Part shown: in pieces, positions 1 through 58,911 of the stretch
How positions within the stretch are numbered: position 1 is the stretch's first letter
How the letters are laid out: the number at the start of each line of letters is the position of its first letter
Source of the DNA: a virus
DNA length: 58,911 bases
IMG/VR virus record: IMGVR_UViG_3300026316_000001
Span: 1-58,911 of that record
Direction: 5' to 3' (one strand)
Notes under the pieces: generated by a model
The model's database searches: none
The model's input: only the letters and a program-made list of their open reading frames with translations
Told to the model about the DNA's origin: nothing
Made by a program: the position numbers and the translations under genes

Positions 1-99
1 TCGCCGCCGGGCACCCACGGGTTCTCCCGTCGCGCGCTCGGGGTGGTGTGGATGCGGGCACGCAGCTCGCGGGCCAGCTCCTCCAGGGCGTACCGCAGG
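1..99. repeat. Left copy of an exact 99-bp terminal direct repeat (= 58813..58911); circular-assembly overlap or terminal redundancy
   Basis: 1-99 (tcgccgccgggcaccc...ggcgtaccgcagg) is identical base for base to 58813-58911. Confidence 0.95.
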
Positions 100-107
100 T
101 CGGACAT
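1..107 (-). CDS. 5' end of a small junction-spanning hypothetical CDS (continues at 58911 down to 58719)
   Basis: ATG at 107..105 preceded by CTACACCTGGAGGAAGC; reads MSDLRYALEELARELRARIHTTPSARRENPWVPGG and runs off the window edge in frame with 58719..58911. Confidence 0.6.
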   Translation of the reverse strand, partial: MSDLRYALEELARELRARIHTTPSARRENPWVPGG

Positions 108-129
108 GCTTCCTCCAGGTGTAGACGTG

Positions 130-163
130 CCGGTCCGGCCCCGGGAGAGTGGGGCCGGACCGG
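130..163 (-). terminator. GC-rich hairpin after the DUF932-like gene
   Basis: ccggtccggcccc (130-142) pairs with ggggccggaccgg (151-163), a 13-bp stem just 3' of the stop at 176; no U-tract. Confidence 0.45.
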
Positions 164-175
164 CTGTTGCAGGGG

Positions 176-1369
176 TCAGGCGTCCAGCTTCACGCCGGCA
201 TAGTCGGCGAAGATCCGGAGCGCGTTCACCTTCGGGGCCGTGACCGACTTCTCGCCATCCAGCGAGCGCCAGAACCGGTACCCGTCGTCGCTCAGCCCGG
301 TGTCCTTCGCGCCGACCTTGGTCTCCCAGTCGCAGTACTCGATGACGGTCTGGAGACCGGCCCACGCGGTGTTACGTACGTTGGCCTGGGTGTCGGCCTG
401 GGTGAGCAGGGCCATCAGCTTGTCGCGCTTCTTGTCCCAGTTCTCCTGGGCCTTGGCGCTGGGCTCCTCGCCGGGGCCGAAGTTCTCGGTGACGATCCGG
501 TCGAAGACCCGGGGCATCATGGGCGTCGCGACCAGCTCGTTGCCGATGCGCGCCCACTCGTCGCCGTACGAGTAGGACAGCTTCAGGGCGGTCCGGGCGT
601 CCGAGAGGTTCATCTTCGCGTTCTTGGTGTGACGGATCGTGAACTTGCTGACGGCGCGGGCCAGGTTCCAGTTCGCGGTGTTCGCGCACACGGTGCGCAG
701 CAGAGTGATCGCGCCGGTCAGCGGGGTGCTCAGGTCGTGGCTGGTGCGGACCAGCATCCACAGCTGGGAGGCGTCCACGCCGCCGACCAGGACATCCTTG
801 GGCAGCTTCCAGCACATGAATGCCTGCTTGCCCTCGAACAGGACGCCACAGGCGGCTGCGTTGGGCTCGGCCACGTCCACGATCGCGTCGCCGAATCCGA
901 GGAACGCCTCCCGGTTGTTCACGACCTGGTAGTTCGGGCCACACGTGCCCAGCACCTGCCACTGCCTGGTGACGGGGTGCTGGCGGATCAGCTTGCGCAC
1001 GTTGGGGTCTTCGATGTACTGGGTCATCATCATCGGCGTGCGCTCGCCACTCGCGTCCGGCATCATGATCGGCTGGCCGTTGGCGCCGAGCACCGGCACC
1101 TCGTGGTGGGCGTAGTCGGGCACCTTCAGCACGTCGTAGTCCGCGTGGGCCGCGACCAGCAGCTCCTCGGCGGTGACCTGGTGGTCGAAGGTGACGCCAA
1201 GGTTGTGCCAGGCCGGCGCCCGGACGCTGGCGAACGCGGCGACGCCGCCGGTCTTGTCGATGCCGTGCTGGACCTTGTTCTCGGCGATGTCGTACTGGGT
1301 GCCCCAGCCGGTGACGGTCTGGTCCTTGGTCGGGTCATACAGGGTGTCATCGAACAGCGGGCTGGTCAT
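176..1369 (-). CDS. DUF932-like phage/plasmid protein (397 aa)
   Basis: Long high-GC3 ORF; LIRQHPVTRQWQVLGTCGPNYQVVNNREAF and the overall layout resemble the DUF932/TIGR03299 family; motif CTACACCTGGAGGAACCGCA precedes the ATG. Confidence 0.6.
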   Translation of the reverse strand: MTSPLFDDTLYDPTKDQTVTGWGTQYDIAENKVQHGIDKTGGVAAFASVRAPAWHNLGVTFDHQVTAEELLVAAHADYDVLKVPDYAHHEVPVLGANGQPIMMPDASGERTPMMMTQYIEDPNVRKLIRQHPVTRQWQVLGTCGPNYQVVNNREAFLGFGDAIVDVAEPNAAACGVLFEGKQAFMCWKLPKDVLVGGVDASQLWMLVRTSHDLSTPLTGAITLLRTVCANTANWNLARAVSKFTIRHTKNAKMNLSDARTALKLSYSYGDEWARIGNELVATPMMPRVFDRIVTENFGPGEEPSAKAQENWDKKRDKLMALLTQADTQANVRNTAWAGLQTVIEYCDWETKVGAKDTGLSDDGYRFWRSLDGEKSVTAPKVNALRIFADYAGVKLDA

Positions 1370-1406
1370 TGCGGTTCCTCCAGGTGTAGAGGTGGTGTTA
1401 GGTGTG

Positions 1407-1436
1407 ACGATACACCTCTCCAGATGGAGGTGTCAA
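1407..1436 (-). promoter_or_regulatory. Candidate sigma70-type promoter with an inverted repeat in the spacer
   Basis: Minus strand: TTGACA (1436-1431), 18 nt, TATCGT (1412-1407); ACACCTC/GAGGTGT inverted repeat at 1412-1433. Confidence 0.4.
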
Positions 1437-1446
1437 GCCAGACCGC

Positions 1447-1839
1447 TCAACCGGCGTGGGCAATCGCGTACTCACCGGTACCGAGAACCGCCCACTCGCG
1501 GTCAACCTCGTCCAGCTTCAGCGCGTCGAACGCCCGCTGAAGCACCCGGTCCAGCTCGCTGTGCCAGTGGGCCTCCAGCCGGTTCAGCACCTTCTCCGTT
1601 CGCCGGTTGGGTACCCGGTTGACCGCCTCCAGCTTCTGCTCCAGCTCCTCCTCCGGCGTGATGGCGCGGGCCGGCGGAAGCGCGGGCGGCCGGGCGCGAC
1701 GCTCGGCGGTCTCCTGGCGCGCGAAGGCCACGGCCCGCTCGCCGGCCAGCCGGCGGCGGCGCTCGACGCGGCGGCCCAGCAGCGGAGCGGGCAGGATCAG
1801 GCCGGCGGCAACCAGCACGGCGATCAGCAGGTGAAGCAC
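1447..1839 (-). CDS. Hypothetical N-terminally membrane-anchored protein (130 aa)
   Basis: GTG start after GAAGGGAGACGAC; hydrophobic LHLLIAVLVAAGLILPAPLL then a charged helical region; high GC3. Confidence 0.6.
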   Translation of the reverse strand: MLHLLIAVLVAAGLILPAPLLGRRVERRRRLAGERAVAFARQETAERRARPPALPPARAITPEEELEQKLEAVNRVPNRRTEKVLNRLEAHWHSELDRVLQRAFDALKLDEVDREWAVLGTGEYAIAHAG

Positions 1840-1901
1840 GTCGTCTCCCTTCGATGACCTCCCCCGGGCACCGTAACCCGCACCCGAGGAAGGTCAAGCG
1901 T

Positions 1902-2774
1902 TCAGCTTCGAGTCATGCTCAGGAAGGTGTCCCATTTCGCGGCCTTCGCCCTCAGCTCGGCCAGCTCCTCCTCGGTGACCAGGTCGGGCACGTCCACCTT
2001 GACGCGGGTCAGCTCCCGCAGGATCGGAATCGCCTGCTCCAGCTCATCGGCCAGGGTCAGCAGCCACTCGGCACGCGACTCGTCGCCCAGCAGCAGCGCC
2101 TGGCGCATCCGGCGCACCTCGTGCGCCCTGGTGCCGGCCTGCGACTTCTGCGCCCGGCTACGCTCCTCAGCGGCCAGGGCCTTGTCCTTGCGGGCCGCAG
2201 CCTGAGGGCGTCCGTGGGTCCGCAGGTGCGAGACGGCCGAGGCCACGGCAGCGAAGGCATCGAAGCAGAACTCCGAGCGTATGCACTGGTAGACCACGCG
2301 CCCGTCATCCAGCATGACCTCATCCACGCCGCCCACCGGCATCGGCTTGCCGCCGATCGGGTTGCGACCCTTCGCCGGTACGCGGTCGGTCACCTGATGC
2401 CCGTCGATCACGTCGCGCTCCGTGCCGGCCAGCCTCGTGCTGGCCGTGGTCCGAGGCGCCACCTCGGGTACCTCCTCGGCGGCGAACACCTGAGCCGGGG
2501 TCGGTACCGCCTCCACGCCGGCCGCTGCCTTACGGTCGGTGTCGCGCTTGGCCACGAACGCCGGCCACGCCTCGAAGTAGCCCGTCCGGCGGATCTCGCG
2601 CATGGCGTTGTCGAGTCCGGTACCGTACCCGGAACCACGGACGGGGACCGTCACCATCGGCTTGCCCGGGGCGCCGACCTGCGCCGAGGTGCCGTTGGCG
2701 TTCTCCTTGACATGCCAACCCATTCTGACCATGTTGGTCAGAATGTCGCGGACCTGCTCCTTTTGCTGAACCAT
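1902..2774 (-). CDS. Hypothetical protein with a HicA/YcfA-like N-terminus and a C2H2-like Cys/His spacing (290 aa)
   Basis: VRDILTNMVRMGWHV...PGKPMVTVPV resembles the HicA fold but lacks the GSH His; YQCIRSEFCFDAFAAVASAVSHLRTH = C-x5-C-x12-H-x3-H; motif CTACACCTGGAGAGAGG upstream. Confidence 0.55.
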   Translation of the reverse strand: MVQQKEQVRDILTNMVRMGWHVKENANGTSAQVGAPGKPMVTVPVRGSGYGTGLDNAMREIRRTGYFEAWPAFVAKRDTDRKAAAGVEAVPTPAQVFAAEEVPEVAPRTTASTRLAGTERDVIDGHQVTDRVPAKGRNPIGGKPMPVGGVDEVMLDDGRVVYQCIRSEFCFDAFAAVASAVSHLRTHGRPQAAARKDKALAAEERSRAQKSQAGTRAHEVRRMRQALLLGDESRAEWLLTLADELEQAIPILRELTRVKVDVPDLVTEEELAELRAKAAKWDTFLSMTRS

Positions 2775-2801
2775 GTCTGTTTCCTCTCTCCAGGTGTAGT
2801 G

Positions 2802-3197
2802 CTAGTCCGCCGGGCCGACCCAGCGGTAACCGCCGTCGTCGGTGAGTAGCCACCAGCCGTGGCCCTGCACCGTGTGGATCAGGGCCGGCGCGGTCAACGG
2901 GTCCACGTCGGTGCCGTGGCGGAACCGCCAGCCCTTGCGCTCACACTCCGTCCAGGTGGAGGAGTGTTCGGTCTCGTCGTGGCAGGCCGGGCACAGCGCG
3001 AGCAGGTTGCGCGGATCGTTAGCCAGCTCGCCGGCCGGACCACTGACCCCGCCCATCCCCCGAGCTTGCCGGTGATGCACCTGCACCACGCCGAACCGGC
3101 CGCAGCCCTCGCAGCGTCCCCAGCAGCGGGCACGCACCAGGGCCTGCGCCTGCTCCAGCTTCATGACAGCTCCGACCTGTTCGTTGACCTCGAACAT
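2802..3197 (-). CDS. HNH endonuclease
   Basis: CEGCG...VHHRQARGMGG...NLLALCPACHDETE (HNH/Cys4). ATG 3197 may be leaderless (TACAAT 8 nt upstream); alternative ATG 3164 follows GGAGCTGTC. Confidence 0.8.
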   Translation of the reverse strand: MFEVNEQVGAVMKLEQAQALVRARCWGRCEGCGRFGVVQVHHRQARGMGGVSGPAGELANDPRNLLALCPACHDETEHSSTWTECERKGWRFRHGTDVDPLTAPALIHTVQGHGWWLLTDDGGYRWVGPAD

Positions 3198-3260
3198 GTG
3201 TCATGATTGTATAGTGCACGACCACATGTCAATACTGACTATACATGGAAGCGAGGCGTG

Positions 3261-3650
3261 ATGGCCCGAATGGCGCTGGAGAACGTGTCGGACCCGGACG
3301 CCGAGATCACCCAGGTGCTGGCCTTCCTGCGCGAGACGTTCCCCAACCTCGACCCCGATGACCCGGACCCGCTGATCGACCTGCCGGCCATCGCCGAGCT
3401 GGCCGGCGTCTCCAAGGGCACGCCGATGATCTGGCGCCAGCGCAGCAAGCCGGACTACGACGGCCCGGGACGCATGGACGGACGGCAGGGACGCAAGCAG
3501 CCCTTCCCGGCGCCCGACGACGAGCGGTACGCGGACAAGCCCCAATGGCGCGCGATCGGCACGATCCTGCCCTGGCTGTGCGCGACGAGGAAGTGGCCAC
3601 GTGGAACGGTGGCCCGGCCGGAGACCCGGGGCAGCAGGGTAGCCGCCTGA
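3261..3650 (+). CDS. Helix-turn-helix DNA-binding protein (129 aa)
   Basis: ATG 3261 after GGAAGCGAGGCGTG; LPAIAELAGVSKGTPMIWRQR looks like an HTH; first gene of the plus-strand block. Confidence 0.55.
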   Translation: MARMALENVSDPDAEITQVLAFLRETFPNLDPDDPDPLIDLPAIAELAGVSKGTPMIWRQRSKPDYDGPGRMDGRQGRKQPFPAPDDERYADKPQWRAIGTILPWLCATRKWPRGTVARPETRGSRVAA

Positions 3651-3719
3651 ACAGCATCGTGGGGACCGGCTCTACCCGATCCCCACGGCCACGCACCCTC
3701 CAAGGAGATCTCAGCTTAC

Positions 3720-4760
3720 ATGAGCATCAAGCGTGCACATATTCCGGCCGACGGGTACGCCATCATCGCCAATCACTGGTTGCGCGACCCACGGCTGAGC
3801 TGGAAAGCCAAGGGCCTGCTGGCCTACATCGCCAGCCACGACAAGGGGTACCAGCTCAGTGCGGAGCAGTTTCTCGCCGAGGGCAGGGAGGCCCGGGATG
3901 CGGTCCGGTCCGGTCTGCGCGAGCTGGAGGAGGCCGGATACCTGCGCCGCGTCGAGGCGCGCGACAACGACGGCCGGATCGTCGGCACCGACTACGAGCT
4001 GACCGAGCCGGCACCGCCGCCCGACGGGAAACCCAGCGCCGGAAAACCCGTCCCTGGAGCTGAGCTGCCGGAACAGGGTGTTTCCGCAGCTCAGTCCAGC
4101 GCCGGAAAACCCGTCCCTGGTGACCTCTCTCTTAAGAAGACCACTAAGAAGACCTCCTCTGAGGAGGGCGCCGCTCCCGCGCCGCCGGCCGCCGAGGAGG
4201 TCTCCACCGAGGCACAGCCGGACACCGCGCAGACCATCGTGCGGGACTTCATCGACTTCTGCGCCGGCCGCGACGTTCGGCTGACAAGATCGACGATCGG
4301 ACGGTACGGGGCGTCGATCAAGAGCCTGCTGGATCAGGGCTTCCCGCCGATCACGATCAAGCACGCGCTCAGCCTGATGCTGGCGCGCAACAAGGTCGGC
4401 AACGTGGCGTTGCTGGACAGCTTCGTGGTCGAGGTCCAGACCGCCCAGCGCAACCGGCCGACCAGCCCCGCTGCCGGGCCGGCGCAGTACCGGACCGCCG
4501 CCGAGAAGGGTGAAGACCGCCGTGCCGAGCAGGCGGCTGTGGCCAAGATCGCTGACGAGCTCGCCGCAGCGGAGAACATCGACCCCACCGACGTGGTTGG
4601 AAATCTTGAGATCGGGAAGCGGGCGCGTAAAATCTACGCTTCTCAGGTGACTACATGTCATCCCACGGGGTACAGTGGAACAGACGACCGGGACATCCTG
4701 GACGCACAGGTTGTCTCCGAGTGGAGGCAGCACCCGCCGAGGGAGGTGACAGCGGGATGA
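3720..4760 (+). CDS. Replication-initiator/replisome-organizer-like winged-helix protein (346 aa)
   Basis: N-terminus WLRDPRLSWKAKGLLAYIASH...RDAVRSGLRELEEAGYLRR resembles HTH_36/DnaD-like initiators; carries an internal 25-bp direct repeat. Confidence 0.55.
   Translation: MSIKRAHIPADGYAIIANHWLRDPRLSWKAKGLLAYIASHDKGYQLSAEQFLAEGREARDAVRSGLRELEEAGYLRRVEARDNDGRIVGTDYELTEPAPPPDGKPSAGKPVPGAELPEQGVSAAQSSAGKPVPGDLSLKKTTKKTSSEEGAAPAPPAAEEVSTEAQPDTAQTIVRDFIDFCAGRDVRLTRSTIGRYGASIKSLLDQGFPPITIKHALSLMLARNKVGNVALLDSFVVEVQTAQRNRPTSPAAGPAQYRTAAEKGEDRRAEQAAVAKIADELAAAENIDPTDVVGNLEIGKRARKIYASQVTTCHPTGYSGTDDRDILDAQVVSEWRQHPPREVTAG
4033..4120. repeat. Direct repeat / inverted repeat / direct repeat structure inside the initiator-like gene (candidate origin)
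   Basis: ccagcgccggaaaacccgtccctgg at 4033-4057 and 4096-4120 (25/25 identical) flank an imperfect ~15-bp inverted repeat (ctgagctgccggaaca / tgtttccgcagctcag). Confidence 0.7.
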
Positions 4761-5212
4761 ACCGCAGCGAGGTAGCCGACCTACTCGCTCTCATCGAGGG
4801 CTTCGAGCGCAGGCCGTTCCCGGCCAACGCGGTGGACGCCTGGCTCGCGGTCATGGCACGTGTCGAGTACCGCGACGCCGCACAGGCCGTAACGGAGGCT
4901 TTCGACACGGCCGAGCCGCTGAAGACGCCAGTGCAGCCGGGCCAGATCAAGCGCCGGGCGGTGGTTATCCGCGAGAACCGGGAGCGGGTGCAGGGCCGGG
5001 CGATCGAAGCTCCGTCGAGCTCGACGCGTCCGAACGAGGCCTACCTACGTGCTCGCGCCGAGCTGGCCCGCAGGATCGGCGACCCGGCACGCCTGAGCCC
5101 ACGCTCACCGGCACGCGCCGACACGAGCCAGCCGGTCAGCACCGATTCCGGCATCACCAACGACGCCCGCAACCGGGCGGCCAGCGCGCTTCGCGCGTAC
5201 GCCGCCGCGTAG
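4757..5212 (+). CDS. G39P-like helicase-loader candidate (151 aa)
   Basis: ATGA overlap with the upstream stop; MNRSEVADLLALIEGFERRPFPANAVDAWLAVMARVEYRDAAQAV matches the N-terminal pattern of SPP1 G39P-type loaders (by eye). Confidence 0.45.
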   Translation: MNRSEVADLLALIEGFERRPFPANAVDAWLAVMARVEYRDAAQAVTEAFDTAEPLKTPVQPGQIKRRAVVIRENRERVQGRAIEAPSSSTRPNEAYLRARAELARRIGDPARLSPRSPARADTSQPVSTDSGITNDARNRAASALRAYAAA

Positions 5213-5214
5213 CG

Positions 5215-5254
5215 CAGAGGCCGGTCCGTTTCCCCCGTGGCGGATCGGCCTCTG
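5215..5254 (+). terminator. Hairpin after the loader-like gene
   Basis: cagaggccg (5215-5223) pairs with cggcctctg (5246-5254), 3 nt after the TAG at 5210-5212. Confidence 0.45.
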
Positions 5255-5306
5255 TCGTACCCCTGCTGTATAGTGTGGGTACACACCTGAAGCGAGGAGA
5301 CCTCCC

Positions 5307-6857
5307 ATGGCACGACCCGCCGCCCTGCCGGACCCCAAGCTGAACGACAAGCTGGACGACGCCTTCGGCCCAGAGCGACCGACCGGCCCGCTGACCCTCC
5401 ACCTGGAGCAGGCCGACCTGGAGACGGCACGCCAGAGCCTGGACGCCGCGATGGCTTACCTCCAGACACACCTGCCCCGCGTGGCCAAGGGTGAGACTGC
5501 CGAGATCACCGGCACCACCAAAGACGGCCGCCCGTTCACCAAGAAGTACGACTACGCCCAACTCGATGACGTGTCCGAGGCCATCCTGCCGCTACTCGGG
5601 CGCCTCGGTCTGTCCTGGCGCACCTGCCCGACACTCGTCCACCTGGAGGGTGAGCAGGGCTACCGCTTCGTGCTCCAGTACGCGCTGAAGCACGTCAACG
5701 GCGACGTGATCGAGGGGATGTGGCCGCTGCCGGACCGGGCCGACCCGCAGGCCGTGGGCAGCGTGATCACCTACGCCCGCCGGTACTGCCTGTGCGCGGT
5801 CACCGGCCTGGCCCCCGGTGGGGATGACGACGGTACCGCCGGCAGGGAGGCCAGCCGGCGCGGTGAGACCCTGGACGAGGCGTCCACGCTCAGCCTTCCG
5901 CCGCGCGAATCCGAGTCCATCGTGGCCGCGCTGGAGCCCCAGGCGCTCACCCCGCTCGCGCAGTACGGCGAGCTGTGGAAGACCGTGGTCGCCCGTCGCG
6001 CGGCCGGCAAGCCCAGCCCCGTCGAGCACGACGGGCGCATCCTCACCTGGACCGAGCTGTTCGGCTTCTCCCTGGCCCAGCGCATCGACGCGCTTAGCAC
6101 GCCCGCCGCGTGCAGGGCGTTCTACGACGAGGCGCGGGCGGCCGGTGGGGACGCGGCGCTGCCCTGGACCTGGGAGGACCAGCTCCCCAGCATCCGCCTG
6201 CTGGCCCGAGGCAACCAGATCAAGGCCGAGCTGGCGCAGCGCGCACAGGTCGTGGAGCTGGCCATCGCCTCAGCCTCCACCCCCGAGGAGCTGAGCGCCG
6301 CCTCCGATCTGGCCGAGGAGCTGGGCCAGCTCCTGCCGGACAAGCTGGAAGGCTTCCGACTGTTCGTCGCCGAACGCATGGGCGCACTCGGGCGCAAGCC
6401 GGCGACCGAGCGCGAGGTCGAGGACGTACCGCTACCCGAGCCGGAGACCGAGGCCCAGCACCAGGCGCCGGCCGCCGGGTCCGTGGCCGGCGGGGTGAAG
6501 TCCGTCCTGCTGATGGCCCAGATCTATCAGGGCGCCCCGCTGGCCGAGCTGACGCCGGAGATCGACGCCGCGTTCATGGAGCGCGGGGAGCTGACCGGCG
6601 ACGAGCACGGTGCCCTGCATGATGTCCTGGCCACCCGCCCGGAGCCCGGACCGGATCGCACCGCGCTGAACTTCCTCAGCTGGCAGGCCGAGATGGCGCC
6701 CAACGAGGTCGCCCTGGACGAGCTGGCCAAGCGGATCAAGGCGCTGCGCCAGATCCGCCCCGACCTGCTGGACGCCCGTCAGCACCGCGAGCTGCTGGCG
6801 GCCATCGCGGCGCGTCGCGCCCACCTGAACGAGCTGGAAGGGAAGCGGTACCGGTGA
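5307..6857 (+). CDS. erf: ERF-family single-strand annealing protein with a long C-terminal extension (516 aa)
   Basis: GSVITYARRYCLCAVTGL is the ERF-superfamily signature; preceded by TGTATAGTG and ACACCTGAAGCGAGGAG. Confidence 0.75.
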   Translation: MARPAALPDPKLNDKLDDAFGPERPTGPLTLHLEQADLETARQSLDAAMAYLQTHLPRVAKGETAEITGTTKDGRPFTKKYDYAQLDDVSEAILPLLGRLGLSWRTCPTLVHLEGEQGYRFVLQYALKHVNGDVIEGMWPLPDRADPQAVGSVITYARRYCLCAVTGLAPGGDDDGTAGREASRRGETLDEASTLSLPPRESESIVAALEPQALTPLAQYGELWKTVVARRAAGKPSPVEHDGRILTWTELFGFSLAQRIDALSTPAACRAFYDEARAAGGDAALPWTWEDQLPSIRLLARGNQIKAELAQRAQVVELAIASASTPEELSAASDLAEELGQLLPDKLEGFRLFVAERMGALGRKPATEREVEDVPLPEPETEAQHQAPAAGSVAGGVKSVLLMAQIYQGAPLAELTPEIDAAFMERGELTGDEHGALHDVLATRPEPGPDRTALNFLSWQAEMAPNEVALDELAKRIKALRQIRPDLLDARQHRELLAAIAARRAHLNELEGKRYR

Positions 6858-7384
6858 GCGCGAGCATGAGTCGAGCCGATCTGATGCGCGTGCAGGTCAT
6901 GGGGGTAGCGCTGGCCGCTGCTGCCCGTGACCTACTGGAGGGCGAGGCCCGCGAGGAGTGGGAGGGGCCGAACCGAACCCGGGTGACCTGGAGCTCCCCC
7001 GGCTTCGTGGCCGCCGCGTCGATCACCAACCGGACGCTGGAGGTGATCGACGACCAGGAGTTTCTTGCCTGGGTGTCCGAGCAGCACCCCGGCGAGGTGA
7101 TCATAGTGCGCCGGGCGCGCAATACCGAGTGGCTGAAGCAGCTCCGCGACCAGCTCGCCGCCGATGTGGCCGCCGGCCGCGAGGACGCTCCACCTGGAAC
7201 GAAGCTCTACGACGGCGACGAGTTCAAGGCGCTGGCCATCACGCCCGACCGCGAGCTGAAGCGCGCGATGTTCGAGGCCGCCCGGATGGCGATCATGCAC
7301 GGGGTATGGCCCGACGCTCCATCCATGTGGAACGCCGTGCAGGCCCTCATGAAGGGCGAGGAAACGACCGACCCGACCGGTTGA
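6854..7384 (+). CDS. Hypothetical protein (176 aa)
   Basis: GTGA overlap with the ERF stop; high GC3. Confidence 0.6.
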   Translation: MSASMSRADLMRVQVMGVALAAAARDLLEGEAREEWEGPNRTRVTWSSPGFVAAASITNRTLEVIDDQEFLAWVSEQHPGEVIIVRRARNTEWLKQLRDQLAADVAAGREDAPPGTKLYDGDEFKALAITPDRELKRAMFEAARMAIMHGVWPDAPSMWNAVQALMKGEETTDPTG

Positions 7385-7410
7385 CATAGGTGTCAAGCAT
7401 GGCCTAACAT
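7381..7410 (+). promoter_or_regulatory. Candidate promoter with a palindromic -35 box
   Basis: TTGACAtaggTGTCAA (7381-7396); TTGACA, 18 nt, TAACAT (7405-7410); followed by AGCGATACACCTGGAGGGCCACATG. Confidence 0.5.
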
Positions 7411-7441
7411 GTATCTCATAGCGATACACCTGGAGGGCCAC

Positions 7442-7630
7442 ATGAAGCAACTCACCCGGTACCAGCTCGAAGGCCTGCGCGAGCTGGTACAGCAGGAGAT
7501 GGACGGCATCGAGAGCGGTGATCTGGTGGTCGCCGACCCTGCCGGCGCCCTGTGCGAGCTGCGCGACCTGCGCACCGACCTGGAAGCCATGTACCACGCC
7601 ACCCCCGACACCGGGACGGAGCTGCTGTGA
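7442..7630 (+). CDS. Hypothetical protein (62 aa)
   Basis: ATG 5 nt after ACACCTGGAGG (7426-7436); MKQLTRYQLEGLRELVQQEM. Confidence 0.6.
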   Translation: MKQLTRYQLEGLRELVQQEMDGIESGDLVVADPAGALCELRDLRTDLEAMYHATPDTGTELL

Positions 7631-7959
7631 TGCCGATCCTCGCCGCGCTGCTGCACACCCTGGCGATCGTGCCGACCTTCATGCTCGCCCACGCCGTACC
7701 GATCGGCGGCATGGGTACGGTCATCTGCCTGGCCGGCGCGCTGGCCTGGGTGAAGATCCGCGCCGAACTGGCGGGCGACCGCGAGGCCTACGTCACGATC
7801 TCCACCGAAAGGCACGCGGTCTGGGCCGGCTACGACGGCGAGGGCGTCTACGCCTGGTCCTGCACGTGCGGCGAGGCCGAGAGCGACTTCACTGGCCTGG
7901 ACGCCGCCACGCTGGCCAGCACGGACCACCTGCTCGACGTGGGCGCGGTGCCGGCATGA
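7630..7959 (+). CDS. Hypothetical membrane protein (109 aa)
   Basis: TGATG overlap; MPILAALLHTLAIVPTFMLAHAVPIGGMGTVICLAGALAWV gives two hydrophobic spans. Confidence 0.6.
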   Translation: MPILAALLHTLAIVPTFMLAHAVPIGGMGTVICLAGALAWVKIRAELAGDREAYVTISTERHAVWAGYDGEGVYAWSCTCGEAESDFTGLDAATLASTDHLLDVGAVPA

Positions 7960-8228
7960 TCAGCCACGAGGCCGTAGCCACTCAGCGCCGGACCAGCCTC
8001 GCCTGCCCCGAGCAGTACGACGGCACCCTGACCGATGGCCGCGCGTTCTACTTCCGGTACCGCCACGGCTGGGCCAGCCTCGGCCTCGGCGCCACGGTGG
8101 ACGCGGCCGTCTGGGACGAGCGGGAAACCGGCGTCACGGTCGGCGCACACCTCGACGGGATTTTCGAGAGCGACGACGAGCGCAACGCCACGTTCGCCGC
8201 CCTGCTCGCCGAACGGCTGACGGCATGA
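7956..8228 (+). CDS. Hypothetical protein (90 aa)
   Basis: ATGA overlap; MISHEAVATQRRTSLACPEQYDG. Confidence 0.55.
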   Translation: MISHEAVATQRRTSLACPEQYDGTLTDGRAFYFRYRHGWASLGLGATVDAAVWDERETGVTVGAHLDGIFESDDERNATFAALLAERLTA

Positions 8229-8569
8229 ACCCCGCCCCGCTGCGCTCATGCGCGGTCGGAGGCGGCCACCACCTGGGTCACAACTCCAGATCCTTCGGCG
8301 GGCGGTACTTCTGTCCCAAGCACCAGCGCGAGACGTTCTACAACTTCGACCCCCAACCGTGCACGCACAAGATCGGCGAGCTGGTGCGCAACCGCGTGCG
8401 GTTCATCGACGGCGGACGCGGAGACGCCGAGCTGATCGTGATCGCCCGCGACGGCGACCAGGTGACCGTCAAGGTGCTGGGCTTCCCCGACCTGCCGGCA
8501 CAGACCGTTCCCCTGGCCGCCTTGTGGCCGGGCTGGTACCCCAACTACTCCCGGGGGTGTGGACGATGA
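8225..8569 (+). CDS. Hypothetical protein (114 aa)
   Basis: ATGA overlap; ORF from the track. Confidence 0.55.
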   Translation: MNPAPLRSCAVGGGHHLGHNSRSFGGRYFCPKHQRETFYNFDPQPCTHKIGELVRNRVRFIDGGRGDAELIVIARDGDQVTVKVLGFPDLPAQTVPLAALWPGWYPNYSRGCGR

Positions 8570-8724
8570 GCGAGCCGGAATACCTGGTCAATGCGCTCGG
8601 CGTGCCGGTACCGAAGGATCTGTGCCCCACACACGCGCTGATCTTCCGCAAGTGGCGGGCGGTGCACTACGACCACCGCAACCCCACCGAGTGGCCCGGC
8701 GGCCAGCACATCATGGACATCTGA
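8566..8724 (+). CDS. Hypothetical protein (52 aa)
   Basis: ATGA overlap; MSEPEYLVNALGVPVPKDLCPTHALIFRKW. Confidence 0.5.
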   Translation: MSEPEYLVNALGVPVPKDLCPTHALIFRKWRAVHYDHRNPTEWPGGQHIMDI

Positions 8725-8759
8725 CCTATCCGCTATCCATCCACCTGGAGGTACCCGAG

Positions 8760-9038
8760 ATGACCAGAAAGAAGACCGTCGCGCTGATCGGCGCCGCCGC
8801 GCTCGGCCTGACCGCGCTCACCGGTTGCGGCAGCATGGGCAAGGTCAGCGAACCGTTCAACGACGCGCCCCGCTCCAACGTCCAGAACGGCAACGCGGCC
8901 GACATCGTGACCTTTCCCGATGGCTTCTCCAACGTGAGCACGAAGTGCGACCACGGGAACCGGGTCTACGTGGCGTTCCACGGGGACAGCGCGTACGCGG
9001 CCATTGCGATCGTGGCGCAAGACCCGACCTGCCGCTAA
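8760..9038 (+). CDS. Lipoprotein (92 aa)
   Basis: MTRKKTVALIGAAALGLTALTGCGS = signal peptide plus lipobox L-T-G-C; CCACCTGGAGG (8741-8751) upstream. Confidence 0.7.
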   Translation: MTRKKTVALIGAAALGLTALTGCGSMGKVSEPFNDAPRSNVQNGNAADIVTFPDGFSNVSTKCDHGNRVYVAFHGDSAYAAIAIVAQDPTCR

Positions 9039-9075
9039 GCGGGGGCAGATCCTCCGATCGACACCCCGAAGGGAG

Positions 9076-9210
9076 GTGAAGACTCTGAGACCGATCGCCA
9101 TGATCGTCCTGGCCGGCGCGCTGCTTCTGTTCGCCTGGACGGGGCCGACCCTGACCCCCAGCCAGCCATGCGTCCGTAGCTGCCAGCACCTGGCGGACTA
9201 CGACTACTGA
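9076..9210 (+). CDS. Small membrane protein (start uncertain: GTG 9076 or ATG 9100)
   Basis: (VKTLRPIA)MIVLAGALLLFAWTG hydrophobic; high GC3; last plus-strand gene before the terminator. Confidence 0.4.
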   Translation: MKTLRPIAMIVLAGALLLFAWTGPTLTPSQPCVRSCQHLADYDY

Positions 9211-9223
9211 CCGACAACACACC

Positions 9224-9256
9224 GAGGGCCGCCCCAGGATCGCTGGGACGGCCCTC
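9224..9256. terminator. Bidirectional hairpin between convergent blocks
   Basis: gagggccgccccag...ctgggacggccctc between the plus gene ending 9210 and the minus gene ending 9281. Confidence 0.55.
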
Positions 9257-9280
9257 TGGTGAACCGAGGTCGGGGCAAGC

Positions 9281-9628
9281 CTACCCGCCACCGGGCAGCG
9301 GCCCCAGCTTGGGAAGCTGGCTCGGGTCGGCCACGATCAGGCCCGACATGGCTCGCCTGGCCTCCACCACCTTCTCGTTGATCTGACGGTGGATGTGGTC
9401 GGCGAATCCCGGCGCGTTGTCCAGCTCCATCTGGATCTGGACGGCCAGGCCGCCGACCTGGAACATCACGGCCATGCGCAGCTTGCCGTCGGGGCCGGGG
9501 AAGACCTGGACCGCCGTCGTGACCTGGTTGAGCGCGGCCACCGCCTGCTGCATCTGGACGGTCAGCCGCTCGATCTCAGCGGTCAACTGCTCGCGCGTGG
9601 GGCCTTCCTGCTGGACCTCCTCGCTCAC
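9281..9628 (-). CDS. Coiled-coil protein, last gene of the lysis region (115 aa)
   Basis: GTGA overlap with the upstream stop; VSEEVQQEGPTREQLTAEIERLTVQMQQAVAALNQV. Confidence 0.55.
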   Translation of the reverse strand: MSEEVQQEGPTREQLTAEIERLTVQMQQAVAALNQVTTAVQVFPGPDGKLRMAVMFQVGGLAVQIQMELDNAPGFADHIHRQINEKVVEARRAMSGLIVADPSQLPKLGPLPGGG

Positions 9629-9933
9629 GGGCCGGACACCCGAACCTTCGGCACCAGCGGCACCAGCTCGCCCGTGACCTGGTTCTCGGCCTTCGGGTCG
9701 GCCAGCGGGGTGACTTTCCCGTGGGCCAGCTTGCCCAGCACGATCGTCAGGAGCGCGATGGCCAGCGTCGTCCAGGTGACCTTCTCGCCCGTGATCACCT
9801 TCTGCCACACCAGCAGCGCGTCACCGCTGGTCAGGAGCGCTACGACGGCCGTCATCCAGGCCACCGGGAACCTGTTCAGGATCGACTTCTTCGGCACGTG
9901 TTCCCCCTTCGGGTACATGTTGTGTGCCGCCAT
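9625..9933 (-). CDS. Holin-like 2-TM membrane protein (102 aa)
   Basis: FPVAWMTAVVALLTSGDALLVW and VTWTTLAIALLTIVLGKLA spans; GC3 stays high from ATG 9933 onward. Confidence 0.55.
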   Translation of the reverse strand: MAAHNMYPKGEHVPKKSILNRFPVAWMTAVVALLTSGDALLVWQKVITGEKVTWTTLAIALLTIVLGKLAHGKVTPLADPKAENQVTGELVPLVPKVRVSGP

Positions 9934-10228
9934 TCAACCACTCGCCGGCCGGGTGCTGCACCCTCCAGGTGATCACCAGACGCCAGGCCAGTACCACGTC
10001 CAGCGCGCCGAGGGTCACCGCGAACACCCACGGCGGAACCCGCAACACGATGTTGAGCAGCGAGATCCCCATGTTGACGGCGAGCACCAGGGATTTGGCC
10101 AGCAGGTTCCGGCCGATCGCGTACCGGCGCCACTCCGGCGAGCCGAGACCGTACAGCAGAACGAAGCCCAGGCTCATCAGGAAGCCTAGGCCCAGTTCCA
10201 CCACGAATATGAAGATCAGGTTGGGCAC
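9821..10228 (-). CDS. 4-TM membrane protein (135 aa); its tail overlaps the next gene by 113 nt
   Basis: GTG directly after TAG; IFIFVVELGLGFLMSLGFVLLYGL and further spans; GC3 collapses in the last ~37 codons. Confidence 0.55.
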   Translation of the reverse strand: MPNLIFIFVVELGLGFLMSLGFVLLYGLGSPEWRRYAIGRNLLAKSLVLAVNMGISLLNIVLRVPPWVFAVTLGALDVVLAWRLVITWRVQHPAGEWLNGGTQHVPEGGTRAEEVDPEQVPGGLDDGRRSAPDQR

Positions 10229-10435
10229 CTACCCAGCCTTTCCGGTCGGACGCATCGACCGCAACACGATCTCAGCCAGATCATTCCCGGCCTTCTCCAC
10301 CTCACCGGACCGCCGCAGGATCTGCTCGGTCATCACCTCGGTCTGCTCGCGTGCCCGTGCGACGGTCGCGCCGCTGCGCTCGATCTCGTGCACGTCCGGC
10401 TCCTCTCGCCGCCACGGGGGCCACCGCCACCTCAT
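10229..10435 (-). CDS. Hypothetical protein (68 aa)
   Basis: ATGA overlap with the upstream stop. Confidence 0.45.
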   Translation of the reverse strand: MRWRWPPWRREEPDVHEIERSGATVARAREQTEVMTEQILRRSGEVEKAGNDLAEIVLRSMRPTGKAG

Positions 10436-10725
10436 GCCGCTCCAGCCTCCCGGGCTTTGCGGATCGAGTCGAGCACCGTGGTGAGCTGTTCGTTGAGCGT
10501 GGAGTTAATTCTGACCTGCTGGAAATACAGGTCTTGCCACTCTTTGTTGCGGTTCGCCAACTCCTCGTTACGCGTCTCGTACACCTGGATCACTCGCTGA
10601 TGCTCGCGTACCGGGATCAGCCGGCCCTGTAAGAGCATCCGTACCCCGTACCCGAGCACTCCCAACAGGCCAGTGATGACGGTGCCGAGGATCCCCCAGA
10701 GCCGCAGCTCCTCGCCGGATAACAC
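10432..10725 (-). CDS. Single-TM plus coiled-coil lysis-associated protein (97 aa)
   Basis: GTG after GGGGAGGG; LRLWGILGTVITGLLGVLGYGV TM span then a helical region; sits immediately after the endolysin. Confidence 0.55.
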   Translation of the reverse strand: MLSGEELRLWGILGTVITGLLGVLGYGVRMLLQGRLIPVREHQRVIQVYETRNEELANRNKEWQDLYFQQVRINSTLNEQLTTVLDSIRKAREAGAA

Positions 10726-10803
10726 CGCTCGCGCCCTCCCCGTGATCGGTTGCCCGGATCGTACGGGGAGAGCGCGAGCTGCGACCAGAGGCGACCGGCC
10801 AGG

Positions 10804-11574
10804 TTAGAACGTGCCGGCGTTCAGGCGACGCTGGAGCGCCTGCACGCACTGCGAGCGGGGCAGGCTCAGCACGCCGTCCTGCGCGGTGCCGAGGTAGCGC
10901 TGAAGCGCGCGGGTGGTGCTGAACGCGCTGTGCCCGTCCTGGTTGATGCCCTGCCCGTCCACGGCCAGCCCGGCGTGAACCAGCCGGTTCAGGTACACCT
11001 GGACAGCCCGCACGAGATCGGAGTGGCCGGGCGGCTGCGTGATGAAGCCGTCCACGGGGGTACCCATCCGCCGCTGCCACGCGGAGATCGTCATCGACCC
11101 GAGGACACCGTCCTCGTCCAGGTGGCCCGACGGTGGGCCGCCGGTCGGCCCCTGCGCCAGGGCCAGGTTCCACGGTGCGGTGCTGTGCTCGGCGGCGTGG
11201 TCGTACCCGGTGCAGGTGCGTCCGCTGTAGCAGGCGGAGCCGTGCCGGCCGGAGACGTGGACATGACTGGTGTGCGGGTCGCTGCCGGTGTACGCACGGG
11301 GCGCCCAGCCGTGCGACGCGGACCAGATCGTCCGGTTGTGGATCACGTACTCCACGTCCGGGCGACCCACCGCCGCGTTGACGATGGCCTTGGCCTGCTC
11401 GGTACCGGCCGGCGTCATCGGGTCGATGGCGTGCACCACACCACAGTCATCCTCGTTGTGGTCGGAGCAGCTTGCCTGGTGCGCGGAGTCCCCGATCCAA
11501 CCGACGACGGTACCGGGGAAGGCCGTCCAGATGGAGTGTCGGGCGGCGTCGAGGTTCGCGGCGAGGGTGGCCAT
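10804..11574 (-). CDS. Endolysin: zinc peptidase (M15/VanY-like) plus two peptidoglycan-binding repeats
   Basis: SAHQASCSDH...AID...DPHTSHVHVS (H-x-D and H-x-H metal ligands); DGVLGSMTISAWQRRMGTPVDG and a second PG_binding_1-like repeat. Confidence 0.75.
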   Translation of the reverse strand: MATLAANLDAARHSIWTAFPGTVVGWIGDSAHQASCSDHNEDDCGVVHAIDPMTPAGTEQAKAIVNAAVGRPDVEYVIHNRTIWSASHGWAPRAYTGSDPHTSHVHVSGRHGSACYSGRTCTGYDHAAEHSTAPWNLALAQGPTGGPPSGHLDEDGVLGSMTISAWQRRMGTPVDGFITQPPGHSDLVRAVQVYLNRLVHAGLAVDGQGINQDGHSAFSTTRALQRYLGTAQDGVLSLPRSQCVQALQRRLNAGTF

Positions 11575-11577
11575 GCC

Positions 11578-11727
11578 TCAGCCCTCCGTCGGCTGCGTGG
11601 TCGCCGGCTCCTGGGAACCGTCGAGGACCGGGTCCGCCACCGGCTCGCCGATGTGGTCGAGCGGGTTCTCATCGCTGGCGTGCGCGGGCGGGGCCTGGTC
11701 GTCGTGCTGTGCATCCTGATCGGTCAT
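11578..11727 (-). CDS. Small acidic hypothetical protein (49 aa; below the ORF-track cutoff)
   Basis: Translated by hand: MTDQDAQHDDQAPPAHASDENPLDHIGEPVADPVLDGSQEPATTQPTEG; strongly G/C-biased third positions. Confidence 0.45.
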   Translation of the reverse strand: MTDQDAQHDDQAPPAHASDENPLDHIGEPVADPVLDGSQEPATTQPTEG

Positions 11728-11742
11728 GTTCAGCAGCGTAAC

Positions 11743-11973
11743 TCAGCAGCAGCGGCTCTTGCCGAGGACCAGCCAGGTGGAATCTTGACGAAACACGGCC
11801 ACGTCGTCCCCGACCACGGCGGTGTAGCTGGAGAGGGTGGCGGCCGGGCCGACCGTCGCCCCGTTGAGCGTGATCATGACGCCGCCCGCACCGAGCACCG
11901 AGGCGACCTTGGCCATGCGCAGCCCGTTGATTACCGGCAGGTCGTTGACGGACTCGCTGAGCTCCTTCGGCAC
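11743..11973 (-). CDS. Small tail-region protein (76 aa)
   Basis: GTG 7 nt after AAGGAGGAAGG; VPKELSESVNDLPVINGLRMAKVASVLGAGGVMITLNG. Confidence 0.55.
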   Translation of the reverse strand: MPKELSESVNDLPVINGLRMAKVASVLGAGGVMITLNGATVGPAATLSSYTAVVGDDVAVFRQDSTWLVLGKSRCC

Positions 11974-11990
11974 GGGACCTTCCTCCTTGA

Positions 11991-12596
11991 TCAGCTCAGG
12001 GCGAGCGGAAACGCCCAGAAGATGTGCGGCACCGAGTTGATCGCGGGACCGGCGGCCGTCCCCTGCCAGAAGACGCCCGAGGTGACGAAGTCGCCTACCG
12101 CCATGACCATCGGCGCGGTACACAGGCAGTCCACGGTGCCGGATGCCCCCCCGGTGAAGCCGGGGTACTTGTGTCGGCGGTAGTTCGGTACAGCCGGCGC
12201 CACGGTGGTGTTCTTGGCCACGGTGGCCTCACCGGAGAAGATGGCCAGGCCGCCCGAGCCGGCGTTGTCGATCGTCCACAGCAGACCGAACATCCACAGC
12301 CCGGCCAAGCCGGCGGGGATCGTGAACCGGTCGTTGTTGACGCCCAGGTTGGTCAGGCCCAGCGGATCCCAGTTCACGGTGTCGTACGTGAGCTTCGTAT
12401 AGACCGACTTGGTTATGTTGGGCGCGGTGGTATTGGTGATTCGGGCACCGCGCCGGGTTAGAGCGGTTGCGCGCAGAGCATCGTCAGCAGTGGCCATGGT
12501 GTCCAGGTCAAACACCATCGCCATGACCGCCTGCGGATCGCCGGCCTCACTGAATAGCGGATAGCGGATCCCTTTACCTGGAGTTATCGCTGGCAT
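11991..12596 (-). CDS. Minor tail/tail-tip protein, paralog 3 (201 aa)
   Basis: N-terminus MPAITPGKGIRYP is shared with the two upstream genes; position in the tail module. Confidence 0.6.
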   Translation of the reverse strand: MPAITPGKGIRYPLFSEAGDPQAVMAMVFDLDTMATADDALRATALTRRGARITNTTAPNITKSVYTKLTYDTVNWDPLGLTNLGVNNDRFTIPAGLAGLWMFGLLWTIDNAGSGGLAIFSGEATVAKNTTVAPAVPNYRRHKYPGFTGGASGTVDCLCTAPMVMAVGDFVTSGVFWQGTAAGPAINSVPHIFWAFPLALS

Positions 12597-12597
12597 A

Positions 12598-13260
12598 TCA
12601 CACGACCCCCAGCCGGACGCCCCAGAACGTGGTGCCCGCGATCGACTGCTTGGTCTGCGTCCCCGTATCCCGATTGCCGAAGGTCGGGAAGATCTGAGCC
12701 TTGTAGCACGGCACGATCAGGTGCGCCGTGAAGAACTCCGCACCCGTGTTGGTCTCGCTGGTCTGGCTGCCGTAGGTGACCTGCGAGGTGCTGGCCGGGA
12801 AGGTCGGCAGCGGGAAGGCGGCGCCGTCGCCGAGCGCCGTCGTGGCCACCAGCCCGGTGACCGGGTCCAGCGAGGTGACCGTGAACAGGGCCTCCAGGGG
12901 CGTGCCGGTGGTCGGGGTACCGGAGGCGACCCCGGTGAAGATGTTCAGGCCGAACAGCCACAAGCTCTGCACCTCGTTCGGGTCCTGGTTCCAGGTCCCG
13001 CTGCTGTTGATCGTGCCGCCGGAGGTGTTCCACTCCACGACCGCCGTGGTGATCGCCAGGCCGTTGCCGTTGCCGAAGGCCGAGCTGTTCGCGCTCGCGC
13101 GCACGAGGAAGGCCGGCGGACGCGGCCCAGCCGTGAAGGCCAGGTCGTACGCGACGAACGCGGCATCGGCCGCAAGCGCGAGGTCGCGGAACGATCGCGG
13201 GTCGGAGAAGTCGGTACCGAGCTGGTACGGGATGCCCTTGACGGTGGTGATCGCGCTCAC
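12598..13260 (-). CDS. Minor tail/tail-tip protein, paralog 2 (220 aa)
   Basis: MSAITTVKGIPYQLGTD; GTG after AGGAGG. Confidence 0.6.
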   Translation of the reverse strand: MSAITTVKGIPYQLGTDFSDPRSFRDLALAADAAFVAYDLAFTAGPRPPAFLVRASANSSAFGNGNGLAITTAVVEWNTSGGTINSSGTWNQDPNEVQSLWLFGLNIFTGVASGTPTTGTPLEALFTVTSLDPVTGLVATTALGDGAAFPLPTFPASTSQVTYGSQTSETNTGAEFFTAHLIVPCYKAQIFPTFGNRDTGTQTKQSIAGTTFWGVRLGVV

Positions 13261-13272
13261 CGACGCCTCCTG

Positions 13273-13851
13273 TCACGCATCGGCGAACCACCACGCCGCA
13301 ACGCTGGCGTAGTTGATATTGAACACGGAGGCACCCGGCGGGATGACCGAGAGGGACACCTTGCCCGTCCCACTGGGCACGTACATCTGGTCGTGCCAGG
13401 TGATGCAGATCGGCGTGTACGTGCCGCCGAAGTCCCGGGCCGTGATGTTCGAGGTGCTCATGAGCTGTGCGCTGCTTCCGCTCAGCCGGGCCTGGAAGTC
13501 GCCCCCGGATGACTGCGTCGGGATGATCAGCTTGGCGTACAGCAGGTAGAAACCGGCGGCGAGCTGGACGCGGTACGGGTCCACGGTCAAGTCGGTCGGG
13601 GTGCCGTTGTTCGTCTCGACCGTGTCAAAGAGCATGTCTCCCCCCTGGTTGCTGTCGTAGGAGAACGTCGGCGAGCCCGAGCGCGAGACCTTGACGTACT
13701 TGCGCTTGGCCAGACGGGCGGTGTCGGTGTCGAAGCCCTGGAATTTGGTGTCCAGCGCCGAGGCCAGTGCCAGCATGGTGGTCGGCCAGTTGCAGGGAGG
13801 ATCGGAGGCCACCGGGTACGGGAAGCCCTGGTTGGGTGTGGTGCCCGACAA
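13273..13851 (-). CDS. Minor tail/tail-tip protein, paralog 1 (192 aa)
   Basis: MSGTTPNQGFPYPVASD; TTG start after GAGGAGGGCGGG. Confidence 0.6.
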   Translation of the reverse strand: MSGTTPNQGFPYPVASDPPCNWPTTMLALASALDTKFQGFDTDTARLAKRKYVKVSRSGSPTFSYDSNQGGDMLFDTVETNNGTPTDLTVDPYRVQLAAGFYLLYAKLIIPTQSSGGDFQARLSGSSAQLMSTSNITARDFGGTYTPICITWHDQMYVPSGTGKVSLSVIPPGASVFNINYASVAAWWFADA

Positions 13852-13861
13852 CCCGCCCTCC

Positions 13862-14986
13862 TCAGCTCAGCGGCGCGTACGCGCGCAGCTTGATCGACAT
13901 GTCCGACCCTTCACGCAGGGGCAGCGTAAAGCCGGTGATGCACTGGGTGCTGGTGATCCCATCCCCTGTGATCGTGAGGATATCGCCCAGCTCCAGCGAC
14001 GGGTCCGGGGTGATCCGCAGGTCATCGAAGTTGACCGTCAGCGCCTTGCTGGACTGAAGCACGGTCTTGGCCGCCGCCGCGCACTGCGCCTGCGTGAGCG
14101 GTACCTGGTTCTGGATCTGGCGCACGCGCCTGCCCAGCGGGCCACCGTAGCGGGTCGGCGAGTTCAGCACCGTATCCCGCGCGATGGCGTACGCGCCGGC
14201 CGCACCCTGGCGCTCGGCCGAGTAGACGATCGCGTTGGCCACGCCCTGCCTGGTGACGGTCATCTTGTAGTCGGTCACGATGTCCTGGTCGCTCATGCTC
14301 AGCGCGGAACTCTGCCCCGGCTTCGTCCAGGGCAGCAGCCGCATCACGAAGGAGCCGTCCGGCAGCGGGTACCAGATCATGCCGGCGGCCGAGGCCACGT
14401 CATCCAGTGCCTTGCCTCGGTCAGACTCCCAGATCAACGCTGGCATGGTCGAGCTGGTCGCGTCGCTGGTGCCGAACGTCGGGTTGGTCAGCGCGCCCTT
14501 GATCAAGGTCTGGTACTGGGTGAGCAGCTTGACCCCGGCCGAGGAGTTGGTGGGCATCTCGAAGCCGGCGGCGATCACGTCAGCGGCCAGGTCGTACGCC
14601 CCCACCGCCACGTCGCCCTTCCTGGACAGCGACACGGTGTCCAGGTGGCCGGTGAAGACGGGGAAGCTGGACACGGAGCCGTCACCCCAGGCGATGCCCC
14701 GGTACACCTTGACCTGGTTGCCGAACGGAGACAGCGTGGCAGTGGTGTCGGGGGTGCCGTTGGCCAGCACCGGGAACCAGGAGCGATCCACGGTGAACCG
14801 CAGGGTGCGCGCCACGCGGGACTGCAGGGTCGCCTCGATGCTGCCGTCCACGAACGGCAGATCCTGCTTCACCAGGACGCCCGTGCTGTCCAGGATGTCC
14901 ATTCGGATGTAGGCGGTGTACCCGGCAGCGAGGGCCGCGCGGTATGTAACGTCGGTCCCGTCGCCGGAGACGCTTCTCCAGACCAT
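13862..14986 (-). CDS. Minor tail protein in the Tal/baseplate-hub position (374 aa)
   Basis: TGATG overlap with the upstream stop; MVWRSVSGDGTDVTYRAALAAGY; second gene after the tape measure. Confidence 0.6.
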   Translation of the reverse strand: MVWRSVSGDGTDVTYRAALAAGYTAYIRMDILDSTGVLVKQDLPFVDGSIEATLQSRVARTLRFTVDRSWFPVLANGTPDTTATLSPFGNQVKVYRGIAWGDGSVSSFPVFTGHLDTVSLSRKGDVAVGAYDLAADVIAAGFEMPTNSSAGVKLLTQYQTLIKGALTNPTFGTSDATSSTMPALIWESDRGKALDDVASAAGMIWYPLPDGSFVMRLLPWTKPGQSSALSMSDQDIVTDYKMTVTRQGVANAIVYSAERQGAAGAYAIARDTVLNSPTRYGGPLGRRVRQIQNQVPLTQAQCAAAAKTVLQSSKALTVNFDDLRITPDPSLELGDILTITGDGITSTQCITGFTLPLREGSDMSIKLRAYAPLS

Positions 14987-16908
14987 CAGGCCAGCGCCCC
15001 GTCCATGATCCCCTGCCAGCTCGTGGCGCCCTTGACCTGGTAATCCTCGACCAGCACGGTGATCGGTAGCGTGTTGGTGTTGCCGGTGTTCGCCCGCGCG
15101 TACACGCCATACGGCGCGGCAGCGGCCAGCGCGGCGTCCGTGGTGGCCACCGAGAACTCGACAGGCTCGGGGGTTCCGTCCTTCCAGCCGGAGACCTTCA
15201 GCGCGGTACCGGCGATCAAGGCATGGATGCGCCAGGTCTGGCCGGCTGCGTACGTCGGCCCGGCGACCGAGGCCACCACGGTCTCCACCGCCGCGACCCG
15301 CTTCGTCACGAAGATGAGGGTGGCGCCGGCCAGACCGAACTCGATCCCCAGGCGGTAGTAGTTGCTGGAGTCCACGTGCCGCGCCAGCACCGCCACCTGG
15401 TATCCCGCGCCGAGCGCCACCACGGGCGGGATGACGGTCAGGTACTGCTCGGTGTCCGCCGCCGAGCCGATGAACGCACGGTCCGAGGTGTTGACCGCCG
15501 ACAGCGCGATGACCCCCGCCGTGCCGTTGACAGACATGTCCGTCGTTATGCCGCCGAGGGTGTAGGTCGCCCCGCCACTCGGGGGGGCATCCGGCGCCCC
15601 CCAGGAGCCGGCGCCCACCGTGCGGCCGAACCCGTCGTAGGTACCGCCGTTGAACGCATACACGGCGCCCCAGGTGGCCGCATGGACGCACAGATCCTGC
15701 CAGCGCACACCCTGGACACCCTGCATCGGTCCGGCCGGCGAGAGGACCGTGGCGAACGGGAACGAGATCAGCCGGGCCGCCCGGCGCTGGTCGTTGAATA
15801 CGTACGACTCGCCGGAATTGCCGGGGAATACGTAGGCGTCGTCACGCCCGTACGCCGAGGGAAGCTGGAGCAGCAGCGACGAACCGGGAGCCAGCAGGGT
15901 CGCCAGGGCGCTCACGTCGGCGGCCGACCGGCCGAGCAGCCGCAAGCTGGATGTGGGCGCCTCGCGTAGACGCGACACCGGTACCGGATACGCCGAGTTG
16001 TTGACGTTGAACGTGGCCCCGTTGGCCGCCGAGGCACGATCGCCCAGGCCGAGGAAACCCACCCCCGAGGCGCGCGAGAAGTTGGGCCGGCGGCAGTCGA
16101 TCTGGATGTTGTTGCCCGGCCGCACCGGATCCTTCAGCCAGCCGTTGCCGTTGCTCGGGACGATCACCACCGAGCTGGTCACGCTCACGTTGACCGTGGT
16201 CGAGATCGTCGCCTCATCGATCCACCACGGGTTGCCGGCCGCCGGGGTACCGGGGTCGTTGGTCTTGATCCTGGCGAAGAGGGCGTTGGCCGGCGCGTTG
16301 TAGGCGATCGGCCCGTACTGCGTCCAGATGCCGGCCAGCAGCGCGGTGCTCACCGTGTTGGCCGAGATGAAGGCGTGGCCCGCGTCGAACCAGAAGATGC
16401 CGGCCACGCGGGTGGCGTTGGATGTGGTGCGCAGCCAGGCCCCGAAGGTGTAACTCTTCAGCGGGGTCACCGCGATCTCGTCGCTCTGCGCCTGCGGGAC
16501 GGCGGTTATTCCATCTGGAGTGATGAGGCCGGACCAGAGGCCCTGGTGCGCCTGCGAGTTGGTCACGGTGACGATGGCGTTGTTCTGCCCCGCCCACTGC
16601 CCCTTCGTGCCGTTCTCGAAGTACGGGTTGAGGTTCTGCACGACCAGCGCGGAGCCGGAGTTGTACGCGGCGGTGTACTGGAGCGGCACGTCCAGCGCCG
16701 CCTCGGTGTCGTAGAGCACCAGGCGGCCCAGCAGCGTCGTGGGCGCCCCGCTGCTGGTCGAGCCGTACGAGCGGACCACCGTGCTTACGCCGGTCAGGAG
16801 GTTGGTCCTGGTCACGGTCACGGCCGGCGCCATCACGTCGGACAGGTCGATGTCCAGGCGCACCTGCGCCCGCCTGCTGTCGACGGTGGCGACGATCGAG
16901 GACATCAC
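14986..16908 (-). CDS. Distal-tail (Dit)-position minor tail protein with carbohydrate-binding-like insertions (640 aa)
   Basis: GTGA overlap with the tape-measure stop; NPYFENGTKGQWAGQNNAIVTVTNSQAHQGLWSG looks CBM-like; C-terminal lectin-like region. Confidence 0.6.
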   Translation of the reverse strand: MMSSIVATVDSRRAQVRLDIDLSDVMAPAVTVTRTNLLTGVSTVVRSYGSTSSGAPTTLLGRLVLYDTEAALDVPLQYTAAYNSGSALVVQNLNPYFENGTKGQWAGQNNAIVTVTNSQAHQGLWSGLITPDGITAVPQAQSDEIAVTPLKSYTFGAWLRTTSNATRVAGIFWFDAGHAFISANTVSTALLAGIWTQYGPIAYNAPANALFARIKTNDPGTPAAGNPWWIDEATISTTVNVSVTSSVVIVPSNGNGWLKDPVRPGNNIQIDCRRPNFSRASGVGFLGLGDRASAANGATFNVNNSAYPVPVSRLREAPTSSLRLLGRSAADVSALATLLAPGSSLLLQLPSAYGRDDAYVFPGNSGESYVFNDQRRAARLISFPFATVLSPAGPMQGVQGVRWQDLCVHAATWGAVYAFNGGTYDGFGRTVGAGSWGAPDAPPSGGATYTLGGITTDMSVNGTAGVIALSAVNTSDRAFIGSAADTEQYLTVIPPVVALGAGYQVAVLARHVDSSNYYRLGIEFGLAGATLIFVTKRVAAVETVVASVAGPTYAAGQTWRIHALIAGTALKVSGWKDGTPEPVEFSVATTDAALAAAAPYGVYARANTGNTNTLPITVLVEDYQVKGATSWQGIMDGALA

Positions 16909-19391
16909 ATGCTCCTGACGCCGCTGCTCATGCGATCAGACTGCTTGTCCAGGTGCAGCTCCACCCGCTGGTCGAGCACCCGCAGGATCTCGCCGGTACC
17001 GAGGATCGCGGTCACGTACACGTTGGTGGTCCCGACGGCGCCTTGGGCCATGCGCGCGGACAGCCCGGACTGGTCGAGGAGCTGCTGAGCGCGGGCCATG
17101 TCGTCGGTGGGCAGTACGACCTCCGGGTGCCCCTTCTCGGCCAGCAGCGCCAGCGTGGGCTGATCCACGATGCCACCGGTACCGAGGCGAGGGATGTGCG
17201 GCAGGCTGATATGCGTGAAGTGAGACGCTTCGTCAATGCCGTGGTTGAACGAGTCGATCACACCGTTGATGCCCGACTTCAGGCCACCAAGGATGACGTG
17301 TCCCACATTGTCAAAGAAGCCCATCAGCCGGCCCGGCAGCTTGCGGGCGAAGTCCACGACCGCGTCAGCTCCCTGCTGGACCGCCCGCTTGGCCCAGTTC
17401 CAGGCATCCTCGAAGGCCCGACCGATCAGGCCGGGGATCGAGGTGATGGCGTTCCAGATCCGTCCCGGCAACGACACGAAGAAGATCAACAGGTTATCGA
17501 TACCCGTCGATACCGTGGTGGACAGCCAGGTCCACGCGGCGGTGAACACCCCCACCAGGGTGTTACCCAGCGACTGGAGCGCGTTCCAGATCTGTCCAGG
17601 TAGAGCGAAGAACTCACCGATGAGCAGGCCGATAGCGAAGCCCAGCGCCTCAGCGGCGAAGTTCACCGCGTCCGTGAACGCCTGCGCGAGCGCGCCCGGC
17701 AGCGCGGCCAGCCAGTCGCCGATCCGTCCAGGTAGAGCGGCGAACCAGTCGCCGATCCCACCGAAGAAGCCGCCGATCGCCGAGCCGATGCCCTTCAGCC
17801 AGTCCCACGTGGCCCTGCCGGCGGACAGGATGGCGTGCCAGGCCGTCTCGCCCCAGTGCGCGACGGTCTTCCAGTTCATCACCAGCAGGACGATGCCGGC
17901 GATCAGCGCTTCGATGGCCAGGGTGATCAGGCCGATCGGGTTGGCGTCGGCCGCCGCGTCGAAGCCGAGCATGGCCACCGTGGCGCCCTCGACCGCCGGT
18001 ACCAGCAGGTTGAACAGGTTGACCAGGCCGGAGAACGCCAGCAGGCCGGCGGCGATCGGAGCGAACACGTCAGCGTGCTGGGCCACGAAGTTCAGCAGCG
18101 GAACCAGGTTCTCCGCCAGGGACACGATCTGTGGGGTCAGCGCGACCACGGCATCCAGGATCTGGCCGGAGAACGCCTGAGCCAGGTTCACCAGCGCGGG
18201 CAGCAGCGGAACGAGCACCTGGATCAGCAGCTCGCCCAGCGCGGTGAACAGCATGGAGATCGTGGCCAGGAGCTGCTGGCCCTCCGCGCTCTTGAACACG
18301 GTCGCCAGCACGCCCGCCACGTCGGACAGGACGCCGACCAATGCGCCGCCCCCGGTATTCAGGCCGGACATGAGCGTGCCGACCAGGTCCAGTAGGTTGC
18401 CGAGCAGCCCGGCCAGATTCGCCAGGGCCGCCTGGCCGGCATCGAACAGGCGGATCAGCGCGCCGCTGTTCTGCGCCTTGGAGATCCACTGATTGAACAT
18501 GTCCAGCACGTGCGCCAGGCCTACGCCCAGCATGGTGACCAGCGGCGTGCTGGCCTGGAGCAGCGTGAGGAACGAGCGGGTCAAACCGCCCAGAGCAGGT
18601 GCGAGGGCGGCGAAGATCGCCCGCAAGCCGCCGAAGAACCCGCTCAGCGCGTCCCGGGCCTGCCCGGTGGACAGCGCCCCCATGATCTGCTTCGCCACCT
18701 GGCCCAGCGAGCCGGCCAGGCCGGTAAGCCCGGCGTGGAGGGCTGGTAGCAGCGCGGTGGTCAACCGGGTGAGGGAGCCCTCGAACTGGACGAAGAACGC
18801 CTGCTGCACGTCACGCTGGAGCCCCTGGAGCGTGGGTCTGAGCTTGGCGATCTCCTGCACGAACGAGCGCGCGGAGGGCGCCAGGTTCTTCAGTGCTTCG
18901 TTGAGCTTGCCCGCGTCGCCGGAGAATGCCGCGCCGATCGCGGTTCCCACGCCATGGAAGGCCAGCTTCAGGGTGGCGGCCAGGCCGATCAGGCCGGTGA
19001 CCAGCGCCGGCCCGGTGGCCGCCAGCGCGTACACCGCCGGCAGCAGGTTGGAGATCGCGGTGCCGGCCGCCAGGATCAGACTCGTCCACATGGAGGCACG
19101 GTTGAACAGCGCTCGCCCGAGGAAGGCACTGAAGCCGTCCGCAAACTGAGTGGCCGCATGAAGCGCGGCCTGTCTCATTCGGCTCTTGGAGCCCTTGTCG
19201 ATGCCGGCGGCCAGCTTCTCGCCGGCCCGGACACCCGCCTTCTCGGCGACCTCCTCGGTCTCCTTGAAGCTCAGGCCCGAGGTGCCCTCACGCAGAGCTG
19301 CTTCCAGCTTGGTGCGCAGCTCGGCCGGAAACTTGGACAGGTCGGCGCGCACCTCGATGAATGCCCGCCCGAGCTGCGCCATGGGCCACAT
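16905..19391 (-). CDS. Tape measure protein (828 aa; start may be ATG 19382)
   Basis: MAQLGRAFIEVRADLSKFP, long Ala/Gly/Leu-rich hydrophobic core, follows two chaperone-position genes. Confidence 0.85.
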   Translation of the reverse strand: MWPMAQLGRAFIEVRADLSKFPAELRTKLEAALREGTSGLSFKETEEVAEKAGVRAGEKLAAGIDKGSKSRMRQAALHAATQFADGFSAFLGRALFNRASMWTSLILAAGTAISNLLPAVYALAATGPALVTGLIGLAATLKLAFHGVGTAIGAAFSGDAGKLNEALKNLAPSARSFVQEIAKLRPTLQGLQRDVQQAFFVQFEGSLTRLTTALLPALHAGLTGLAGSLGQVAKQIMGALSTGQARDALSGFFGGLRAIFAALAPALGGLTRSFLTLLQASTPLVTMLGVGLAHVLDMFNQWISKAQNSGALIRLFDAGQAALANLAGLLGNLLDLVGTLMSGLNTGGGALVGVLSDVAGVLATVFKSAEGQQLLATISMLFTALGELLIQVLVPLLPALVNLAQAFSGQILDAVVALTPQIVSLAENLVPLLNFVAQHADVFAPIAAGLLAFSGLVNLFNLLVPAVEGATVAMLGFDAAADANPIGLITLAIEALIAGIVLLVMNWKTVAHWGETAWHAILSAGRATWDWLKGIGSAIGGFFGGIGDWFAALPGRIGDWLAALPGALAQAFTDAVNFAAEALGFAIGLLIGEFFALPGQIWNALQSLGNTLVGVFTAAWTWLSTTVSTGIDNLLIFFVSLPGRIWNAITSIPGLIGRAFEDAWNWAKRAVQQGADAVVDFARKLPGRLMGFFDNVGHVILGGLKSGINGVIDSFNHGIDEASHFTHISLPHIPRLGTGGIVDQPTLALLAEKGHPEVVLPTDDMARAQQLLDQSGLSARMAQGAVGTTNVYVTAILGTGEILRVLDQRVELHLDKQSDRMSSGVRSM

Positions 19392-19418
19392 CGTACGGGT
19401 ACGCAGGCACGTTGTGGA

Positions 19419-19958
19419 TCAGCCTCGGGATCCGGTATCCCCCAACGCGGCCATGAAGTCGGCCTCGGCTTCCTCGTCGTCGTAGACCTCTGCCTCGCCT
19501 ACTCCAGGTGGAGGAGTCTTCAGCTCCAGGTCGAGCTTCGCGCGCTGCTCCTCGGTGGTGTTCTCCACGGCGAAGGAGTACGCCGCGTCGAGGAACGCCG
19601 CCAGCGGCCGGACCTCGAAGTCGAAGCCCGAACGCACCAGCGCGCCGAAGACGACGGCCTTGATCCGGGGGTCGCTGGCGCTCTGGATGAGGCGCTGTGC
19701 CTCCCACCACGGACGGCCCGCCGCCGCCGCCAGCGCCTCATGAGCGGCCCGCGCGATGTCGTCCTGCCCCTGCTCGCCCGAGAAGACCTGATCCCATACG
19801 TCCCGCTCTAGCGCGAGGTCGCCCAGCAGCCCGGGGAAGATGTCGGCGAGGTCGCCCGACAGCACCACCTCGATCCAGTCGGCCGCCGGTCGGGGCTCGA
19901 TGCGGTACAGCCAGCCGCCGAACTGCACGTCAACCGGCCGTAGCCGGAAGGTGGTCAC
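19419..19958 (-). CDS. Tail assembly chaperone-position protein (T-like, 179 aa)
   Basis: GTGA-coupled, in the -1 frame relative to the upstream gene, immediately before the tape measure; acidic C-terminus. Confidence 0.55.
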   Translation of the reverse strand: MTTFRLRPVDVQFGGWLYRIEPRPAADWIEVVLSGDLADIFPGLLGDLALERDVWDQVFSGEQGQDDIARAAHEALAAAAGRPWWEAQRLIQSASDPRIKAVVFGALVRSGFDFEVRPLAAFLDAAYSFAVENTTEEQRAKLDLELKTPPPGVGEAEVYDDEEAEADFMAALGDTGSRG

Positions 19959-20311
19959 CGCCTCGGACGGGTGGACGCCTTCGGCGCGGCACGCTTGCGC
20001 GGAGTCTCGCCGGCCGACTTCTCGTCCTTCCAGTGTTCAAGCACGTCGAGCAGCAGCTTCAGGTAGCCGTCCGGCTCGATCGTCTCGTCCACCAGGCCGT
20101 CGTAGGCGTACTTCAGGTCGTCCTCTTGAACGATCAGGTGCTCCAGGATGTCGCCGAACCGCGTCACGGCCTCGCCGAACCTGCCCGTCTCGATCATCCT
20201 GGGCAGCCGGGTCAGCACCAGCATCTGGCCCTCGGTCGGCTTGCGCAGTACCACCTGTCGCTCGCCCAGCGGCAGGAGCACCGTATCGCGCTGTCCATCC
20301 TGAGTGGTCAT
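19955..20311 (-). CDS. Tail assembly chaperone-position protein (G-like, 118 aa)
   Basis: Position upstream of the T-like ORF and the tape measure. Confidence 0.55.
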   Translation of the reverse strand: MTTQDGQRDTVLLPLGERQVVLRKPTEGQMLVLTRLPRMIETGRFGEAVTRFGDILEHLIVQEDDLKYAYDGLVDETIEPDGYLKLLLDVLEHWKDEKSAGETPRKRAAPKASTRPRR

Positions 20312-20321
20312 GTGGCGCAGC

Positions 20322-20786
20322 TTAGTCCAGCGCCAGACCGAAACCCACCTTGCCGCTGGCGGCGCTGTACCCGGTCACCTGGAAGTCGCGCGCCCGGCCG
20401 ATCCGGCGCATCGGCTCGCGCAGGAACGGCTGGCCCTTGGTGCCCGGGTGCCGGACCACCTTGCGGAAGTGCACCACGCCGGGCGGCACCTCGAAGCGCA
20501 GGAACTGGGCGCGTCGGGCGCGGATCAGGTGTGGGCTAGTCGCGTCGTGCACGAAGTGGCTGTACTTCGCCTTGGAGTAGACCTGCCCGATCACCAGCTT
20601 GCGGCTCACGCGCATCTTCATGCCGATCAGGGCGCGCAGGTTGCCGGTACGCACGGGCGCCTCGATGCGAGCGGCGTTCATGATCAGGCGCGTCGTTTCG
20701 GCCACGTACGGCGAGCCGTAGCCGGCGGCGATCGACAGCAGCACGACGCGTGGCTTCAGCTCAACCCGAATCTTGGTCGTCGCCAT
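20322..20786 (-). CDS. HK97 gp10-like head-tail joining protein (154 aa)
   Basis: NAARIEAPVRTGNLRALI...YSHFVHDATSPHLI...VRHPGTKGQPFL matches the gp10-family pattern. Confidence 0.65.
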   Translation of the reverse strand: MATTKIRVELKPRVVLLSIAAGYGSPYVAETTRLIMNAARIEAPVRTGNLRALIGMKMRVSRKLVIGQVYSKAKYSHFVHDATSPHLIRARRAQFLRFEVPPGVVHFRKVVRHPGTKGQPFLREPMRRIGRARDFQVTGYSAASGKVGFGLALD

Positions 20787-21000
20787 CCGCACCCTCCTCC
20801 CGCAGGTAGCCCATCTGAACGAGCGCGAGCGTGCGGCCATCGGCCCTCAACCGGTACAGCTCGCCGGCCGCGAAGTCATCGAAGTTGACCATCGCCCGGT
20901 ACGCGCCCGGCCCGACGGTCGGCTCCTCGGGCTCCGACAGCGGGACCTCGACGGCCACGGGGCGGATGCTCTTGCGCGGCCGGCGTTCACCTGGAGGCAT
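20761..21000 (-). CDS. Hypothetical head-tail region protein (79 aa)
   Basis: ATG 21000 five nt after the upstream TGA; MPPGERRPRKSIRPVAVEVPLSEPEEP. Confidence 0.5.
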   Translation of the reverse strand: MPPGERRPRKSIRPVAVEVPLSEPEEPTVGPGAYRAMVNFDDFAAGELYRLRADGRTLALVQMGYLREEGADGDDQDSG

Positions 21001-21005
21001 CGTTC

Positions 21006-21545
21006 TCACCCTGCCTGTCCGGCGTCGCAGGCCTCCACCTGGACGTTCAACTTCATCGCGCCGCCCATGCATCCCCCCTCGGCCGCGACCGGATCCCAGC
21101 GACCGGCCTGGTAGTCGATGATCCGCGCGTCCGGGTTCAGCTTCAGGTTCGGCCCCACCCGACGCAGGGCCGCCGCATCGTCGGTGATCACCGTCACGTC
21201 GGCAAGGTAGTCGGCATCGACCGGCGCCATGTCCGCTCCGGGTGAAGTCCTGGAGCAGCGCACCACGCCGATCTCGACCTCCACCGCCCAGCTCACTTCG
21301 CCCTCGGGCAGCCACTGCGACTGCTCCACGGGGAAGTCGTCGGTTGGGTAGATGCCGGTCAGGCGGACCCAGGCCACACCCTCACAGCACTCGTCCACCT
21401 CGGCGGTGAGCGCCACGACAGCGGCCAGGCCGGGCACGTGACGGAAGTGCGTGGGCGCCCCGGCCGGAACCTTGGCCAGCTCCACGCGGAGCGCTGCCAG
21501 GATGTCGATGCACGCCGGCAGGACGGTCGGATCGGCGACGCTCAC
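21006..21545 (-). CDS. Head-tail connector-region protein (179 aa)
   Basis: GTGA overlap; CCEGVAWVRLTGIYPTDDFP is a pattern common in actinophage connector proteins (from memory). Confidence 0.5.
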   Translation of the reverse strand: MSVADPTVLPACIDILAALRVELAKVPAGAPTHFRHVPGLAAVVALTAEVDECCEGVAWVRLTGIYPTDDFPVEQSQWLPEGEVSWAVEVEIGVVRCSRTSPGADMAPVDADYLADVTVITDDAAALRRVGPNLKLNPDARIIDYQAGRWDPVAAEGGCMGGAMKLNVQVEACDAGQAG

Positions 21546-22360
21546 CGGTACCTCGGGAGATCCTGGGAGACCACGCGGGGACGGGAGCGCGCCCGCGACG
21601 GATTCACGGCCAGGATGATCTGATCGACATCGCTCACCCCGGTCAGCCCTTCCTTCAGTAGGTCGCTGAAGCTGACAGTCTGTACGGACACGCCCTGACG
21701 GGTGATGGACGTGATCTTGTTGGGTAGCGCGCAGGTGCCGCCGGTTCGGGCCTTGCCCACCTGGCAGGCGTAGATCGCCACCGCGTTGTTGATCACTACG
21801 GGCACGGGTTCGCCCCGCACGTAGTCAACGCTCCAGGTGTTCGGCTGCCCGAGCGGCTTACTCAGATCCTGAGCGACCGGCCAGGGGTTCCCGTCCTGGC
21901 GCACGAGGAGGTCACCGTCCAGCCGGTAGTTGGCCGGACTGACCGCGACCCCGTCGATCGTGACCGCATTGACCGCGTTGACCGGTCCCGGCAGGGCGAT
22001 CTGCGGCGGGGTGCCGACGCACGAGTCCGCGAAGTTGACAAGCTGGGTACCGCCAGCGACCGCCATCAGGCCCCAGCCGTAGGTGCCCGCGTTACCGCCC
22101 CACGGATCGAAGACCGCCGGGAAGGTCACGTACGTCGGCAGGCCCCTGCCGTACACCGGGCGCACCGTCACCGGACACAGCCCGTACCGCCGGCCGGTCG
22201 CCGCCCAGATCACATAGATGGCGAACTGGAGCGCGTACTCCTGCACGGCCGGCTGGTAGTTGGCCCACGCGGAACACAGGTCGGTGAAGTTCGGGCTCCA
22301 GCCGACCGAGCCGGGCGCCGCCCCCGAGCAGGGACCGTCCACGTTCTGCGCCACGAGCAC
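21542..22360 (-). CDS. Head-to-tail adaptor-like protein (272 aa; start 22360 or 22354)
   Basis: QFAIYVIWAATGRRYGLCPVTVRP resembles the LW..TGR.FG.C..TVRPC adaptor motif (from memory). Confidence 0.5.
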   Translation of the reverse strand: MLVAQNVDGPCSGAAPGSVGWSPNFTDLCSAWANYQPAVQEYALQFAIYVIWAATGRRYGLCPVTVRPVYGRGLPTYVTFPAVFDPWGGNAGTYGWGLMAVAGGTQLVNFADSCVGTPPQIALPGPVNAVNAVTIDGVAVSPANYRLDGDLLVRQDGNPWPVAQDLSKPLGQPNTWSVDYVRGEPVPVVINNAVAIYACQVGKARTGGTCALPNKITSITRQGVSVQTVSFSDLLKEGLTGVSDVDQIILAVNPSRARSRPRVVSQDLPRYR

Positions 22361-22373
22361 TCCTCAGATGCGA

Positions 22374-22419
22374 ATCGGCAGGCCCGGCGCCGTCCCCAAC
22401 GACGCGCGGACCTGCCGAT
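22374..22419 (-). terminator. Strong hairpin after the 171-aa structural gene
   Basis: atcggcagg (22374-22382) pairs with cctgccgat (22411-22419). Confidence 0.45.
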
Positions 22420-22434
22420 AGCGTAACCGCCCGG

Positions 22435-22950
22435 TCAGGCGCTGGAGCCGATGATCACCACGTCGTAGGTGACCGAGGTACCGGCACCCGAGTTGGCGAT
22501 CTGCCAGATGTCGCCCGTGGCGGCCGTGACCGCGTAGGCGGTAGCGTCCGGCGCGTACAGCGCGAGGAATCCGCCCGGCCGTACCGTGAGCGTGTGCGCC
22601 GCCGCGCCCACCCAGTTAATGAAGGCGTTCGCGCCCGCGCCGCCCACGATCACGTTGTTCGTGTTGGCCGCCGCCGCCGCAACGTAGAGGAACTTCACGC
22701 GCAGAAGGCTCATCGTGGTGCCCACCGCGTCCACCAGCACGCCGTTGAGGTCCAGCGGGTCGGTACCGGAGGCGGCGATGGTCCGGGTGTCGGCGAACAG
22801 ACGGTCCGCCTGGTTGGCCCCGGTGCCCGAGGCGAGCTGAGCCGCCTTGGCCAGCGCGAGGACCGCCTGGACGCTCTGCTGGGCCTTCGGGTTGTTGATC
22901 GTGGCCTGGATGTTCAGGCTGATCAGTTGGCTATCGAGACTCTGCGCCAT
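22435..22950 (-). CDS. Structural protein of unknown role (171 aa)
   Basis: ATG after GGAAAGGA; beta-rich sequence; followed by a hairpin. Confidence 0.55.
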   Translation of the reverse strand: MAQSLDSQLISLNIQATINNPKAQQSVQAVLALAKAAQLASGTGANQADRLFADTRTIAASGTDPLDLNGVLVDAVGTTMSLLRVKFLYVAAAAANTNNVIVGGAGANAFINWVGAAAHTLTVRPGGFLALYAPDATAYAVTAATGDIWQIANSGAGTSVTYDVVIIGSSA

Positions 22951-22968
22951 CGCGGCGAATCCTTTCCG

Positions 22969-23646
22969 TTACGGCAGCAGAACCGCGCCGACTGTCGGCG
23001 CCGGGGGTGCCAGGGTGGTGACCTCGGTGTGGAAGTGGTCGAGCGCGTTGATCGCGGTCAGCAGCGGCGAGGCCACCGAGCTGGCGTTGTTGCGCACGTT
23101 GTACGGCCCGGTGCTCCATGGGGAGCTGTTGTGCGTGTGTGCGGTCAGGGTGAACGTGGCCGCCGCGTTCTCCACCACCACGTCACCGAGCTGGCCGTTG
23201 ACCAGGTAGGGCAGCAGCCAGTACCCGTAGGACTTGACGCCCGCCACGCACGCCGCGCCCGCGAGGTCGGTCCAGCCCTCCAGGGCGAACTGGTTGGTGA
23301 CCCCCTCGCGCGAGCGCCAGCCGATGACGTTGGGGGTGCCGGCGTCGTCGAGCACCAGCGGCGCCCCGGTGATCAGGTTGACCAGGGCGGGGTCCACGCT
23401 GACGAACTCCAACGTCGCCTCCCACCAGCGCAGCAGGGGCAGACCTTCCTCGTTGATCTCCAGCTCATCGTTCGCGTTGCGCACCAGGTACGAGGTGTTG
23501 CTCTCGTAGTTCGGGTGCAACGTCGCCTTCACGAAGCCCTTGTTGATCACGGTCGAGGAAGGCCCGTGCACCACCGCGCCGCACACGTCGAGCAGGGTGA
23601 CCCGCATCACCTTGCCCTTGAATCGGCGCATCTGGGTCGTGGCCAT
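22969..23646 (-). CDS. Possible major tail (tube) protein (225 aa)
   Basis: FKGKVMRVTLLDVCGAVVHGPSSTVINKGFVKATL is tail-tube-like by eye; assignment uncertain because it lies upstream of the connectors. Confidence 0.35.
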   Translation of the reverse strand: MATTQMRRFKGKVMRVTLLDVCGAVVHGPSSTVINKGFVKATLHPNYESNTSYLVRNANDELEINEEGLPLLRWWEATLEFVSVDPALVNLITGAPLVLDDAGTPNVIGWRSREGVTNQFALEGWTDLAGAACVAGVKSYGYWLLPYLVNGQLGDVVVENAAATFTLTAHTHNSSPWSTGPYNVRNNASSVASPLLTAINALDHFHTEVTTLAPPAPTVGAVLLP

Positions 23647-24026
23647 CAGGCGCTACCTCCGGACTCCCCGGCACTCGCCGCCGCCTTGCCGCGCCGCGAG
23701 CGCCGGCCGGTGGTGCCCGAGTCGGCGGTGCCCTCGTCCTGCGCGGCCTCGTCCTGCGCGCCCGCGTCTGGCGCGCTCTCGCTCTCGTCCTGTGTACCCT
23801 CGTCGTCGGCCACGTTCAGTGCGGCCATCCGCGCGCCGTGCGCCTCGGCGATGTGGTCGGGCACCCGCACCACGCCGCCGTGCGGCTTGTCCGGCCGGGG
23901 GTACCAGTTGATCGCCGGGATGTCCAGGTCGGGGCTTCCGTGTTCACCGGAGCCGGCCAGGGCCAGGATCTCCTGCATCTGCTCCTGGATGCCCCTCGTG
24001 GGGTCGAGGATGATCTCCGCTGCCAT
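23646..24026 (-). CDS. Hypothetical structural-module protein with an acidic C-terminus (126 aa)
   Basis: ATG after AAGGAAGAG; TGATG overlap with the next gene. Confidence 0.55.
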   Translation of the reverse strand: MAAEIILDPTRGIQEQMQEILALAGSGEHGSPDLDIPAINWYPRPDKPHGGVVRVPDHIAEAHGARMAALNVADDEGTQDESESAPDAGAQDEAAQDEGTADSGTTGRRSRRGKAAASAGESGGSA

Positions 24027-24035
24027 GTCTCTTCC

Positions 24036-24965
24036 TTACGCCCTGGTGACCTTGATCGTGGCCACGAAGCACTCGACACCGATCATGTAGTTGCGGAACG
24101 CGTACAGACCACGCTGGTTGGTGGTCTTGTCCAGCAGTTGGTCCGGCGGCGAGACCCAGATCTTCGGGTCACGCCAGACGATCACCCGCCCGGTCGCCCA
24201 CATGTATTCGCTGGTCGCGTCCACGGCCTGCCCGGTGGGACCGGTACCGGAGTACCCGTTGCCGAAGTTCCACAGATTCAGGTTGTTCGTATACATGTAC
24301 GTCTTTTCGGGCGTAGGCGGTAGGCCGATCACCCGGAACTGCCCGGCCGCGCCCGCGTACGCCGCGATCTGCGGCCGAGCGTGCAGGGTCGCCTGGCCGT
24401 AGTAGTTGTCGGCCGCCTTCTGTTCCAGCAGGGAGACGGCCTCCTTCACCGTGGCCGCCGTCCCCAGATCGAAGTACATGCCGGCCGGCGCCGCCGCCGC
24501 GAACTGCGCCAGAATCCCGTTCGCCACGCCCGCGATCCCCGCGCTACCAGCCGCGCCCGGGGTGGTGCCCCAGTAGTTCTGCTGATTGGTGAACAGGGTG
24601 GTCGTGCCACCCCAGAACGCCCGCTCGGCCACCTGCTGTTCGGTCTTCAGTACCCGCTGCGTGACCCGCCGGACGGCCTCCTCGTTGTCATAGCCGATCC
24701 GGCCGGTGAACAGCGAGGCGTACGCGGCGAACGGCCACGCCTGGGCCAGCGGCTCGATCGCCTGCGCGGTGAACGCCGTATACGGCGGTGTCAGGCAGGC
24801 GGTCGGGTACAGCAGGCCCAGCGCGCACGTGTCCGGCTGCCAGACCGCGCCGGAGGTCTGCGCGTGGTCCGGCAGGTCCAGCGGACCTTCGGCCACGTTG
24901 AACAGACCCGGCGGGACCGGTGGCGCGTCCGGCGGGTTGCGCAGATAGCTCGGCGGTTGGGGCAC
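24036..24965 (-). CDS. Structural protein with an HK97-capsid-like sequence pattern (309 aa)
   Basis: EEAVRRVTQRVLKTEQQVAERAFWGG...ATLHARPQIAAY...NQRGLYAFRNYMIGVECFVATIKV parallels the layout of Phage_capsid-family proteins (by eye). Confidence 0.4.
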   Translation of the reverse strand: MPQPPSYLRNPPDAPPVPPGLFNVAEGPLDLPDHAQTSGAVWQPDTCALGLLYPTACLTPPYTAFTAQAIEPLAQAWPFAAYASLFTGRIGYDNEEAVRRVTQRVLKTEQQVAERAFWGGTTTLFTNQQNYWGTTPGAAGSAGIAGVANGILAQFAAAAPAGMYFDLGTAATVKEAVSLLEQKAADNYYGQATLHARPQIAAYAGAAGQFRVIGLPPTPEKTYMYTNNLNLWNFGNGYSGTGPTGQAVDATSEYMWATGRVIVWRDPKIWVSPPDQLLDKTTNQRGLYAFRNYMIGVECFVATIKVTRA

Positions 24966-24966
24966 G

Positions 24967-25386
24967 TCAGCGCGGCTTCACGTAGATGATGTACGAGCTG
25001 GCCGGGATGATCAGCCCGGTACCGGTGGCGACCTGGTTCACGTCGAGCACGTCGCCGGCCTTGACCTCCAGGTTGGCCGGGGTGGCGTTGAGCGCGAACT
25101 GCTCGGCCACGCTCTGCACGGAGTTACCCGCCGACCAGGCCCGGGAGGCGACCGCCGTGGTGCCGGCCAGCCCGTTGGTGCCCTTGTTGCGAACCGTGAG
25201 GGTACGGAAGTTGCCGCCGTTGGCGGTGATGGCCGCCGAGGGCACGAACAGCACCCGCGTGATGGTTCCATCGAATGGCATCATCGGCGAGAAGTTGGCG
25301 TTGACGCCGTTGGTGGCCGCGTCGGTGGCCGCCGCGAAGACCGTGATCGGGAAGCCGAGTCCGGCCATTTCCTTCAGCAGGTCCAT
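24967..25386 (-). CDS. Small structural protein, possible head decoration (139 aa)
   Basis: ATG after GGAAGGGGGAAG; immediately downstream of the capsid gene and its hairpin. Confidence 0.45.
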   Translation of the reverse strand: MDLLKEMAGLGFPITVFAAATDAATNGVNANFSPMMPFDGTITRVLFVPSAAITANGGNFRTLTVRNKGTNGLAGTTAVASRAWSAGNSVQSVAEQFALNATPANLEVKAGDVLDVNQVATGTGLIIPASSYIIYVKPR

Positions 25387-25411
25387 GATCTTCCCCCTTC
25401 CGGGGAGGTTG

Positions 25412-25431
25412 GGGGCCGGTCGCCCGGCCCC
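25412..25431 (-). terminator. Tight GC hairpin directly after the capsid gene
   Basis: ggggccgg tcgc ccggcccc: 8-bp stem with a tetraloop, 14 nt 3' of the stop at 25445. Confidence 0.5.
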
Positions 25432-25444
25432 GCGCCCGTCAGGG

Positions 25445-27181
25445 TCAGCCGGTCACCATGTTGGTGGTGGCCGAGGTGGTGCCGCTCGGGTCGATCGTCA
25501 TCTTGATCATGCGCGACTCGAAGCCCCGCTTGATCACCTGGATGCCGTCTTCCGTGAACAGCCGCACGTACTGGTTGAGCGCCAGGTTGGTGCTGTCGTA
25601 CACCGTGTCCAGGCGGATCACGTCGGCCACGCCACGCACCCAGGTACCGGCCGCGTACAGCAGCATGTAGAGCGTGGTGGGCAGGGTGTAGACCCCCGCA
25701 CTCTGACCGACCGTGGTCGCGGTGTTAGGGCTGCCGGTGCTGTTCAGCGCCTCCTGCCAGTCATAGACCCACTGGACCCGCGCGTTGCGCAGCGCGAACC
25801 ACGCTTCGATCTGGGACTGCGCCAGCTCGAAGGCGTCGTCGCGGTCCACGCCCATGCGCCGCTGCACGTCGGCGCGGATCGACTCGATCACCCAGAAGGG
25901 CAGCACGCACTCCAGGGTGGCCGCGAACGGCATCCGGTACTTGTACCGGTAGTCCATGATCTGGATGCCGGCGACGGCCAGCAGCCGCGACAGCGCGGTC
26001 AGATCCTTGAACTCGGTCGTGGTCACCGGCAGGTTGGTCACGTTGGTGTAGTCGAAGACCGTCGATCCGTTGGCCACCTTGTTGATGGCGAAGATGTTCA
26101 GCTTGCGCTTGTGCGCGACCATCGCACCCCGGATGAACCGCTCCACCACCTCCGGGTACCCCCGGTCCTGGAGGAAGGCCCCGGTGATCTGGACGCCCTC
26201 CACCTCCAGGCGGTTGTCCGTGAAGGACGGGCACGGCACGACCATCGTCGGCTTGGAGGTGGCCGCGACGACCTGCGCCTCCGTCTGGTGCCAGTAGCCG
26301 GCGCCACCGAAGATCGCGGAGAAGTCGGGACCAGGCGTGACCTGCACGCCGCCCCGGTGGATCTGCAACTCCGGCAGATCGAGCTGCCCGTCGTTGCCGT
26401 CCTCCAGCTCGAACAGGTCGTACAGGATCTCGCTGGGCGCGCACCAGCCGGCCGCCGCCGTCAGCGTGGCCAGGCCGGGATCCTTGGCCGCCGCGTCCAG
26501 CTTGGCCCACGCCTGCGTGAGCGTGTCTTCCTTGGTGATGCTCAGCTCAGCCGGGTACTCACGGCGAAGCTGGATGACGTTGGTCCGGTGGAAGGCACCC
26601 GGGCCGAGGTCGCCGAACGCGGCCATGGAGTCTTCCATGGTCTTGGCCATGCCCGCGAGGTCGTCGAACTCCTCGCCGGGCCGGCGGCCGGCCGCGCCGT
26701 TGGCCGCCAGCGCCTTGGTGTAGGACTGGCGGGCCTCTCCGGTGCCCACGTTCGGCCCGGTGGTCTGCGGCTGGCTACCGGCCGCCGCCGCGACCGCACC
26801 GACGCCGGGCGCGGTGACCTTCTCGCCGCCGTCCTTGTCGTCCTTGGCCGGCTCGGCCGGTGGGGTTCCCTCACTCGGCGGCGTGGAGGCCGCCGGCTGG
26901 CCGAATGCCGCCGCCGCCTTGCCGGCCCGGCCGGTCTTGTCGGCGCCCTGCTCGGCAGCCTTGGCGCGCTCCTCACGCTGATCCCCGACGCCCGCCACCA
27001 CGCCGGACAGTCGCTCCAGCGTGTTCAGCTCGTCGTCGGACAGGGGCTCGCCCTCGTTGTACTTCTTGACGATCGGATCGGCCGCCGCGCGGGCGACCTC
27101 GTCCAGCTCGTCAAGCTGCTCGTCGGTCACCACCGAGAAGTCGGTGGGGAGCTGGATCTCATCAATGGTCATGGTTGCCAT
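25445..27181 (-). CDS. Major capsid protein with an N-terminal scaffold/delta-like domain (578 aa)
   Basis: About 200 aa of acidic, low-complexity N-terminus, then AAAGWCAPSEILYDL...NQYVRLFTEDGIQV, capsid-like; no separate scaffold gene; hairpin follows. Confidence 0.6.
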   Translation of the reverse strand: MATMTIDEIQLPTDFSVVTDEQLDELDEVARAAADPIVKKYNEGEPLSDDELNTLERLSGVVAGVGDQREERAKAAEQGADKTGRAGKAAAAFGQPAASTPPSEGTPPAEPAKDDKDGGEKVTAPGVGAVAAAAGSQPQTTGPNVGTGEARQSYTKALAANGAAGRRPGEEFDDLAGMAKTMEDSMAAFGDLGPGAFHRTNVIQLRREYPAELSITKEDTLTQAWAKLDAAAKDPGLATLTAAAGWCAPSEILYDLFELEDGNDGQLDLPELQIHRGGVQVTPGPDFSAIFGGAGYWHQTEAQVVAATSKPTMVVPCPSFTDNRLEVEGVQITGAFLQDRGYPEVVERFIRGAMVAHKRKLNIFAINKVANGSTVFDYTNVTNLPVTTTEFKDLTALSRLLAVAGIQIMDYRYKYRMPFAATLECVLPFWVIESIRADVQRRMGVDRDDAFELAQSQIEAWFALRNARVQWVYDWQEALNSTGSPNTATTVGQSAGVYTLPTTLYMLLYAAGTWVRGVADVIRLDTVYDSTNLALNQYVRLFTEDGIQVIKRGFESRMIKMTIDPSGTTSATTNMVTG

Positions 27182-27453
27182 GGGGCAGCGCCTCTCTCGT
27201 CGCTACGAAACCCCACGCTCCCGACCGGCCCACCGCCAGCGCCAGACGCGCATTCGTTGGGCCGCACTCTACCTGGATGGATCAATGCCGGGCAAGAATC
27301 ACCGACACCTGGCGACATGTTCAGGCTGGCCTTACACTCGAAGTACGGTGGGTGGCACGCGTACCAGGCGAGGCTTCCTTCCTTCAGGTGAGAGAGGCGT
27401 CTTCCTTCCAGGTGGGGAGGGCGCCTCTCGCCGTTTCCCCAGCTAGATGCCGG

Positions 27454-27481
27454 TTGACAGGGCTGTCAACCCCTGTATACA
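27454..27481 (+). promoter_or_regulatory. Candidate promoter with a palindromic -35 box for the plus-strand insert
   Basis: TTGACAgggcTGTCAA (27454-27469); TTGACA, 16 nt, TATACA (27476-27481) with TG just upstream; then AGCGATACACCTGGAGGGGCCACATG. Confidence 0.5.
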
Positions 27482-27519
27482 GTGGCTACACAAGCAAGCG
27501 ATACACCTGGAGGGGCCAC

Positions 27520-27744
27520 ATGTTCACCAAGACCACCATCAGCGCCACGTTCACCGTTAGCCGGCTTTCCCAGTCGCGCTTCATGGCCGCCATCGAGCAG
27601 GCCGAGCGACAGACCGGATGTCGGGTGCTGGTTTCGGTCACGCGGTGCGGGCTGTTCAGCTCCGATCTGAACCTCCAGGTCACGGGCACCCCGGCCGCCA
27701 TCCGGATCGCCGGGCGAATCATGGACGAGGTCATCGCGCGGTGA
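27520..27744 (+). CDS. Hypothetical protein (74 aa), plus-strand insert gene 1
   Basis: ATG 6 nt after ACACCTGGAGG (27503-27513); MFTKTTISATFTVSRLSQSRFMAAIEQAERQTG. Confidence 0.6.
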   Translation: MFTKTTISATFTVSRLSQSRFMAAIEQAERQTGCRVLVSVTRCGLFSSDLNLQVTGTPAAIRIAGRIMDEVIAR

Positions 27745-27770
27745 CCAGGCAGAGGCAGGGGAATCAGCCA

Positions 27771-28229
27771 ATGATCAAGGTGGATCGCGTGGAACTCCTC
27801 GACCAGCTCGCCACGCTGGTCGAGGAGTTCCACGCCCGAGCACGCGCCCTGTACGGGTCGCCGGCCCTGGAGCAGTACAGCCCGAGCGCCATCGCCCGCG
27901 ACTACGCGGCGGCGCTCGTGCTCGGGGGCGGCGAACTCGCCGAGCACGCGGCGCGCGAGGTGGCCATGGCGCTGGTGGGGGAGCGCGCGTTCGACGACGA
28001 GGCGTTCTGGCGTACCCCGCTGGGGCGGGTCATCGCCTGGTACATCGGCTTCCCGCGCGAGCGCGTGCAGACCTCGCTGGTCGGGACGCTGCTCGGCACG
28101 AGCCGCCAGTACGGTTACCGCGCGGTAGTTGATCTCGATAAGGAGCTGCGGGACGGATCGGTGACGGTCCCGTCCGAAGGGGTTCGCCAGCTCCTGAGGG
28201 TTCGGCAGCGAACGCTCGCGGTCACCTGA
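27771..28229 (+). CDS. Hypothetical protein (152 aa), plus-strand insert gene 2
   Basis: ATG after GGCAGGGGAATCAGCCA; MIKVDRVELLDQLATLVEEFHARARALYG. Confidence 0.6.
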   Translation: MIKVDRVELLDQLATLVEEFHARARALYGSPALEQYSPSAIARDYAAALVLGGGELAEHAAREVAMALVGERAFDDEAFWRTPLGRVIAWYIGFPRERVQTSLVGTLLGTSRQYGYRAVVDLDKELRDGSVTVPSEGVRQLLRVRQRTLAVT

Positions 28230-28241
28230 CCTGCATGGCCG

Positions 28242-28279
28242 ACAGGCCCGGTTCTCCACCTGAAGGAGGCCGGGCCTGT
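28242..28279. terminator. Bidirectional hairpin between convergent genes
   Basis: acaggcccgg (28242-28251) pairs with ccgggcctgt (28270-28279), with inner CTCC/GGAG pairing. Confidence 0.55.
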
Positions 28280-28305
28280 GTCGTGCCGGTGTGTGAATAG
28301 CGAGC

Positions 28306-28539
28306 CTACTGCACGTGCTCCGTGGTGCCGACGTTCGGGGCATCGCCCTGGACCGGCGCCACGCTGCCGTCCTCGTGGATCACGCCCGGCCCGGCATAGT
28401 CCGGCTGCGCCGGCTGCGCCACGGTGGCCGCCGCCGTACCCGCCGGCTGCACCGTCCCAGGCTGCACCGCCTCGGCCTGCTCGCTCTCGGCCGGTACCCG
28501 ATCGTTCTCAGCCGCTTCGTCGGTCGTGTCGTTGGCCAT
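28306..28539 (-). CDS. Acidic hypothetical protein (77 aa)
   Basis: ATG after GGGAGGCAGCGCG; MANDTTDEAAENDRVPAESEQAEAV. Confidence 0.55.
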   Translation of the reverse strand: MANDTTDEAAENDRVPAESEQAEAVQPGTVQPAGTAAATVAQPAQPDYAGPGVIHEDGSVAPVQGDAPNVGTTEHVQ

Positions 28540-28595
28540 CGCGCTGCCTCCCTGCTCGCGTGTGACGCTGCACGCCGCCGGGTACCCGGTAGGCC

Positions 28596-28754
28596 ATGGA
28601 CCTACTCCTGATCATCCTGCTGATCCTGGGCGTGCTGGCGATAGCAGCCTACGCTTTCTCGCCGCGAGCACGCGCGCTGGTGATCCACCTCGGGTGGGCC
28701 GGACTGTTCCTGATCTTCCTCGGCGAGCTGATCGCCCGCTGGCCAAAGCACTGA
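28596..28754 (+). CDS. Small 2-TM membrane protein (52 aa; below the ORF-track cutoff)
   Basis: Translated by hand: MDLLLIILLILGVLAIAAYAFSPRARALVIHLGWAGLFLIFLGELIARWPKH; high GC3, while the antisense gene's frame has low GC3 over the same bases. Confidence 0.45.
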   Translation: MDLLLIILLILGVLAIAAYAFSPRARALVIHLGWAGLFLIFLGELIARWPKH

Positions 28755-28959
28755 CCGACAGCTCGATACGATCCAGTCGCTCCAGCACGGCACGATCGTC
28801 GGCCGCCTCGGACGCGGACCAGTCGCTGGCCACGTTCGCGTACAGGGAGGCGATCCACACCAGCACGATCGAATGCGCCCATCCGAACGGGAACGACAGC
28901 ACGCCCACGACCATCCAGGCGATCGACCTGGATCGGTGGAACCAGACCCGCCAGTTCAT
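28612..28959 (-). CDS. Membrane protein (115 aa); its 3' third overlaps the convergent plus-strand ORF
   Basis: ATGA overlap; MNWRVWFHRSRSIAWMVVGVLSFPFGWAHSIVLVWIASLYANV; the coding signal is lost after about 28755. Confidence 0.5.
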   Translation of the reverse strand: MNWRVWFHRSRSIAWMVVGVLSFPFGWAHSIVLVWIASLYANVASDWSASEAADDRAVLERLDRIELSVSALASGRSARRGRSGTVRPTRGGSPARVLAARKRRLLSPARPGSAG

Positions 28960-29141
28960 CGCCGCGCCAGCACGTACACCGCGACGGCCAGGGCCACGAG
29001 GACGGCAACGAGGAACGGGACCAGGGTGCTGCCCAGCTTGCCGATCGGTGTACGGCGCTCCATCCACGCCCACACCCGACCCACCAGGATCAGCACTAGC
29101 AGCGCGCCGGCCAGCAGCAGCCAGTCGCCCGCGCTCAGCAC
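28956..29141 (-). CDS. Small 2-TM membrane protein (61 aa)
   Basis: GTG 29141; VLSAGDWLLLAGALLVLILVGRVWAWMERRTPIGKLGSTLVPFLVAVLVALAVAVYVLARR. Confidence 0.5.
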   Translation of the reverse strand: MLSAGDWLLLAGALLVLILVGRVWAWMERRTPIGKLGSTLVPFLVAVLVALAVAVYVLARR

Positions 29142-29464
29142 GGGCAGTGGTGCGTGCGGCTGTGCTCGGCGTTGGGCCAGTGTCCGGTGGCCCGCTTCTC
29201 CAGGTTGGCGCACAGGCCCTTGGGGTCCTTCGGGTAGTACTTGCCGGCGTGCGTGAGGCAGCGGCAGAACGCACAGGGCTCCGGCCAGCGGATCTTCGCC
29301 GCGCCCCTCCCGTGCGCCCAGTACTCCATCAGCTTCTCGGTGGATGCGGGGTGCATCGCGGTACCGACCGAGGCGAACGCGCCGGGCCAGGGCTCGCTCA
29401 CGTCCTGACGCGCCATGGTCGCCAGGTCGGCAATGAGCCGGTCGATCTCCTGCACGGGGGTCAC
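29135..29464 (-). CDS. Cys/His-rich conserved actinophage head-module protein (109 aa)
   Basis: GTGA overlap; EKLMEYWAHGRGAAKIRWPEPCAFCRCLTHAGKYYPKDPKGLCANLEKRATGHWP, a motif recalled from actinophage capsid-morphogenesis proteins. Confidence 0.55.
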   Translation of the reverse strand: MTPVQEIDRLIADLATMARQDVSEPWPGAFASVGTAMHPASTEKLMEYWAHGRGAAKIRWPEPCAFCRCLTHAGKYYPKDPKGLCANLEKRATGHWPNAEHSRTHHCPC

Positions 29465-29625
29465 CGGCCGGACTCCTCGCTGCTGTCGTGCTCCTCGCCG
29501 GTCTCCTGGTCGCGGTACCGGGTGGATCCGCAACGCGGACACGTGTTCCAGATGAACGGGTACTGCACGACGCATCCGAGGCAGACACGCGGCAGCCGGT
29601 CTTCGGGCAGTGGCTGATCGGTCAC
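29461..29625 (-). CDS. Zinc-ribbon mini-protein (54 aa; below the ORF-track cutoff)
   Basis: GTGA overlaps at both ends; VTDQPLPEDRLPRVCLGCVVQYPFIWNTCPRCGSTRYRDQETGEEHDSSEESGR (CxxC...CxxC). Confidence 0.5.
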   Translation of the reverse strand: MTDQPLPEDRLPRVCLGCVVQYPFIWNTCPRCGSTRYRDQETGEEHDSSEESGR

Positions 29626-31052
29626 GAGACACCTACCACGGGTACGAAGGTGGTTGCTGTTCCGGAGGCGGTCGGGTCGAACGAGCCGGGGATCGCCGTC
29701 TGGCCGGACAGGATCGTACAGCGCCTCTTCGTGACCCCCACGCCAAGATCGAACCAGGGCGCGTGGGCGTCGTTGGCAGAGCTGAGGAACGGCACGTTGG
29801 GCGCGACCGTCATGCCCCGGTGAAGCGGCAGGATGTAGACGAACCGCCCGGCACCCTGGCTGGCCACGACACCGCCCGCGAGCGCACCGCCCCGCCAGCC
29901 GTTGCTCGTCCAGATGGACGGTGTCTCGGCGGTCGCGTCCACCAGTACCCCGGCATCAGTGAACAGGGCCAGCTTGTTGCCGGCCGTCGCGCCATCCCAG
30001 GTGCCGGCGTCCCGCACCCCGACGTGCAGGTTGGTGATCGCCACGCCGGCCGGAATCCACAGCCGCGTGGCGAAGATCGTGTTGTTGCCGAACGTCGAGG
30101 TGCCCATGTCCGACTCGGGATTGACCGAGCAGGCCAGCAGGCCATACCCGGCCAGCGGGAAGATCTGATCCATGCCCGAGCTACCGGCGGCCGGAGTCGC
30201 CCACTTGATTCCGCTGGCCTGCGTCGAGTCGGCGGTGAGCACCTGCGTGTTGGAGCCCACGCCCAGTCGGGCGGGGGTGCTGGCGCCAGTGGCCACGAAC
30301 AAGTCGCCCTTGGTGGTCAGCGTCGCCTTGTCGACCTTGGCCGCGAGGTCGGTGACCAGGCTGGTCACGTCCCCCTCGACGTGCCCGTGGCCGGTCGCCG
30401 ACTTGCCTGCCAGGCCGGGCACGGTCGGCGCGGCAGCGGTACCGGACAGGTCGCCCGCGAGCTGCACGACGCCCTTCGCGCCGGCCGTGGCGTCGCTGAC
30501 CGCCAGGGTCCGGTCAGCGGTCAGGTTCCCGCCGCCGGTCAGCGGCGCCGTGGTGTTGATCGAGCGGGTCAGCGGTACCCCGCCGCCTCCGCCGCTGCCC
30601 GCGTTGGCGAGCTGGGTCGCCGGCACCTGGCCGGCACCGTCGAGCGACGCCACGCCGTTGGCCTGCCCGAGCTGCGAGGCGAGCAGGTACGGGCTTAGCG
30701 CGACCACCGCCAGGTGCTGCAAGTTGCCCAGCTTGAACGGGGTACCGGCGGCCGGAAGCTGGATGATGTAGACCCGCACCGGGTAGCCGTCGACCGTCTC
30801 GCGAACCCAGTACCCCCAGCCGGTCGGCGTCAGGTCCGGATCGTCGGTGGCCATGAGGGTGACCGAGAACGCGCCGGCACCGTCCAGCGTCGCGGTCACT
30901 ACGCCGGGCTCCACGAGCTGCTTCGTGCCGGCATCGACAAGGACGGTGGTCGGCCAGAACTCGACCTTTCCGGTCGGTACCGCGCCGGCCGGCTGCGCAG
31001 CCGAGAACAGGCCGTTGACCACGACCTGGGTCACGTCAGCCGGGTACGACAC
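29622..31052 (-). CDS. Fibre-like protein encoded inside the head module (476 aa)
   Basis: GVASLDGAGQVPATQL, GVVQLAGDLSGTAAAPTV and Gly-rich linkers are typical of phage tail-fibre shafts. Confidence 0.6.
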   Translation of the reverse strand: MSYPADVTQVVVNGLFSAAQPAGAVPTGKVEFWPTTVLVDAGTKQLVEPGVVTATLDGAGAFSVTLMATDDPDLTPTGWGYWVRETVDGYPVRVYIIQLPAAGTPFKLGNLQHLAVVALSPYLLASQLGQANGVASLDGAGQVPATQLANAGSGGGGGVPLTRSINTTAPLTGGGNLTADRTLAVSDATAGAKGVVQLAGDLSGTAAAPTVPGLAGKSATGHGHVEGDVTSLVTDLAAKVDKATLTTKGDLFVATGASTPARLGVGSNTQVLTADSTQASGIKWATPAAGSSGMDQIFPLAGYGLLACSVNPESDMGTSTFGNNTIFATRLWIPAGVAITNLHVGVRDAGTWDGATAGNKLALFTDAGVLVDATAETPSIWTSNGWRGGALAGGVVASQGAGRFVYILPLHRGMTVAPNVPFLSSANDAHAPWFDLGVGVTKRRCTILSGQTAIPGSFDPTASGTATTFVPVVGVS

Positions 31053-31061
31053 GGCGGATCC

Positions 31062-31244
31062 TTACACTGCGGCCGGCTGCGCGGGCACGACCACGCCACC
31101 GCCGAGCGCCGTCACGTACGCCTCGGCGGCCACGCGGTCGGTGAACTCCCGGGCCTCGCCGTTGTTGGGCCGCGCGATGACCGTGGCCGGCTCGGCGTTG
31201 ATCGGCCCCGAGGTGACGAGGGAAGCCCCTCCACATCCACACAT
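31062..31244 (-). CDS. Hypothetical protein (60 aa)
   Basis: ATG 4 nt after the protease TAG; MCGCGGASLVTSGPINAEPATVIARPNNGEAREF. Confidence 0.45.
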   Translation of the reverse strand: MCGCGGASLVTSGPINAEPATVIARPNNGEAREFTDRVAAEAYVTALGGGVVVPAQPAAV

Positions 31245-31248
31245 CGAT

Positions 31249-33312
31249 CTATCCCTTTCCCTGACGGGCCGGCGTCCTGGCCGGTCCCGTGATGACGGAC
31301 GCCGCCTGCGCCGCCCGCTTACGCCGCGTGGCAGCCTGGCCCACGCCCATCGCATCATCCATGACGCTCAGCGCCGCGAGCACCCGGCTGCCACGCTCCT
31401 CGGCGCGCTCGGCCTCCCGGGTAGCCCGTACGGTCTGCACGACCAGGGCCTCCAGGTCGGCAGCCGAGAAGACTGGAGGCGCCCCGTCCTCCTCCACCTG
31501 GAGCGTGCCGGCGGCCACCAGGGCGAGCTGCGCCCCGGCGACCATCGAGGCGCGCGGTACCGGGAAGCCCCCCGAGTTGACCGCCAGCGCGTGCACCAGC
31601 TCCAGGTTGCCGCCGATGCGCCGCCAGTCGCCGGACAGCGGGGAACGCTTCAGCTCGGCCAGGTCGGCACCGGGCACGGCCGCGCCGGCCAGCCAGATGC
31701 CGTGCTTGTCCTCGCCGGCCCGGACCACAGCCGCCTGCGCGCTGGTCGAGTCGTAGTGCTCGGCCGCCGCCTGGAAGCCCATCCTGGTGTCGGCGTGGCC
31801 GCCGCCGATGGAGATGCGCCCCACGGCGACCTCGCCCTCGGTGGTGTCCACGGCGCCCGTGTGGAAGTAGGCGTACTGCTTCTTGCTCTTGGGTGGCGTG
31901 GTGCACACGTTCGGCATACCGGTGTGGCAGGTGCCCCACGTGGCCAGGTGGCCGAAGACCCGTCCGTCTGGAGTCACGGTCAGCGGGGTCGGCCCGTCCA
32001 GCTTGGGGTCCGCGAACCAGGCCGCCGGCAGGGCCTGCGGCTCATCGGGGGTAGCCGCCGCCACGATCGCCTCCATGTCCACCGCCGCCGTCACCGCACC
32101 GTGCAACGGCTTCACCTTCTTGGCCGCCACGCCCTTGCGCAACCGGGCCATGCCCTGCCTGCCGTACTTCTTGCGGCCGATCTTGGCCGCGAGCGCCGCC
32201 GGGTTGTCGATGCCCTTGGCCCCGAGCGCCGCCTTCAGCTTCTCGAAACGCGCGCCGAAGGTGGCGGTGCCGGGCTGCTCGCCGGTCAGCTCCTCGGCCA
32301 GGCCGGACACCTGCTGATAGGTCTCATCGTCCAGGGCGGCCAGCGCGGCGGAGATCTCCCGGTCGGTGACGTACTCGCGCAGATCGGCGACCACCTCGCG
32401 CATACGGGCCTGGTCTAGCTCGGGCAGTACGGTGTGTCCGTCGAGCACCTGCGCCGCCGCCGTCAACGCCTGCGGTACGAGCGTGAGCTGACCGTCGATC
32501 ACGTCGGCCAGGGGGAACCGGAACAGGTCATCCTCTCCGTCCACCCAGAGATATCCCTGCGCCAGCAGATCGGTGCGCTCGCCGGCCCACTCACTGATCC
32601 GCCGCGCCGCGCCGGACGCGTCCCACGGGGTATCCAGCGGCGCCACCGCCAGGTCGTCCCATCCCGAGGCGCGCACGGCCGGCGTCAAGGCCATCTTGTG
32701 GGCCTCCAGCTCCGACGAGTAATCGCCAGGCTCCATGTCCATCAGCGGGATCTTGGCCCCCGCCTCGGCGAAAGCCGGAATCGGCACAAGGGTCGCCGCC
32801 GAGATCCGCCCCTTGGTGACCTCGATCTCCGGCCGCTCGCCGGTCGCCGCGTACTGCTCCGGGTCGCCGAGGGCATGGAACTCCATGTCGTCGAGGTCCA
32901 CGCTCGGACCGATCACGCCCTGCTCGATCAGCAGCCGGGCCTCGCGGGCATCCTCGGCCAGCCGGGGAAGCTGCTCCGGGTCCGGGTTGAACAGCAGGCC
33001 GAACCCCCACGGGGCGCCCTCGTCGTCGTAGGTGATTCCGTCCAGGGTGCCCACCACGACAGAGCCGGAGTGGCCCTGTCCGTCCTGGCGCTGCCACTTC
33101 AGCCCGAGGGGCAGGTCGCGATGGCTCAGCGCGCCGGCCGCGAACCGGCGCTTGTCGCCGGTTGGCTTGCCGATGGGCGCGAGCATGACCGGCCCCCAGC
33201 GGGTGACCTTGGTGCCGCGCGGGTCTGCCCCGGTGTCCGGCTCGTTCTCGTCGGTTGCGGTGACGGCCGCGAAGTCGGGGCAGTCGGTGCACGGCTCGTT
33301 GTCGTCGGCCAC
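31249..33312 (-). CDS. Capsid maturation protease, large multi-domain form (687 aa)
   Basis: GTG after GGGAGCCGACC; DGRVFGHLATWGTCHTGMPNVCTTPPKSKKQYAYFHTGAV is a motif recalled from actinophage prohead proteases; position after portal and MuF. Confidence 0.6.
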   Translation of the reverse strand: MADDNEPCTDCPDFAAVTATDENEPDTGADPRGTKVTRWGPVMLAPIGKPTGDKRRFAAGALSHRDLPLGLKWQRQDGQGHSGSVVVGTLDGITYDDEGAPWGFGLLFNPDPEQLPRLAEDAREARLLIEQGVIGPSVDLDDMEFHALGDPEQYAATGERPEIEVTKGRISAATLVPIPAFAEAGAKIPLMDMEPGDYSSELEAHKMALTPAVRASGWDDLAVAPLDTPWDASGAARRISEWAGERTDLLAQGYLWVDGEDDLFRFPLADVIDGQLTLVPQALTAAAQVLDGHTVLPELDQARMREVVADLREYVTDREISAALAALDDETYQQVSGLAEELTGEQPGTATFGARFEKLKAALGAKGIDNPAALAAKIGRKKYGRQGMARLRKGVAAKKVKPLHGAVTAAVDMEAIVAAATPDEPQALPAAWFADPKLDGPTPLTVTPDGRVFGHLATWGTCHTGMPNVCTTPPKSKKQYAYFHTGAVDTTEGEVAVGRISIGGGHADTRMGFQAAAEHYDSTSAQAAVVRAGEDKHGIWLAGAAVPGADLAELKRSPLSGDWRRIGGNLELVHALAVNSGGFPVPRASMVAGAQLALVAAGTLQVEEDGAPPVFSAADLEALVVQTVRATREAERAEERGSRVLAALSVMDDAMGVGQAATRRKRAAQAASVITGPARTPARQGKG

Positions 33313-33322
33313 GGTCGGCTCC

Positions 33323-33559
33323 CTACTGCTGGTCCGGGTCGTCGGGTACGTCGGCAGGATCATCCCACGCCTGGCGGGGCATCTTCTCGATCGCGGCGAC
33401 CTTGTCCTGAATGTCCGAGGGCAGGTCATCCCAGGTGGCCGCCTCGGGACCGCCGGCCGCCAGGTACGCCTGCTGGATCTCGAAGGCTTCGTCGGGGTGC
33501 ACGTCGTGGCCACCCAGCGCGTCGGACAGCCGGTGGTACAGGTCGGTCGTCGCGCTCAC
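33323..33559 (-). CDS. Acidic hypothetical protein (78 aa)
   Basis: GTGA overlap with the giant gene's stop. Confidence 0.55.
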   Translation of the reverse strand: MSATTDLYHRLSDALGGHDVHPDEAFEIQQAYLAAGGPEAATWDDLPSDIQDKVAAIEKMPRQAWDDPADVPDDPDQQ

Positions 33560-36500
33560 TGGGCCTCCTGGATGATCAGCACTGACCGGTTGAGCCAGTT
33601 GTACGCTTCCTTGCCCTTCTTGGACACGTGGTGCGAACTCATCGAGCGCTGCCCGTAGCTGACGGGGTCGATGCGGATGCCGTCCACACCCTTGGCGGCA
33701 GCGTACCGGCCCTGGTCATACAGGGTGCCGGTCTCGAAGCGGTTGCCCTTGGCGGCCGAGGTGGGCTTGGCGATGGCCGACGCCTCCCGGGCCATCTTCT
33801 CGTGCGTCTCGATCACCGCCGCCTTCGGAATCAAGATCCGCAGGACGCTGTTCCTGGTGTTGTCTGAGTACCGGTCGGCCACGTGCTTCTGCCCGGCCAG
33901 GTAGTACCCGTTACCGAAGACGCCCTTGCCGTAGTAGGCCGGGCCGCTGCGCATCTCCTCGTTGATCTTCTCGGCGCTCTTGCCGCCGGCACCGCTGACC
34001 CCACGCCATACCTCGATGTAGTCGCCCGTGGCCAGCAGGCGGTCCATCTCAGCCTTGCTGACGACGGTGGGCGTGTCATCGAAGCCCTGCATGGCGCCGA
34101 TCGCGGCCAGCCGGCCGTCCGCCGTCTTGCCGTCGTACTGCTTGCGCGCCTGCTTCACGTCCTGGCGCAGCTTGTCGATCGCTGCCTTGTCGGTCAAGAG
34201 GTTGCGTCCCGTCGATGGCTTGTGTGGCGTGGCCGGCTTGGGCACGCTGGGCGTCCCGGTCAGGCGCGGCAACTTCTTGGTGACCGGACCCGGGCGGCCC
34301 ACGCTCGGGGTGCCGGCCGGGTACAGGCTGACCACGTTGCGCTCCAGCGCGCCGCCGGCCAGCGGCCCGAGCAGCTTGCCGCTCTTGTCCAGCTTGCGGA
34401 TCTCGTCGATGGTCATCCACCTTGCGTCGGAGGTCTCCGCGCGGGCGTGGTGGGTCGAGAGATCCGGGGTGAGCTGGCTCGGCACCGTGGCGGCGATGGT
34501 CGTGTACTTCCACTCGCCGTTCTTCGGGCCGACCACGCCCTGAATGGTGAACACGTGCTCGCCGTGTACCCGGGCGCTGTCCAGGGCACCGGCCTTGAAT
34601 CCCAGCTCCTCGGTCGTCTCGCGGGTGGCGCCCTGGTGCGGCGTCTCCAGGGAGTCGATCGCGCCGCCGGGGAACTGCCACTTCCCGGGGTCGCTGATGC
34701 CCGGACCGCGCTCGATCATCAGATACCGCTCGGTGCCTGAGCTGTCGACGTGGCGCAGCATCACACCGGCCGCGCCGTACTTGCCCCATGGCCCGGACCC
34801 GCCGTTGACCTTGCGGGTGAACCCGTCGCCGCTCTGGCCCTTGCTGGTTGCCTGCTTCAGCATCCCGGGCCGTCCGCCGGGGTCGGGGTAGCGGTTCTGG
34901 CCGGCGACCGCGTTGGCCGGGACGTTGATCGGCTGGTTGGGGATTTGTCCGGGTGGGGTGCCGGGCGGGGTGAAGTAGTCGATCAGCTTCTGGGCGCGGG
35001 CGGCGTTGGTGCCGCCCTTCGAGGTGGTGACGATGTACGACAGGTCGCCCAGGAGCGTCGTCTGCTCGTGCGGCTGGAGGCTCTGGAAGTCAGCGGTCCG
35101 GATTCCCGCATACGCCTTGAGCTGCTGGGCGGTGGTGTGGGCCTTCGGGTGCACGCCGTAGAGCGTGTCCAGGACTTCCTGGACGTTGGGCCTGGCGCTC
35201 GTGGTGGCCGGCGCGGCGGGGGCGTGCGGCGAGACCCAGCCCGGGTGCAACTGAGCCATGATCTTGGCCCAGCCGGCGGGCTGGCTGGCACTTAGGCCGG
35301 TCACGCGCTCGTCGATGGCGTCGCGGTACGCCTTGGGCAGCTCGCCGTACTCCTTGCTGCTCAGTGGGTTCAGCGTGGTGAGCACGTCGCTGTCGCTGTG
35401 TCGGCCGTATGGGTCGGTGACCAGGATGGCGCGCTTCTGGTCACCGGAGCGCGGCGGCGTCACTCCCTTAAGGGCGTCGATGTGCCTCTGAATCTGGTGC
35501 CGATCACCGAGCGGCTCGGAACCTCCCGCGAGACTGGCCATGTCGGCGTCTACCAGGTGCTTGTCGCCGCCGTTGAGCTGCTGGTACGAGGAGTGATCTA
35601 GGGCCAGGTAGGTGCGCAGCCGGTCCGGGTCGTCGTGATCCGCCTTGTGGATGCCGGCAGCCAGCGCGGCGCTGAGCGCGGCACCCGAGGAGTAGGCCGG
35701 CAGCGTGCCGTCGAACTTGGCCTGGACGTGGTGAGCCATGTACCGCGTGTGCGCGTCGCTGGAATTGGCAGCCGTGGCGAGCTGGTGCTCGATGGCCGTC
35801 TGGTGCGCCTGCGGTAGCGCGTCAAAGTCCTTCTGGGACAGGTTCTGGTAGGCCGTGACCCGGCCCAGGTGGCTCTTCAGGTGGTCGTGTGTCGCGTCGA
35901 TCGCGGCCGTCTGCGCGGGGCCGTAGTGCGCGCCGTGGATCTTGTCTAGCATCACCTGGAAGCGACCACCATCCAGCCCGTTGGAGGCGTCGCGCACGGA
36001 CTCGACCGCCTTGACCAGCGCCTGCTGGGCATTCGGGCTCAGGTCGTGATACCGGTCCAGGTTGGGCTTGATCGCATCGGCGCCGAGGACCACGGCGATA
36101 GTGCTCCGCTGGTTGCCTGCCCCGAGCAGGCTCAGCACGCTTTCGTTGCGTCGCTCCTTGATCGCCTCCTGGAGTACGGGCGCGAGTTTCTTCAGCTCGT
36201 CGTCGCTGGGCGCCAGGAGATCGTCGAGCTGGTACGTGGTCGCGTACCACTTCCCGCTGTTACTCGGTTGCATGGTGGCCACGGCCAGGGCTTCGCGCAC
36301 GTCGGTGCCGCCGGCCGTCTTGTACCCGGGGGCCCCGGTGTGCAGCCGAGCACGCAACCAGGCCGGCAGCGTGGTGTCAGCCTCCAGGGCAGCGCGATGC
36401 GCCTCCAGGGCGTCGCGTCGCTCCGGGGTCTGCGCGGCTATCCGCGCGCTCATGTAGCGATTAGCGATATCCGCCGGGTCGGTGGCCGCCTTCAGGTTGT

Positions 36501-38451
36501 CCAGCTCGCTGAACAGGACCGAGGCGTCGTGCTTGCCGGTACCGCCCTTGTCCTCGAAGCGCGCGATCAGGGCATCAGCCGCCGCCCGCTTCTTGGGGTC
36601 GAGGAACTTCGCCCGCGCGGCGTCGAGATCGTCACGGATCTTGGTCTGGGTGGCCGGTGCGAGGCTGTCGAACTCAGCCCGGGTGAGCTTGCCGTAGGCG
36701 TCCACGTGGGTCTTGGATAGCGCCGCGCCGGGTGCCGACCGGCTGGCCACGGACGCGGCGTGCTTCACGTGGGCAGCGGCGGTCGCGGGCAGCGGAGCGC
36801 TGGGCGTCGGGCCGGCCGCCGGCTTCGCGCTCGGCGCAGGCGTTCCCGTACCGGTGCCGAACAGGCGCGAGTGGATCGTAGCCGCCTTCTGGCTGACGAA
36901 GCCCTGACCCGGACTGCCGGCAAGGCCACGCAAGCCCTTGAGATCGCTCTCCAGAAGGTACTGCTCGTTATCGGTGAGGCTGGCCAGGTCGGCTTTGGTC
37001 AGGTTGTCGTACGCGGCCAGGCGCTTGGCATCCGGCATGGTGGCCAGGCCCTTGAGCGCGACGCGGGCCTGGATGATCGAGATCGGCGAGGACGCGGGCG
37101 CCCCCACGGCGGTGTTCGGGACACCGGCTACCGGCGGTCGCTTGAGCGCATCCTGGACACCCTGCGGCACGCCCGGGGTACCAGCCTCGACGTGGTTGGT
37201 GATCTCGGTGTGCAGCGCGCCGCGCTCTTTGTCGGTCAGCCCCTTCTTGTCCCCAACGTTCTTAACCAGGTTGGTGATCGACTTCTGGACCTCGGGGTGA
37301 TCGGTGAGCTTGTCGCCTGGCCCCTGTTTGCCCTTGATCTTGGTCAGGGCGCCCTTGAGCGTGTCCGGCCCCACGTTGGTCTTGCCCTGGATCGCCACCA
37401 CCACGTCATGCAGTGCCTGGGCCTGGGCGGCAAGCTTCTGGTCGGTGAGCTGCGCGGCGCGGACCGGCACGTTGGTCTTCACCTGGCCGGCGATGTTGGA
37501 CACCACGTCCTTGGCGCCCTGCACGGTCGGTGGAGTGAAGCCGGGCTGGGCCTGGCCGGCGCCCGGCGCGGTGTACGTGATGTCCTTGAGCAGGCTCTTG
37601 GGTACCGGCTTGCCCTGCGCCTTCAGGGCTGCGATCTTGGCCCGTCGTCGTTCGTTCAGCTTCTCGACGCGGGTCTTCTCGTAGGCGTGGTACGCCCCCG
37701 GGGCTACGGCGTGCAGGGTGTGCTTCCAGCCTTTGCACGGGCCGGGGTGCAGCGGGTTGCGGCAGAACTCGCCGACCTCGCAGCCCCAGTGCGCGGCAGC
37801 GACCAGGGCATATAGGGCGAACTGGAAGGGCTGGCCGAGCGCGTACAGCGCGACCTCGTCCATCCACATGGAGTGATGCGCGCGAGCGCGCGGGTGCCGG
37901 GCAGCCGCCTTGTGCAGCGCCTGACGCTTGACCTGTGCGTTGGCCCGCGTGACGGCCGCCGACTGCCGTGCCGCGTTGGCCTGGTCGATGGCCGTATTCC
38001 GCGCCTCCGCGCTGTCGTGACGCTGCTGAAGCCTGGCATGAAGCTGGTCGGCGCGGGCTACCGCGCGCCCGTGCTGGTGCAGCGCGTGGGCGTAGTCGGT
38101 GGCCGCCGCCTGCACTCTCGCGTGTCCCTGGTTGGCGCCGAGCTGCTGGGCGAGCTGTTGGGCGTGCTGGTAGGCGGCGGCGTACCCGCCCTGTGCGGCC
38201 TGCTCCAGGTCGGACTGCTGGCGGGTCTTCGCGGCCGGCGCCACCGGTACCGCGACATGTGGCCGCTGGTAGGGCTGGACCTGCTGCTGTTGGGCGCCTC
38301 CACGCTTGACCCCGGCACAGACGCCGGGCTTGTGGGTGGCCAGGCAGTACGCGCCACCATAGAGCTGGCCGGCGTCCTGGCACGAGGCGTGCTCGTCCAC
38401 CTGGAGGGAGCGAGCCGCATCGAGACCGTACAGCTCGGCGATCTCGCTCAC
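33556..38451 (-). CDS. Giant head-module protein (1,631 aa): Cys/His N-terminus, repeated helical modules, Nudix hydrolase domain, ART/PARP-like C-terminal domain
   Basis: GTGA overlap with the MuF stop; Nudix box GAIDSLETPHQGATRETTEELGF (34597-34665); C-terminus EVWRG...GKGVFGNGYYLAGQKHVADRYS...VLRILIPKAAV. Confidence 0.75.
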   Translation of the reverse strand: MSEIAELYGLDAARSLQVDEHASCQDAGQLYGGAYCLATHKPGVCAGVKRGGAQQQQVQPYQRPHVAVPVAPAAKTRQQSDLEQAAQGGYAAAYQHAQQLAQQLGANQGHARVQAAATDYAHALHQHGRAVARADQLHARLQQRHDSAEARNTAIDQANAARQSAAVTRANAQVKRQALHKAAARHPRARAHHSMWMDEVALYALGQPFQFALYALVAAAHWGCEVGEFCRNPLHPGPCKGWKHTLHAVAPGAYHAYEKTRVEKLNERRRAKIAALKAQGKPVPKSLLKDITYTAPGAGQAQPGFTPPTVQGAKDVVSNIAGQVKTNVPVRAAQLTDQKLAAQAQALHDVVVAIQGKTNVGPDTLKGALTKIKGKQGPGDKLTDHPEVQKSITNLVKNVGDKKGLTDKERGALHTEITNHVEAGTPGVPQGVQDALKRPPVAGVPNTAVGAPASSPISIIQARVALKGLATMPDAKRLAAYDNLTKADLASLTDNEQYLLESDLKGLRGLAGSPGQGFVSQKAATIHSRLFGTGTGTPAPSAKPAAGPTPSAPLPATAAAHVKHAASVASRSAPGAALSKTHVDAYGKLTRAEFDSLAPATQTKIRDDLDAARAKFLDPKKRAAADALIARFEDKGGTGKHDASVLFSELDNLKAATDPADIANRYMSARIAAQTPERRDALEAHRAALEADTTLPAWLRARLHTGAPGYKTAGGTDVREALAVATMQPSNSGKWYATTYQLDDLLAPSDDELKKLAPVLQEAIKERRNESVLSLLGAGNQRSTIAVVLGADAIKPNLDRYHDLSPNAQQALVKAVESVRDASNGLDGGRFQVMLDKIHGAHYGPAQTAAIDATHDHLKSHLGRVTAYQNLSQKDFDALPQAHQTAIEHQLATAANSSDAHTRYMAHHVQAKFDGTLPAYSSGAALSAALAAGIHKADHDDPDRLRTYLALDHSSYQQLNGGDKHLVDADMASLAGGSEPLGDRHQIQRHIDALKGVTPPRSGDQKRAILVTDPYGRHSDSDVLTTLNPLSSKEYGELPKAYRDAIDERVTGLSASQPAGWAKIMAQLHPGWVSPHAPAAPATTSARPNVQEVLDTLYGVHPKAHTTAQQLKAYAGIRTADFQSLQPHEQTTLLGDLSYIVTTSKGGTNAARAQKLIDYFTPPGTPPGQIPNQPINVPANAVAGQNRYPDPGGRPGMLKQATSKGQSGDGFTRKVNGGSGPWGKYGAAGVMLRHVDSSGTERYLMIERGPGISDPGKWQFPGGAIDSLETPHQGATRETTEELGFKAGALDSARVHGEHVFTIQGVVGPKNGEWKYTTIAATVPSQLTPDLSTHHARAETSDARWMTIDEIRKLDKSGKLLGPLAGGALERNVVSLYPAGTPSVGRPGPVTKKLPRLTGTPSVPKPATPHKPSTGRNLLTDKAAIDKLRQDVKQARKQYDGKTADGRLAAIGAMQGFDDTPTVVSKAEMDRLLATGDYIEVWRGVSGAGGKSAEKINEEMRSGPAYYGKGVFGNGYYLAGQKHVADRYSDNTRNSVLRILIPKAAVIETHEKMAREASAIAKPTSAAKGNRFETGTLYDQGRYAAAKGVDGIRIDPVSYGQRSMSSHHVSKKGKEAYNWLNRSVLIIQEAQ

Positions 38452-39335
38452 CTGACGAACCTCCTGGACAGATCCAGATGCTCGCCGGGTCGCAGCAGCA
38501 CCTGCGAGCATCTGCATTGGATCACTTCTTCAGGTAGAGCGACAGGCCCGCGCGCCCCGGGGTGATCCAGCAGGGCCTGGCCCACCGCGAACGGCTCATC
38601 CAGGGGTACGCGCTGGCCGGTGCCGGGGGTACCGAGGTCGGCCGCGAGGTGGGTCGGGCGTACCCGCTCGTCGTGGGTGGCCAGCCAGCCGTGTTCCCAT
38701 TCGCCGCCGAGCTGGGCCGCGTAAGACTGGAAGCCGGCGTGCGTGCCGGCGTTGTAGGCACCGATGGCCTCGGTGCGCGCCACCACCAGCGCGCGGTTCT
38801 TCCAGGTGGCCACCTCGTTGTCGGAGAGCACGGTCTCGATCCGGGCGGCCAGCTCGCCGATCGCGGCGCCCTCGTGGTGAGCCTTGGCGACCTCGCTGGT
38901 GATGAGGGTGTAGACCTCGTCCGGCACGTTGGCCAGTCGGTTCTTGGCCACTTGCAGGTAGCTCTCGACGCGGCCGGGCGGCAGCGGCGCGGCGAGCATC
39001 ACGTCGTGCCAGGCGCTCTGGTAGATCTCGCGGATCTCCACATCGATCACGTCGCCGAGCGCGAGACGGAACGCGGGCGCGGCGGCGAAGACGGCCGGCG
39101 GGTCCACCACCCGCCCGTGGACAACCCGGTCCCGAACGCCATCGATCCACTTGGAGAGCATCCCGAGGTAGGAGCGGAACAGCGAACGCTCTGCCTTGAC
39201 CATCTGGGCGAAGCGCCGCCAGCGGATCGGCAGCCACGGATCCGGCGCGGTACCGGCCAGCGCCACAGCGCCCACCGCGACGGCGGTACCGGCGCCCGGC
39301 CCGGTCGGCTGTTGAGGCTGCTCGGGCTGGGTCAC
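38448..39335 (-). CDS. MuF/SPP1 gp7-like head morphogenesis protein (295 aa)
   Basis: GTGA overlap with the portal stop; NRALVVARTEAIGAYNAGTHAGF...WLATHDERVRPTHLAADG = Phage_Mu_F pattern. Confidence 0.75.
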   Translation of the reverse strand: MTQPEQPQQPTGPGAGTAVAVGAVALAGTAPDPWLPIRWRRFAQMVKAERSLFRSYLGMLSKWIDGVRDRVVHGRVVDPPAVFAAAPAFRLALGDVIDVEIREIYQSAWHDVMLAAPLPPGRVESYLQVAKNRLANVPDEVYTLITSEVAKAHHEGAAIGELAARIETVLSDNEVATWKNRALVVARTEAIGAYNAGTHAGFQSYAAQLGGEWEHGWLATHDERVRPTHLAADLGTPGTGQRVPLDEPFAVGQALLDHPGARGPVALPEEVIQCRCSQVLLRPGEHLDLSRRFVR

Positions 39336-41287
39336 TGCGCCGCCCGCTCCAGCACCACGCGCAGCAGCTCCGGGCGGTGCTCCACGCCACGCAGCAGCAG
39401 CTCCGTGCAGTACTCGCGCAGCACGTACTCCAGGTCGTTCTCCGGCACGTTGACGTGCGCGGCGAGCTGGGCCAAGTGTGCCCATGCCCCGGTCAGCAGC
39501 TCGCCGGCATGGTCGCGGTCGCGCGGTCGGATGCGGGTGTGGATGCGGAACTTCGGCACGTCGGCGTGCTGGCCCCGGGAGGCCCGGTCCAGCAGCCGGC
39601 CGCCGGCCATCTCCAGCGCGCGGTAGACGACCTGCTCGGCGCCGGGCAGCAGCGCGGCCAGGTTGATCGCGGCGGCGTGCTGGGCCACCAGCTCGGCCAC
39701 GCCCGAGGCGGCCAGGGCTTGCCGGCGGCCACGCTGCGCCGGGCTGGTCTGGCCGACCGGCATGTCGGGGATCGCGCCCATCGGGCCGCCGGTATCGTCC
39801 GGCGGCGGCTGGTCGGTGGGGTACTGGTCTGGCGGCAGCGCGCCTTCCGGGGCGGCCGGTGCCGGCGGCTGAAGGCCGGCGCTGATGACGGCCGTCGGAA
39901 CGCCGAGCACCTGCGCGACACCGGGCGCGGCGATCAGCGCCGGGTTGAGCTTGCAAAGCTGCCAGAGCTGCCACTGGAGCATCTGCTTCTGGTTCTGCTT
40001 GTCGCCGTCCTCGAACGCGCCGGCCGCACGCAGCGCCTCATCGTTGATCAGGCCCCGGTCCCAGAGGTTCTGGGCGTCCTCCATGCGGTTGGGTCGCACG
40101 GTCAGCGGGCTGGTGTCGTACCAGAGGGTGAACTTCTCCGGGTCCTTGCCGAGCACCTTCAGGGCCGGCTGAAGGTAGGCCTCCGTAAAGGCGTCACAGA
40201 CCCGTACCAAAACGGGCTCAATGAACAGCTTTATGGACGATTCCTCTATCTGCCAGCTCCCCCAGTGGTTGGCCTCGCCCTGCCCGAGGAGGTCTTCCGG
40301 GGCGATGTCCAGGCCGAGCGCCAGCCGGCGGATAGCCTGGTCGAGCTTCTGTTGCAGCTCGGCCGTCAGCGGGGTGTCGAACTTGATGTGAGCGAAGGAC
40401 TGCGAAACGTTGTCGTAGCGGCCCTCGCCGGTCGGCACGGTGGCCAGGATCGGCACCAGACCGGCAGCCGTGCCGGCCCCGGTGAGCTGGGCACGGGCCG
40501 ACTCCAGGATCTGATCCAGCAGACCCTGCACGCCGCCGGCCTTGTCCTCCGCGTGCGGGAAGTCCACGCCCTCGCGCAGCAGCAGCAGCCCGGCCGAGAT
40601 CAGCCGCGAGTCGATCTGGCTGAAGCAGAGCTGGGTCAGCCGCTCGATCTCACGCAGGATCGGCAGGACCGAGCGCGCCGGAGAGTCGGCCTGGTCGAAC
40701 AGGCGCGGGTGCGGCGTCCACACCCGCATGAGGATGTCGGTGCCCTTCTTCAGGGCTCGCCGGCCGCCGCCGATCGTCATGGGTCGCTTGACGAAGATCG
40801 TGTTGCCTTCGCGGGCCAGCTCCTTGGCGCTGGCCACGTACCACTTGTCACCGTCGGCCCGGCTGCCACCCTCGGCGACGACGAAGCACTCGCCGGCTAC
40901 GTAGTTCTGGATACCGATGGTGCGCAGGCCTTCGCCCTTGGCCGCCGGGCCACCGAAGATCGACTCCGCCAGCACCTGAATCTGCGGATCTGCGGACTCC
41001 TTGCCGGGGCGACCCCGCTCGTCCAGCTCGGCCACGTACAAACGGCAGCGCGACAGCGCGCCTGCATGTCGATTGGCCACGAAGCGGAACTCACCGTTGA
41101 TGTCGTAGTGCCGCCACGCCTCCTGCTGCCACTCCAGGTCGCGGATGCGCAGAGACTCGCTGGACTGGCCTTCCAGCCGGACCTGGCTGGCCGCCGCGAT
41201 GATCGACGGCAGTCCCCGATACTCCTCGACGGCCGCCGGGAGCAGGTCGCGCACAGCGGCCGGGGTGCGCCGGAGCAGTCGGGCCAC
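39332..41287 (-). CDS. Portal protein (651 aa)
   Basis: Size and position between terminase and MuF; RVWTPHPRLFDQADSPARSVLPILREIERL is typical of actinophage portals. Confidence 0.8.
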   Translation of the reverse strand: MARLLRRTPAAVRDLLPAAVEEYRGLPSIIAAASQVRLEGQSSESLRIRDLEWQQEAWRHYDINGEFRFVANRHAGALSRCRLYVAELDERGRPGKESADPQIQVLAESIFGGPAAKGEGLRTIGIQNYVAGECFVVAEGGSRADGDKWYVASAKELAREGNTIFVKRPMTIGGGRRALKKGTDILMRVWTPHPRLFDQADSPARSVLPILREIERLTQLCFSQIDSRLISAGLLLLREGVDFPHAEDKAGGVQGLLDQILESARAQLTGAGTAAGLVPILATVPTGEGRYDNVSQSFAHIKFDTPLTAELQQKLDQAIRRLALGLDIAPEDLLGQGEANHWGSWQIEESSIKLFIEPVLVRVCDAFTEAYLQPALKVLGKDPEKFTLWYDTSPLTVRPNRMEDAQNLWDRGLINDEALRAAGAFEDGDKQNQKQMLQWQLWQLCKLNPALIAAPGVAQVLGVPTAVISAGLQPPAPAAPEGALPPDQYPTDQPPPDDTGGPMGAIPDMPVGQTSPAQRGRRQALAASGVAELVAQHAAAINLAALLPGAEQVVYRALEMAGGRLLDRASRGQHADVPKFRIHTRIRPRDRDHAGELLTGAWAHLAQLAAHVNVPENDLEYVLREYCTELLLRGVEHRPELLRVVLERAAQ

Positions 41288-41290
41288 GTC

Positions 41291-41692
41291 TCACCCCTCG
41301 CGGGTTGCCAGGAAGCCGGTCACGTGCGAGAACGCCAGCGCAAGCGCGGGCAGCAGCAGCCATGGCCGGTCGCCCCAGTACCAGGCCAGCGGTGCGACCA
41401 CGGCCCCGGTCCAGGTGGACACACACCAGGGGCAGACAACCAGGTAGGCCAGCAGCGGCGGTCGATCAGCGTGGTTGGACATCACCATGGCCAGCGCCTT
41501 ACGGCGTTCCTCGACAGTGGGCTCCTGCTTGGTCCACGAGTGGGCTCGCCGCCAGGCGGCCACGATCCAGGCCCGGCGCGGTCGCTCGAAGATCTTGTCC
41601 GCCGTGATCATCCGGGTAGTCCGCGCCACGGCCAGCGCGTACACAACGAGGATGATCGGCGAGAGCATGAGCACAGCATAGGGGCGCTTCAC
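41291..41692 (-). CDS. DUF1360-like membrane protein (start GTG 41692 or ATG 41668)
   Basis: LSPIILVVYALAVARTTRMITADKIFERPR plus C-terminal TM spans and CPWC; located between terminase and portal. Confidence 0.55.
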   Translation of the reverse strand: MKRPYAVLMLSPIILVVYALAVARTTRMITADKIFERPRRAWIVAAWRRAHSWTKQEPTVEERRKALAMVMSNHADRPPLLAYLVVCPWCVSTWTGAVVAPLAWYWGDRPWLLLPALALAFSHVTGFLATREG

Positions 41693-41873
41693 CTGGAACG
41701 GCACAACCCATCCGGAGGAGCACACAGGGCGCCCGCCGAGGTGAGCGCCCTGTGTCAACCCCACATCCCCCGATGGATGGTTGGCGCTCGCGCCGCCGCG
41801 TCCGTCGGTGATCGCTGATCTTGGGGAAGACGGGACCGGCCGAGCTGGCAGCGGCGCGAGGCTTGCCGGAATC

Positions 41874-43364
41874 CTAACCCGGGTAGCCGGGCAGCCGCGC
41901 GCCGAGTGGACCCAGCGAGGTGCGCCCGGGTAGCGGTGCCCTGGCCGGGCTCGCCGTGGTGGCGAACATCTTGACCCGCGAGGTCAGCCACAGCAGGGCG
42001 TACACAAGCGCGTCGATACGGTCCGGGCTCTTGGAGGTCTCCTCCGGCACCCAGTTGACCATCTGGGTCTCCAGGTTGCCGAGGTTCTGGCCGCGCACGT
42101 GGGAGACGTAGCCCTGCTCGTAGCGTGCGGCGACCGGTTCGGCGCGCAGCCGCTTGCCGATCTTGGCGGTGACCATCTTGACCGGCGGGTTGCCTCCAGG
42201 TGGAAACAGCCCCTCATCCTGCATCTCGCGGTAGGCCCGGACCAGCACCTCGCGCAACCAGCGCTTGCCCTGGTTGTCCTCGACGATCAGGACGCTCGCG
42301 CCGTACTCGATCACCATCGTCCAGGCCCGGCGTGCGGCGGCGTGCCCGACGATGCGCTTGCTCCAGTCGCCGAGCACGTAGTCCCGGCCGTCCACGCCCT
42401 TGCCGGCGGCGATCAGTCCGCACTCGTCGGAGGTCGGGTCGTCGGCGCCGGGTGGGTCCATGCCCACGACCACGTTGGTCAGCTCGGGCGGGCGGGCCGC
42501 CCGGTACGGCTCGATCATGCCGAGGCCCCAGAGGGCGCCCTCGGCCTCCATGATCAGCTCGCCGCCCAGCTCCTGGCGCCCCAGCCGGGTACCGGCGTAG
42601 CGCTTGTGCAGCTCGGCCAGCGCGGGTGCGGCCAGGTTGCCGGCGTTCTCGTACGTGGAGCCTCGGGTCAGCCAGACCGACCCGTCCGCACGGCCCTGCC
42701 ACTCCACGAGCTGCACGACCAGCTTGGGCGTGGTGGTGACCAGAGCGCGCGGGAAGTCGCCGGGGATGTCCGCACGCAGGCCCGGCATGATGCCCTCGGT
42801 CCACGACCCGTCAGGCTTCTTCCACTTGGCGAACTCATCCAGCCAGGCCGAGGCCGCGTTGTACCCGCGCCCCACGTCCTCGTCGTCGGCGCCCTCGATG
42901 TAGATCACCTGATGGTGATCGAAGATCTCGATGAACGGCTTGGGGCTCTTGATCAGGTGCCAGGCACCGCCGTCCCGGCCGTCCGTGTACCTGGACTCAG
43001 ACCCCAGCCGCCGCTCCAGCACCCGGCGCACGCCGGCCGGGCCGCCGATGCACTGGCGCATGGCGTCGGTCAACGTCTCGGCGATCAGCAGGTGCTCGGT
43101 AGGCCGGCCGGTCAGGTCCAGCGGGTACCGGATCGCCCGGTCCACGATCCACTCGGCGCCGGTCTGGGTCTTGCCCCAGCCCCGGCCGGTCTGGATGAGC
43201 CAGACGAACCACTTGCCGGCCGGCGTCTGTTGCTCGGGTCGGCCGATCCACCACCACTCGCGGCGGGCCATCTGCTCCAGCACGTGCACCGGCTGCTCGG
43301 CCAGCCAGCGCGCCTGCACCTCGGGGGAGAGCCGGGCCAGCTCCTCCATCGGTGATCGCGCCAT
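41874..43364 (-). CDS. terL: Terminase large subunit (496 aa)
   Basis: Walker A-like QTGRGWGKTQTG; ATPase and nuclease-sized; followed by the portal. Confidence 0.85.
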   Translation of the reverse strand: MARSPMEELARLSPEVQARWLAEQPVHVLEQMARREWWWIGRPEQQTPAGKWFVWLIQTGRGWGKTQTGAEWIVDRAIRYPLDLTGRPTEHLLIAETLTDAMRQCIGGPAGVRRVLERRLGSESRYTDGRDGGAWHLIKSPKPFIEIFDHHQVIYIEGADDEDVGRGYNAASAWLDEFAKWKKPDGSWTEGIMPGLRADIPGDFPRALVTTTPKLVVQLVEWQGRADGSVWLTRGSTYENAGNLAAPALAELHKRYAGTRLGRQELGGELIMEAEGALWGLGMIEPYRAARPPELTNVVVGMDPPGADDPTSDECGLIAAGKGVDGRDYVLGDWSKRIVGHAAARRAWTMVIEYGASVLIVEDNQGKRWLREVLVRAYREMQDEGLFPPGGNPPVKMVTAKIGKRLRAEPVAARYEQGYVSHVRGQNLGNLETQMVNWVPEETSKSPDRIDALVYALLWLTSRVKMFATTASPARAPLPGRTSLGPLGARLPGYPG

Positions 43365-43394
43365 GCCGCGAGGGTACCGGTCAAGATTGACCGG

Positions 43395-43559
43395 TCAGGG
43401 AGGAACGGGCGGGCCGGCGAAGCTGGCAGACGGCTCCGGGCCGGCCGGCGGTTCGGAGCAGCAGGGCACGAAGAACGAGAGCAGGAACATCACCACGACG
43501 GGCGCGACGACGCCGACCACCACGCCAGCCAGTACGGCTTCCGGCCATCTGCGCCTCAC
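43395..43559 (-). CDS. Tiny single-TM protein (54 aa)
   Basis: GTGA overlap; VRRRWPEAVLAGVVVGVVAPVVVMFLLSFFVPCCSEPP. Confidence 0.45.
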   Translation of the reverse strand: MRRRWPEAVLAGVVVGVVAPVVVMFLLSFFVPCCSEPPAGPEPSASFAGPPVPP

Positions 43560-43744
43560 GTGCGGCGGCGGCCAAGCAGGAGCGATGCCCCGACCCAGGC
43601 GACGAGGAGACCCACCAGCGCGAGGCCGGCGGTCCCGTCCGGCGTCATCCGCACGTCCCACGGGGAGCCGGCGACGACGAGCGCCGCCATGAGCGCGACG
43701 ACCAGCACCATGGCCAGTCCGATCATTCGAACACCTGTACGCAT
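43556..43744 (-). CDS. Tiny 2-TM protein (62 aa)
   Basis: ATG after GGGGAGTAGTGAC; MRTGVRMIGLAMVLVVALMAALVVAG...GLALVGLLVAWVGASLLL. Confidence 0.5.
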   Translation of the reverse strand: MRTGVRMIGLAMVLVVALMAALVVAGSPWDVRMTPDGTAGLALVGLLVAWVGASLLLGRRRT

Positions 43745-43840
43745 GTCACTACTCCCCGTCATGTCCGATTCCGGGGACAGTGTGAGGGCCACGCCCGACA
43801 GTTGTCAAGCGTGGCCCTACACGTTAGAACGGGCGTTCGA

Positions 43841-44308
43841 TCAGACCGGGTTCACCCAGCAGTGCGCGATCCCGGCGCCAGACTGGTACTCCTCGTCCAC
43901 CGGCAGGTTGTCGATGGCCATCTTGCAGCCGGTGCTCACGGCATGGACGTCGGCCTGGTTCACCTGCATGGCGTACGGCACGCTCGGATCGTAGGTGAAC
44001 TCGATGTACCAGCGCGGCGTGCCGTGCTTGGCTCCCTTCGGCCCGCGCTCCAGGTCGGTCTGGGTGACCACGGTCGGGATGTTGCCCCGCCAGTAGATGA
44101 TCTGGAACGGCGTGCTGGGCAACGTCCAGGTGGACTCGAAGCTGATGACGTGGCGCGTGTGGTACCCGGTCTGGAGTGCCGGCGGCTTGTGTGGGCGGGC
44201 CGGCTCGGAGCCGGAGCCGAACTCGCCGAGCACGTCGGGACGCATTACCGCGAGCGCCACGCCGGCCAGGCCGAGCAGCACAACGGGCCACCTGAGCAGG
44301 GTCTTCAC
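43841..44308 (-). CDS. Membrane-anchored exported protein (155 aa)
   Basis: GTGA overlap; VKTLLRWPVVLLGLAGVALAV signal anchor, then a beta-rich domain. Confidence 0.55.
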   Translation of the reverse strand: MKTLLRWPVVLLGLAGVALAVMRPDVLGEFGSGSEPARPHKPPALQTGYHTRHVISFESTWTLPSTPFQIIYWRGNIPTVVTQTDLERGPKGAKHGTPRWYIEFTYDPSVPYAMQVNQADVHAVSTGCKMAIDNLPVDEEYQSGAGIAHCWVNPV

Positions 44309-44487
44309 TTCTTCTCGCTCCCCCCTCCGCTCAGCGCGGACCACAGCAGGACGGCGCCGCCCGCGATCGAGATCAGGCCGAAGATCACGTCGTTCCCCGC
44401 GTTGCCGCCGGGACGACTCGCAGTGAAGATCGAACCGATACCTAGGGCTATCAGCAGGACGCCGATGCCCGCGAAGGTTCCCTTCAT
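44305..44487 (-). CDS. Tiny 2-TM protein (60 aa), paralog family
   Basis: ATCCACCTGGAGGAAAGTCAC precedes the ATG; MKGTFAGIGVLLIALGIGSIFTASRPGGNAG...GGGSEKK. Confidence 0.55.
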   Translation of the reverse strand: MKGTFAGIGVLLIALGIGSIFTASRPGGNAGNDVIFGLISIAGGAVLLWSALSGGGSEKK

Positions 44488-44508
44488 GTGACTTTCCTCC
44501 AGGTGGAT

Positions 44509-44679
44509 TCAGAAGAGACCGCGCATACCGGTATACATGCCCCAGATGGCCACTACCGCACCGACTCCGGCCAGGGCCAGCGTGGCGGGGTAGTGCTCGG
44601 TATCCGCGAACAGCAGGACGGCCGACACCGCCGCCAGCACCGCGAGCAGTAGACGCAAGATCGCGGCGACCGTCCTCAC
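44509..44679 (-). CDS. Tiny 2-TM protein (56 aa; translated by hand)
   Basis: GTGA overlap; VRTVAAILRLLLAVLAAVSAVLLFADTEHYPATLALAGVGAVVAIWGMYTGMRGLF. Confidence 0.45.
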   Translation of the reverse strand: MRTVAAILRLLLAVLAAVSAVLLFADTEHYPATLALAGVGAVVAIWGMYTGMRGLF

Positions 44680-44828
44680 TTCTTGCGGCCCCCCATGTTG
44701 CCGCTCAGCGCCACCAGCCCGAGCACGGCGCTCGGCACGGCGAAGATCAAAGCGCCGCCGATCGGCCGGCTGAACGCGATGAGCAGGACGGCGAGCAGGA
44801 GCAGGCCCAGGCCGAGCAGGAACCTCAT
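44676..44828 (-). CDS. Tiny 2-TM protein (50 aa; translated by hand), paralog family
   Basis: ATCCACCTGGAGGAAACC precedes the ATG; MRFLLGLGLLLLAVLLIAFSRPIGGALIFAVPSAVLGLVALSGNMGGRKK. Confidence 0.5.
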   Translation of the reverse strand: MRFLLGLGLLLLAVLLIAFSRPIGGALIFAVPSAVLGLVALSGNMGGRKK

Positions 44829-44962
44829 GGTTTCCTCCAGGTGGATTGAATGGCCCGGACGATCACGGTGATCGCCCAGGTGATCAGGAACGCGGCATTC
44901 CAGATAGCCTGCCGGCGGTGCGCCGCGCGATGCCTCCGCTGGCAGGTGTGGCAGTAGCTCAC
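44825..44962 (-). CDS. Tiny CxxC plus TM protein (45 aa; translated by hand)
   Basis: GTGA and ATGA overlaps; VSYCHTCQRRHRAAHRRQAIWNAAFLITWAITVIVRAIQSTWRKP; high GC3. Confidence 0.4.
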   Translation of the reverse strand: MSYCHTCQRRHRAAHRRQAIWNAAFLITWAITVIVRAIQSTWRKP

Positions 44963-45117
44963 TTCCCGGGCGTGGTCAGGCCCAGGCCGACCAAGATCAG
45001 GCCGAAGATCACGAAGAAGCCGCCGAGGCTGCCGACCTGGTTGCGCCGGCCCCAGGCGACCAATGCGCCGCCGAGGATCATGAAGCCGACCCCGGATGCG
45101 ATGAGGACCGGGTTCAC
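44959..45117 (-). CDS. Tiny 2-TM protein (52 aa), paralog family
   Basis: GTGA overlap; VNPVLIASGVGFMILGGALVAWGRRNQVGSLGGFFVIFGLILVGLGLTTPGK. Confidence 0.45.
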   Translation of the reverse strand: MNPVLIASGVGFMILGGALVAWGRRNQVGSLGGFFVIFGLILVGLGLTTPGK

Positions 45118-45191
45118 GAGAAGATCACGACCAGGACCACGGTCAGGCAGATGAAGAAGACCGACAGGACCATCGCCGCCGGCCAATTCAT
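45114..45191 (-). CDS. Micro-ORF, single TM (25 aa; speculative)
   Basis: MNWPAAMVLSVFFICLTVVLVVIFS; its stop overlaps the next GTG; first ORF of the chain. Confidence 0.25.
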   Translation of the reverse strand: MNWPAAMVLSVFFICLTVVLVVIFS

Positions 45192-45270
45192 CTGTCCTGA
45201 TTGCTGTCTATCCATACGATACATGATACCCTACGCGCATCAACTACTCAACCGTCTTGGGGAGATGACT

Positions 45271-45561
45271 ATGGGTGCTCAACCCGACTGGCAAGAAACC
45301 ACCTACGGAGACCTCCGCGTCGGCGACGTGATCCTGCCATGGGACGGCGAGGTCGCCGTGACCGGCACCTGGACGATCACCCTCATCGGGCCGGTACCCC
45401 TGAAACAGTTCGTGGAGTACCAGACCGACCGGACCCCGCACTGGCGCCGGATGCACGTGGCCGAGCGGGTCCGTATACGTCGCCGGTACGACAAGAACGA
45501 GCTCGACGCCATCATCGGCGACCCGACGCTTACGATGGCGGTACCGGAAGTCGCCGGGTAG
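45271..45561 (+). CDS. Hypothetical protein (96 aa), isolated plus-strand gene
   Basis: ATG 6 nt after GGGGAG; MGAQPDWQETTYGDLRVGDVILPWDGEVAV; flanked by a divergent intergenic region and a bidirectional hairpin. Confidence 0.6.
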   Translation: MGAQPDWQETTYGDLRVGDVILPWDGEVAVTGTWTITLIGPVPLKQFVEYQTDRTPHWRRMHVAERVRIRRRYDKNELDAIIGDPTLTMAVPEVAG

Positions 45562-45582
45562 GCCGCTCTACCCCGCTGACGA

Positions 45583-45622
45583 GAGACGCCCCGGCCGGAT
45601 GGAGAACCGGTCGGGGCGTCTC
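45583..45622. terminator. Bidirectional hairpin
   Basis: gagacgccccggccgg (45583-45598) pairs with ccggtcggggcgtctc (45607-45622) between convergent genes. Confidence 0.55.
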
Positions 45623-45627
45623 GCTGC

Positions 45628-45795
45628 TCAGTTCAAGCTCTTTCCGACGTAGGTCGCGCCGATGATGGCGGCGACGACCAGCGCGACGACCACGGCCTCC
45701 TTCAGCTTCATCCCGATCACCAGGCTGACGACCCAGGTGATCAGGAAGGCGATCACCACCAGGAACGGCAGGATCTCCCATTGCTGCGCGGTCAC
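45628..45795 (-). CDS. Tiny 2-TM protein (55 aa)
   Basis: GTGA overlap; VTAQQWEILPFLVVIAFLITWVVSLVIGMKLKEAVVVALVVAAIIGATYVG. Confidence 0.5.
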   Translation of the reverse strand: MTAQQWEILPFLVVIAFLITWVVSLVIGMKLKEAVVVALVVAAIIGATYVGKSLN

Positions 45796-46169
45796 AGCTC
45801 GACGCCTTCCCGATCCAGGTATCCGATGGGCACCTGGAAACCGAGGTTGATCAGGAGCTGGCGCCCGATGCGAGCTGCACGATCGGCCTGGAAGACTCCC
45901 GTGCCATCCAACTTCTCCCAGCATGTGGATGCCTCGCCGATCGCCATGAACACGAACTCGGCAGCCCGCTGCTCGCCGGGCCGGTCGTGTGGCTTCATCG
46001 GCAGCTTGTGGACCTGGATCATCCAGCCGGCCGCCTTCTCGCGCCAGTCCTTCGCCTGCTCGTTCCACTGGCCGCCACTCACCTCGGCGACCAGATCGAC
46101 AGCTCGACTCAGCAGGTCGTTCACGACCGGGTCACGGTGGTACGGGGCCGCCGGCTGGTCGTCGCTCAC
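45792..46169 (-). CDS. Hypothetical protein (125 aa)
   Basis: GTGA overlap; VSDDQPAAPYHRDPVVNDLLSRAVDLVAEVSGGQWNEQAKDW. Confidence 0.55.
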   Translation of the reverse strand: MSDDQPAAPYHRDPVVNDLLSRAVDLVAEVSGGQWNEQAKDWREKAAGWMIQVHKLPMKPHDRPGEQRAAEFVFMAIGEASTCWEKLDGTGVFQADRAARIGRQLLINLGFQVPIGYLDREGVEL

Positions 46170-46435
46170 GTGGTGCCGCCGGGCGGTGCCGGCGGGTTCC
46201 ACTCGGGGTCGTCCCCGTAGCAGGCCACGGCACTGTTGGCCGCCCACATCGCGGTACGCAGGTGACCGATGGCCTCGGTCTTGCGCGGGGACTCGGGGAG
46301 CAGGTCGTTGAGATGGTGCGCGACCGCGCGCACCATCTCGCGCACCTCCTCGTGCACCGGTCGGGCCTTGTCGCTCGGCGAGTGGTACTGGAACTCCCGG
46401 TCGATCGCCTCGGGGGTCGTCCAGCGCTTCTGCAT
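46166..46435 (-). CDS. Hypothetical helical protein (89 aa)
   Basis: ATCCAACTGGAGGAAAC precedes the ATG; MQKRWTTPEAIDREFQYHSPSDKARPVHEEVREMV...AIGHLRTAMWAANSAVA. Confidence 0.6.
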   Translation of the reverse strand: MQKRWTTPEAIDREFQYHSPSDKARPVHEEVREMVRAVAHHLNDLLPESPRKTEAIGHLRTAMWAANSAVACYGDDPEWNPPAPPGGTT

Positions 46436-46452
46436 GTTTCCTCCAGTTGGAT

Positions 46453-46644
46453 TCAGGGTGCGCCTTGCGCGGAGTAGTAGACGGCGGCGACTCCGATCGC
46501 GCCGACGAGGATCGCCGTCACGAGGAAGGTCAAGAACCACCGCGAGGGACGGACGCCCACCAGGGAGGCGATGAACGCGAAGCACGCGCCCGTCCCCAGG
46601 GCGGTGATGATGACGTTCATCCAGGTGCCCAGCGTGGGCCTCAC
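46453..46644 (-). CDS. Tiny 2-TM protein (63 aa)
   Basis: GTGA overlap; MNVIITALGTGACFAFIASLVGVRPSRWFLTFLVTAILVGAIGVAAVYY. Confidence 0.5.
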   Translation of the reverse strand: MRPTLGTWMNVIITALGTGACFAFIASLVGVRPSRWFLTFLVTAILVGAIGVAAVYYSAQGAP

Positions 46645-46832
46645 CAGTCCCACCCGCTGGCCGGCACGGTCATCAGGAACCAGACCAGCAGGCCGGCGAA
46701 CAGACCGCTGGTCACGACCACACTGCCGTACCTGACCTCGGCGCCGTGCTTGCGCATGTTGGAGCCGATCATGGCACCGAGGCCCATAACGCCCAGCCCG
46801 ACGCCGATGCCGACCTTCGTCGCCAGGGTCAT
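46641..46832 (-). CDS. Tiny membrane protein (63 aa)
   Basis: ATGA overlap; MTLATKVGIGVGLGVMGLGAMIGSN...SGLFAGLLVWFLMTV. Confidence 0.5.
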   Translation of the reverse strand: MTLATKVGIGVGLGVMGLGAMIGSNMRKHGAEVRYGSVVVTSGLFAGLLVWFLMTVPASGWDW

Positions 46833-47101
46833 CGCGGCGGCCCGAACGGGTGCCCGCCGCTGGACGGGATGTGCCCGAAGGTCAGGACGCCCGCGACAAG
46901 CAGGCCGAAGATCACCAGGATGGCGAAGATCACCGGGTGACCCGTGATCATCTTCCAGAAAACGCGGACGAAGACCACCACCAGGAACAGCGCGATCAGG
47001 CCGCCGATGTGCTCGGGCGTGAACCAGCCCAGCAGGCCCTTCGCATTGGTGTGCACGTCCACCGGGGGCTGGCCCGGCGCGAGGCGGTAGAGCAGCTTCA
47101 T
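46829..47101 (-). CDS. Membrane protein (90 aa)
   Basis: ATGA overlap; GGLIALFLVVVFVRVFWKMITGHPVIFAILVIFGLLVAGVLTF. Confidence 0.55.
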   Translation of the reverse strand: MKLLYRLAPGQPPVDVHTNAKGLLGWFTPEHIGGLIALFLVVVFVRVFWKMITGHPVIFAILVIFGLLVAGVLTFGHIPSSGGHPFGPPR

Positions 47102-47409
47102 GCCGCCACACCACCCCGGGAGTACGCCGCGCGGGTCCGCAGGTCGCCCACGTGCCCGGCCTTGTGGCTGATGCGCCGCCGCCGTGCCGGGGTGAGGCGC
47201 ACGATCCCGCCGTCCTGCTGGGCGTAGTTGTTCAGCCGGCGACCGGCGTCCAGCGGCTGGACCTTGTGACCGCGCTCGCCGGCCAGCCGCGCCTTGCGCC
47301 CGTCCGGGTCACCGAAGATCGCGCGCAGCGGGTCGCGCATCCTCGCCAGGGCGCCCATGGACGCCTGCTTGCCGCCGCGTCGCACACTGAGGCGCTGGAA
47401 AAGTCTCAC
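47098..47409 (-). CDS. Basic hypothetical protein (103 aa)
   Basis: GTG 4 nt after CACACCTGGAGGAAAC; VRLFQRLSVRRGGKQASMGALARMRDPL. Confidence 0.55.
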   Translation of the reverse strand: MRLFQRLSVRRGGKQASMGALARMRDPLRAIFGDPDGRKARLAGERGHKVQPLDAGRRLNNYAQQDGGIVRLTPARRRRISHKAGHVGDLRTRAAYSRGGVAA

Positions 47410-47494
47410 GTTTCCTCCAGGTGTGGGGGCCTTACATGATAGGTCAAGCCTATCAGCACGGTACGACAGTTTACAGCCCGCGTTCAGATGGCGC

Positions 47495-48010
47495 TCAGTG
47501 GTCGTGTAGCTCACCCGTGAAGCTGGTCCGCTGGTCCTCGACGGTGCCCACCTCGCGGATCATGTACGGGTCGTTGCCTGGCCCGTGTGATGGGGAGTAC
47601 GGGCGTTCTACCTGGTCATACCGGTTGCCGTCCTGACCGAGGTAGTCGGCCATGTGGAGGAGTTCGAAAAACTCCATGGCCTCGTGGCGTTCGACCAACA
47701 GGATCTGCTCGAACAGCCAGCGCGTCCACGAACGCTCGTCGCAGGCGGCCGGCGGTACCGGCATGTAGTGGTTCACGTTGATCACCTCGTGCCGATTGCG
47801 GCTGTCGGCCACGCGCGCGGTAATGATCAACGTCAGCCCCAGGCTGCCCTGCCCTCGGTCGATCGCGGCCAACCGGAAGAACCAGTTGTCCCGGTACCGG
47901 ACCTTGTTGAGCAGGTTGGCCAGCACCTCGGGATACGGCGCCTCCTGGTGCATCTTGCCGTCGTCCGGCCAGTGGCGGCCGTCCTCGGCAGCCTGGCGCT
48001 TCGCCTTCAT
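47495..48010 (-). CDS. Conserved hypothetical protein (171 aa)
   Basis: ATG after GAGGAGGATTC; long high-GC3 ORF. Confidence 0.65.
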   Translation of the reverse strand: MKAKRQAAEDGRHWPDDGKMHQEAPYPEVLANLLNKVRYRDNWFFRLAAIDRGQGSLGLTLIITARVADSRNRHEVINVNHYMPVPPAACDERSWTRWLFEQILLVERHEAMEFFELLHMADYLGQDGNRYDQVERPYSPSHGPGNDPYMIREVGTVEDQRTSFTGELHDH

Positions 48011-48019
48011 GAATCCTCC

Positions 48020-48343
48020 TCAGAAGTCGTGTGAGCAGTGCGGGCACGAGTAGATCTTGCCAGCTCGCACGGTGAGCAGGTGCCAGAGGAAGCGCCACCA
48101 CGACGGGCGCCAGGCGTCACCCACGAACAGCCACAGGTCTCCGCGCGTCATCCGCCACATCGTGGCCCGGTGCGCCCGGCGCAGCTCGCCGGCCGTACGG
48201 TACAGGTGGAAGCACTCGCCGCACCCGAGGTACCCGGGGCCGGGCTCGTCCACGTTGTGCACGTAGCAGTGGATCTCGTGACAGACGGCGGAGGGCTCGT
48301 GCTGGCCATGGCGCACGAGCACGGTGTCAACGGGCCGGCTCAC
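48020..48343 (-). CDS. Cys/His-rich hypothetical protein (107 aa)
   Basis: GTGA overlap; CHEIHCYVHN...GCGECFHLY...YSCPHCSHDF. Confidence 0.5.
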   Translation of the reverse strand: MSRPVDTVLVRHGQHEPSAVCHEIHCYVHNVDEPGPGYLGCGECFHLYRTAGELRRAHRATMWRMTRGDLWLFVGDAWRPSWWRFLWHLLTVRAGKIYSCPHCSHDF

Positions 48344-48942
48344 AGCCTGTCCCCCGCATCCAGCCAGGCCCTCTCGTCCGGCTCGGCGCCGATCAGCGTC
48401 CACGGTTGGCCACAGCCAGGACAGCTCCACGACGCGCCTCGCGGCTGGTCGGCGATAACCGGCAGCGGGCAACTGTGCTCCCTCGTCGGCGATGGAAGGT
48501 CCAGCACCTCCACGCCGGTTATCTGTATCGGAGGCGGGCCGGCGTGATCCATGTCGGCGGCCCGGTCGTGGTCCACGGTGCGCTGCTTGAACGGCAGCAT
48601 CTGGCACCGGTACCAGACCGCGACCACGCGGCCGTGCTCGTCGGTCTCCACGTCCAGCTCGGTCGTGCCGTGCAGGGTGCCGCCCTCGCCGTAGTAGCGA
48701 GCCGGCGCGGCCAGGCTCTGCTTCGCCGCCCAGAGCTTATCCACCTCCCGGCCGAGCCACCCCGGCTCGCGGTCAGCCCCGCCCTCGCGCTCCAGCTCCC
48801 TGATCCGCCGCCGGCCTTCCGGGGTCATCGGCTGCCCGCTACGCGCCCGGCGGTACACGCAGTCGTTGCACGTCCAGCGCAGCAGCAGGTACGCCCACCA
48901 GGACAGGGGGTCCTCGCAGTACTGGCACAGCCGGCGCTTCAT
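48340..48942 (-). CDS. Hypothetical protein with N- and C-terminal zinc-ribbon-like motifs (200 aa)
   Basis: ATGA overlap; CQYCEDP...CNDCVYRR and SCPLP...SCPGCGQPW. Confidence 0.55.
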   Translation of the reverse strand: MKRRLCQYCEDPLSWWAYLLLRWTCNDCVYRRARSGQPMTPEGRRRIRELEREGGADREPGWLGREVDKLWAAKQSLAAPARYYGEGGTLHGTTELDVETDEHGRVVAVWYRCQMLPFKQRTVDHDRAADMDHAGPPPIQITGVEVLDLPSPTREHSCPLPVIADQPRGASWSCPGCGQPWTLIGAEPDERAWLDAGDRL

Positions 48943-49328
48943 AGTCCCTCCATCTGGACGGCCAGCAGATAGTCCCAGGTGGTGAACGGGACCGCCCGGT
49001 CGTCCACGTAGGCCACGGCCGGTAGCTTCCGGTTGGTGACAAGCACCATCTCCTGGTCGTTCCAGAAGTCTGGGTGCTGGTTCCCGGCGTCCGGGTCGCC
49101 CGTGTACCAGGTGGAAACGATGCCATGATCAACCAGCCACGCAGCCACCCGCTCCGGATCCCGCGAGGTGAACACGAACACCGCATAGCGCTCCTGGAGC
49201 TTGTGCAGCCCCTCGATCGCGCCGGGCATGGGCTCGTCGTAGATCGTGCCGTCGTGCCAGCCCTTGGCGTACCGATGGATCACACCGTCGAAATCGACGG
49301 CCACCGTCTGCGTCACCTTCTCCACCAT
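48939..49328 (-). CDS. HAD-superfamily phosphatase, 5'(3')-nucleotidase-like (129 aa)
   Basis: VAVDFDGVIHRYAKGW (DxDG motif I); GACCTGGATGG precedes the ATG. Confidence 0.55.
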   Translation of the reverse strand: MVEKVTQTVAVDFDGVIHRYAKGWHDGTIYDEPMPGAIEGLHKLQERYAVFVFTSRDPERVAAWLVDHGIVSTWYTGDPDAGNQHPDFWNDQEMVLVTNRKLPAVAYVDDRAVPFTTWDYLLAVQMEGL

Positions 49329-49389
49329 CCATCCAGGTCTCTGTATGCCCAGCCCTTCCTGGGCCAGGTTGGCAAACAGCTCCACGTAT

Positions 49390-49905
49390 TCAGTCAACCC
49401 GCCGCAGCCCTTCCCGGATGCTCTCGGCCGCCCAGGCGCTCGCAAGCTTGGGCTCCGGCCCCTGCTCGTCAATGCGCGGAGAGGTCCGCTTCTCGATCCA
49501 CGCGGCGATCACCTCGACCGCCACGGCCGCACGGTGAGCACTCCAGTCGGAGTTGTCGGCGGGCACGTATCCGCACACGCAGGTGGTGAGGGTGGCGAAG
49601 ACGTGCTTGGCCTGCTCCTCGATGATCTGACCCAGCAGTTCAGGAACGTGACGCATAGCGCCGGCCTCCAATGCGTGCTTCCACCTGGAGAAGGTCGCTT
49701 CGCTCACGTCGACACGCGCCTCCCAACGCTGGCGCCTCTCCTCGAAGTGACCAAGGATCTCCGCCAGCGTCTTGGCCAGCGTTTCGTTGCGCGATCGGAG
49801 AATGTCGATCTCGCCGGTTGCCGGTACAGCGGCGAGTATGGCGGTCGGCGCGGGCCAACGTACATCCGGCGGTAGCGCACGCCTACCCTCAGGAATGTTG
49901 ATCAC
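49390..49905 (-). CDS. Hypothetical protein (171 aa)
   Basis: ORF from the track, GTG start, high GC3. Confidence 0.55.
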   Translation of the reverse strand: MINIPEGRRALPPDVRWPAPTAILAAVPATGEIDILRSRNETLAKTLAEILGHFEERRQRWEARVDVSEATFSRWKHALEAGAMRHVPELLGQIIEEQAKHVFATLTTCVCGYVPADNSDWSAHRAAVAVEVIAAWIEKRTSPRIDEQGPEPKLASAWAAESIREGLRRVD

Positions 49906-50134
49906 GTTGCGGCTCCTCCTTCCAGTCCGTACCCCAGTCGGCCCTACGCTCGCGGGCCTGCTCCATCAGCTTCACGATGCCCGTGTATCCGCGCGAGCGC
50001 GCCCAGCGCAGCAGCGACTCCCCGTGCCACGGATCGCGGCAGGGCAGGCCGGACAGCCGGCGTGGCATCCCGCGCGAGTCGCACGCCGGGCAGGTCGCGG
50101 GAAGGTCGTCCTCGTCGACTACGGCGGTCTTCAC
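49889..50134 (-). CDS. Hypothetical protein (81 aa)
   Basis: GTG directly after the upstream TAG; ATCPACDSRGMPRRLSGLPCRDPWH. Confidence 0.5.
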   Translation of the reverse strand: MKTAVVDEDDLPATCPACDSRGMPRRLSGLPCRDPWHGESLLRWARSRGYTGIVKLMEQARERRADWGTDWKEEPQRDQHS

Positions 50135-50455
50135 CTAATACGCCTTTCGGTAGTACCGCGTATTCCCACCTTCGCGGTGGGTCACCGGTTGCAGTAGTCC
50201 GTGCGCTGCCATGTCGCGCACGACCTGCCCGGCCACCGTCCAGTTGGTTGGGCCACCGCCGAAGACCTTCCTGGCCAGGACCGGCCGCCAGATCTCGGCT
50301 CCACGTGGAAGCGTCTCGATGTACTCGACCATCTGCTCGTACCGTTCCCAGCGGGCCAGCCGCTTCTCCGACATTGCCCCCTGCCGGTCCACCCTTACCT
50401 GGCAGGCGTAGCACTGGAGGCTGTACGGGCCGGCGTGACGAAGTCTCATGGTCAT
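50135..50455 (-). CDS. Hypothetical protein, possibly winged-helix (106 aa)
   Basis: ATGA overlap; MTMRLRHAGPYSLQCYACQVRV...VVRDMAAHGLLQPV. Confidence 0.5.
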   Translation of the reverse strand: MTMRLRHAGPYSLQCYACQVRVDRQGAMSEKRLARWERYEQMVEYIETLPRGAEIWRPVLARKVFGGGPTNWTVAGQVVRDMAAHGLLQPVTHREGGNTRYYRKAY

Positions 50456-50871
50456 TTCCTCGGCCCCGAATGCAGAGGGAAGTAGCAGTACGCACTGAAT
50501 GGCTTGTCCTGTGGCATGACCACCCAGGCGCCGCTGAAGTTGATCCCGCAGGACACCACCTTGGCGTTCCTGGAGACGATTCTTATCCAGGAATACTCGC
50601 CCTGGTAATTGTGCTCGGTGTGGTTCCACACCTTCGGGTTGGTGTTATCGACGCGCAGTGAATCCGTGTCGTGCTTGGTCCCCACGGCCCACTCGATATC
50701 GATGTCGGCATAGGCGACCGGGCTGGTGAGCTTCCAGCCGCCGGACAGCACCAGGGTGTGGTTGTCGTCTGACCCGCCCGGAAGGTTGAATCCCGAGCGC
50801 CCCACGTAGACGACCCCGGCGGCGAGGAGCAGCAGGAAGAAGAGGTAAGCGCGGATCTTGCTCTTGGTCAC
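50452..50871 (-). CDS. Signal-anchored exported protein (139 aa)
   Basis: GTGA overlap; VTKSKIRAYLFFLLLLAAGVVYVG. Confidence 0.55.
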   Translation of the reverse strand: MTKSKIRAYLFFLLLLAAGVVYVGRSGFNLPGGSDDNHTLVLSGGWKLTSPVAYADIDIEWAVGTKHDTDSLRVDNTNPKVWNHTEHNYQGEYSWIRIVSRNAKVVSCGINFSGAWVVMPQDKPFSAYCYFPLHSGPRK

Positions 50872-51248
50872 CGCGCCCTCCGGTTGAGCACAGCGCGCCA
50901 CCGGTCCACCTGGTCCTCGGGAACCCAGCCCGAGCGCACCGCCGAATAGCGTCGGTACCCACGCCCGAACGAATCCAGTACCTCCTCCAGCGCCTCCTCC
51001 AGCTCCTTCATTCGGTGCGCCACGAGGGGAGCGATCTCGCGCACGCGGGCGTCCACGTACCGCCGGATCTCCTCCACCTGGTCTTCACGCAGCGATACCG
51101 CCACCTGCACCAGGCGACCAGGTGTGGGTGGCGGTGGCGACTCGGTCTTGGGGGTCGGCATGGCGGCGTTGTCCGCCACCTGCTGGCCCCGCTCGGGCCG
51201 CCGCGCGGAGGCGATGACCTCGCGGCCTGGCGTCAGATTCCCGGCCAC
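50868..51248 (-). CDS. Hypothetical protein (start uncertain: 51248 or 51161)
   Basis: ORF from the track; helical C-terminal half. Confidence 0.5.
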   Translation of the reverse strand: MAGNLTPGREVIASARRPERGQQVADNAAMPTPKTESPPPPTPGRLVQVAVSLREDQVEEIRRYVDARVREIAPLVAHRMKELEEALEEVLDSFGRGYRRYSAVRSGWVPEDQVDRWRAVLNRRAR

Positions 51249-51472
51249 GACTTACCCTTCCGGCGGTACTCGGTAGCGATGTGCGCCGGGAACCAGGCGA
51301 CCAACACCCCGAACAGGGCGAAGGTCACCCACGGCGGCAGGTACGTGGTGATGTAGTCCGTCCACGGCGCGGTCGCCTTGGAGGTGTCGAACGCGGCGAC
51401 GAACTCACCGAGCACGGCCAGGGCGGTCAGCGGCAGGAAGACCCAGGTCCAGATCGCGTGCACGGCCCTCAC
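51233..51472 (-). CDS. Membrane protein (79 aa)
   Basis: GTGA overlap; AIWTWVFLPLTALAVLGEFVAAF...WVTFALFGVLVAWFPA. Confidence 0.55.
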   Translation of the reverse strand: MRAVHAIWTWVFLPLTALAVLGEFVAAFDTSKATAPWTDYITTYLPPWVTFALFGVLVAWFPAHIATEYRRKGKSWPGI

Positions 51473-52032
51473 GGCTCTGCCCCGCCGTCCGCCTTGTCCA
51501 GGGCGGTGTCCGCGTACCCGGCCGAGCGCCCGGTCTCGATGGCGCTGGCGAACCAGGTCAGCAGCAGATGCTCGTCACCCCCGAAGCGCTCCACGAACTC
51601 GCGCGCCCAGAGCTGCGCGTCGGTACCGAGGCGGGCCAGCATCGCCGAAGCGCTCTCCGAGGCCCGGAGGCCGAACGTCCCCCACGCCTTCAGGACGATC
51701 GGCGGGGTGGAGTCGCCGCTAGCTATCTCGCGGAGCTGGTCCCAGGTGGCCGCGCCCTTGGGCGTCCACCAGCGGGCGTCCCCGTACCCGGCCACTCGGG
51801 CAAGTCGTTCGTCCCGCATGGCGTAGGCCGCCGGCACCTCCTCGAACCGCCAGATCAGTACCGTGCCGTCCGGGTACTCCTCCTCGGGGAGGCCGAGGCC
51901 GGAAAAATGACTCTGGGTCACGGTATGATCTTGCTGGGTTCCCACAGTCTGAGATTCAGCTTCATGATCGTTCTTCTGGCCCGGTGTCTTGGGTATAGAT
52001 TGATCTTGCGCCTCGACGTTTGCGCTGGTCAC
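51469..52032 (-). CDS. Hypothetical protein (187 aa)
   Basis: ORF from the track, GTG start. Confidence 0.55.
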   Translation of the reverse strand: MTSANVEAQDQSIPKTPGQKNDHEAESQTVGTQQDHTVTQSHFSGLGLPEEEYPDGTVLIWRFEEVPAAYAMRDERLARVAGYGDARWWTPKGAATWDQLREIASGDSTPPIVLKAWGTFGLRASESASAMLARLGTDAQLWAREFVERFGGDEHLLLTWFASAIETGRSAGYADTALDKADGGAEP

Positions 52033-52046
52033 AGGTCACATCACTC

Positions 52047-52286
52047 TCAGTCACGCCGGTTGGCCGGGCGTCCGACCTCCCGCTTGGTCCCGCACTCGCA
52101 GACGTGGTACCGCTCGACCGGCTGCTTGGTGATCTCGTGCAGCGGCGCCGGCCCGGCGTCGTGGCCGCCCGACAGGATGCAGTGGTGCACCCCGTGGGCA
52201 TCACGCGGGCACACGTTCCCCCAGTCGTAGAGGGGCGTCCCGACCTCGCACGGCCGGGTGTCCTCACGTAGTAGCGCCATCGCCAT
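52047..52286 (-). CDS. Cys/His-rich mini-protein (79 aa)
   Basis: ATG after GGAAGGTGG; RPCEVG...NVCPRDAHGVHHC...HVCECG. Confidence 0.5.
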   Translation of the reverse strand: MAMALLREDTRPCEVGTPLYDWGNVCPRDAHGVHHCILSGGHDAGPAPLHEITKQPVERYHVCECGTKREVGRPANRRD

Positions 52287-52602
52287 CCACCTTCCTGGCC
52301 GCCCCGTCCAGGGCAGCGGTGAGCAGTTCGTCCTGCACGCCGGCCGCGCGCAGCATGGCCATGGCCGCGTCCAGCCTGGCCCACGTGCGGGCCAGCTCAG
52401 CGCGAGCCTCCTCGGCCCTGGCCTTCCAGCCCATGCCCCAGGTCTCCCAGGATTCGCTGGAGCGCATGGCGCGATCACAGGCGTCCTGGAGGGCCACGAC
52501 ATCCTCGCGCAGCTTGTTACGTTCCTCGACGCATTCGGCCAGTTGGCCCAGCCGGTACCGCGCCTTGGCCACGGTCATCTCGCCGGCACCCATGGTCATC
52601 AT
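52264..52602 (-). CDS. Coiled-coil protein (112 aa)
   Basis: ATGA overlap; MMTMGAGEMTVAKARYRLGQLAECVEERNKLREDVVALQ. Confidence 0.5.
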   Translation of the reverse strand: MMTMGAGEMTVAKARYRLGQLAECVEERNKLREDVVALQDACDRAMRSSESWETWGMGWKARAEEARAELARTWARLDAAMAMLRAAGVQDELLTAALDGAARKVDGDGATT

Positions 52603-52811
52603 CGCCTCCAGTTCGTTCCGCTGCCCCAGGCGACAACGGCGTTCACGGCCAGGAACAGCGCCACCGCAGCGACCGTACGGATGTCCGGTGTCGGATAGCG
52701 CATCGAGCCGTACCGGGCGGCCTCGATGATATCCCACGCCGAACAGATGAACGCGAAGTCCAGGGACCACACGACCGCCACCCGGTACAGCAGCACCCGC
52801 AGGGGGACCAT
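52599..52811 (-). CDS. Membrane protein (70 aa)
   Basis: TGATG overlap; MVPLRVLLYRVAVVWSLDFAFICSAW...VAAVALFLAVNAVVAW. Confidence 0.5.
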   Translation of the reverse strand: MVPLRVLLYRVAVVWSLDFAFICSAWDIIEAARYGSMRYPTPDIRTVAAVALFLAVNAVVAWGSGTNWRR

Positions 52812-53053
52812 CAGAAACCCTGCTCCCACCAACCGCGACCCGGGCGGCCCCACTCGCAGACAGAGCGCGACATCTCGCCGGCCGCCATCCGGTCCTTGGC
52901 GTTGTCGATGTCCTCGCGGGTGGCGTACCCGCAGGTCACCCCACGCTCGTCGCGCTCCAGCACCACCATCAGCTCTCCGGCGGTGTCGGGTCCGAGGATG
53001 GTGCCGGGCTCGGCGTCCAGGCCGTTCAGCCGGCCCACCGGTACACGGCTCAT
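52811..53053 (-). CDS. Hypothetical protein (80 aa)
   Basis: ATGA overlap; MSRVPVGRLNGLDAEPGTILGPDTAGELMVVLERDERG. Confidence 0.5.
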   Translation of the reverse strand: MSRVPVGRLNGLDAEPGTILGPDTAGELMVVLERDERGVTCGYATREDIDNAKDRMAAGEMSRSVCEWGRPGRGWWEQGF

Positions 53054-53310
53054 GGCGTTACCTCGTCCCGTGATCGACGGATGGGGACCACCGTGGTTTC
53101 GGTGGCCGCCATGGGTGAGCCGACGACGAGGCGGCCGTCCGGATGGAAGCGCAGCCGACAGATGGTGACGGTGCCCCGCTCGATGACCAGCGACACGAAG
53201 TGCAGGTGGTCTGCGCACTGCTCGCAGCCCGGACGCTGGTCAACCAGGCCGAGCACGGCCAGGGCCTGCTTCACCTGGGCGCGGGTGACGGTCGCCGGGT
53301 CGCTGTTCAC
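53050..53310 (-). CDS. Hypothetical protein (86 aa)
   Basis: GTGA overlap after GGAGGAAG; VNSDPATVTRAQVKQALAVLGLVDQRPGCEQC. Confidence 0.5.
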   Translation of the reverse strand: MNSDPATVTRAQVKQALAVLGLVDQRPGCEQCADHLHFVSLVIERGTVTICRLRFHPDGRLVVGSPMAATETTVVPIRRSRDEVTP

Positions 53311-53687
53311 GTCTTCCTCCGGTCCATGGCCTCGACGGCGGCGGCTGCCACGGCCGCGACCTGCACCAGCTCGCGGCGGGCGGTCGCCTCGTCGCGCATG
53401 GCGGCGGCCTCCAGGAACTCGCAGAACTCCTCCAGCAGGATGGCCGCCCAGTTGTCGTCTTCCGCCGGCCCGTTGGCCTGACAGGCGGAGCGGGCCTGGG
53501 TGGCGGTCGGCACGTCGTACCAGGTGGCTGTCCGGATGGCGGCGTCGAACGGCCGTCGTCTGTGGATGCCGTCGAGGCCCAGCGAGATCAGCGGGTGGTT
53601 CTGCTCGCCCCACTTCGCATCTTGCCGGGCGCGCTCGTCGGCGATCTCGGTCAGTACGGCATCGAGGCTGCTCAGCGGCTCGCTCAT
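53307..53687 (-). CDS. MazG-like nucleotide pyrophosphohydrolase (126 aa)
   Basis: ATGA overlap; IADERARQDAKWGEQNHP...WAAILLEEFCEFLEA is the typical phage MazG-like pattern. Confidence 0.6.
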   Translation of the reverse strand: MSEPLSSLDAVLTEIADERARQDAKWGEQNHPLISLGLDGIHRRRPFDAAIRTATWYDVPTATQARSACQANGPAEDDNWAAILLEEFCEFLEAAAMRDEATARRELVQVAAVAAAAVEAMDRRKT

Positions 53688-54181
53688 GTGGGCCGCACGG
53701 CGATCACGCGCCAGCCGATCTGCTCGTCGTGCTTGGTCACGTCGGTGAGGATGTCCTGGATGCGCGCGGCCACGGCCGCCGGGGTGAAGGGCTCCATGTT
53801 GTCCGCGTGCAGGATGACGCCGGGGTTCTCGGTGGTCAGGTGGTGCAGCTCTCCGCGCTGGATGGTCCGGTACACCGGTTCGTCCTGGCTCTTGTCGGAA
53901 ACGTAGTGACCGACCTGGGCGCCCTCTTTGGCCAGCAGCCGCAGCTCCAGCCGGATCATGGCGGTGGTGTCGAGGGGCTGCTGGACGATCAGCGGCTGCT
54001 CGGCCGGCGGGATGTGCTCGATGGCCAGGATGGCATCGGTGCGGATCGCGTGGACTTCGTTGCCTTCGCAGGTGAAGCGTGTGAAGTCGTCGTCCTTGGC
54101 GCTGGCGTAGTTCTCGGCATTGAGGATGTGGCTGGAGGTGCCCCAGGCGGTGCGGATGGTGACCTTGTATCGGCTGGTCAT
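53684..54181 (-). CDS. Hypothetical protein (165 aa)
   Basis: ATGA overlap; ORF from the track. Confidence 0.55.
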   Translation of the reverse strand: MTSRYKVTIRTAWGTSSHILNAENYASAKDDDFTRFTCEGNEVHAIRTDAILAIEHIPPAEQPLIVQQPLDTTAMIRLELRLLAKEGAQVGHYVSDKSQDEPVYRTIQRGELHHLTTENPGVILHADNMEPFTPAAVAARIQDILTDVTKHDEQIGWRVIAVRPT

Positions 54182-54780
54182 GCTGCTTCCTCTCCGGGTG
54201 TGGGTGGTGCGGGCTGGTCGGTGGGTTGTTCGCGGCCGGCGGCCAGTTCCAGGCTGGTGCCGATCTCGGCGAACTCGGCCTGGATGGCGCCGCTCTTGTC
54301 GGCCATGTTCGCCAGGCTGGCCATGATCTGATCACGGAGGCTATCTGCCTGGCTGCCGAATACGTTGACTACGTTGGTTTGCCCCGGTGCGGGGGTTATC
54401 TCCCGGCCTTGCGCGGCGGCCTCGCGGTCGAGGATCTTCAGGACGATGTCGGCGGCACGCGGGTCAGGACGGGCTGTCGTGCCGGTGTCGTCGTCGATCA
54501 CGAAGGTGCCCAGCGCCAACGGCATCCAGGAGCGCTTCAGCTCGCGCAGCCCGTCCAGGTACAGGGCGCGGGCCGTCTCGACGGTGGGGCCTTCCTCGGT
54601 GGCCCGGCGTTCCAGGCCACGCTGGAGGATCTTCGTCACCGAGGCAGGGTTCACCCCGATCTGCTCGGCGATCTCGACGTTGCGCCGGCCGAGCACGAGC
54701 ATCTCCAGGGCGACCCGCTCGCGCTCGATCGCGGAGTCGCGGCGCATCCGCTGGCGGGTCTTATCCTTGTGGTGCGGCAC
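54178..54780 (-). CDS. HTH protein resembling small terminase or sigma-region-4 regulators (200 aa)
   Basis: GTG after GGAGGAACCGG; RERVALEMLVLGRRNVEIAEQIGVNPASVTKILQRGL, then a helical oligomerisation-like region. Confidence 0.45.
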   Translation of the reverse strand: MPHHKDKTRQRMRRDSAIERERVALEMLVLGRRNVEIAEQIGVNPASVTKILQRGLERRATEEGPTVETARALYLDGLRELKRSWMPLALGTFVIDDDTGTTARPDPRAADIVLKILDREAAAQGREITPAPGQTNVVNVFGSQADSLRDQIMASLANMADKSGAIQAEFAEIGTSLELAAGREQPTDQPAPPTPGEEAA

Positions 54781-55048
54781 CCGGTTCCTCCACCTGGAGC
54801 GTGGCCAGCCGGCACGCCTGCTGGTCGCAGTGGATCGTCATCGTCATCGGCGGCGGGGGGGCCACCTTCACGCCCTCGACGATCCCGGTCACGACAGCCT
54901 CGTGCCATTGGCGCTGGGCCACGTCGCGCACGCCGGCCCGCCACAGCTTCAGCGTCTCGTCATACGGGCGCAGCGGCGAGCGGCCGGGCGGCGCGAGCTG
55001 GGCCAGGTACTGCTGGAACCAGTGGTCCGGCATCGGGGGCGGCTTCAC
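54761..55048 (-). CDS. Hypothetical protein (95 aa)
   Basis: GTGA overlap; VKPPPMPDHWFQQYLAQLAPPGRSPLRPYDETLKLWRAG. Confidence 0.45.
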   Translation of the reverse strand: MKPPPMPDHWFQQYLAQLAPPGRSPLRPYDETLKLWRAGVRDVAQRQWHEAVVTGIVEGVKVAPPPPMTMTIHCDQQACRLATLQVEEPGAAPQG

Positions 55049-55530
55049 GGTGCCTCCAGTTCGGTGTGGACCGCCACGGGGGCAGGTGCGCGGCCCAGTT
55101 GGTAGGCGTTGAGGATGATCGGCTCCACCCAATCCCCGACGGTCCCGCCGTCGGGGAACTTGGTGGCGGCCAGGAACTCCTGCTCGAAGGAGGTGACCTC
55201 GGCCTCGACCGACGCCAGCTTGGCCTTGATGCCCAGCGCGAGCGCCCGCCACCGCTGGCGGGTCAGCAGCTCCCACGCCTGTTCTTGCGCGGCCGGGGAG
55301 CGCTGGAGGCGACGGGTCGGCGAGTACTTCACGTCCGGGTGATCGCGCGGGGGCAAGGTCAGGCGGAACTCCACCTCGCGGTCGCGGTACACGAAGCTGA
55401 TCACCGCCTGGTTGGTGTCGCGGTCCCAGCCGTACTGGAAGCGTCGCGCGCCGAAGCGGACCAGGGTGCGCTCGATCTCGGCGCGGCTGCCGCTGGAGTC
55501 CACGGTGGTGTCGCTGGCGTAGGTGGCCAC
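55045..55530 (-). CDS. Hypothetical protein (161 aa)
   Basis: GTG 3 nt after the upstream TGA; ORF from the track. Confidence 0.55.
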   Translation of the reverse strand: MATYASDTTVDSSGSRAEIERTLVRFGARRFQYGWDRDTNQAVISFVYRDREVEFRLTLPPRDHPDVKYSPTRRLQRSPAAQEQAWELLTRQRWRALALGIKAKLASVEAEVTSFEQEFLAATKFPDGGTVGDWVEPIILNAYQLGRAPAPVAVHTELEAP

Positions 55531-55533
55531 GCC

Positions 55534-55734
55534 TCAGCCCTCCCTCTTCAGCCGCAGGATCCCGGCCCCGGTGACCCGGTGGTGGCCGCCGGCTGTGCGG
55601 GTGTACTCCTCGCGCTTGACCTTGCCGGCCTTGATCCACCGCACGACGGTCTTGGGTACGACGCGGAACAGGACGGCCACCTCGCCGGGGGTGTAGAGGG
55701 CATCCGGGTCGATCTTGTCCGATGTGAAGGTCAT
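55534..55734 (-). CDS. Excisionase/MerR-type HTH DNA-binding protein (66 aa; alternative start 55743)
   Basis: ATGA overlap; LYTPGEVAVLFRVVPKTVVRWIKAGKV...HHRV resembles HTH_17. Confidence 0.6.
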   Translation of the reverse strand: MTFTSDKIDPDALYTPGEVAVLFRVVPKTVVRWIKAGKVKREEYTRTAGGHHRVTGAGILRLKREG

Positions 55735-55982
55735 TTCGGGCACCTCGCCTTACCGACCTGCTCCAGCCGGTCCAGCCGTGCCTGGAGGCGGCCCTGCATC
55801 TTCAGCAGCTCCTGCGCCAGGCGGCGGCCGATCTCGCGGCGGTCGATCGCGTCGTGTTCGGGGAACCAGTCGTGCGCCAGTCGCTCCAGGGCCTCCCGCT
55901 GGCCGGCGGTGTGTTCCACGGCCAGCATGGCGGCCTGCGAGCCGACGTACTCGATCTGCTCCTTACTCGGGAACGCCGGCAT
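55731..55982 (-). CDS. Hypothetical protein (83 aa)
   Basis: ATG after GGGAGGTGGGAG; MPAFPSKEQIEYVGSQAAMLAVEH. Confidence 0.5.
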   Translation of the reverse strand: MPAFPSKEQIEYVGSQAAMLAVEHTAGQREALERLAHDWFPEHDAIDRREIGRRLAQELLKMQGRLQARLDRLEQVGKARCPK

Positions 55983-56295
55983 CTCCCACCTCCCTGCCGG
56001 ACAAGCGCTCCAGGTGGAACGTGCCGATTCGCTTGCCGTGCCGCCATACCGTCCCGGTACCGGCGGCGCGGTCGGCCAGCAGCAGCACGTCCGCCCCGGC
56101 ACCAGTGCTGCGCGGGTCGAACACCCCGACCCCCTTCAGGTACGCCAGCACCTGCGCGGCGAGCTGCACCTCTCCGGTCGGGTCGTCGTCGGGCGGCGCC
56201 TCGACGTAGACCAGGGTGGGCGCGATGCCGGCGTGGACCCTGCCCACCGGACCGGGGAACGTCACCCGGTACCCGATCCCTGACTCAGCCATCAC
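55963..56295 (-). CDS. Hypothetical protein (110 aa)
   Basis: ORF from the track. Confidence 0.5.
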   Translation of the reverse strand: MMAESGIGYRVTFPGPVGRVHAGIAPTLVYVEAPPDDDPTGEVQLAAQVLAYLKGVGVFDPRSTGAGADVLLLADRAAGTGTVWRHGKRIGTFHLERLSGREVGDAGVPE

Positions 56296-56521
56296 TGCCC
56301 TCCTTCCAGCTGGAGTTACCGAAGGTCCACCAGCCGAGGTAGCCCACCACGCCCGCGTACACGGCCGGGATGATGCACGCCAGGGCGAGCTGCTGGCTGC
56401 CCAGGGCGGCGGCCAGGAAGAAGCCCGCGACGGCGGCCAGCAGGGCGATCAGCGACGAGTACCGCAGTACCGCGACCAGGTGATCCAGCGAATCGTCATT
56501 GATCTTCTTGATTCGGCTCAT
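56285..56521 (-). CDS. 2-TM membrane protein (78 aa)
   Basis: ATGA overlap; SSLIALLAAVAGFFLAAALG...LACIIPAVYAGVVGYLGWW. Confidence 0.55.
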   Translation of the reverse strand: MSRIKKINDDSLDHLVAVLRYSSLIALLAAVAGFFLAAALGSQQLALACIIPAVYAGVVGYLGWWTFGNSSWKEGSDG

Positions 56522-56820
56522 ATGTGCATTCCGGTACTGTGCCGGCCGTCGTGCTCGGCCTTGCGCTGCTCCATCAGCTTCTGCACCTCGTCCGAGGGCG
56601 GCTCCAGCACCTCCACGAAGGACCAGTCCGTGGGACCGTAGACCGCGCACGTGGTGTCTTGCAGCTCCTCATCGAAGGTGCGCAGCATGAGGCCGCTCTC
56701 GCTGTTCTCCAGGGCGATCAGCGGCGCCTCATAGTCGCGCACACCGGGCCGCGTGCCGCCCGCTCCGGGCTTGCCCCAGGCGTCCTCGCGGTGCAGGTGC
56801 GACCAGACGGTGACCTTCAT
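56518..56820 (-). CDS. Hypothetical protein (100 aa)
   Basis: ATCCACCTGGAGGGATAGGC precedes ATG 56820; MKVTVWSHLHREDAWGKPGAGG. Confidence 0.6.
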   Translation of the reverse strand: MKVTVWSHLHREDAWGKPGAGGTRPGVRDYEAPLIALENSESGLMLRTFDEELQDTTCAVYGPTDWSFVEVLEPPSDEVQKLMEQRKAEHDGRHSTGMHI

Positions 56821-56867
56821 GCCTATCCCTCCAGGTGGATCGAACTCGTCCGTGTGGGCGAGTGACG

Positions 56868-56955
56868 AGGGGCGGGCAGGACTCGAACCTGCTCCTTGCG
56901 TGGGGCTGAAGATCCAGCTACTCCCGTGCGGCTCTACCCGTTGAGCTACCGCCCC
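56868..56955 (-). tRNA. tRNA-like gene (88 nt) with canonical acceptor, D and T arms but an aberrant 37-nt anticodon/variable region; isotype not assignable
   Basis: GGGGCGG-TA-GCTC-AACGGGTA-GAGC-C-[37 nt]-GCAGG-TTCGAGT-CCTGC-CCGCCCC-T; I found no 5-7-5 anticodon arm; no encoded CCA. Confidence 0.5.
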
Positions 56956-57094
56956 GTGCTCGGCCGTACCGCCCTCCTGCCCGAAGGCGTGACGCCGACG
57001 AAAGCCCTTGATCCCGTCGGTGCATCGGATCGGTACGGTACGACCGTTTAACACAGCTCCGGGGGTCTCCCCAGGGCGCCGGAGCCGTAACCGC

Positions 57095-57111
57095 CCGGGG
57101 AGTCGAACCCC
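57095..57111 (-). repeat. T-arm-like hairpin, copy 1 (GGGGTTCGACTCCCCGG on the minus strand)
   Basis: 17-nt exact repeat of 57359-57375; I could not fold a matching acceptor, D or anticodon arm. Confidence 0.6.
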
Positions 57112-57358
57112 GATCCGCACCGCACCGGACGTATGCCCGGCCCGGCCGTCCGACCCGGCGAAGTGCGCGCCAGGGAGGCGGTCCAGCGAGTACACCGGCA
57201 GTGTTCCGCCAGCTCCCGCACGGCGATTACGTCGCCACTCGCACCCACCCCACGGGGTGAACTTTGGGTGCCCTGCTTCGCGTTGCCGCTCCGCTTTGGC
57301 TAGACCACGGCCGGGCGCAGCCGTCACCCGAATGGGTGAATCCTTGCTACGCACGCGG

Positions 57359-57375
57359 CCGGGGAGTCGAACCCC
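57359..57375 (-). repeat. T-arm-like hairpin, copy 2
   Basis: Identical 17-mer; extends to a 9-bp stem CGGCTGGGG/CCCCGGCCG around the loop TTCGACT. Confidence 0.6.
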
Positions 57376-57695
57376 AGCCGGTCGCCTACGTGCCCTCGCG
57401 GGCTTCAGCGCCCTACCCACATCCGCGTACCGCCAGGACTAGCTCCTCACCTGGCCTCCGACGCGCCACGCCTGCATTGCGTGGGTCGGTGGTCGGCGCC
57501 GTCGTCCCCGCAGAGCGGTTGCTTGGCGCCTAGCCTTCGTCGAGCACCGCCGGTATGGCTGACCCGACGTGGGTACCGCCGGAGGCTTGTCGCCCCCCTG
57601 TGCTCTCACCGGCCGCGAACCCGGCGTGAGTCCACGGTACCGCGTGGGTGTCCTGTTTACAACTCCCTCGTACGGCATGTCCCGTCCATCTGGAG

Positions 57696-58058
57696 CTACC
57701 GCCGCGACCGGCCCACGTGCTCCCGGTGCTCCCGCATCGTGGTCAGCCGGGCCTTGATCTCCCTGTCCTTGCGCTCCAGCGCCTCGCCGTGCCGCGCACA
57801 GTGCCACGTGCGACCGTTCGGCCCGTTGCGCACCCTCGTGGCCGGGCTCGGGTGGCCGGGCGGCCGGGGGTACGGCTCCTTCTCGTGCTCGATCAGCACC
57901 TCGACACAGGTCGAGCACGCCTGGTGTGTCTTGGCCCGGTACGGCGTCCAGGCCGCGTCGCCGCCGAAGATCTTGCGACGCGGCCACAGCATGTCGGGCT
58001 CCACAGGGGAAGGAATCCACGCCTCCTCCCCCGGCAGCGGCTCACTCTGAACCTTCAT
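57696..58058 (-). CDS. Hypothetical Cys/His-containing protein (120 aa)
   Basis: ATGA overlap with the exonuclease stop; HQACSTCVEVL...WHCARHGEAL. Confidence 0.55.
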   Translation of the reverse strand: MKVQSEPLPGEEAWIPSPVEPDMLWPRRKIFGGDAAWTPYRAKTHQACSTCVEVLIEHEKEPYPRPPGHPSPATRVRNGPNGRTWHCARHGEALERKDREIKARLTTMREHREHVGRSRR

Positions 58059-58606
58059 GCGATCAGCCCCAGCGCACGGGCGCGCACCACGTTGTGCCAG
58101 GCGTCGGCCAGCGCGTTGTGCACGCTGGCCGGCTGGTCGGGCAACCGTGGGTCACCCTGCCGGACAGCCTCTTGCTTCAGGTCGCAGGTGAACATCGGGA
58201 CGCCCTCGGGCAAGTCGATCATCGGCCCCCAGAGCTGGCAGAGCGCCACGTGGTCATAGGCGCCGTACCACGCCCACAGCTCTGGGTCAGGCCCGGTGGC
58301 CCCACCCAGGATGAAGTCACCAACCTCGTCGGCGATACGCCAGCGGGGCTTGACCGCCCGCCAGTCCGGGTGGTCGTAGTCCAGGTGCAGGTACCGGGAG
58401 TCGCCGGCCAGGTCGCCCCGGGAGCGCACGTACGGCAGCGAGGGCAGCACGTTCTCCACCAGCCACGGGTTTCCCAGCAGGGCCTGGTGGTCGAACTCCT
58501 CGCTGACCGCGTAGTACTCGCGGCCGTCGCTGGTGACCATGCCGATGGAGATCAGGTCGATGGTGGTGCCGTTCTCGATGAACTCGCAGTCGTAGAAGAT
58601 CTTCAT
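58055..58606 (-). CDS. DEDDh 3'-5' exonuclease (DnaQ/RNase T-like, 183 aa)
   Basis: MKIFYDCEFIENGTTIDLISIGMV (Exo I DxE), YGAYDHVAL (Exo II-like), VHNALADAWHN (Exo III H-x4-D). Confidence 0.75.
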   Translation of the reverse strand: MKIFYDCEFIENGTTIDLISIGMVTSDGREYYAVSEEFDHQALLGNPWLVENVLPSLPYVRSRGDLAGDSRYLHLDYDHPDWRAVKPRWRIADEVGDFILGGATGPDPELWAWYGAYDHVALCQLWGPMIDLPEGVPMFTCDLKQEAVRQGDPRLPDQPASVHNALADAWHNVVRARALGLIA

Positions 58607-58722
58607 CAGATCAGGTCCACGATCCAGTCCCAGCCCCACAGCAGCAGGGCCAGGACGATCACGAGACCACACACGAGGAGCACGAGACCCTGCGCGTAGT
58701 TCGGCTTGCGTTCTTCGCTCAT
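58606..58722 (-). CDS. Tiny single-TM protein (38 aa)
   Basis: ATGA overlaps at both ends; MSEERKPNYAQGLVLLVCGLVIVLALLLWGWDWIVDLI. Confidence 0.5.
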   Translation of the reverse strand: MSEERKPNYAQGLVLLVCGLVIVLALLLWGWDWIVDLI

Positions 58723-58911
58723 GATCCGCTCTCTGTCCTTTCGTCGGGTTCGGGCTGCGCCAGCAGGTTCTCGGCGACCACCAGGGCGGTCATCAACTTG
58801 CCGTCCGTGAACTCGCCGCCGGGCACCCACGGGTTCTCCCGTCGCGCGCTCGGGGTGGTGTGGATGCGGGCACGCAGCTCGCGGGCCAGCTCCTCCAGGG
58901 CGTACCGCAGG
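58719..58911 (-). CDS. 3' part of the junction-spanning small CDS (starts at 107 after circularisation)
   Basis: In frame with 1..107 through the 99-bp repeat; ...GEFTDGKLMTALVVAENLLAQPEPDERTESGS, TGA at 58721..58719. Confidence 0.6.
   Translation of the reverse strand, partial: LRYALEELARELRARIHTTPSARRENPWVPGGEFTDGKLMTALVVAENLLAQPEPDERTESGS
58813..58911. repeat. Right copy of the exact 99-bp terminal direct repeat
   Basis: Identical to 1-99. Confidence 0.95.

Follow-up and report, generated by a model that had tools for sequence, protein, structure and literature searches.

A near-palindromic word at non-structural gene starts and inside genes of an uncultured, actinophage-like genome

The window analysed here is the whole 58,911-nt stretch of IMG/VR record IMGVR_UViG_3300026316_000001, an uncultured, actinophage-like genome in which about a dozen non-structural genes begin behind the 10-mer CACCTGGAGG. 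The word is non-random: the window holds 14 exact copies where dinucleotide shuffles gave 0.22 (maximum 2), and 47 copies with at most one mismatch where 7.5 were expected. Eleven of these copies, nine exact and two with one mismatch, lie 4–12 nt 5' of non-structural gene starts (as called from codon usage), and the start-associated motif is confined to that class of gene. The first-pass annotation had listed 11 copies, two subtypes (cTACACC/gaTACACC and aTCCACC) and weaker copies ahead of start 5307 and in the capsid leader, all of which we recovered. Start-associated copies, their variants and the capsid-leader copies are as follows (labels beginning with L denote related loci).

112..121, minus strand: tcTACACCTGGAGG, 4 nt 5' of ATG 107, after a G+C-rich hairpin itself downstream of the DUF932 gene; orthologues in L023 (11268), L025 (11300) and L101 (11250)
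1377..1386, minus strand: cTACACCTGGAGG, 7 nt 5' of ATG 1369 (DUF932 protein), in a leader of ~30 nt with a sigma-70-like promoter ahead
2787..2796, minus strand: one-mismatch variant cTACACCTGGAGAgagg, 12 nt 5' of ATG 2774, whose 290-aa product has a C2H2-like Cys/His motif; as here, CACCTGGAGAGAGG is also found in L023, L024, L025 and L101
5284..5293, plus strand: degenerate CACCTGAAGC, ahead of Erf start 5307; exact CACCTGGAG at the orthologous Erf starts of L024, L025, L026, L104 and L105
7427..7436, plus strand: gaTACACCTGGAGG, 5 nt 5' of ATG 7442; orthologues in L023 (2999), L024 (3469), L025 (3816) and L101
8740..8751 (core 8742-8751), plus strand: perfect dyad aTCCACCTGGAGG, 8 nt 5' of ATG 8760; kept in L101
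27381-27390 and 27405-27414, minus strand: within the long leader of the capsid gene, one-mismatch copies CACCTGGAAG and CACCTGAAGG, ~200 nt away from its start and not start-associated
27504..27513, plus strand: gaTACACCTGGAGG, 6 nt 5' of ATG 27520, a gene divergent from the capsid gene; an equivalent copy in L001 (6337-) also adjoins the capsid gene
44496..44507 (core 44496-44505), minus strand: perfect dyad TGAaTCCACCTGGAGGaaa, 8 nt 5' of ATG 44487
44834..44845 (core 44834-44843), minus strand: perfect dyad caaTCCACCTGGAGGaaa, 5 nt 5' of ATG 44828
46440..46451 (core 46440-46449), minus strand: perfect dyad TGAaTCCAACTGGAGGaaa with centre AC, one mismatch, 4 nt 5' of ATG 46435 (Acb2/Tad1-like gene)
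47414..47423, minus strand: ccCACACCTGGAGG, 4 nt 5' of GTG 47409; equivalent in L014 at 6188
48947..48958, minus strand: dyad whose centre differs, TCCAGATGGAGG, 4 nt 5' of ATG 48942, within the end of the overlapping upstream gene
54787..54798, minus strand: dyad TCCAGGTGGAGG, 6 nt 5' of GTG 54780, within the upstream gene
56299..56314, minus strand: dyad TCCAGCTGGAAGGAGG, ahead of GTG 56295, within the upstream gene
56828..56839 (core 56828-56837), minus strand: perfect dyad gaTCCACCTGGAGG, 7 nt 5' of ATG 56820 and ~30 nt downstream of a tRNA gene; equivalent in L023 at 13195, behind a tRNA-like 3' end

The motif had been proposed to mark the first gene after a gap. Where the upstream gap measures 12 nt or more it does precede 11 of 56 genes, compared with none of the 43 genes that are coupled or abutting (Fisher p = 0.002); however, the other 45 gap-following genes lack it, and three coupled genes (starts 48942, 54780 and 56295) have a variant element ahead of them.

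At several of these genes promoters could be recognized, one with a further copy of the word in its spacer.

1407..1436, minus strand: DUF932 gene promoter, sigma-70-like, TTGACA-18-TATCGT
1419..1428: perfect dyad CTCCAGATGGAG, in the spacer of that promoter, an operator-like position
7381..7410, plus strand: promoter TTGACA-18-TAACAT feeding the motif-led gene 7442, kept in L023 and L024, and overlapped by a dyad TTGACA-N4-TGTCAA, a separate candidate operator
27454..27469, plus strand: another TTGACA-N4-TGTCAA dyad, located on the promoter belonging to motif-led gene 27520

The conserved word is a near-palindrome and not an extended Shine-Dalgarno (SD) sequence. Its start-site form reads T(C/A)CA-CC-TGGAG(G), with the SD sequence GGAG contained in the right half, and the general form is [C/G]TCCA-NN-TGGA[G/C], of which CACCTGGAGG is the commonest version. 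Perfect TCCANNTGGA has 32 copies vs. 0.58 expected, and in a comparison of every palindrome with arms of 4 or 5 bases and a gap of 0–8 it is by far the most over-represented, at 66-fold; in 28 of these copies at least one side reads TGGAG, and of the remaining four, three are gTCCA..TGGAc. The motif reaches beyond the part that pairs as SD, as had been claimed, and the CACCT that had been left unexplained as anti-SD-like consists of the centre and the inner portion of the left half-site, which mirrors the SD half; its resemblance to the anti-SD follows from this symmetry. A less biased pattern, NNCANNTGGAN, has 14 start-associated matches, with left ends TC (8), TA (5) and CA (1), and a centre other than CC in four. 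Start sites generally have a nearly invariant CC centre and a relaxed outer left arm, while intragenic copies have strict arms and a freer centre, a contrast that stems partly from how each set was chosen.

Beyond the copies first listed, five more exact copies of CACCTGGAGG occur: three in sense orientation within genes (5640+ in Erf, 9962- in the holin gene, 42193- in the terminase gene), and two antisense (38398+ intragenic, 20988+ intergenic). These and the remaining dyads away from gene starts are listed here, with strand where one was assigned.

2951..2960: dyad TCCAGGTGGA, HNH endonuclease gene, frame 0, Ser-Thr-Trp; kept in L025
5398..5407: dyad cTCCACCTGGAg, Erf gene
5638..5649, plus strand: dyad and exact 10-mer TCCACCTGGAGG, Erf gene, codons V-H-L-E-G
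7189..7198: dyad, gene 6884-7384, frame 2, Pro-Pro-Gly, rare CCA and GGA; kept in L024
7322..7331: intragenic dyad TCCATGTGGA, ~60 nt ahead of promoter 7381..7410
9426..9435: dyad, gene 9281-9628; kept in L023, L024 and L025 with differing centres, in proteins merely 32-35% identical
9962..9971, minus strand: exact 10-mer aTCACCTGGAGG, not a perfect dyad, holin gene 9821-10228
11526..11535: dyad TCCAGATGGA, gene 10804-11574
16510..16519: dyad, gene 14986-16908, frame 2, rare codons
19085..19094: dyad, tape-measure gene; kept in L001
19503..19512: dyad cTCCAGGTGGAg, gene 19419-19958, Pro-Pro-Gly, rare codons
20988..20997, plus strand: exact 10-mer tTCACCTGGAGG within a gap of 47 nt, antisense to the flanking minus-strand genes and unable to act as SD
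21034..21043: dyad, gene 21006-21545
29909..29918: dyad gTCCAGATGGAc, gene 29622-31052
31493..31502: dyad cTCCACCTGGAg, gene 31249-33363; kept in L001
37863..37872: dyad, 1631-aa gene
38396..38407, plus strand: dyad coinciding with an exact 10-mer, inside the 1631-aa gene but antisense to it
39146..39155: dyad, MuF-like gene; kept in L014 with a changed centre
41410..41419: dyad gTCCAGGTGGAc, gene 41291-41704; kept in L014 with changed centre and amino acid
42193..42204, minus strand: dyad and exact 10-mer, terminase gene, Pro-Pro-Gly-Gly, rare codons
44125..44134: dyad gTCCAGGTGGAc, gene 43841-44308
49680..49689: dyad, gene 49390-49905; kept in L101
50300..50309: dyad TCCACGTGGA, gene 50135-50374
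56009..56018: dyad, gene 55963-56295; kept in L023
57685..57694: intergenic dyad gTCCATCTGGAg, just 3' of the stop of gene 57696-57992, not start-associated

A similar frequency in coding regions had been named as what would speak against a start-associated signal. For the exact 10-mer, codon-order shuffling gave no significant excess in called genes (3 vs. 0.76 expected, a count that leaves out the 9962 copy since the holin gene was missed by the gene caller), but the palindromic core is strongly enriched there, at 25 perfect dyads against 1.8 expected (maximum 8 in 500 shuffles), ~14-fold. These occupy all three frames (11, 9 and 5, vs. 0.2, 1.4 and 0.0 expected) and both orientations, with no preference of the TGGAG side for the sense strand (sense only in 7, antisense only in 10, both in 4, neither in 4). 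Some are built from rare codons: a frame-2 dyad needs CCA, which makes up 5% of Pro codons, and GGA, 7% of Gly codons. This pattern speaks for selection on the DNA itself within genes.

In related metagenomic phages, whose proteins are 45–75% identical, the same motif stands at orthologous starts while the flanking sequence diverges, with 68 start-linked copies across 13 loci. Intragenic dyads were retained in a relative in 5 of 15 cases in strict register, vs. a background of 11.6% (p = 0.02), and allowing for a second HSP and a shift of one base brought this to ~7 of 16; the retained cases include changed centres and, in the terminase gene, an exact flip, the relative encoding the same peptide through the reverse complement CCTCCAGGTGG with the dyad preserved. 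Against a 94%-identical relative, dyad arms showed no detectable conservation beyond the background (7 of 120 differing vs. 6.3%). In an alignment of 12 genomes the -35 and extended -10 of the DUF932 promoter are conserved, and CTCCAnnTGG(A) lies between them in the window and in L023, L024, L025, L027, L103, L104 and L105, its arms conserved and its centre variable; it is absent from L028 and L102 and broken in L101. In most genomes with this spacer dyad the SD-linked copy is present as well, 50 nt further downstream; L028 and L102 have neither. Perfect dyads reach 3.8–7.9 per 10 kb within the clade, vs. 0–1.7 in more distant relatives, 3 copies in 107 kb of unrelated high-GC phage contigs, none in the 50 kb of phiAsp2 and 0.14 per 10 kb in 1 Mb of high-GC, mostly actinobacterial, bacterial genome loci. 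The enrichment is specific to this phage clade.

Tentatively, and with considerable doubt, we read the palindrome as a DNA word that doubles as a ribosome-binding site at early genes and is recognized by a sequence-specific protein acting as a dimer, most probably a regulator. The putative dimer would recognize the word on double-stranded DNA, and is probably phage-encoded because the enrichment tracks phage lineage. Bound at the promoter, short leaders and intercistronic sites of early genes, it might act as an operator-bound factor or roadblock, which would place this gene class under coordinated control. Where the word lies 4–12 nt ahead of a start codon its right half (GGAG) serves as SD, so that the same sequence would also set the ribosome-binding site, and the anti-SD-like left half may mildly mask the SD in mRNA. 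Only one candidate binder was examined, the product of 1902-2774; motif-rich genomes do not all share this protein as a whole, and its predicted structure had no significant match.

Several observations weigh against such a regulator, among them the contrast in centre and arms between start sites and intragenic copies described above. Intergenic copies are coupled to the SD position far more tightly than a DNA operator requires: ~14 sites coincide precisely with the SD, and just two intergenic perfect dyads (1419 and 57685) are not start-associated. For a classical helix-turn-helix dimer, a site of 10–12 bp with its 2-bp spacer is on the small side. A transcription-blocking regulator would be expected to be harmful within late structural genes. 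In the 94%-identical relative the dyad arms lack any detectable excess of conservation, as noted, and the operator-like DUF932 promoter copy is broken. A second, unrelated palindrome, CGGTACCG, is co-enriched (33 copies), which hints at a cause more general than one regulator. The first-pass proposal of a specifically translational or RNA-processing signal, likened to the start-associated sequences of Cluster K mycobacteriophages, is not supported as stated, since an RNA-only signal does not predict antisense and all-frame copies built from rare codons; a dyad also sits in a promoter spacer, itself probably untranscribed. The Cluster K sequences (PMC3203893) resemble the window's motif in position and distribution but are distinct from it, and the same holds for the likeness to Cluster EF start-associated sequences.

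The window has a G+C content of 68-69% over its 58,911 bases, and its bases 1-99 recur at 58813-58911 as a 99-bp direct terminal repeat; it is thus a complete genome, circularly closed or terminally redundant. About 100 genes were called from codon usage (our own, uncurated calls), some of them identified by PHROG and Pfam matches; the gene starting at 107 crosses the window junction. The genes for terminase, portal, MuF-like protein, a 1631-aa protein, capsid and tape measure, together with a holin/lysis region, form a minus-strand structural block between ~43.3 kb and 9.3 kb, and the other identified products are an Erf-type recombinase, an HNH endonuclease and a DUF932 protein, along with numerous small genes without assignment. 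The holin gene, 9821-10228 (-) (Phage_holin_2, E = 3e-13), had been overlooked by the codon-usage caller, its region seeming a 295-nt gap, and gaps of more than 200 nt at 48011-48339, 49906-50134, 43350-43555 and 28755-28955 may likewise conceal genes. The 1631-aa protein (33556-38451, minus strand), from the head-morphogenesis region, contains a NUDIX hydrolase domain at residues 1241-1353. An 88-nt tRNA at 56868-56955 (-) is matched by Rfam at 45 bits and missed by ARAGORN, and the 875-nt gene-free stretch there carries two more tRNA T-arm-like sequences (56960-57600; GGGGTTCGACTCCCC-like, minus strand) that no tool recognised.

The first-pass annotation had described a nearly constant sequence just upstream of start codons, and this motif is genuine: its exact 10-mer, CACCTGGAGG, occurs 14 times against 0.22 expected, and all 11 copies listed there lie where they had been placed. 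Nine exact and two one-mismatch copies sit 4-12 nt before called start codons. That the motif marks genes preceded by a gap, and not translationally coupled genes, was borne out: it is found at 11 of the 56 genes with a gap of at least 12 nt versus none of the 43 coupled genes (p = 0.002). All genes concerned are non-structural, with no start-linked copy in the structural block (~9.3-43.3 kb), namely the DUF932 gene and two neighbours, two genes of a small rightward operon (7.4-9.2 kb), a small gene divergent from the capsid gene, the gene after the tRNA, and four small genes at 44-47.5 kb, which include an Acb2/Tad1-like gene. This Acb2/Tad1-like gene (46166-46435, minus strand; 89 aa) has a Pfam hit to the Acb2/Tad1 hairpin domain at E = 1.5e-10; members of that family are nucleotide sponges directed against CBASS and Thoeris. 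It has homologues at the relatives' loci L014 and L028. Three copies occupy leaders of ~25-35 nt downstream of good sigma-70-like promoters, and others come after a hairpin, after a tRNA or immediately after a stop codon. Two promoters, each serving a small motif-led gene, have a perfect dyad of another kind, TTGACA-N4-TGTCAA, across their -35 (7381-7396 and 27454-27469); the arrangement recurs in two relatives (L023 and L024) and is probably the operator of a different regulator.

Five exact copies had been overlooked: the Erf, holin and terminase genes each contain one in sense orientation, the gene for the 1631-aa protein contains one in antisense, and the fifth is intergenic but antisense. 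The three occurrences of the exact 10-mer within called genes, a count without the holin copy, compare with 0.76 expected from codon-order shuffling and encode His-Leu-Glu-Gly, Pro-Pro-Gly-Gly or Leu-Gln-Val; this is about what codon usage gives, which accounts for them adequately. At starts, the observation that conservation extends beyond Shine-Dalgarno (SD) pairing stood: CACCT is nearly invariant and, read against the standard actinobacterial 16S tail in place of the host's own, shows no complementarity. Beyond two bases, no conserved sequence was found upstream of the motif at the start sites of the window and its relatives, and RNA folding found no common structure around the sites. The sole folding signal, a modest one, was a lower predicted SD accessibility for motif genes than for other SD genes (0.28 vs. 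0.47, p = 0.02).

There was no close relative among deposited phages: megablast of 5 kb gave no match, and tblastn with the capsid protein reached at best 41% identity, to Actinoplanes phage phiAsp2. Viral-contig searches with DUF932, Erf and a tail protein returned no relatives either. Those compared here were reached through protein database and exact-protein look-ups, and all known ones are metagenomic: one IMG/VR relative of 60.7 kb (loci L001, L014 and L023), whose proteins are 60-82% identical to those of the window; the contig L101, 92-95% identical to the window; and Logan and JGI contigs (L024-L028 and L102-L105) with the window's gene order around the DUF932 gene. Clade members were compared as pieces of 10-21 kb. 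Relative to the 94%-identical L101, the window shows two clean deletions. At the first (window 102-107 vs. L101 11264-11625), the start codon and ribosome-binding-site (RBS) motif of a lost 118-aa gene are now joined to the fourth codon of the next gene; at the second (window 8719/8720 vs. L101 2076-2906), ~830 bp are gone, including another motif-led gene.

The motif is shared by these relatives. The 9-mer CACCTGGAG is the most frequent SD-containing 9-mer in L023, L024 and L025, where copies precede the same genes as in the window, namely the DUF932 gene, the gene after the hairpin downstream of it, the small gene behind the TTGACA-N4-TGTCAA promoter and the gene upstream of DUF932, the copy at this last gene always being CACCTGGAGAGAGG; the relatives' Erf gene is motif-led as well, the window's own Erf copy having decayed. 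Across 12 genomes aligned at the DUF932 promoter and leader, the -35 and extended -10 are conserved, the leader is variable, and the motif is present in eight. In all, the 13 loci yielded 68 start-linked copies by our gene calls, with consensus (T/C)(C/A/T)CACCTGGAG(G/A), a nearly invariant CC centre and spacers mostly of 4-8 nt (modal 4-5 nt, overall 4-12 nt). Orthologous starts keep the motif across genomes whose flanks are saturated with changes, and, by this comparison of sequences, purifying selection at starts acts on more than an SD.

The motif has a symmetry that its position before starts had concealed. In its subtype aTCCACCTGGAGg, TCCA-CC-TGGA, the two four-base arms are reverse complements of each other, and the perfect dyad TCCANNTGGA (TCCA-NN-TGGA) occurs 32 times in the window versus 0.58 expected, besides six start copies with one mismatch. 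No other palindrome with four- or five-base arms and a gap of 0-8 comes near its over-representation, which is 66-fold over base composition. A G follows TGGA on at least one side in 28 of the 32 dyads, and three of the other four read gTCCA..TGGAc, which gives a full form [C/G]TCCA-NN-TGGA[G/C]; 18 of the dyads have CC or GG at the centre. Start-linked sites were also sought with a less biased pattern, NNCANNTGGAN, which returned 14 hits whose left bases are TC (8), TA (5) or CA (1); four have centres other than CC, namely GA, GG, GC and AC.

Start-linked dyads with a centre other than CC, listed by the start that follows
48942: TCCAGATGGAGG
54780: TCCAGGTGGAGG
56295: TCCAGCTGGAAGGAGG
46435: TCCAACTGGAGG

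The common feature of the start sites is thus the pair of dyad arms and not CACCT as such. The right arm holds the SD core and the left arm mirrors it, whence the resemblance of the left half to an anti-SD that the first-pass annotation had seen.

Most of these dyads are inside genes (25 of the 32). Codon-order shuffling within each gene, which preserves codon usage and amino-acid composition, gives 1.8 such dyads (at most 8 in 500 shuffles), so that the excess is 14-fold, and codon usage was rejected as its cause. All reading frames contribute, with 11, 9 and 5 dyads against 0.2, 1.4 and 0.0 expected, even though a dyad in frame 0 needs Ser-x-Trp and one in frame 2 needs CCA and GGA, which make up 5% of Pro and 7% of Gly codons, respectively. 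The TGGAG side is sense-only in seven intragenic dyads and antisense-only in ten, and the centre as read in the sense strand is CC in nine and GG in five, with no orientation bias. Since the G-flanked side lacks a sense bias, the intragenic copies do not act as internal SD-like sequences. At a Pro-Pro-Gly-Gly stretch of the terminase, the window has CCACCTGGAGG and a relative has its exact reverse complement, CCTCCAGGTGG, both with rare codons and both preserving the dyad. In strict register, 5 of 15 dyads are retained in the orthologous genes of that relative, compared to 11.6% of random windows of the same shape (p = 0.02); allowing a one-base shift and a second alignment, retention is ~7 of 16, several with changed centres. 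Four genomes share the dyad in gene 9281-9628 despite proteins that are just 32-35% identical. Dyad sites turn over between relatives, and at the 6% divergence of L101 the arms show seven differences in 120 positions, with no extra constraint detectable.

Density of the dyad follows lineage.

Density of TCCANNTGGA in the window, its relatives and other genomes
Window: 5.4 per 10 kb
Relatives L101, L014, L023, L024, L103, L104 and L105: 4.8-7.9 per 10 kb
Relatives L025, L026 and L027: 3.8 per 10 kb
Relative L001: 3.2 per 10 kb
Relative L102: 2.1 per 10 kb
More distant members of the same capsid family: 0-1.7 per 10 kb
High-GC contigs of unrelated phages: 3 copies in 107 kb
phiAsp2: 0 in 50 kb
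Bacterial genome loci of high GC (mostly actinobacterial; 1 Mb): 0.14 per 10 kb

These values point to a cause specific to the phage clade or to its host. A general property of high-GC DNA was rejected from the 107 kb of unrelated phage contigs, phiAsp2 and the 1 Mb of high-GC bacterial loci.

A second palindrome, CGGTACCG, behaves similarly within genes: 31 of its 33 copies are intragenic versus 2.8 expected from codon-order shuffling, they occupy all three frames, and eight use the rare Val codon GTA. It occurs at 2-5 per 10 kb in relatives versus 0.19 per 10 kb in the 1 Mb of high-GC bacterial loci, and its copies are not start-associated.

Example sites of CGGTACCG in the window
1476, 2502, 5831, 11400, 11508, 15204, 24242, 30437, 39248, 39284, 47753, 56055, 57635

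Five dyads have CGGTACCG within 65 nt versus ~2 expected, which is not convincing evidence that the two palindromes are co-located. Their co-enrichment suggests a cause broader than one regulator. A distant relative, L029 (52% G+C, encoding a C5 DNA methylase), has eight copies of CCCCTGGAG in 21 kb (e.g. 1625, 1893 and 13646 on the plus strand; 15542, 8916, 7804, 4172 and 1588 on the minus strand), on both strands and not start-linked; the word is alike but its setting is not, and we treat it as a separate matter.

One further copy of the dyad, CTCCAGATGGAG, sits between TTGACA and TATCGT of the DUF932 promoter. CTCCAnnTGG(A) is found at the equal position in L023, L024, L025, L027, L103, L104 and L105, with conserved arms around centres of TC, CG, TG or GG, and all of these except L027 also carry an SD-linked copy 50 nt downstream. 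Neither copy is present in L028 and L102, and the promoter copy of L101 has a one-base break. Lying upstream of the expected transcription start, the promoter copy is unlikely to have a role at the RNA level.

The near-palindrome is thus selected on DNA genome-wide, a subset of copies falls exactly at non-structural RBSs, and one copy occupies a promoter spacer. On this basis we tentatively favor the view that the word is the DNA site of a dimeric, sequence-specific protein, serving as an operator or roadblock for early and accessory genes and doubling as their SD. Such a protein would read the word on duplex DNA and, bound at the promoter, in short leaders and in intercistronic gaps, would control the early/accessory gene class; the same site would also set the SD, because half of it is GGAG, and local pairing of the anti-SD-like left half with the SD may be a side effect. 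Several observations weigh against this operator: the intergenic copies are tied to the SD position more tightly than an operator needs, the CC centre is nearly fixed at starts, roadblocks within late genes seem counter-productive, CGGTACCG is co-enriched, and no binder was found, a 290-aa protein being the one candidate examined.

That candidate (1902-2774, minus strand) is the product of a variable gene that adjoins DUF932 and is itself motif-led. It has an N-terminal alpha-beta-beta-beta-alpha domain, a C-x5-C-x12-H-x3-H motif and a long helical tail; the pattern Y-x-C-x5-C-x3-F-x8-H-x3-H is invariant and resembles a classical C2H2 zinc finger. The N-terminal domain in L023 and L026 is fused instead to a domain with ParB-like sequence motifs, L025, L104 and L105 have the Cys/His half only, and in L027 and L028 the place is taken by two proteins with ParB-like motifs, one matching DUF6551. 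No single domain tracks the motif among the motif-rich genomes, and an AlphaFold model of the 290-aa protein (pLDDT 75, pTM 0.33) gave no Foldseek match in the PDB with E < 0.4. Pfam scans of ~60 window proteins recovered an HNH domain, an HTH_17 domain (protein at 55534-55734) and, in a 200-aa protein (54178-54780), a weak match to sigma-70 region 4, and no methylase or modification gene, integrase, recognisable repressor or ParB. The HTH_17 and sigma-like proteins are further candidates for DNA binding. A literature search for the motif sequence returned only unrelated primer lists.

Dispersed operators of two kinds offer precedents for an operator of this sort. Cluster A mycobacteriophages carry stoperators, the sites of L5 gp71, at which a single phage protein reads the word on DNA and blocks initiation and elongation (PMC3203893, PMC9283540). 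The likeness is that of a short word recurring ~30 times across a phage genome with one copy at an early promoter, the other stoperators being often near gene starts or stops. Stoperators, however, are asymmetric 13-mers, bound by a monomer, oriented with transcription and mostly in short intergenic gaps, whereas the window's word is dyad-symmetric and mostly intragenic; they also belong to temperate phages with a known repressor, whereas neither repressor nor integrase was recognised among the ~60 window proteins scanned. ParB-family sites, such as O_B of KorB from plasmid RK2 and the sites of Noc, are palindromes present in a dozen to several dozen copies per replicon, some at promoters and others distant or intragenic, and L023, L026, L027 and L028 encode proteins with ParB-like sequence motifs beside the DUF932 gene. 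On the other hand, no ParB-like protein was detected in the window, and its sites are 10-12 bp long rather than about 13-16 bp; we draw on the ParB family as a functional analogy only.

The chief alternative, which we consider unlikely, is that the motif is a start-associated sequence (SAS) as in Cluster K mycobacteriophages (GGGATAGGAGCCC, PMC3203893) and Cluster EF Microbacterium phages (GGGAAAGGACCCC, PMC7302621), for which function is still unknown (PMC3203893, PMC7302621). The whole 11-13-mer would then act in mRNA at translation initiation, alone or bound by a host or phage RNA or protein, as a common efficient or regulated RBS for the non-structural class, and the intragenic palindromes would be a separate phenomenon. 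Every intergenic sense copy indeed lies 4-12 nt before a start with a canonical SD in its GGAGG, the motif is confined to non-structural genes and missing from coupled ones, the core CACCTGGAG including its CC is nearly invariant in the 68 start-linked copies, CANNT stands immediately 5' of GGAGG in 12 of the 33 genes with GGAGG 2-15 nt before the start, and predicted SD accessibility differs as noted. The window's motif parallels the published SAS in where it lies, in how it is distributed and in being missing from other phages (PMC3203893, PMC7302621): all are motifs of ~13 bp in the RBS position, a few nt before the start, with an SD core and conservation beyond 16S pairing, at ~10-19 copies per genome before non-structural genes that follow a gap, cluster-wide before unrelated genes and otherwise absent, as far as the phage contigs and bacterial loci sampled show for the window's motif. 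Even the outer bases of the Cluster K and EF SAS are symmetric (GGG...CCC).

The analogy with Cluster K drawn in the first-pass annotation thus applies to RBS position and distribution; other features differ. The sequences are unlike; by their description the SAS are asymmetric, keep to one orientation and hardly ever occur off starts, while the window's core is near-palindromic, with 25 intragenic copies in both orientations and one in a promoter spacer; and about half of SAS copies carry an extended upstream inverted repeat (ESAS), for which the window motif has no counterpart. An SAS would leave unexplained both the promoter-spacer copy and the 14-fold intragenic excess, which spans every frame and both strands; CACCU cannot pair with the standard actinobacterial 16S 3' tail, and the GA, GG, GC and AC centres at starts show that the symmetric arms are what is shared.

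It is rather improbable that the dyad marks DNA without any control of transcription, as a target of sequence-specific modification or of a nicking or HNH enzyme, or for packaging or condensation or self-vs-host discrimination, with start-linked copies arising mostly since the SD already supplies a half-site. The sites do span the whole genome, late structural genes included, they show no orientation bias, CGGTACCG is co-enriched in the same clade, and an HNH endonuclease gene is conserved in all relatives. Yet the positions in a promoter spacer and in leaders look regulatory, the ~60 proteins scanned include no methyltransferase or modification gene, targets of modification or nicking do not require over-representation, and a free half-site leaves the invariant CC at starts unexplained. 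A more speculative version, to which we give little credence, joins the two functions: TCCA-NN-TGGA and, separately, CGGTACCG would form a clade-wide 'address' by which a phage factor tells its own DNA from the host's, and the same factor or word would switch the early RBSs. Selection would then keep both palindromes even in structural genes despite the rare codons, and the factor would serve, for example, in protecting, marking or organising the replicating genome, the word being a dual DNA/RBS element.

We doubt strongly that the word has no dedicated function and reflects biased mutation, repair or recombination, or duplication of a gene-start cassette, kept by descent. Consistent with such an origin, three copies share the longer identity (T)GAATCCA(C/A)CTGGAGGAAA, the two indel junctions with L101 lie within 5-25 nt of a copy, conservation is not in excess at 6% divergence, and sites turn over between relatives. 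The copies kept at orthologous starts amid saturated flanks speak against it, as does enrichment in all frames at the cost of rare and Trp codons, which calls for strong directional pressure, far beyond the known biases of repair. A recombination hot spot was rejected, the junctions being beside the motif and not within it.

RNA processing, the other half of the translational or processing signal first proposed for the motif, is very unlikely: a host or phage endoribonuclease would cut at or near the motif, making 5' ends near the SD or inactivating early mRNAs. T4 RegB cuts GGAG in early ribosome-binding sites, and RegB and RegA exemplify a phage factor acting on GGAG-containing initiation regions of a temporal gene class, as the motif here marks an early/non-structural class; copies after stop codons (44496, 46440, 8742), a hairpin (112) and a tRNA (56828) are at plausible processing places. 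The T4 factors act on RNA, however, and we found no comparable window protein, no nuclease candidate linked to the motif and no conserved secondary structure around the sites, nor does cutting of RNA account for the antisense intragenic and promoter copies. The signal first proposed is supported in part: its translational half accounts for the position, gene class and fixed core, and the intragenic, antisense and promoter copies are outside its reach. Least credible is a -10-like box for a phage-directed RNA polymerase holoenzyme, producing leaderless or very short-leader mRNAs: a 4-nt spacer would put CCTGGA at -12 to -7 from the start codon and the 200-aa protein has its weak sigma-70 region-4 match, but there is no conserved -35 or other upstream sequence, copies stand at any distance between 4 and 12 nt from the start, several of them lie within leaders behind good sigma-70-like promoters, and GGAGG at SD distance is more simply an SD.

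The element is a conserved, RBS-embedded actinophage motif resembling the SAS, and what is new is that its DNA dyad also occurs inside genes; it is robust, lineage-wide and unusual, and the mechanism of an operator doubling as SD is what we infer for it. Actinobacteriophage SAS, known since 2011, have lacked a mechanism, and the present case offers a testable clue, namely that the part of the motif beyond SD pairing is the symmetric partner of the SD half and that the same dyad is selected far from starts. Recoding or synthesis of such genomes would destroy ~25 intragenic sites unless these were recognised. Were the 'address' reading true, the SAS of Clusters K and EF, with their symmetric GGG...CCC ends, might themselves be half-hidden DNA dyads. 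Should a binder be found, it would constitute with its sites a new phage regulator/operator pair in an uncultured actinophage lineage, would explain the co-control of early and accessory genes, including the Acb2/Tad1-like anti-defence gene, and would make other SAS-type motifs worth re-examining for hidden dyad symmetry.

Follow-up and report, generated by a model that had tools for sequence, protein, structure and literature searches.

An antisense two-gene cassette between virion genes of an uncultured actinophage encodes a candidate regulator of a palindromic promoter class

The stretch analysed here (hereafter the window; 58,911 nt, 69% GC) is the near-complete genome of an uncultured actinophage. 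A soil-metagenome scaffold in ENA (58,441 nt) was 100% identical to it over 8.2 kb at equal coordinates. Two plus-strand genes, here named casA and casB, were located among the virion genes: the neighbour on the capsid side encodes the major head protein (phrog_777, E = 5.6e-126), and the other neighbours encode a fibre-like protein and a portal/protease-type protein. Genes for a replication initiator, an Erf recombinase and an HNH endonuclease lie in the left arm of the window; the parts of the window that were sampled yielded no integrase, repressor or tRNA. The cassette, its flanks and a second site in the left arm comprise the following features.

7381..7410 (+): second promoter of the same operator design, likewise sigma-70-type, TTGACAtaggTGTCAA, TTGACA-18-TAACAT (18-nt spacer), from promoter search
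7420..7630 (+): leader common to both units, then gene 7442 (62 aa), which opens a run of about six small plus-strand genes located downstream of the Erf gene
27182..27453 (-): divergent spacer, the capsid gene's own upstream region, containing a conserved element
27454..27469 (+): palindrome TTGACAgggcTGTCAA (TTGAC-N6-GTCAA), made up of the -35 hexamer and its dyad partner; candidate casB operator
27454..27483 (+): cassette promoter, sigma-70-type, TTGACA-18-TACAGT, from promoter search and profile match
27497..27522 (+): leader AGCGATACACCTGGAGGGGCCACATG, shared with 7420-7444, with motif CACCTGGAGG at 27504-27513 and including the casA start codon
27520..27744 (+): casA, 74 aa, orphan, the swappable part of the cassette, from coding signal, model and homologues
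27771..28229 (+): casB, 152 aa, predicted N-terminal helical bundle and C-terminal MerR/excisionase-type winged helix-turn-helix (HTH); conserved block gene and proposed regulator
27787..27835 (+): perfect 21-bp inverted repeat with a 7-nt loop in casB codons 6-22, from folding (-46 kcal/mol)
28242..28279 (both strands): GC-rich hairpin, terminator-like on either strand, between the convergent casB and gene 28306-28539 (-), from folding

GC3 values were 0.88 for casA and 0.89 for casB, and the overlapping reverse-strand ORFs lacked such a signal. Relatives were sought in cultured phages and in metagenomes. No close relative was found among cultured phages by megablast of 24000-32000, tblastn with casA and casB as queries gave no match in cultured phages, and the best cultured relative of the capsid, that of Actinoplanes phage phiAsp2, was at most 41% identical. 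Scans of IMG/VR with casB, the exact leader and the Erf recombinase gave no match, and nine IMG/VR contigs had capsids 50-70% identical to that of the window. A metagenome scan with the 18-nt leader gave 13 loci, most of them inside one unrelated conserved gene and none related to the window by blastn.

The cassette promoter was the sole promoter-like match in 20000-34000, a 14-kb region of structural genes, and matched a promoter-family profile built from relatives with E = 5e-5. The hairpin beyond casB was stable on the plus strand (-43.6 kcal/mol, z = -5.8) and on the minus strand (-34.2 kcal/mol, z = -3.6), and a hairpin was found at the equivalent place in two related contigs (L001 and L050). 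With a consensus promoter and a terminator-like hairpin of its own, the cassette has the anatomy of an independent plus-strand unit, as the original prediction from sequence had proposed; the palindromes, their spacings, the shared 25-nt leader, both genes and the hairpin were likewise located where it had placed them.

The control region of the cassette consists of TTGACAgggcTGTCAA (27454-27469), 27 nt, and a leader of the type found at 7381 with one extra G; at 7381 the order is TTGACAtaggTGTCAA (7381-7396), 23 nt, and AGCGATACACCTGGAGGGCCACATG. The exact pattern TTGAC-N6-GTCA occurs at these two sites only in the 58.9-kb window, against 0.08 expected from shuffles, with the reservation that the left half-site is simply the consensus -35 and that independent information resides in the right half alone. 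The proposal that two distant units share one operator/promoter design is borne out by these sole two sites. The match of the 7381 promoter to the family profile of the relatives was confined to the -35/palindrome half. A reading of the palindrome as a bidirectional -35 was rejected by eye, the upstream flanks having no conserved -10 on the other strand. Exact-protein look-ups of the 7442 region returned the same phage alone, at 100% identity, and gave no record for gene 6854-7384. Since the 7381 unit lies in the replication/recombination region (replication initiator, Erf), the early schedule that had been suggested for the cassette is plausible; its lysogeny-like variant finds no integrase or repressor among the sampled genes to go with it.

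The leader 18-mer AGCGATACACCTGGAGGG occurs exactly twice in the window, and four matches were found with up to three mismatches, against 0.08 expected. Its core, CACCTGGAGG, is a genome-wide start-associated motif and is not private to the two flagged genes: 14 exact copies are present in the window, nine of them 4-8 nt before a start codon (ATG in 8/9), all nine in non-structural regions or in the cassette, and relatives carry the motif too. Private to the two flagged leaders are just the flanking 7 and 8 nt. The casA leader of L025, a contig about 95% identical to the window, differs at two positions. Cluster K mycobacteriophages have start-associated sequences (SAS/ESAS) with the 13-bp consensus GGGATAGGAGCCC, located 3-7 bp before starts, and these resemble CACCTGGAGG in being asymmetric, in having a Shine-Dalgarno core, in standing just before mostly ATG starts of non-structural genes, and in that some copies have an upstream inverted repeat (PMC3203893). 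The phage motif is CACCTGGAGG, however, not GGGATAGGAGCCC, and the upstream inverted repeat here overlaps a recognisable promoter.

All nine capsid-matched IMG/VR contigs carry an antisense block between the capsid gene and the portal/protease gene, with gene counts from 6 to more than 10; at two genes, the block of the window is the smallest. A casB-family gene lies antisense to the capsid in every covered block (tblastn and HMM profile): the profile recovered one block member that tblastn had missed, and the sole contig without casB is truncated. The blocks repeat one promoter design, TTGACAnnnnnGTCAA, about 5 nt, TGTAtgcT, about 5 nt, CATACA. A search for this family was anchored on the -10/+1 half alone, avoiding circularity, and 27 of its 29 matches in relatives carried the palindrome, one exception being the reverse-strand reading of a match already counted. 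The family has at least 36 members across relatives, with up to seven copies per block, all facing the block direction, and its phage sites include 25 exact N6 palindromes and no N7. From these comparisons the antisense block appears ancestral to the clade, hypervariable, and reduced to a minimum in the window. Two terms of the original prediction do not survive: the cassette is not an "insert", as an antisense block of the same promoter class occupies the site in every relative, and its control region is not a "copy" of an early-region module, as it belongs to this large family and shares part of its leader with a genome-wide motif.

The conserved gene of the block, casB, differs between the window and a close relative by 20 synonymous and four non-synonymous codons. 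An exhaustive search of 1.84 billion representatives gave 47 relatives at E <= 1e-3, mostly of about 150 aa; W80, G85 and G93 are invariant in the family alignment and R112-Q113 nearly so. The AlphaFold (AF2) model (pLDDT 96.4, pTM 0.89) comprised a 95-residue N-terminal helical domain, a four-to-five-helix bundle without a structural match, and a C-terminal domain of beta-alpha-alpha-beta-beta-alpha order (E98-100, H101-108, H112-118, E125-127, E130-134, H135-151). Foldseek against the PDB ranked the RacA-DNA complex best for this domain (prob 1.0), with TraN, BldC, RdfS and Pukovnik Xis also matched (prob 0.82-1.0, target TM 0.6-0.66); the small size of the domain keeps the E-values weak (0.09-1), but the set of matches is coherent. 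As expected of a winged helix, its 55-60 residues superimpose on the winged HTHs of RacA, BldC and an excisionase (5i44, 6ama, 4j2n; identity 18-26%). In casB, unlike these proteins, the HTH is C-terminal behind a helical bundle, an arrangement that also departs from the canonical MerR architecture, in which an N-terminal winged HTH leads into a long coiled-coil dimerisation helix and an effector domain at the C-terminus. Matches in the viral structure library BFVD were named excisionase or MerR-like HTH, and a sequence-profile search of the PDB with the casB family returned helical-bundle noise and nothing else. The remote-homology check recommended with the original prediction thus yielded a winged helix for casB (RacA, Xis, BldC) and, as described below, a KH-like fold for casA.

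RacA binds the palindrome TGACGCCGGCGTCA, in which an arginine reads the TpG step (PMC4914108), and the phage palindrome has equal TGAC/GTCA half-sites and an equal 6-bp spacer. The functions of the structural relatives differ: RacA anchors the chromosome, BldC recognises direct repeats, and the role of Xis proteins is in recombination. On the strength of its modelled fold and of the link between its family and the palindrome in cellular genomes (below), casB is most likely a DNA-binding protein that regulates the TTGAC-N6-GTCAA promoter class. In L028, a distant phage-like contig whose casB is 32% identical, TTGACAcccaTGTCAA...TATACT directly follows the casB gene.

Profile search indicated that the casB family is widespread in the chromosomes of Micromonosporaceae and other actinomycetes, where all members are unnamed; the chromosomal homologue is located directly upstream of an alpha/beta-hydrolase gene. 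Fifty-three chromosomal loci, gathered with a single chromosomal member as query, were compared. An exact TTGAC-N7-GTCAA palindrome was found within 160 nt upstream of the homologue's own start at 42/53 loci, whereas among 903 control windows taken from these loci just one had it, and degenerate versions were present at the loci without an exact one. The spacer was N7 in 71 of 72 sites, with half-sites fixed and spacer bases free to vary. Tandem sites were 21 bp apart in all 30 cases, the second abutting the ribosome-binding site. The downstream hydrolase gene was kept at 45 loci and the upstream gene at eight. The upstream palindromes, together with a hydrolase that is kept and an upstream neighbour that is not, point to autoregulation by the casB family, and the pattern would be that usually seen with a dimeric transcription factor controlling its own gene. 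This association between family and palindrome is correlative, and the phage N6 and cellular N7 spacers imply that the two groups need different dimer geometry.

The first gene of the cassette behaves differently from casB. Just three homologues of casA were found, all at least 95% identical. Its single-sequence AF2 model (pLDDT 81) has beta-alpha-beta-beta-alpha order and matched type-I KH domains by Foldseek (FUBP1, PCBP, hnRNP K; E = 1.7e-5, TM about 0.6), with one long helix where KH (beta-alpha-alpha-beta-beta-alpha) has two. The Pfam KH_1 match (E = 0.018, 15.2 bits, under the 21.5-bit cut-off) agrees with the Foldseek result. The GXXG loop of type-I KH domains is absent from residues 15-32, so that casA can be described as KH-like by its model, and nucleic-acid binding is a suggestion. 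The possibility that casA is a fragment of the relatives' 165-aa protein was rejected, as the two show no similarity. That idea had come from a "2'-5' RNA ligase" label on P0008, which is a recombinant or an assembly chimera.

The cassette exists in at least four versions among contigs that share about 95% identity with the window. The window itself has casA-casB, L025 has 168aa-casA-casB, L014 to L020 have 113aa-74aa-165aa-casB, and L024 has a 165aa::casA fusion together with a damaged casB. When the window is compared with L014, homology ends at 27471, two bases past the palindrome, and resumes at 27771 with the casB start codon; a 299-bp module (27472-27770: -10, leader and casA) stands in for 1087 bp of L014. 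L025 aligns with the window in two segments, 1-183 and 750-3207, which overlap on a 47-bp direct repeat containing the palindrome, so that the window equals L025 minus its first promoter-plus-gene module. Judged from these junctions, the conserved promoter appears to act as the recombination joint for cargo modules, and casA as cargo that is exchanged together with a promoter and leader of its own. Presence or absence among close relatives, the test of a moron and a comparison recommended at the outset, divided the cassette: the casA module varies, and casB is found in all relatives, in every covered block. The description of the genes as swappable cargo therefore applies to casA and not to casB.

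These results bear on a reading close to the original prediction, in which the cassette is a moron-like insert, both genes are exclusion, defence or counter-defence cargo, and the shared control region gives an early schedule only. The morons of lambdoid phages, reportedly described by Juhala and colleagues in 2000, are units in which one gene or a few stand between a promoter and a terminator, set among conserved virion genes. Morons and the hypervariable regions of actinophages resemble the cassette as promoter-gene-terminator modules between virion genes that vary among close relatives, and the cassette indeed has its own promoter and terminator, a site that is hypervariable among 95%-identical phages, and an orphan in casA that comes and goes with its own promoter. 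The same block in distant relatives also carries genes for NADAR (E = 3.9e-22) and ADP-ribosylglycohydrolase (E = 1.3e-62), and the site is an accessory-gene hot spot. Unlike morons, however, the cassette is antisense and clade-ancestral, with many repeats of one promoter design, and includes a conserved regulator gene: casB is in every block with its DNA-binding fold, and its family is tied to the palindrome in cellular genomes. PADLOC-DB (E <= 0.1) gave no match for casA, casB, gene 7442 or the relatives' cassette proteins, and PHROGs and Pfam gave no defence-related match for casA or casB. We consider it improbable that both genes are such cargo. The idea of a typical home for defence genes keeps its hot spot and loses the defence role, given the empty PADLOC result and the fold of casB.

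The symmetry of the palindrome has a second possible source. In many copies of the relatives the arms reach 13-14 bp, and the outer arms differ yet stay complementary: their covariation was 0.286 against 0.169 +/- 0.020 in shuffles (reached in 0/500) and 0.10-0.22 with slid partners, and as the pair next to the core, 16 copies have G-C and 13 have C-G. Internal promoters, those preceded by a gene, were enriched in long arms (mean MFE -17.7 vs -10.6 kcal/mol, p = 0.005). Covarying long arms at internal promoters imply that many copies double as the terminator or 3' hairpin of the upstream gene, and part of the symmetry thus appears to serve a hairpin rather than a protein. Taken further, the palindrome would be a structural element, an upstream terminator or 3'-end hairpin fused to the next -35 with its short form kept at first promoters by descent, and casB would regulate something else, for instance by activating the late capsid promoter. 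In the capsid upstream region (27182..27453), an element at 27222-27240, some 230 bp away from the cassette promoter, is indeed conserved across the clade; it has a -10-like TAGAGT but no TTGACA, a combination typical of activator-dependent promoters. Against this reading, the 5-bp core palindrome is present at 10/10 first promoters, where no gene on the same strand precedes that could need a terminator, and the two copies in the window fold weakly (-8 and -11 kcal/mol), so that an operator role is still called for; moreover, the cellular tandem sites, phased by 21 bp beside the gene's own ribosome-binding site, have the layout of an operator and not of a terminator, and the two roles are not mutually exclusive. 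A purely structural palindrome with casB acting elsewhere is, in our assessment, unlikely. Another fold lies within casB itself: the 16-bp core of its inverted repeat is invariant in L014, L020, L024 and L025 and missing in L001, L004 and L005. Rfam matches on 27000-28800 were discarded as spurious miRNA-precursor calls on this perfect hairpin.

It is very improbable that casB instead serves as an excisionase (recombination directionality factor) or as an architectural protein that binds DNA in packaging or replication. Pukovnik Xis, RdfS and phage proteins named excisionase are among its fold matches, and the nearest Pfam family is HTH_17 (PF12728; matched weakly by 18 of 39 family members, best E = 4.7e-4, with no Pfam match for casB of the window itself), but the sampled genes include no integrase, excisionases lack the 95-residue N-terminal helical domain, and the chromosomal homologues are found in a regulator-plus-hydrolase operon with upstream tandem palindromes.

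We therefore return to casB as a regulator of the palindromic promoters. From the anatomy and conservation of the cassette, the fold of casB and the association of its family with the palindrome, we infer its binding and also the sign and timing of its action. The cassette would be the smallest form of a conserved block of antisense early genes lying between two virion-gene units; in it, host RNA polymerase starts at the cassette promoter, whose -35 hexamer is half of the TTGAC-N6-GTCAA palindrome, passes casA and casB, and ends at the hairpin 28242-28279. casB, a predicted dimer-type winged-helix protein of an uncharacterised actinobacterial family, would bind both palindromes, at its own promoter and at the 7381 promoter heading the operon of small early genes. 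As the palindrome covers the -35, binding would most likely repress, giving negative autoregulation and a timed shut-off of both units; repression would also relieve the late virion genes of opposing transcription. casA would arrive with its promoter and leader on a module recombining at the conserved promoter sequence. Taken as a whole, a minimal antisense early block in which casB regulates its own promoter and the 7381 early operon, probably as a repressor, and casA is cargo, is the account we favour, at slightly better than even confidence. A MerR-like casB bound between the -35 and -10 could activate instead; relative to canonical MerR, the predicted operator has a -35/-10 spacer of 18 bp, not 19-20, and the palindrome includes the -35 hexamer. 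A different regulator could also exist, as annotation covered part of the genome.

An evolutionary extension of this account is more tentative, and we hold it to be possible rather than probable. Cellular members of the casB family would autoregulate via tandem CTTGAC-N7-GTCAAG sites; Micromonosporaceae phages would have captured casB, retuned it to N6 and fused the operator to the -35 of early promoters, so that one protein silences an antisense island in the late virion operon while the promoter serves as the cargo joint; and casA may bind the C-rich leader that it has in common with gene 7442.

Phage regulators with dispersed operators are already known. In L5 (gp71 stoperators) and phiC31 (conserved inverted repeats), one phage protein acts at many short sites at early promoters. 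Those proteins are immunity repressors of temperate phages; here no lysogeny functions were found in the sampled genes, and the site is fused to the -35. A precedent for a repressor of this kind is Gp36 of the lytic actinophage D29, a small protein with a MerR-like HTH whose sites lie upstream of the early as well as late genes that it represses (PMC12266134). It differs from casB as an excisionase remnant of about 60 aa that acts at GC-rich direct repeats (PMC12266134), whereas casB has 152 aa, a predicted palindromic site on the -35, and cellular homologues with operators of their own. The present analysis adds a predicted operator, well supported by the comparison of genomes, for an unnamed actinobacterial HTH family.

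The model reduces to one protein, one 16-bp site and two promoters in the phage, and is cheaply testable; in relatives this site is present at up to seven promoters per block. The operator prediction extends to family members in the antibiotic producers Micromonospora, Actinoplanes, Amycolatopsis and Nonomuraea. A conserved promoter would serve as the joint for swapping accessory genes inside a block of virion genes, which bears on where to seek counter-defence genes in uncultured actinophages, and the cassette may supply compact promoter, operator and regulator parts for high-GC hosts.

The sequence CACCTGGAGG is a start-associated motif that occurs window-wide. Of its 14 exact copies in the whole window, nine sit 4–8 nt 5' of a start codon, and beyond these nine, two further ones carry one mismatch. 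All start-associated copies are located at non-structural genes, and no pairing is possible between the 16S rRNA tail and the CACCT part of the motif. It is analogous to the start-associated sequences of Cluster K mycobacteriophages. The start-associated copies are as follows:

121, 1386, 2796, 44505, 44843, 46449, 47423 and 56837, minus strand
7427, 8742 and 27504, plus strand

A similar sequence, CACCTG(G)AAGGAAG, is present twice in tandem on the capsid-sense strand (27382–27414, minus), approximately 200–235 nt 5' of the capsid start, but has no start codon adjoining it.

Several other possible regulatory sites were located:

1407–1436, minus strand, TTGACA-18-TATCGT, resembling a promoter, 5' of the DUF932 gene
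about 47430–47460, minus strand, inverted repeat TGATAGGcttgaCCTATCA directly 5' of a start-associated motif and GTG start
27222–27240, minus strand, TGCTGGCnGTGGGCCGrTCGAGC element
near 27263–27268, minus strand, TAGAGT, approximately 25 nt upstream of that element
27787–27835, within casB codons 6–22, inverted repeat whose 21-bp arms match perfectly around a 7-nt loop (−46 kcal/mol)

The spacer of the DUF932-gene promoter holds a different inverted repeat, ACACCTCcatctGGAGaGGTGT, which suggests a second operator type, and TGATAGGcttgaCCTATCA is possibly another regulatory site. The TGCTGGC element occurs once in the window and lies 30–60 nt before the capsid start in every relative, where a −10-like TAnnnT precedes it and TTGACA is missing. 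It could form a small hairpin, with a few compensatory changes, and is a candidate late promoter or leader for the capsid-tail unit. The repeat inside casB, the conserved gene of the antisense blocks, begins 16 nt past the start codon. Its 16-bp core is unchanged in four close relatives, the loop and flanks being variable, and distant relatives lack the repeat. Its role could be that of a brake on casB translation, a transcription attenuator, or a protein site.

Among 53 actinomycete chromosomal loci (L051–L103), a casB-like HTH gene and an alpha/beta-hydrolase gene form a conserved operon (position ~1340–1500 in each). In front of it stand CTTGAC-N7-GTCAAG sites in tandem, spaced by 21 bp. 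The operon occurs in Micromonospora, Actinoplanes, Amycolatopsis, Nonomuraea and Saccharothrix, among others. The HTH gene and its tandem sites are an unannotated, predicted regulator-operator pair.

The virion block contains a second small antisense gene:

28596–28754, plus strand, 52-aa hydrophobic, membrane-like protein (GC3 0.83)

Its counterpart in the more distant relative L001 is 61% identical, and the gene is also called in the relatives L014 and L050. A promoter for it was not found. In the close relative L024, the N-terminal half of a 165-aa gene is joined in frame to the C-terminal 57 residues of casA (5196–5579), alongside a disrupted casB (5606–6060). This fusion is either a real recombinant or a chimeric metagenome assembly. 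Its JGI label, "2'-5' RNA ligase", was unsupported in this analysis.

A polymorphic injected-effector region is formed by the MuF-type virion protein:

33556–38517, minus strand, 1653 aa, NUDIX domain at residues 1263–1375

In the homologues of L014, L015, L016 and L050, an ADP-ribosyltransferase toxin domain replaces NUDIX, and homology between the window and L014 is lost over 33299–37567. The casA sequence co-occurs only with the NUDIX variant, in a tiny sample (the window and L024). Antisense blocks of distant relatives carry genes for NADAR and ADP-ribosylglycohydrolase, enzymes that reverse ADP-ribosylation:

L005 1832–2452 and L004 3689–4750
L006 503–1120, L008 2851–3417 and L009 5079–5660, further genes by similarity

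These enzymes might act against a DarT-type defence of the host, or else against the phage's own ADP-ribosyltransferase effector.

Follow-up and report, generated by a model that had tools for sequence, protein, structure and literature searches.

What might a single phage protein do when it carries both a Nudix hydrolase box and a domain resembling ADP-ribosyltransferases (ARTs), and when its gene lies among those for the virion head? Reactions of NAD+ and ADP-ribose (ADPr) lie at the heart of many bacterial defences against phages and of the way in which phages take over their hosts, and the concept of head-packaged NAD/ADPr enzymes and of polyvalent proteins is already published. The question is raised by a gene in the metagenomic genome of an uncultured high-GC siphovirus, of which a stretch of 58,911 nucleotides (the window) was analysed; the features given below with coordinates lie on its minus strand. 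We propose that this locus reveals a large family with a probable ART fold and a non-canonical active-site signature, occupying a slot for injected phage cargo and, in one sub-lineage, permanently joined to an ADP-ribose-type pyrophosphatase.

The Large Gene and Its Head-Module Neighbourhood

The large gene (33556-38451; 1,631 aa plus the stop codon) is contained in an ORF of 33556-38517. Its GTG start (38451-38449) runs into the TGA stop (38450-38448) of the MuF-like gene that lies upstream, forming the tetranucleotide GTGA, and a GGAGG is located approximately 10 nt 5' of the start. Independent gene callers yielded the same 1,631-aa product (P0024 and an ENA/Logan gene call, both identical), and the third-position GC of 0.76-0.93 is sustained throughout the gene, the N-terminal extension included. 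The overlap, the GGAGG and the agreement between gene calls uphold the proposal, made in a first-pass annotation of this DNA, of a real gene coupled to the MuF-like gene. Sequence searches did not find the protein in any cultured phage.

The gene order is TerL, portal, MuF, large gene, protease-like gene and major capsid protein, so that the large gene lies within the head module, between MuF and the protease-like and major capsid protein genes, where it had been placed by the first reading. The translationally coupled gene upstream (38448-39335) encodes a 295-aa MuF-like minor head protein (Pfam Phage_Mu_F, 6.1e-11), and the portal, also upstream, matches phrog_776 (4.9e-140), with TerL further upstream. 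On the 3' side, a small acidic 78-aa ORF (33323-33559) overlaps the stop of the large gene. No immunity gene was identified beside the large gene, and the 78-aa ORF has no PHROG match; a role for it as an inhibitor or chaperone is speculation only.

The same slot is occupied in distant relatives. P0019 follows TerL, the portal and a 301-aa gene, and P0189 follows the portal, MuF and a 270-aa gene, with an ADPrib_exo_Tox-like gene and an S78 protease-zeta toxin fusion located 3' of it. Two further members of the ART-like family, P0084 and P0121, carry a direct fusion to Phage_min_cap2, a domain of the MuF class, one fusion to a portal was seen, and other members are encoded beside MuF. Enzymatic domains fused or adjacent to MuF, as well as ARTs and Nudix domains, have been treated as head-packaged effectors (PMC5512222, PMC9503650, PMC5576092). 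As in the polyvalent and head-packaged proteins described by Iyer et al. (2017, 2022), two unrelated effector-type domains, Nudix and ART-like, are combined here in one 1,631-aa protein among virion genes.

A RenU-like Nudix Domain

Residues 1207-1380 (34312-34833) form a RenU-like Nudix hydrolase domain, the core of which (residues 1241-1353) scores 53.8 bits with the Pfam NUDIX model (PF00293; cut-off 21.1 bits, E=2.7e-14); the domain also matches phrog_1198 (1.9e-16). The Nudix box is found at 34597-34665, exactly as first reported, and reads G1263-x5-E1269-x7-R1277-E1278-T-x-E1281-E1282-x-G1284-F1285, with the 'U' position changed to T. In all 39 of 39 homologues the catalytic G/E/R/E/E/E/G residues are unchanged; at the 'U' position, T1279 in this protein, 26 of them have V, 11 have T and 2 have I. 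In the AF2 model the pLDDT of the domain lay between 79 and 93 for the most part and dropped to 66 in a single loop block. A Foldseek search of the PDB with this model gave 317 matches at E<=1e-3, the best 50 of which were all Nudix enzymes or Nudix-fold domains. The nearest characterised homologue is RenU (PDB 6uuf), with a sequence E of 9.1e-15 as compared with 1.2e-6 for the next PDB match, and the structural alignment to 6uuf_A had an E of 3.6e-11, a TMt of 0.83 and an rmsd of 2.6. When the region of the box was assessed for disorder or a non-Nudix fold, the model instead pointed to a genuine, folded Nudix domain of the α/β/α type with intact catalytic residues.

ADPRases carry a proline approximately 16 residues past the Nudix box; as a point against an ADPRase activity, no such proline was seen in the sequence of the large protein. 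ADP-ribose, FAD and NADH are substrates of RenU, whereas NAD+ is not hydrolysed by it (PMC4401782). A RenU-type Nudix domain with an intact Mg-binding REx2EE box most likely cuts ADP-ribose-type dinucleotides; the proposed substrates are ADPr, NADH, FAD or ADPr-derived signals, from which AMP and a phospho-sugar would be produced.

A Divergent ART-Like Domain at the C-Terminus

The C-terminal domain (residues 1439-1631; 33559-34137) was modelled with a pLDDT of 93.6 and a pTM of 0.89. The motifs EVWRGV, GKGVFGNGYYLA, VLRILIPK and YNWLNRSVLII were all found, and they fall, far above chance, at the positions where a large family is best conserved. The assignment of motifs to strands fits the AF2 model, in which β1 (40-46 in domain numbering) holds R45 and β2 (77-81) holds Y79. 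When this model was compared with the PDB using Foldseek, the best 50 matches were all PARP1/2/3, each of them weak (best E 1.4e-2, TM 0.38). A search of BFVD retrieved ART-PolyVal phage proteins (E 1e-4 to 1e-2, TM about 0.4), together with uncharacterised members of the domain's own family at a TM of 0.6-0.66.

In profile searches, the C-terminal domain of the large protein showed no match to a Pfam ART family even at E<=10. Among 37 relatives, seven matched ART-PolyVal (best E=4.7e-4) and three matched PARP; in P0098, the sole relative whose ART-PolyVal match was inspected, the match reached 16.4 bits, short of the 31.2 cut-off, and covered profile positions 8-56 of 140. In the alignments made with hmmsearch and hhalign, the GIYFA...Y motif of tankyrase/PARP falls on Y1517 and Y1528, and the Y-R-G of a diphtheria-toxin homologue (7rb4) was aligned with the W-R-G of the C-terminal domain. 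A relationship to MuF was also considered, and hhalign found none.

The first-pass annotation had described the C-terminus as resembling ART/PARP, with the usual His of strand 1 replaced by Arg. For the last ~150 aa, neighbours with an ART/PARP fold or profile were indeed found, weak ones in the case of the window sequence. The structural and profile neighbours found for the domain were ADP-ribosyltransferases only, which favours the same reading for the modelled ~190 aa. Taken together, these results suggest that the C-terminal domain very probably belongs to the split β-sheet ART fold as a highly divergent member, the individual scores being weak.

Conservation of the Putative Active Site

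Grouped at 50% identity, the ART-like family amounts to at least 1,369 clusters; neither Pfam nor PHROG has a model dedicated to it, and cultured phages hardly ever carry it. The family signature consists of R-G, GNGxY with a second Tyr, and N-R-[ST]. Conservation, counted over 238 domain instances, is concentrated at R1483-G1484 (β1), R1501, G-x-G-x-F-G-N-G-Y-Y1517 (β2), Y1528, R1538 (β3), D1579, R1582, D1590 and N1621-R1622-S1623 (after β5). R1483 is kept in 226 instances, G1484 in 227 and Y1517 in 228, while the Y1528 position is aromatic in 223; His replaces R1483 in only three. The equivalent of PARP1 E988 (domain residue 178), placed by pattern and secondary structure rather than by superposition, is variable (A 57, Q 29, E 27, F 21 and Y 20 of 238), and no conserved strand-5 catalytic E, D or Q was found among the 238 instances. 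Five residues past this position, N/D-R-[ST] is conserved, the N1621 position itself being N in 192 instances and D in 42. The strong conservation of polar residues argues for a ligand-binding or catalytic site, and ADP-ribosyl transfer is only putative because the strand-5 acid is not conserved. The domain retains the elements of the nicotinamide pocket, namely the [H to R]-G of strand 1, the GNGxY of strand 2 and the next stacking Tyr, with the strand-5 acid apparently replaced by a non-conserved residue that precedes an invariant N-R-[ST].

One possible explanation for this pattern is that the domain is an ART-fold pseudo-enzyme that binds NAD+, ADPr, an ADPr-derived signal or a host protein, and serves as a sponge, sensor or targeting element, with the Nudix domain as the sole catalyst. 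The strand-5 position without a conserved Glu, Asp or Gln, the Arg for His in strand 1 and a score under every curated ART threshold are all consistent with this, and the tandem arrays of 2-5 copies seen in some proteins would suit stoichiometric binding. However, active mono-ARTs without Glu exist, for example the H-Y-I/L PARPs, and the invariant polar residues R1483, R1538, N1621, R1622, D1579 and D1590 are more numerous than binding usually needs. Moreover, the Asp found at the N1621 position in 42 of 238 instances may match the Asp in strand 5 of the ART-PolyVal clade (H-Y-D), in which one or several copies per protein have been reported (PMC5512222). We regard a pseudo-enzyme as rather unlikely, and prefer a putatively active domain, which would bind NAD+ and then ADP-ribosylate a host macromolecule or hydrolyse NAD+; given its four or five conserved arginines, a nucleic acid or another phosphate-bearing target is possible. 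If active, the domain would represent a new clade of first-minute effectors in actinobacterial phages; an inactive domain would be of interest too, as a pseudo-enzyme that binds NAD/ADPr and occurs widely in capsids.

Pairing of the Nudix and ART-Like Domains

A Nudix domain was found immediately N-terminal to the ART-like domain in 43 of the 209 fetched proteins, representing ~40 distinct 50% clusters, and is absent from most members of the family. In other relatives the ART-like domain is paired with matches to 2H phosphoesterases, another class of ADPr-metabolite enzymes. The two domains are connected by an interdomain segment (residues 1381-1438; 34138-34311), of which residues 1381-1406 are predicted to be disordered and are followed by a helix; pLDDT was below 50 at model residues 187-212, and the two-domain model had a pTM of 0.51. 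The last 430 residues comprise two independent modules linked by this disordered tether. The suggestion that Nudix and ART domains in one polypeptide are not a characterised arrangement agrees with the treatment by Iyer et al. (2022), who discuss head-associated ARTs and Nudix domains separately and describe viral Nudix domains as 'typically standalone' (PMC9503650).

In the preferred scheme, which is a prediction like the NAD+ binding, catalysis and substrates, the modules would cooperate, the Nudix domain disposing of or pre-empting ADPr-type products and immune signals; we infer a role against NAD/ADPr-related defences. If the ART-like domain is active, the protein would be a case of coupled ADPr 'writer' and 'cutter' activities. 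A stricter form of coupling is sequential action, in which the ART-like domain ADP-ribosylates a host target and the Nudix domain cuts the adduct, leaving a phosphoribosyl mark resistant to macrodomain/ARH erasers. Nudix enzymes such as NUDT16 and RppH, which turn protein-ADPr into phosphoribosyl-protein, provide a precedent, and the logic resembles that of the mART and PDE of Legionella SidE. The obligate adjacency of the two domains in ~40 clusters is consistent with this, as is the preference of RenU-type enzymes for ADP-ribose, which spares NAD+ (PMC4401782) and would therefore preserve the donor. On the other hand, no composite active site is predicted across the disordered tether, most family members have no Nudix domain, the transferase activity is itself putative, and the sequence does not separate free from conjugated ADPr as the substrate. 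Sequential action seems highly improbable to us. A broader proposal, which we consider improbable, is that the R-Y-N-R ART-like domain is a new catalytic clade of enzymes delivered from the capsid, with a RenU-type Nudix domain hard-wired in ~40 phage lineages, acting either by two-step 'write then cut' (ADP-ribosylation of a host protein or nucleic-acid phosphate, followed by cleavage of the pyrophosphate to an eraser-resistant phosphoribosyl mark) or by capturing and destroying ADPr-derived immune signals such as those of Thoeris. If true, either would add a mechanism to those so far described in phages.

N-Terminal Regions and Delivery

The protein begins with a Gln/Ala-rich extension (residues 1-195; 37867-38451) with coding-like third-position GC, which among the fetched relatives is common to P0030 only. 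It is followed by a conserved module (residues 200-300; 37552-37854), located at the extreme N-terminus in most relatives, with the near-invariant motif H-x2-C-x6-C-R-N-P-L-H-P-G-P-C-K-G-W-K (motif core 37717-37791); this module may be a Zn-binding or capsid-targeting element. The Ala-rich middle region (residues 456-1160; 34972-37086) contains at least seven copies of a ~30-aa motif, (A)Y..L...(D)F..L......I...L, and the last repeat copy (about 1050-1195) is kept in all Nudix-bearing relatives. The low complexity of the first 1,200 residues could point to a mainly structural or scaffolding role.

From the gene context and the fusions in relatives, virion packaging and ejection are predicted. 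We lean towards the view that the large protein is head-internal cargo, a polyvalent-type effector acting on host NAD/ADP-ribose chemistry. It would be made with the head-morphogenesis genes, enter the procapsid next to MuF and the portal, probably via the conserved N-terminal module, and be released into the host together with the DNA. Alternatively, the protein might not be ejected, and might instead serve in head assembly, resemble a scaffold or work as a late enzyme in the cytoplasm, its domains acting in the producing cell, for example by quieting NAD/ADPr-dependent abortive infection during morphogenesis. Its gene, between MuF and the protease-like gene, is at the usual place for scaffolding or assembly functions, and ~1,200 of its residues are Ala/Gln-rich and repetitive; in addition, head-linked ARTs may counter immunity aimed at the packaging apparatus, an alternative raised by Iyer et al. 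(2022) (PMC9503650, section 3.7.1). Against this, relatives are fused to virion components, both MuF-class minor capsid proteins and the portal, and the N-terminal module is conserved across otherwise different family proteins, suggesting a common incorporation signal. We assign a low probability to the non-ejected protein and retain the head-internal cargo as our working model.

Comparison with Known Systems

The closest named relatives of the ART-like domain appear to be ART-PolyVal and PARP of the H-Y-[EDQ] clade. ART-PolyVal (PF18760; Tox-ART-HYD2 clade) groups the ARTs that occur in polyvalent proteins of phages and plasmids (Iyer et al. 2017, PMC5512222), and shares with the window's domain the probable ART fold, the phage late-gene/virion contexts and the occurrence of one or several copies per protein; it is the sole Pfam family matched by several (7/37) relatives. 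In contrast to its H-Y-D triad, the domain has R-Y-(N-R-S), in which Y is kept and there is no conserved strand-5 Asp, and it does not match the ART-PolyVal model, the gathering score not being reached. The PARP catalytic domain (PF00644; PARP1/2/3 and tankyrases) provides the best 50 PDB structural matches, and its G-x-G-x-[YF]-G-x-G-x-Y-F-A...Y motif aligns with the window's domain. The latter differs in having no strand-1 His (Arg instead), no conserved catalytic Glu and no helical regulatory domain, in the low similarity (TM about 0.38, E 1e-2 or worse), and in possessing its own D-x-G-R-x-A-A-A-x-G-Y-D helix and N-R-[ST] motif.

RenU of M. smegmatis (6uuf; Wolff et al. 2015, PMC4401782) shows 31% identity to the phage Nudix domain, with a Foldseek alignment of ~173 columns and a sequence alignment of ~150 residues that includes the N-terminal GDG(W/F)...WG.xGAAG extension and the intact REx2EE box. 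RenU itself is a cellular enzyme of 17 kDa that stands alone and is under the control of PknG and L13, whereas the phage domain is embedded in a 1,631-aa head-module protein, and its substrates are predicted only.

MuF-associated polymorphic toxins and effectors, like T4 Alt (Jamet et al. 2017, PMC5576092; Iyer et al. 2017, 2022) likewise combine enzymatic cargo with the MuF/portal head module, and relatives of the ART-like domain are fused to MuF-class proteins. The layout of an N-terminal MuF with a C-terminal toxin is absent here, MuF being a separate upstream gene; the ART-like domain does not belong to the R-S-E type of Alt/VIP2, and packaging of the large protein is putative. Legionella SidE (mART and phosphodiesterase) serves as an analogy only: it has an unrelated PDE fold and a eukaryotic ubiquitin target, and coupled chemistry in the phage protein is hypothetical. 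The likeness is that an ADP-ribosyl-transferring fold and a pyrophosphate-cleaving enzyme are brought together in one delivered effector.

Genome and Head-Module Context of the Large Gene

The exact 99-nt direct repeat at its two ends (1-99 and 58813-58911) identifies the window as a complete phage genome, circularly closed or terminally redundant, with 58,812 nt of unique sequence and a GC content of approximately 69%. No close DNA relative was found among deposited phages, and the terminase showed at most 38.5% identity to known terminases; ENA and Logan metagenome assemblies hold the same sequence as the window. The head genes are arranged on the minus strand in the order TerL (41874-43364; Pfam Terminase_6N and 6C), portal (39332-41287; phrog_776, 4.9e-140), a MuF-like gene (38448-39335; Pfam Phage_Mu_F, 6.1e-11) and, directly after it, the large gene (33556-38451) encoding a 1,631-aa product. 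An acidic 78-aa ORF (33323-33559) overlaps the stop codon of the large gene and is followed, on the same strand, by a 704-aa protease-like gene, the major capsid protein gene (25445-27181), and the genes for the major tail and tape-measure proteins.

The GTG start of the large gene overlaps the stop codon of the MuF-like gene as GTGA, with GGAGG about 10 nt upstream, and other gene callers returned the identical 1,631-aa product, in agreement with the coupling proposed in the first-pass annotation. Third-position GC was coding-like over the full length of the gene. Two other minus-strand ORFs were noted: a 476-aa ORF (29622-31052) with tail-fibre-like and collagen-like PHROG matches, whose place among the head genes, after the protease-like gene and before that of the major capsid protein, is unusual, and a 640-aa ORF (14986-16908), directly after the tape-measure gene, with a match to a 'phosphodiesterase' PHROG (phrog_24476, 5e-32).

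A RenU-Type Nudix Domain

Residues 1241-1353 of the large protein matched Pfam NUDIX (E=2.7e-14; 53.8 bits, cut-off 21.1), and the protein also matched PHROG 1198, 'MutT/NUDIX hydrolase' (1.9e-16). The Nudix box is complete (34597-34665, minus strand), and its G/E/R/E/E/E/G positions were invariant in 39/39 homologues. The Thr of the large protein at the 'U' position is a sub-family variant, with Val found there in 26/39 homologues and Thr in 11/39. The closest solved protein by far was the M. smegmatis Nudix hydrolase RenU (PDB 6uuf; sequence E=9.1e-15, next match 1.2e-6), in an alignment that takes in the N-terminal GDG...WG.xGAAG extension. In a two-domain AlphaFold model, the Nudix part had block pLDDT values mostly of 79-93, with one loop block at 66, and Foldseek placed 6uuf_A first (E=3.6e-11, TMt 0.83, rmsd 2.6 A, 31% identity). 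The near-perfect box with T at U, reported from the sequence alone, was thus upheld by the complete box, the Pfam match and the structural match to RenU.

RenU is known to hydrolyse ADP-ribose, FAD and NADH, and not NAD+ (PMC4401782). Since RenU is the nearest relative, an ADPr/NADH-type specificity would be a reasonable assignment by homology for the Nudix domain. An ADPRase-specific signature, a proline placed some 16 residues beyond the Nudix box, was looked for in the large protein and not seen, so that the substrate class is drawn from the RenU homology only. We also noticed a Nudix box resembling that of the large protein in Arthrobacter phage Mufasa8 (3757-3927), in a gene that the record MN586027.1 labels portal and its RefSeq counterpart NC_049478.1 labels MutT/NUDIX hydrolase. 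With this gene, a head protein carrying a Nudix domain would be known from a cultured phage. The large protein itself also matches phrog_15528, 'portal protein' (profile positions 541-577).

An ART-Like Domain at the C-Terminus

The last 174-232 residues had no match in Pfam, PHROGs, NCBIfam or PDB sequences, and the domain lies outside every curated family model. Matches to 'Fag s 1' and TXNIP (E 0.05-0.3) were set aside as chance, and a MuF-type domain was rejected, as hhalign against the MuF protein of the window showed no relation. A profile search covering 1.84 billion cluster representatives recovered a family of 1,369 proteins at E<=1e-3, of which 598 remained at E<=1e-10. A confident AlphaFold2 model built with 66 homologues (pLDDT 93.6, pTM 0.89) predicted six main strands with interleaved helices. 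When this model was compared with the PDB by Foldseek, the best 50 matches were all catalytic domains of PARP1, PARP2 or PARP3, with weak scores (best E=1.4e-2, probability 0.92, TM ~0.38). In BFVD, the first matches were uncharacterised members of this family from phages (E 7e-11 to 1e-6, TM 0.6-0.66); a dozen 'PolyVal ADP-ribosyltransferase' or ART-PolyVal proteins came next (E 1e-4 to 1e-2), along with a phage protein labelled 'PARP catalytic domain'. The BFVD neighbours include a 1,479-aa protein of Gordonia phage GodonK and a 763-aa protein of Bacillus phage SP-15, which are candidate carriers in culture.

Searching PDB sequences with the family profile yielded sub-threshold matches only, 26 of the 27 being ARTs. 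An ADP-ribosylating toxin was among them (E=0.17), as were tankyrases, matched at the G-x-G-x-Y-F-A...Y motif, and a homologue of diphtheria toxin in which Y-R-G lines up with W-R-G of the large protein. Of 37 domain-only members of the family scanned against Pfam, 7 matched ART-PolyVal (best E=4.7e-4) and 3 matched PARP (best E=4.3e-3); every other Pfam family was matched at most once. These four independent lines (Foldseek against the PDB and BFVD, the family profile, and the Pfam scan of relatives) point to the ART superfamily, which argues that the C-terminal part is likely to have the ART fold and to belong to the H-Y-[EDQ] lineage, nearest to ART-PolyVal. The ART/PARP-like domain with R for the first His, suggested in the first-pass annotation, is therefore likely to hold, with structural and profile neighbours that are ARTs at weak scores.

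Residue conservation was counted over 238 domain instances. R1483 (226/238) and G1484 (227/238) lie in strand 1, and Y1517 (228/238) ends the G-x-G-x-x-G-N-G-x-Y motif of strand 2. R1501 was conserved in 206/238, Y1528 is aromatic in 223/238, and R1538 of strand 3 is R in 184/238 and K in 38/238. The D-x-G-R-x-A-A-A-x-G-Y-D motif contributes D1579 (204/238), R1582 (192/238) and D1590 (192/238); near the C-terminus are N1621 (N in 192/238, D in 42/238), R1622 (233/238) and S/T1623 (198/238). From the HMM and hhalign alignments and the positions in the modelled strands, R1483-G1484, Y1517 and Y1528 correspond to PARP1 H862-G863, Y896 and Y907. The hhalign comparison of the family profile with a PARP1 catalytic sequence aligned the beta2 motif only (24 columns, probability 8.5%); it was taken just as confirming which PARP1 residues Y1517 and Y1528 match, and not as a sign of homology. 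The position matching PARP1 E988, assigned by pattern, was not conserved in the family. The domain thus seems to keep the elements of the nicotinamide pocket and to miss the canonical catalytic acid. Such a combination could also describe a domain that binds NAD or ADPr without catalysis, which we consider rather unlikely; catalysis by the predicted ART-like domain is possible without a strand-5 acid, because Glu-less mono-ARTs exist.

The N-Terminal Region and the Downstream ORF

The N-terminal 1,200 residues are without a known domain. They include an H/C/C/H/C motif that is nearly invariant, FCRNPLHPGPCKGWK; it lies N-terminally in most relatives and reads H-x2-C-x6-C-R-N-P-L-H-P-G-P-C-K-G-W-K at residues 221-245 (37717-37791, minus strand). 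About 20 family proteins carry the motif at their N-terminus, among them the short, Nudix-less P0067, P0097 and P0126. It has no Pfam family, and may be a Zn knuckle. In the large protein, a Gln/Ala-rich extension of 195 aa comes before the motif; among the relatives fetched, only P0030 shares this extension. The middle of the protein (34972-37086, minus strand) contains at least 7 copies of a helical-looking motif of about 30 aa, (A)Y..L...(D)F..L......I...L. The acidic 78-aa ORF carries an element, W-DDLPSDIQDKV, that resembles this repeat. A role of this ORF as an immunity gene was set aside, as it has no PHROG match and only a by-eye motif likeness to a 64-aa ORF after the family protein P0019.

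Domain Fusions and Distribution of the Family

Of 209 family proteins fetched, 43 have a Nudix domain directly N-terminal of the ART-like domain; they are 700-1,900 aa long and represent about 40 distinct 50% clusters. The fusion is therefore a conserved architecture, not a one-off. In the two-domain model (pTM 0.51), the tether between the modules was predicted to be disordered, so that they look like independent beads, and the model gave no support for a fixed Nudix/ART interface or composite site. Between the conserved pairing and this loose tether stands the reading of coupled chemistry, in which ADP-ribosylation would be followed by cutting down to phosphoribose; we regard it as highly improbable.

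Other family proteins contain 2-5 tandem copies of the ART-like domain, and others are fused to a MuF-class Phage_min_cap2 domain (P0084 and P0121), to portal or to 2H phosphoesterase-like regions; in other phages, the domain is a short protein encoded directly after portal and MuF. An assembly-phase role, with the large protein not being ejected, is set beside these links to head proteins, and seems to us very unlikely. The most economical reading, towards which we lean, is that the large protein is packaged in the head as cargo, in the manner of polyvalent or MuF-associated effectors (PMC5512222, PMC9503650, PMC5576092). It would enter the host at the start of infection, bringing in an ART-like module that uses NAD+ together with a pyrophosphatase of ADPr type, the Nudix domain.

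Three contigs of relatives deserve mention. In a 61-kb metagenomic phage (L006:2713-11983), portal and MuF are followed by a 270-aa gene, the gene of the ART-like family member P0189, one of 274 aa that weakly matches ADPrib_exo_Tox, genes of 583 and 100 aa, and a 715-aa Peptidase_S78_2 and Zeta_toxin fusion, giving the appearance of a cluster for putative enzymes carried as capsid cargo. The 96-kb contig L004, encoding the family member P0165, has a HIT-domain protein near the terminase (4329-4709) and a Tad2-like gene (13004-13044) of the anti-Thoeris sponge family. On a 28-kb contig (L005:3254-8546), the orthologous large gene appears split over three reading frames (ORFs of 1,167, 584 and 390 aa, the last of them called as the 181-aa P0010), which could reflect assembly frameshifts or a genuinely split gene.

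Among 50,697 phage records searched by megablast and tblastn, no homologue of the ART-like domain was found except one short match, obtained with a distant relative as query, to a hypothetical protein of Bacillus phage SP-15; the window query gave Nudix matches only. A PHROG scan of 37 family domains returned essentially nothing beyond one weak 'minor head protein' and one weak family of unknown function. By these searches, the ART-like family is almost invisible among cultured phages and in PHROGs.

Comparison with Known Systems

Earlier work already covers head-associated ARTs, head-associated Nudix domains and injected effectors with several domains, so that the earlier view of the Nudix and ART pairing as uncharacterised stands, within the literature searched, for the fusion and not for its component ideas. 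Within the literature searched, three features are new: an ART-fold family that has the signature R-Y...N-R and lacks a dedicated Pfam or PHROG model, the large size of this family together with its near-absence from isolates, and the conserved fusion that joins it to a Nudix domain of RenU type.
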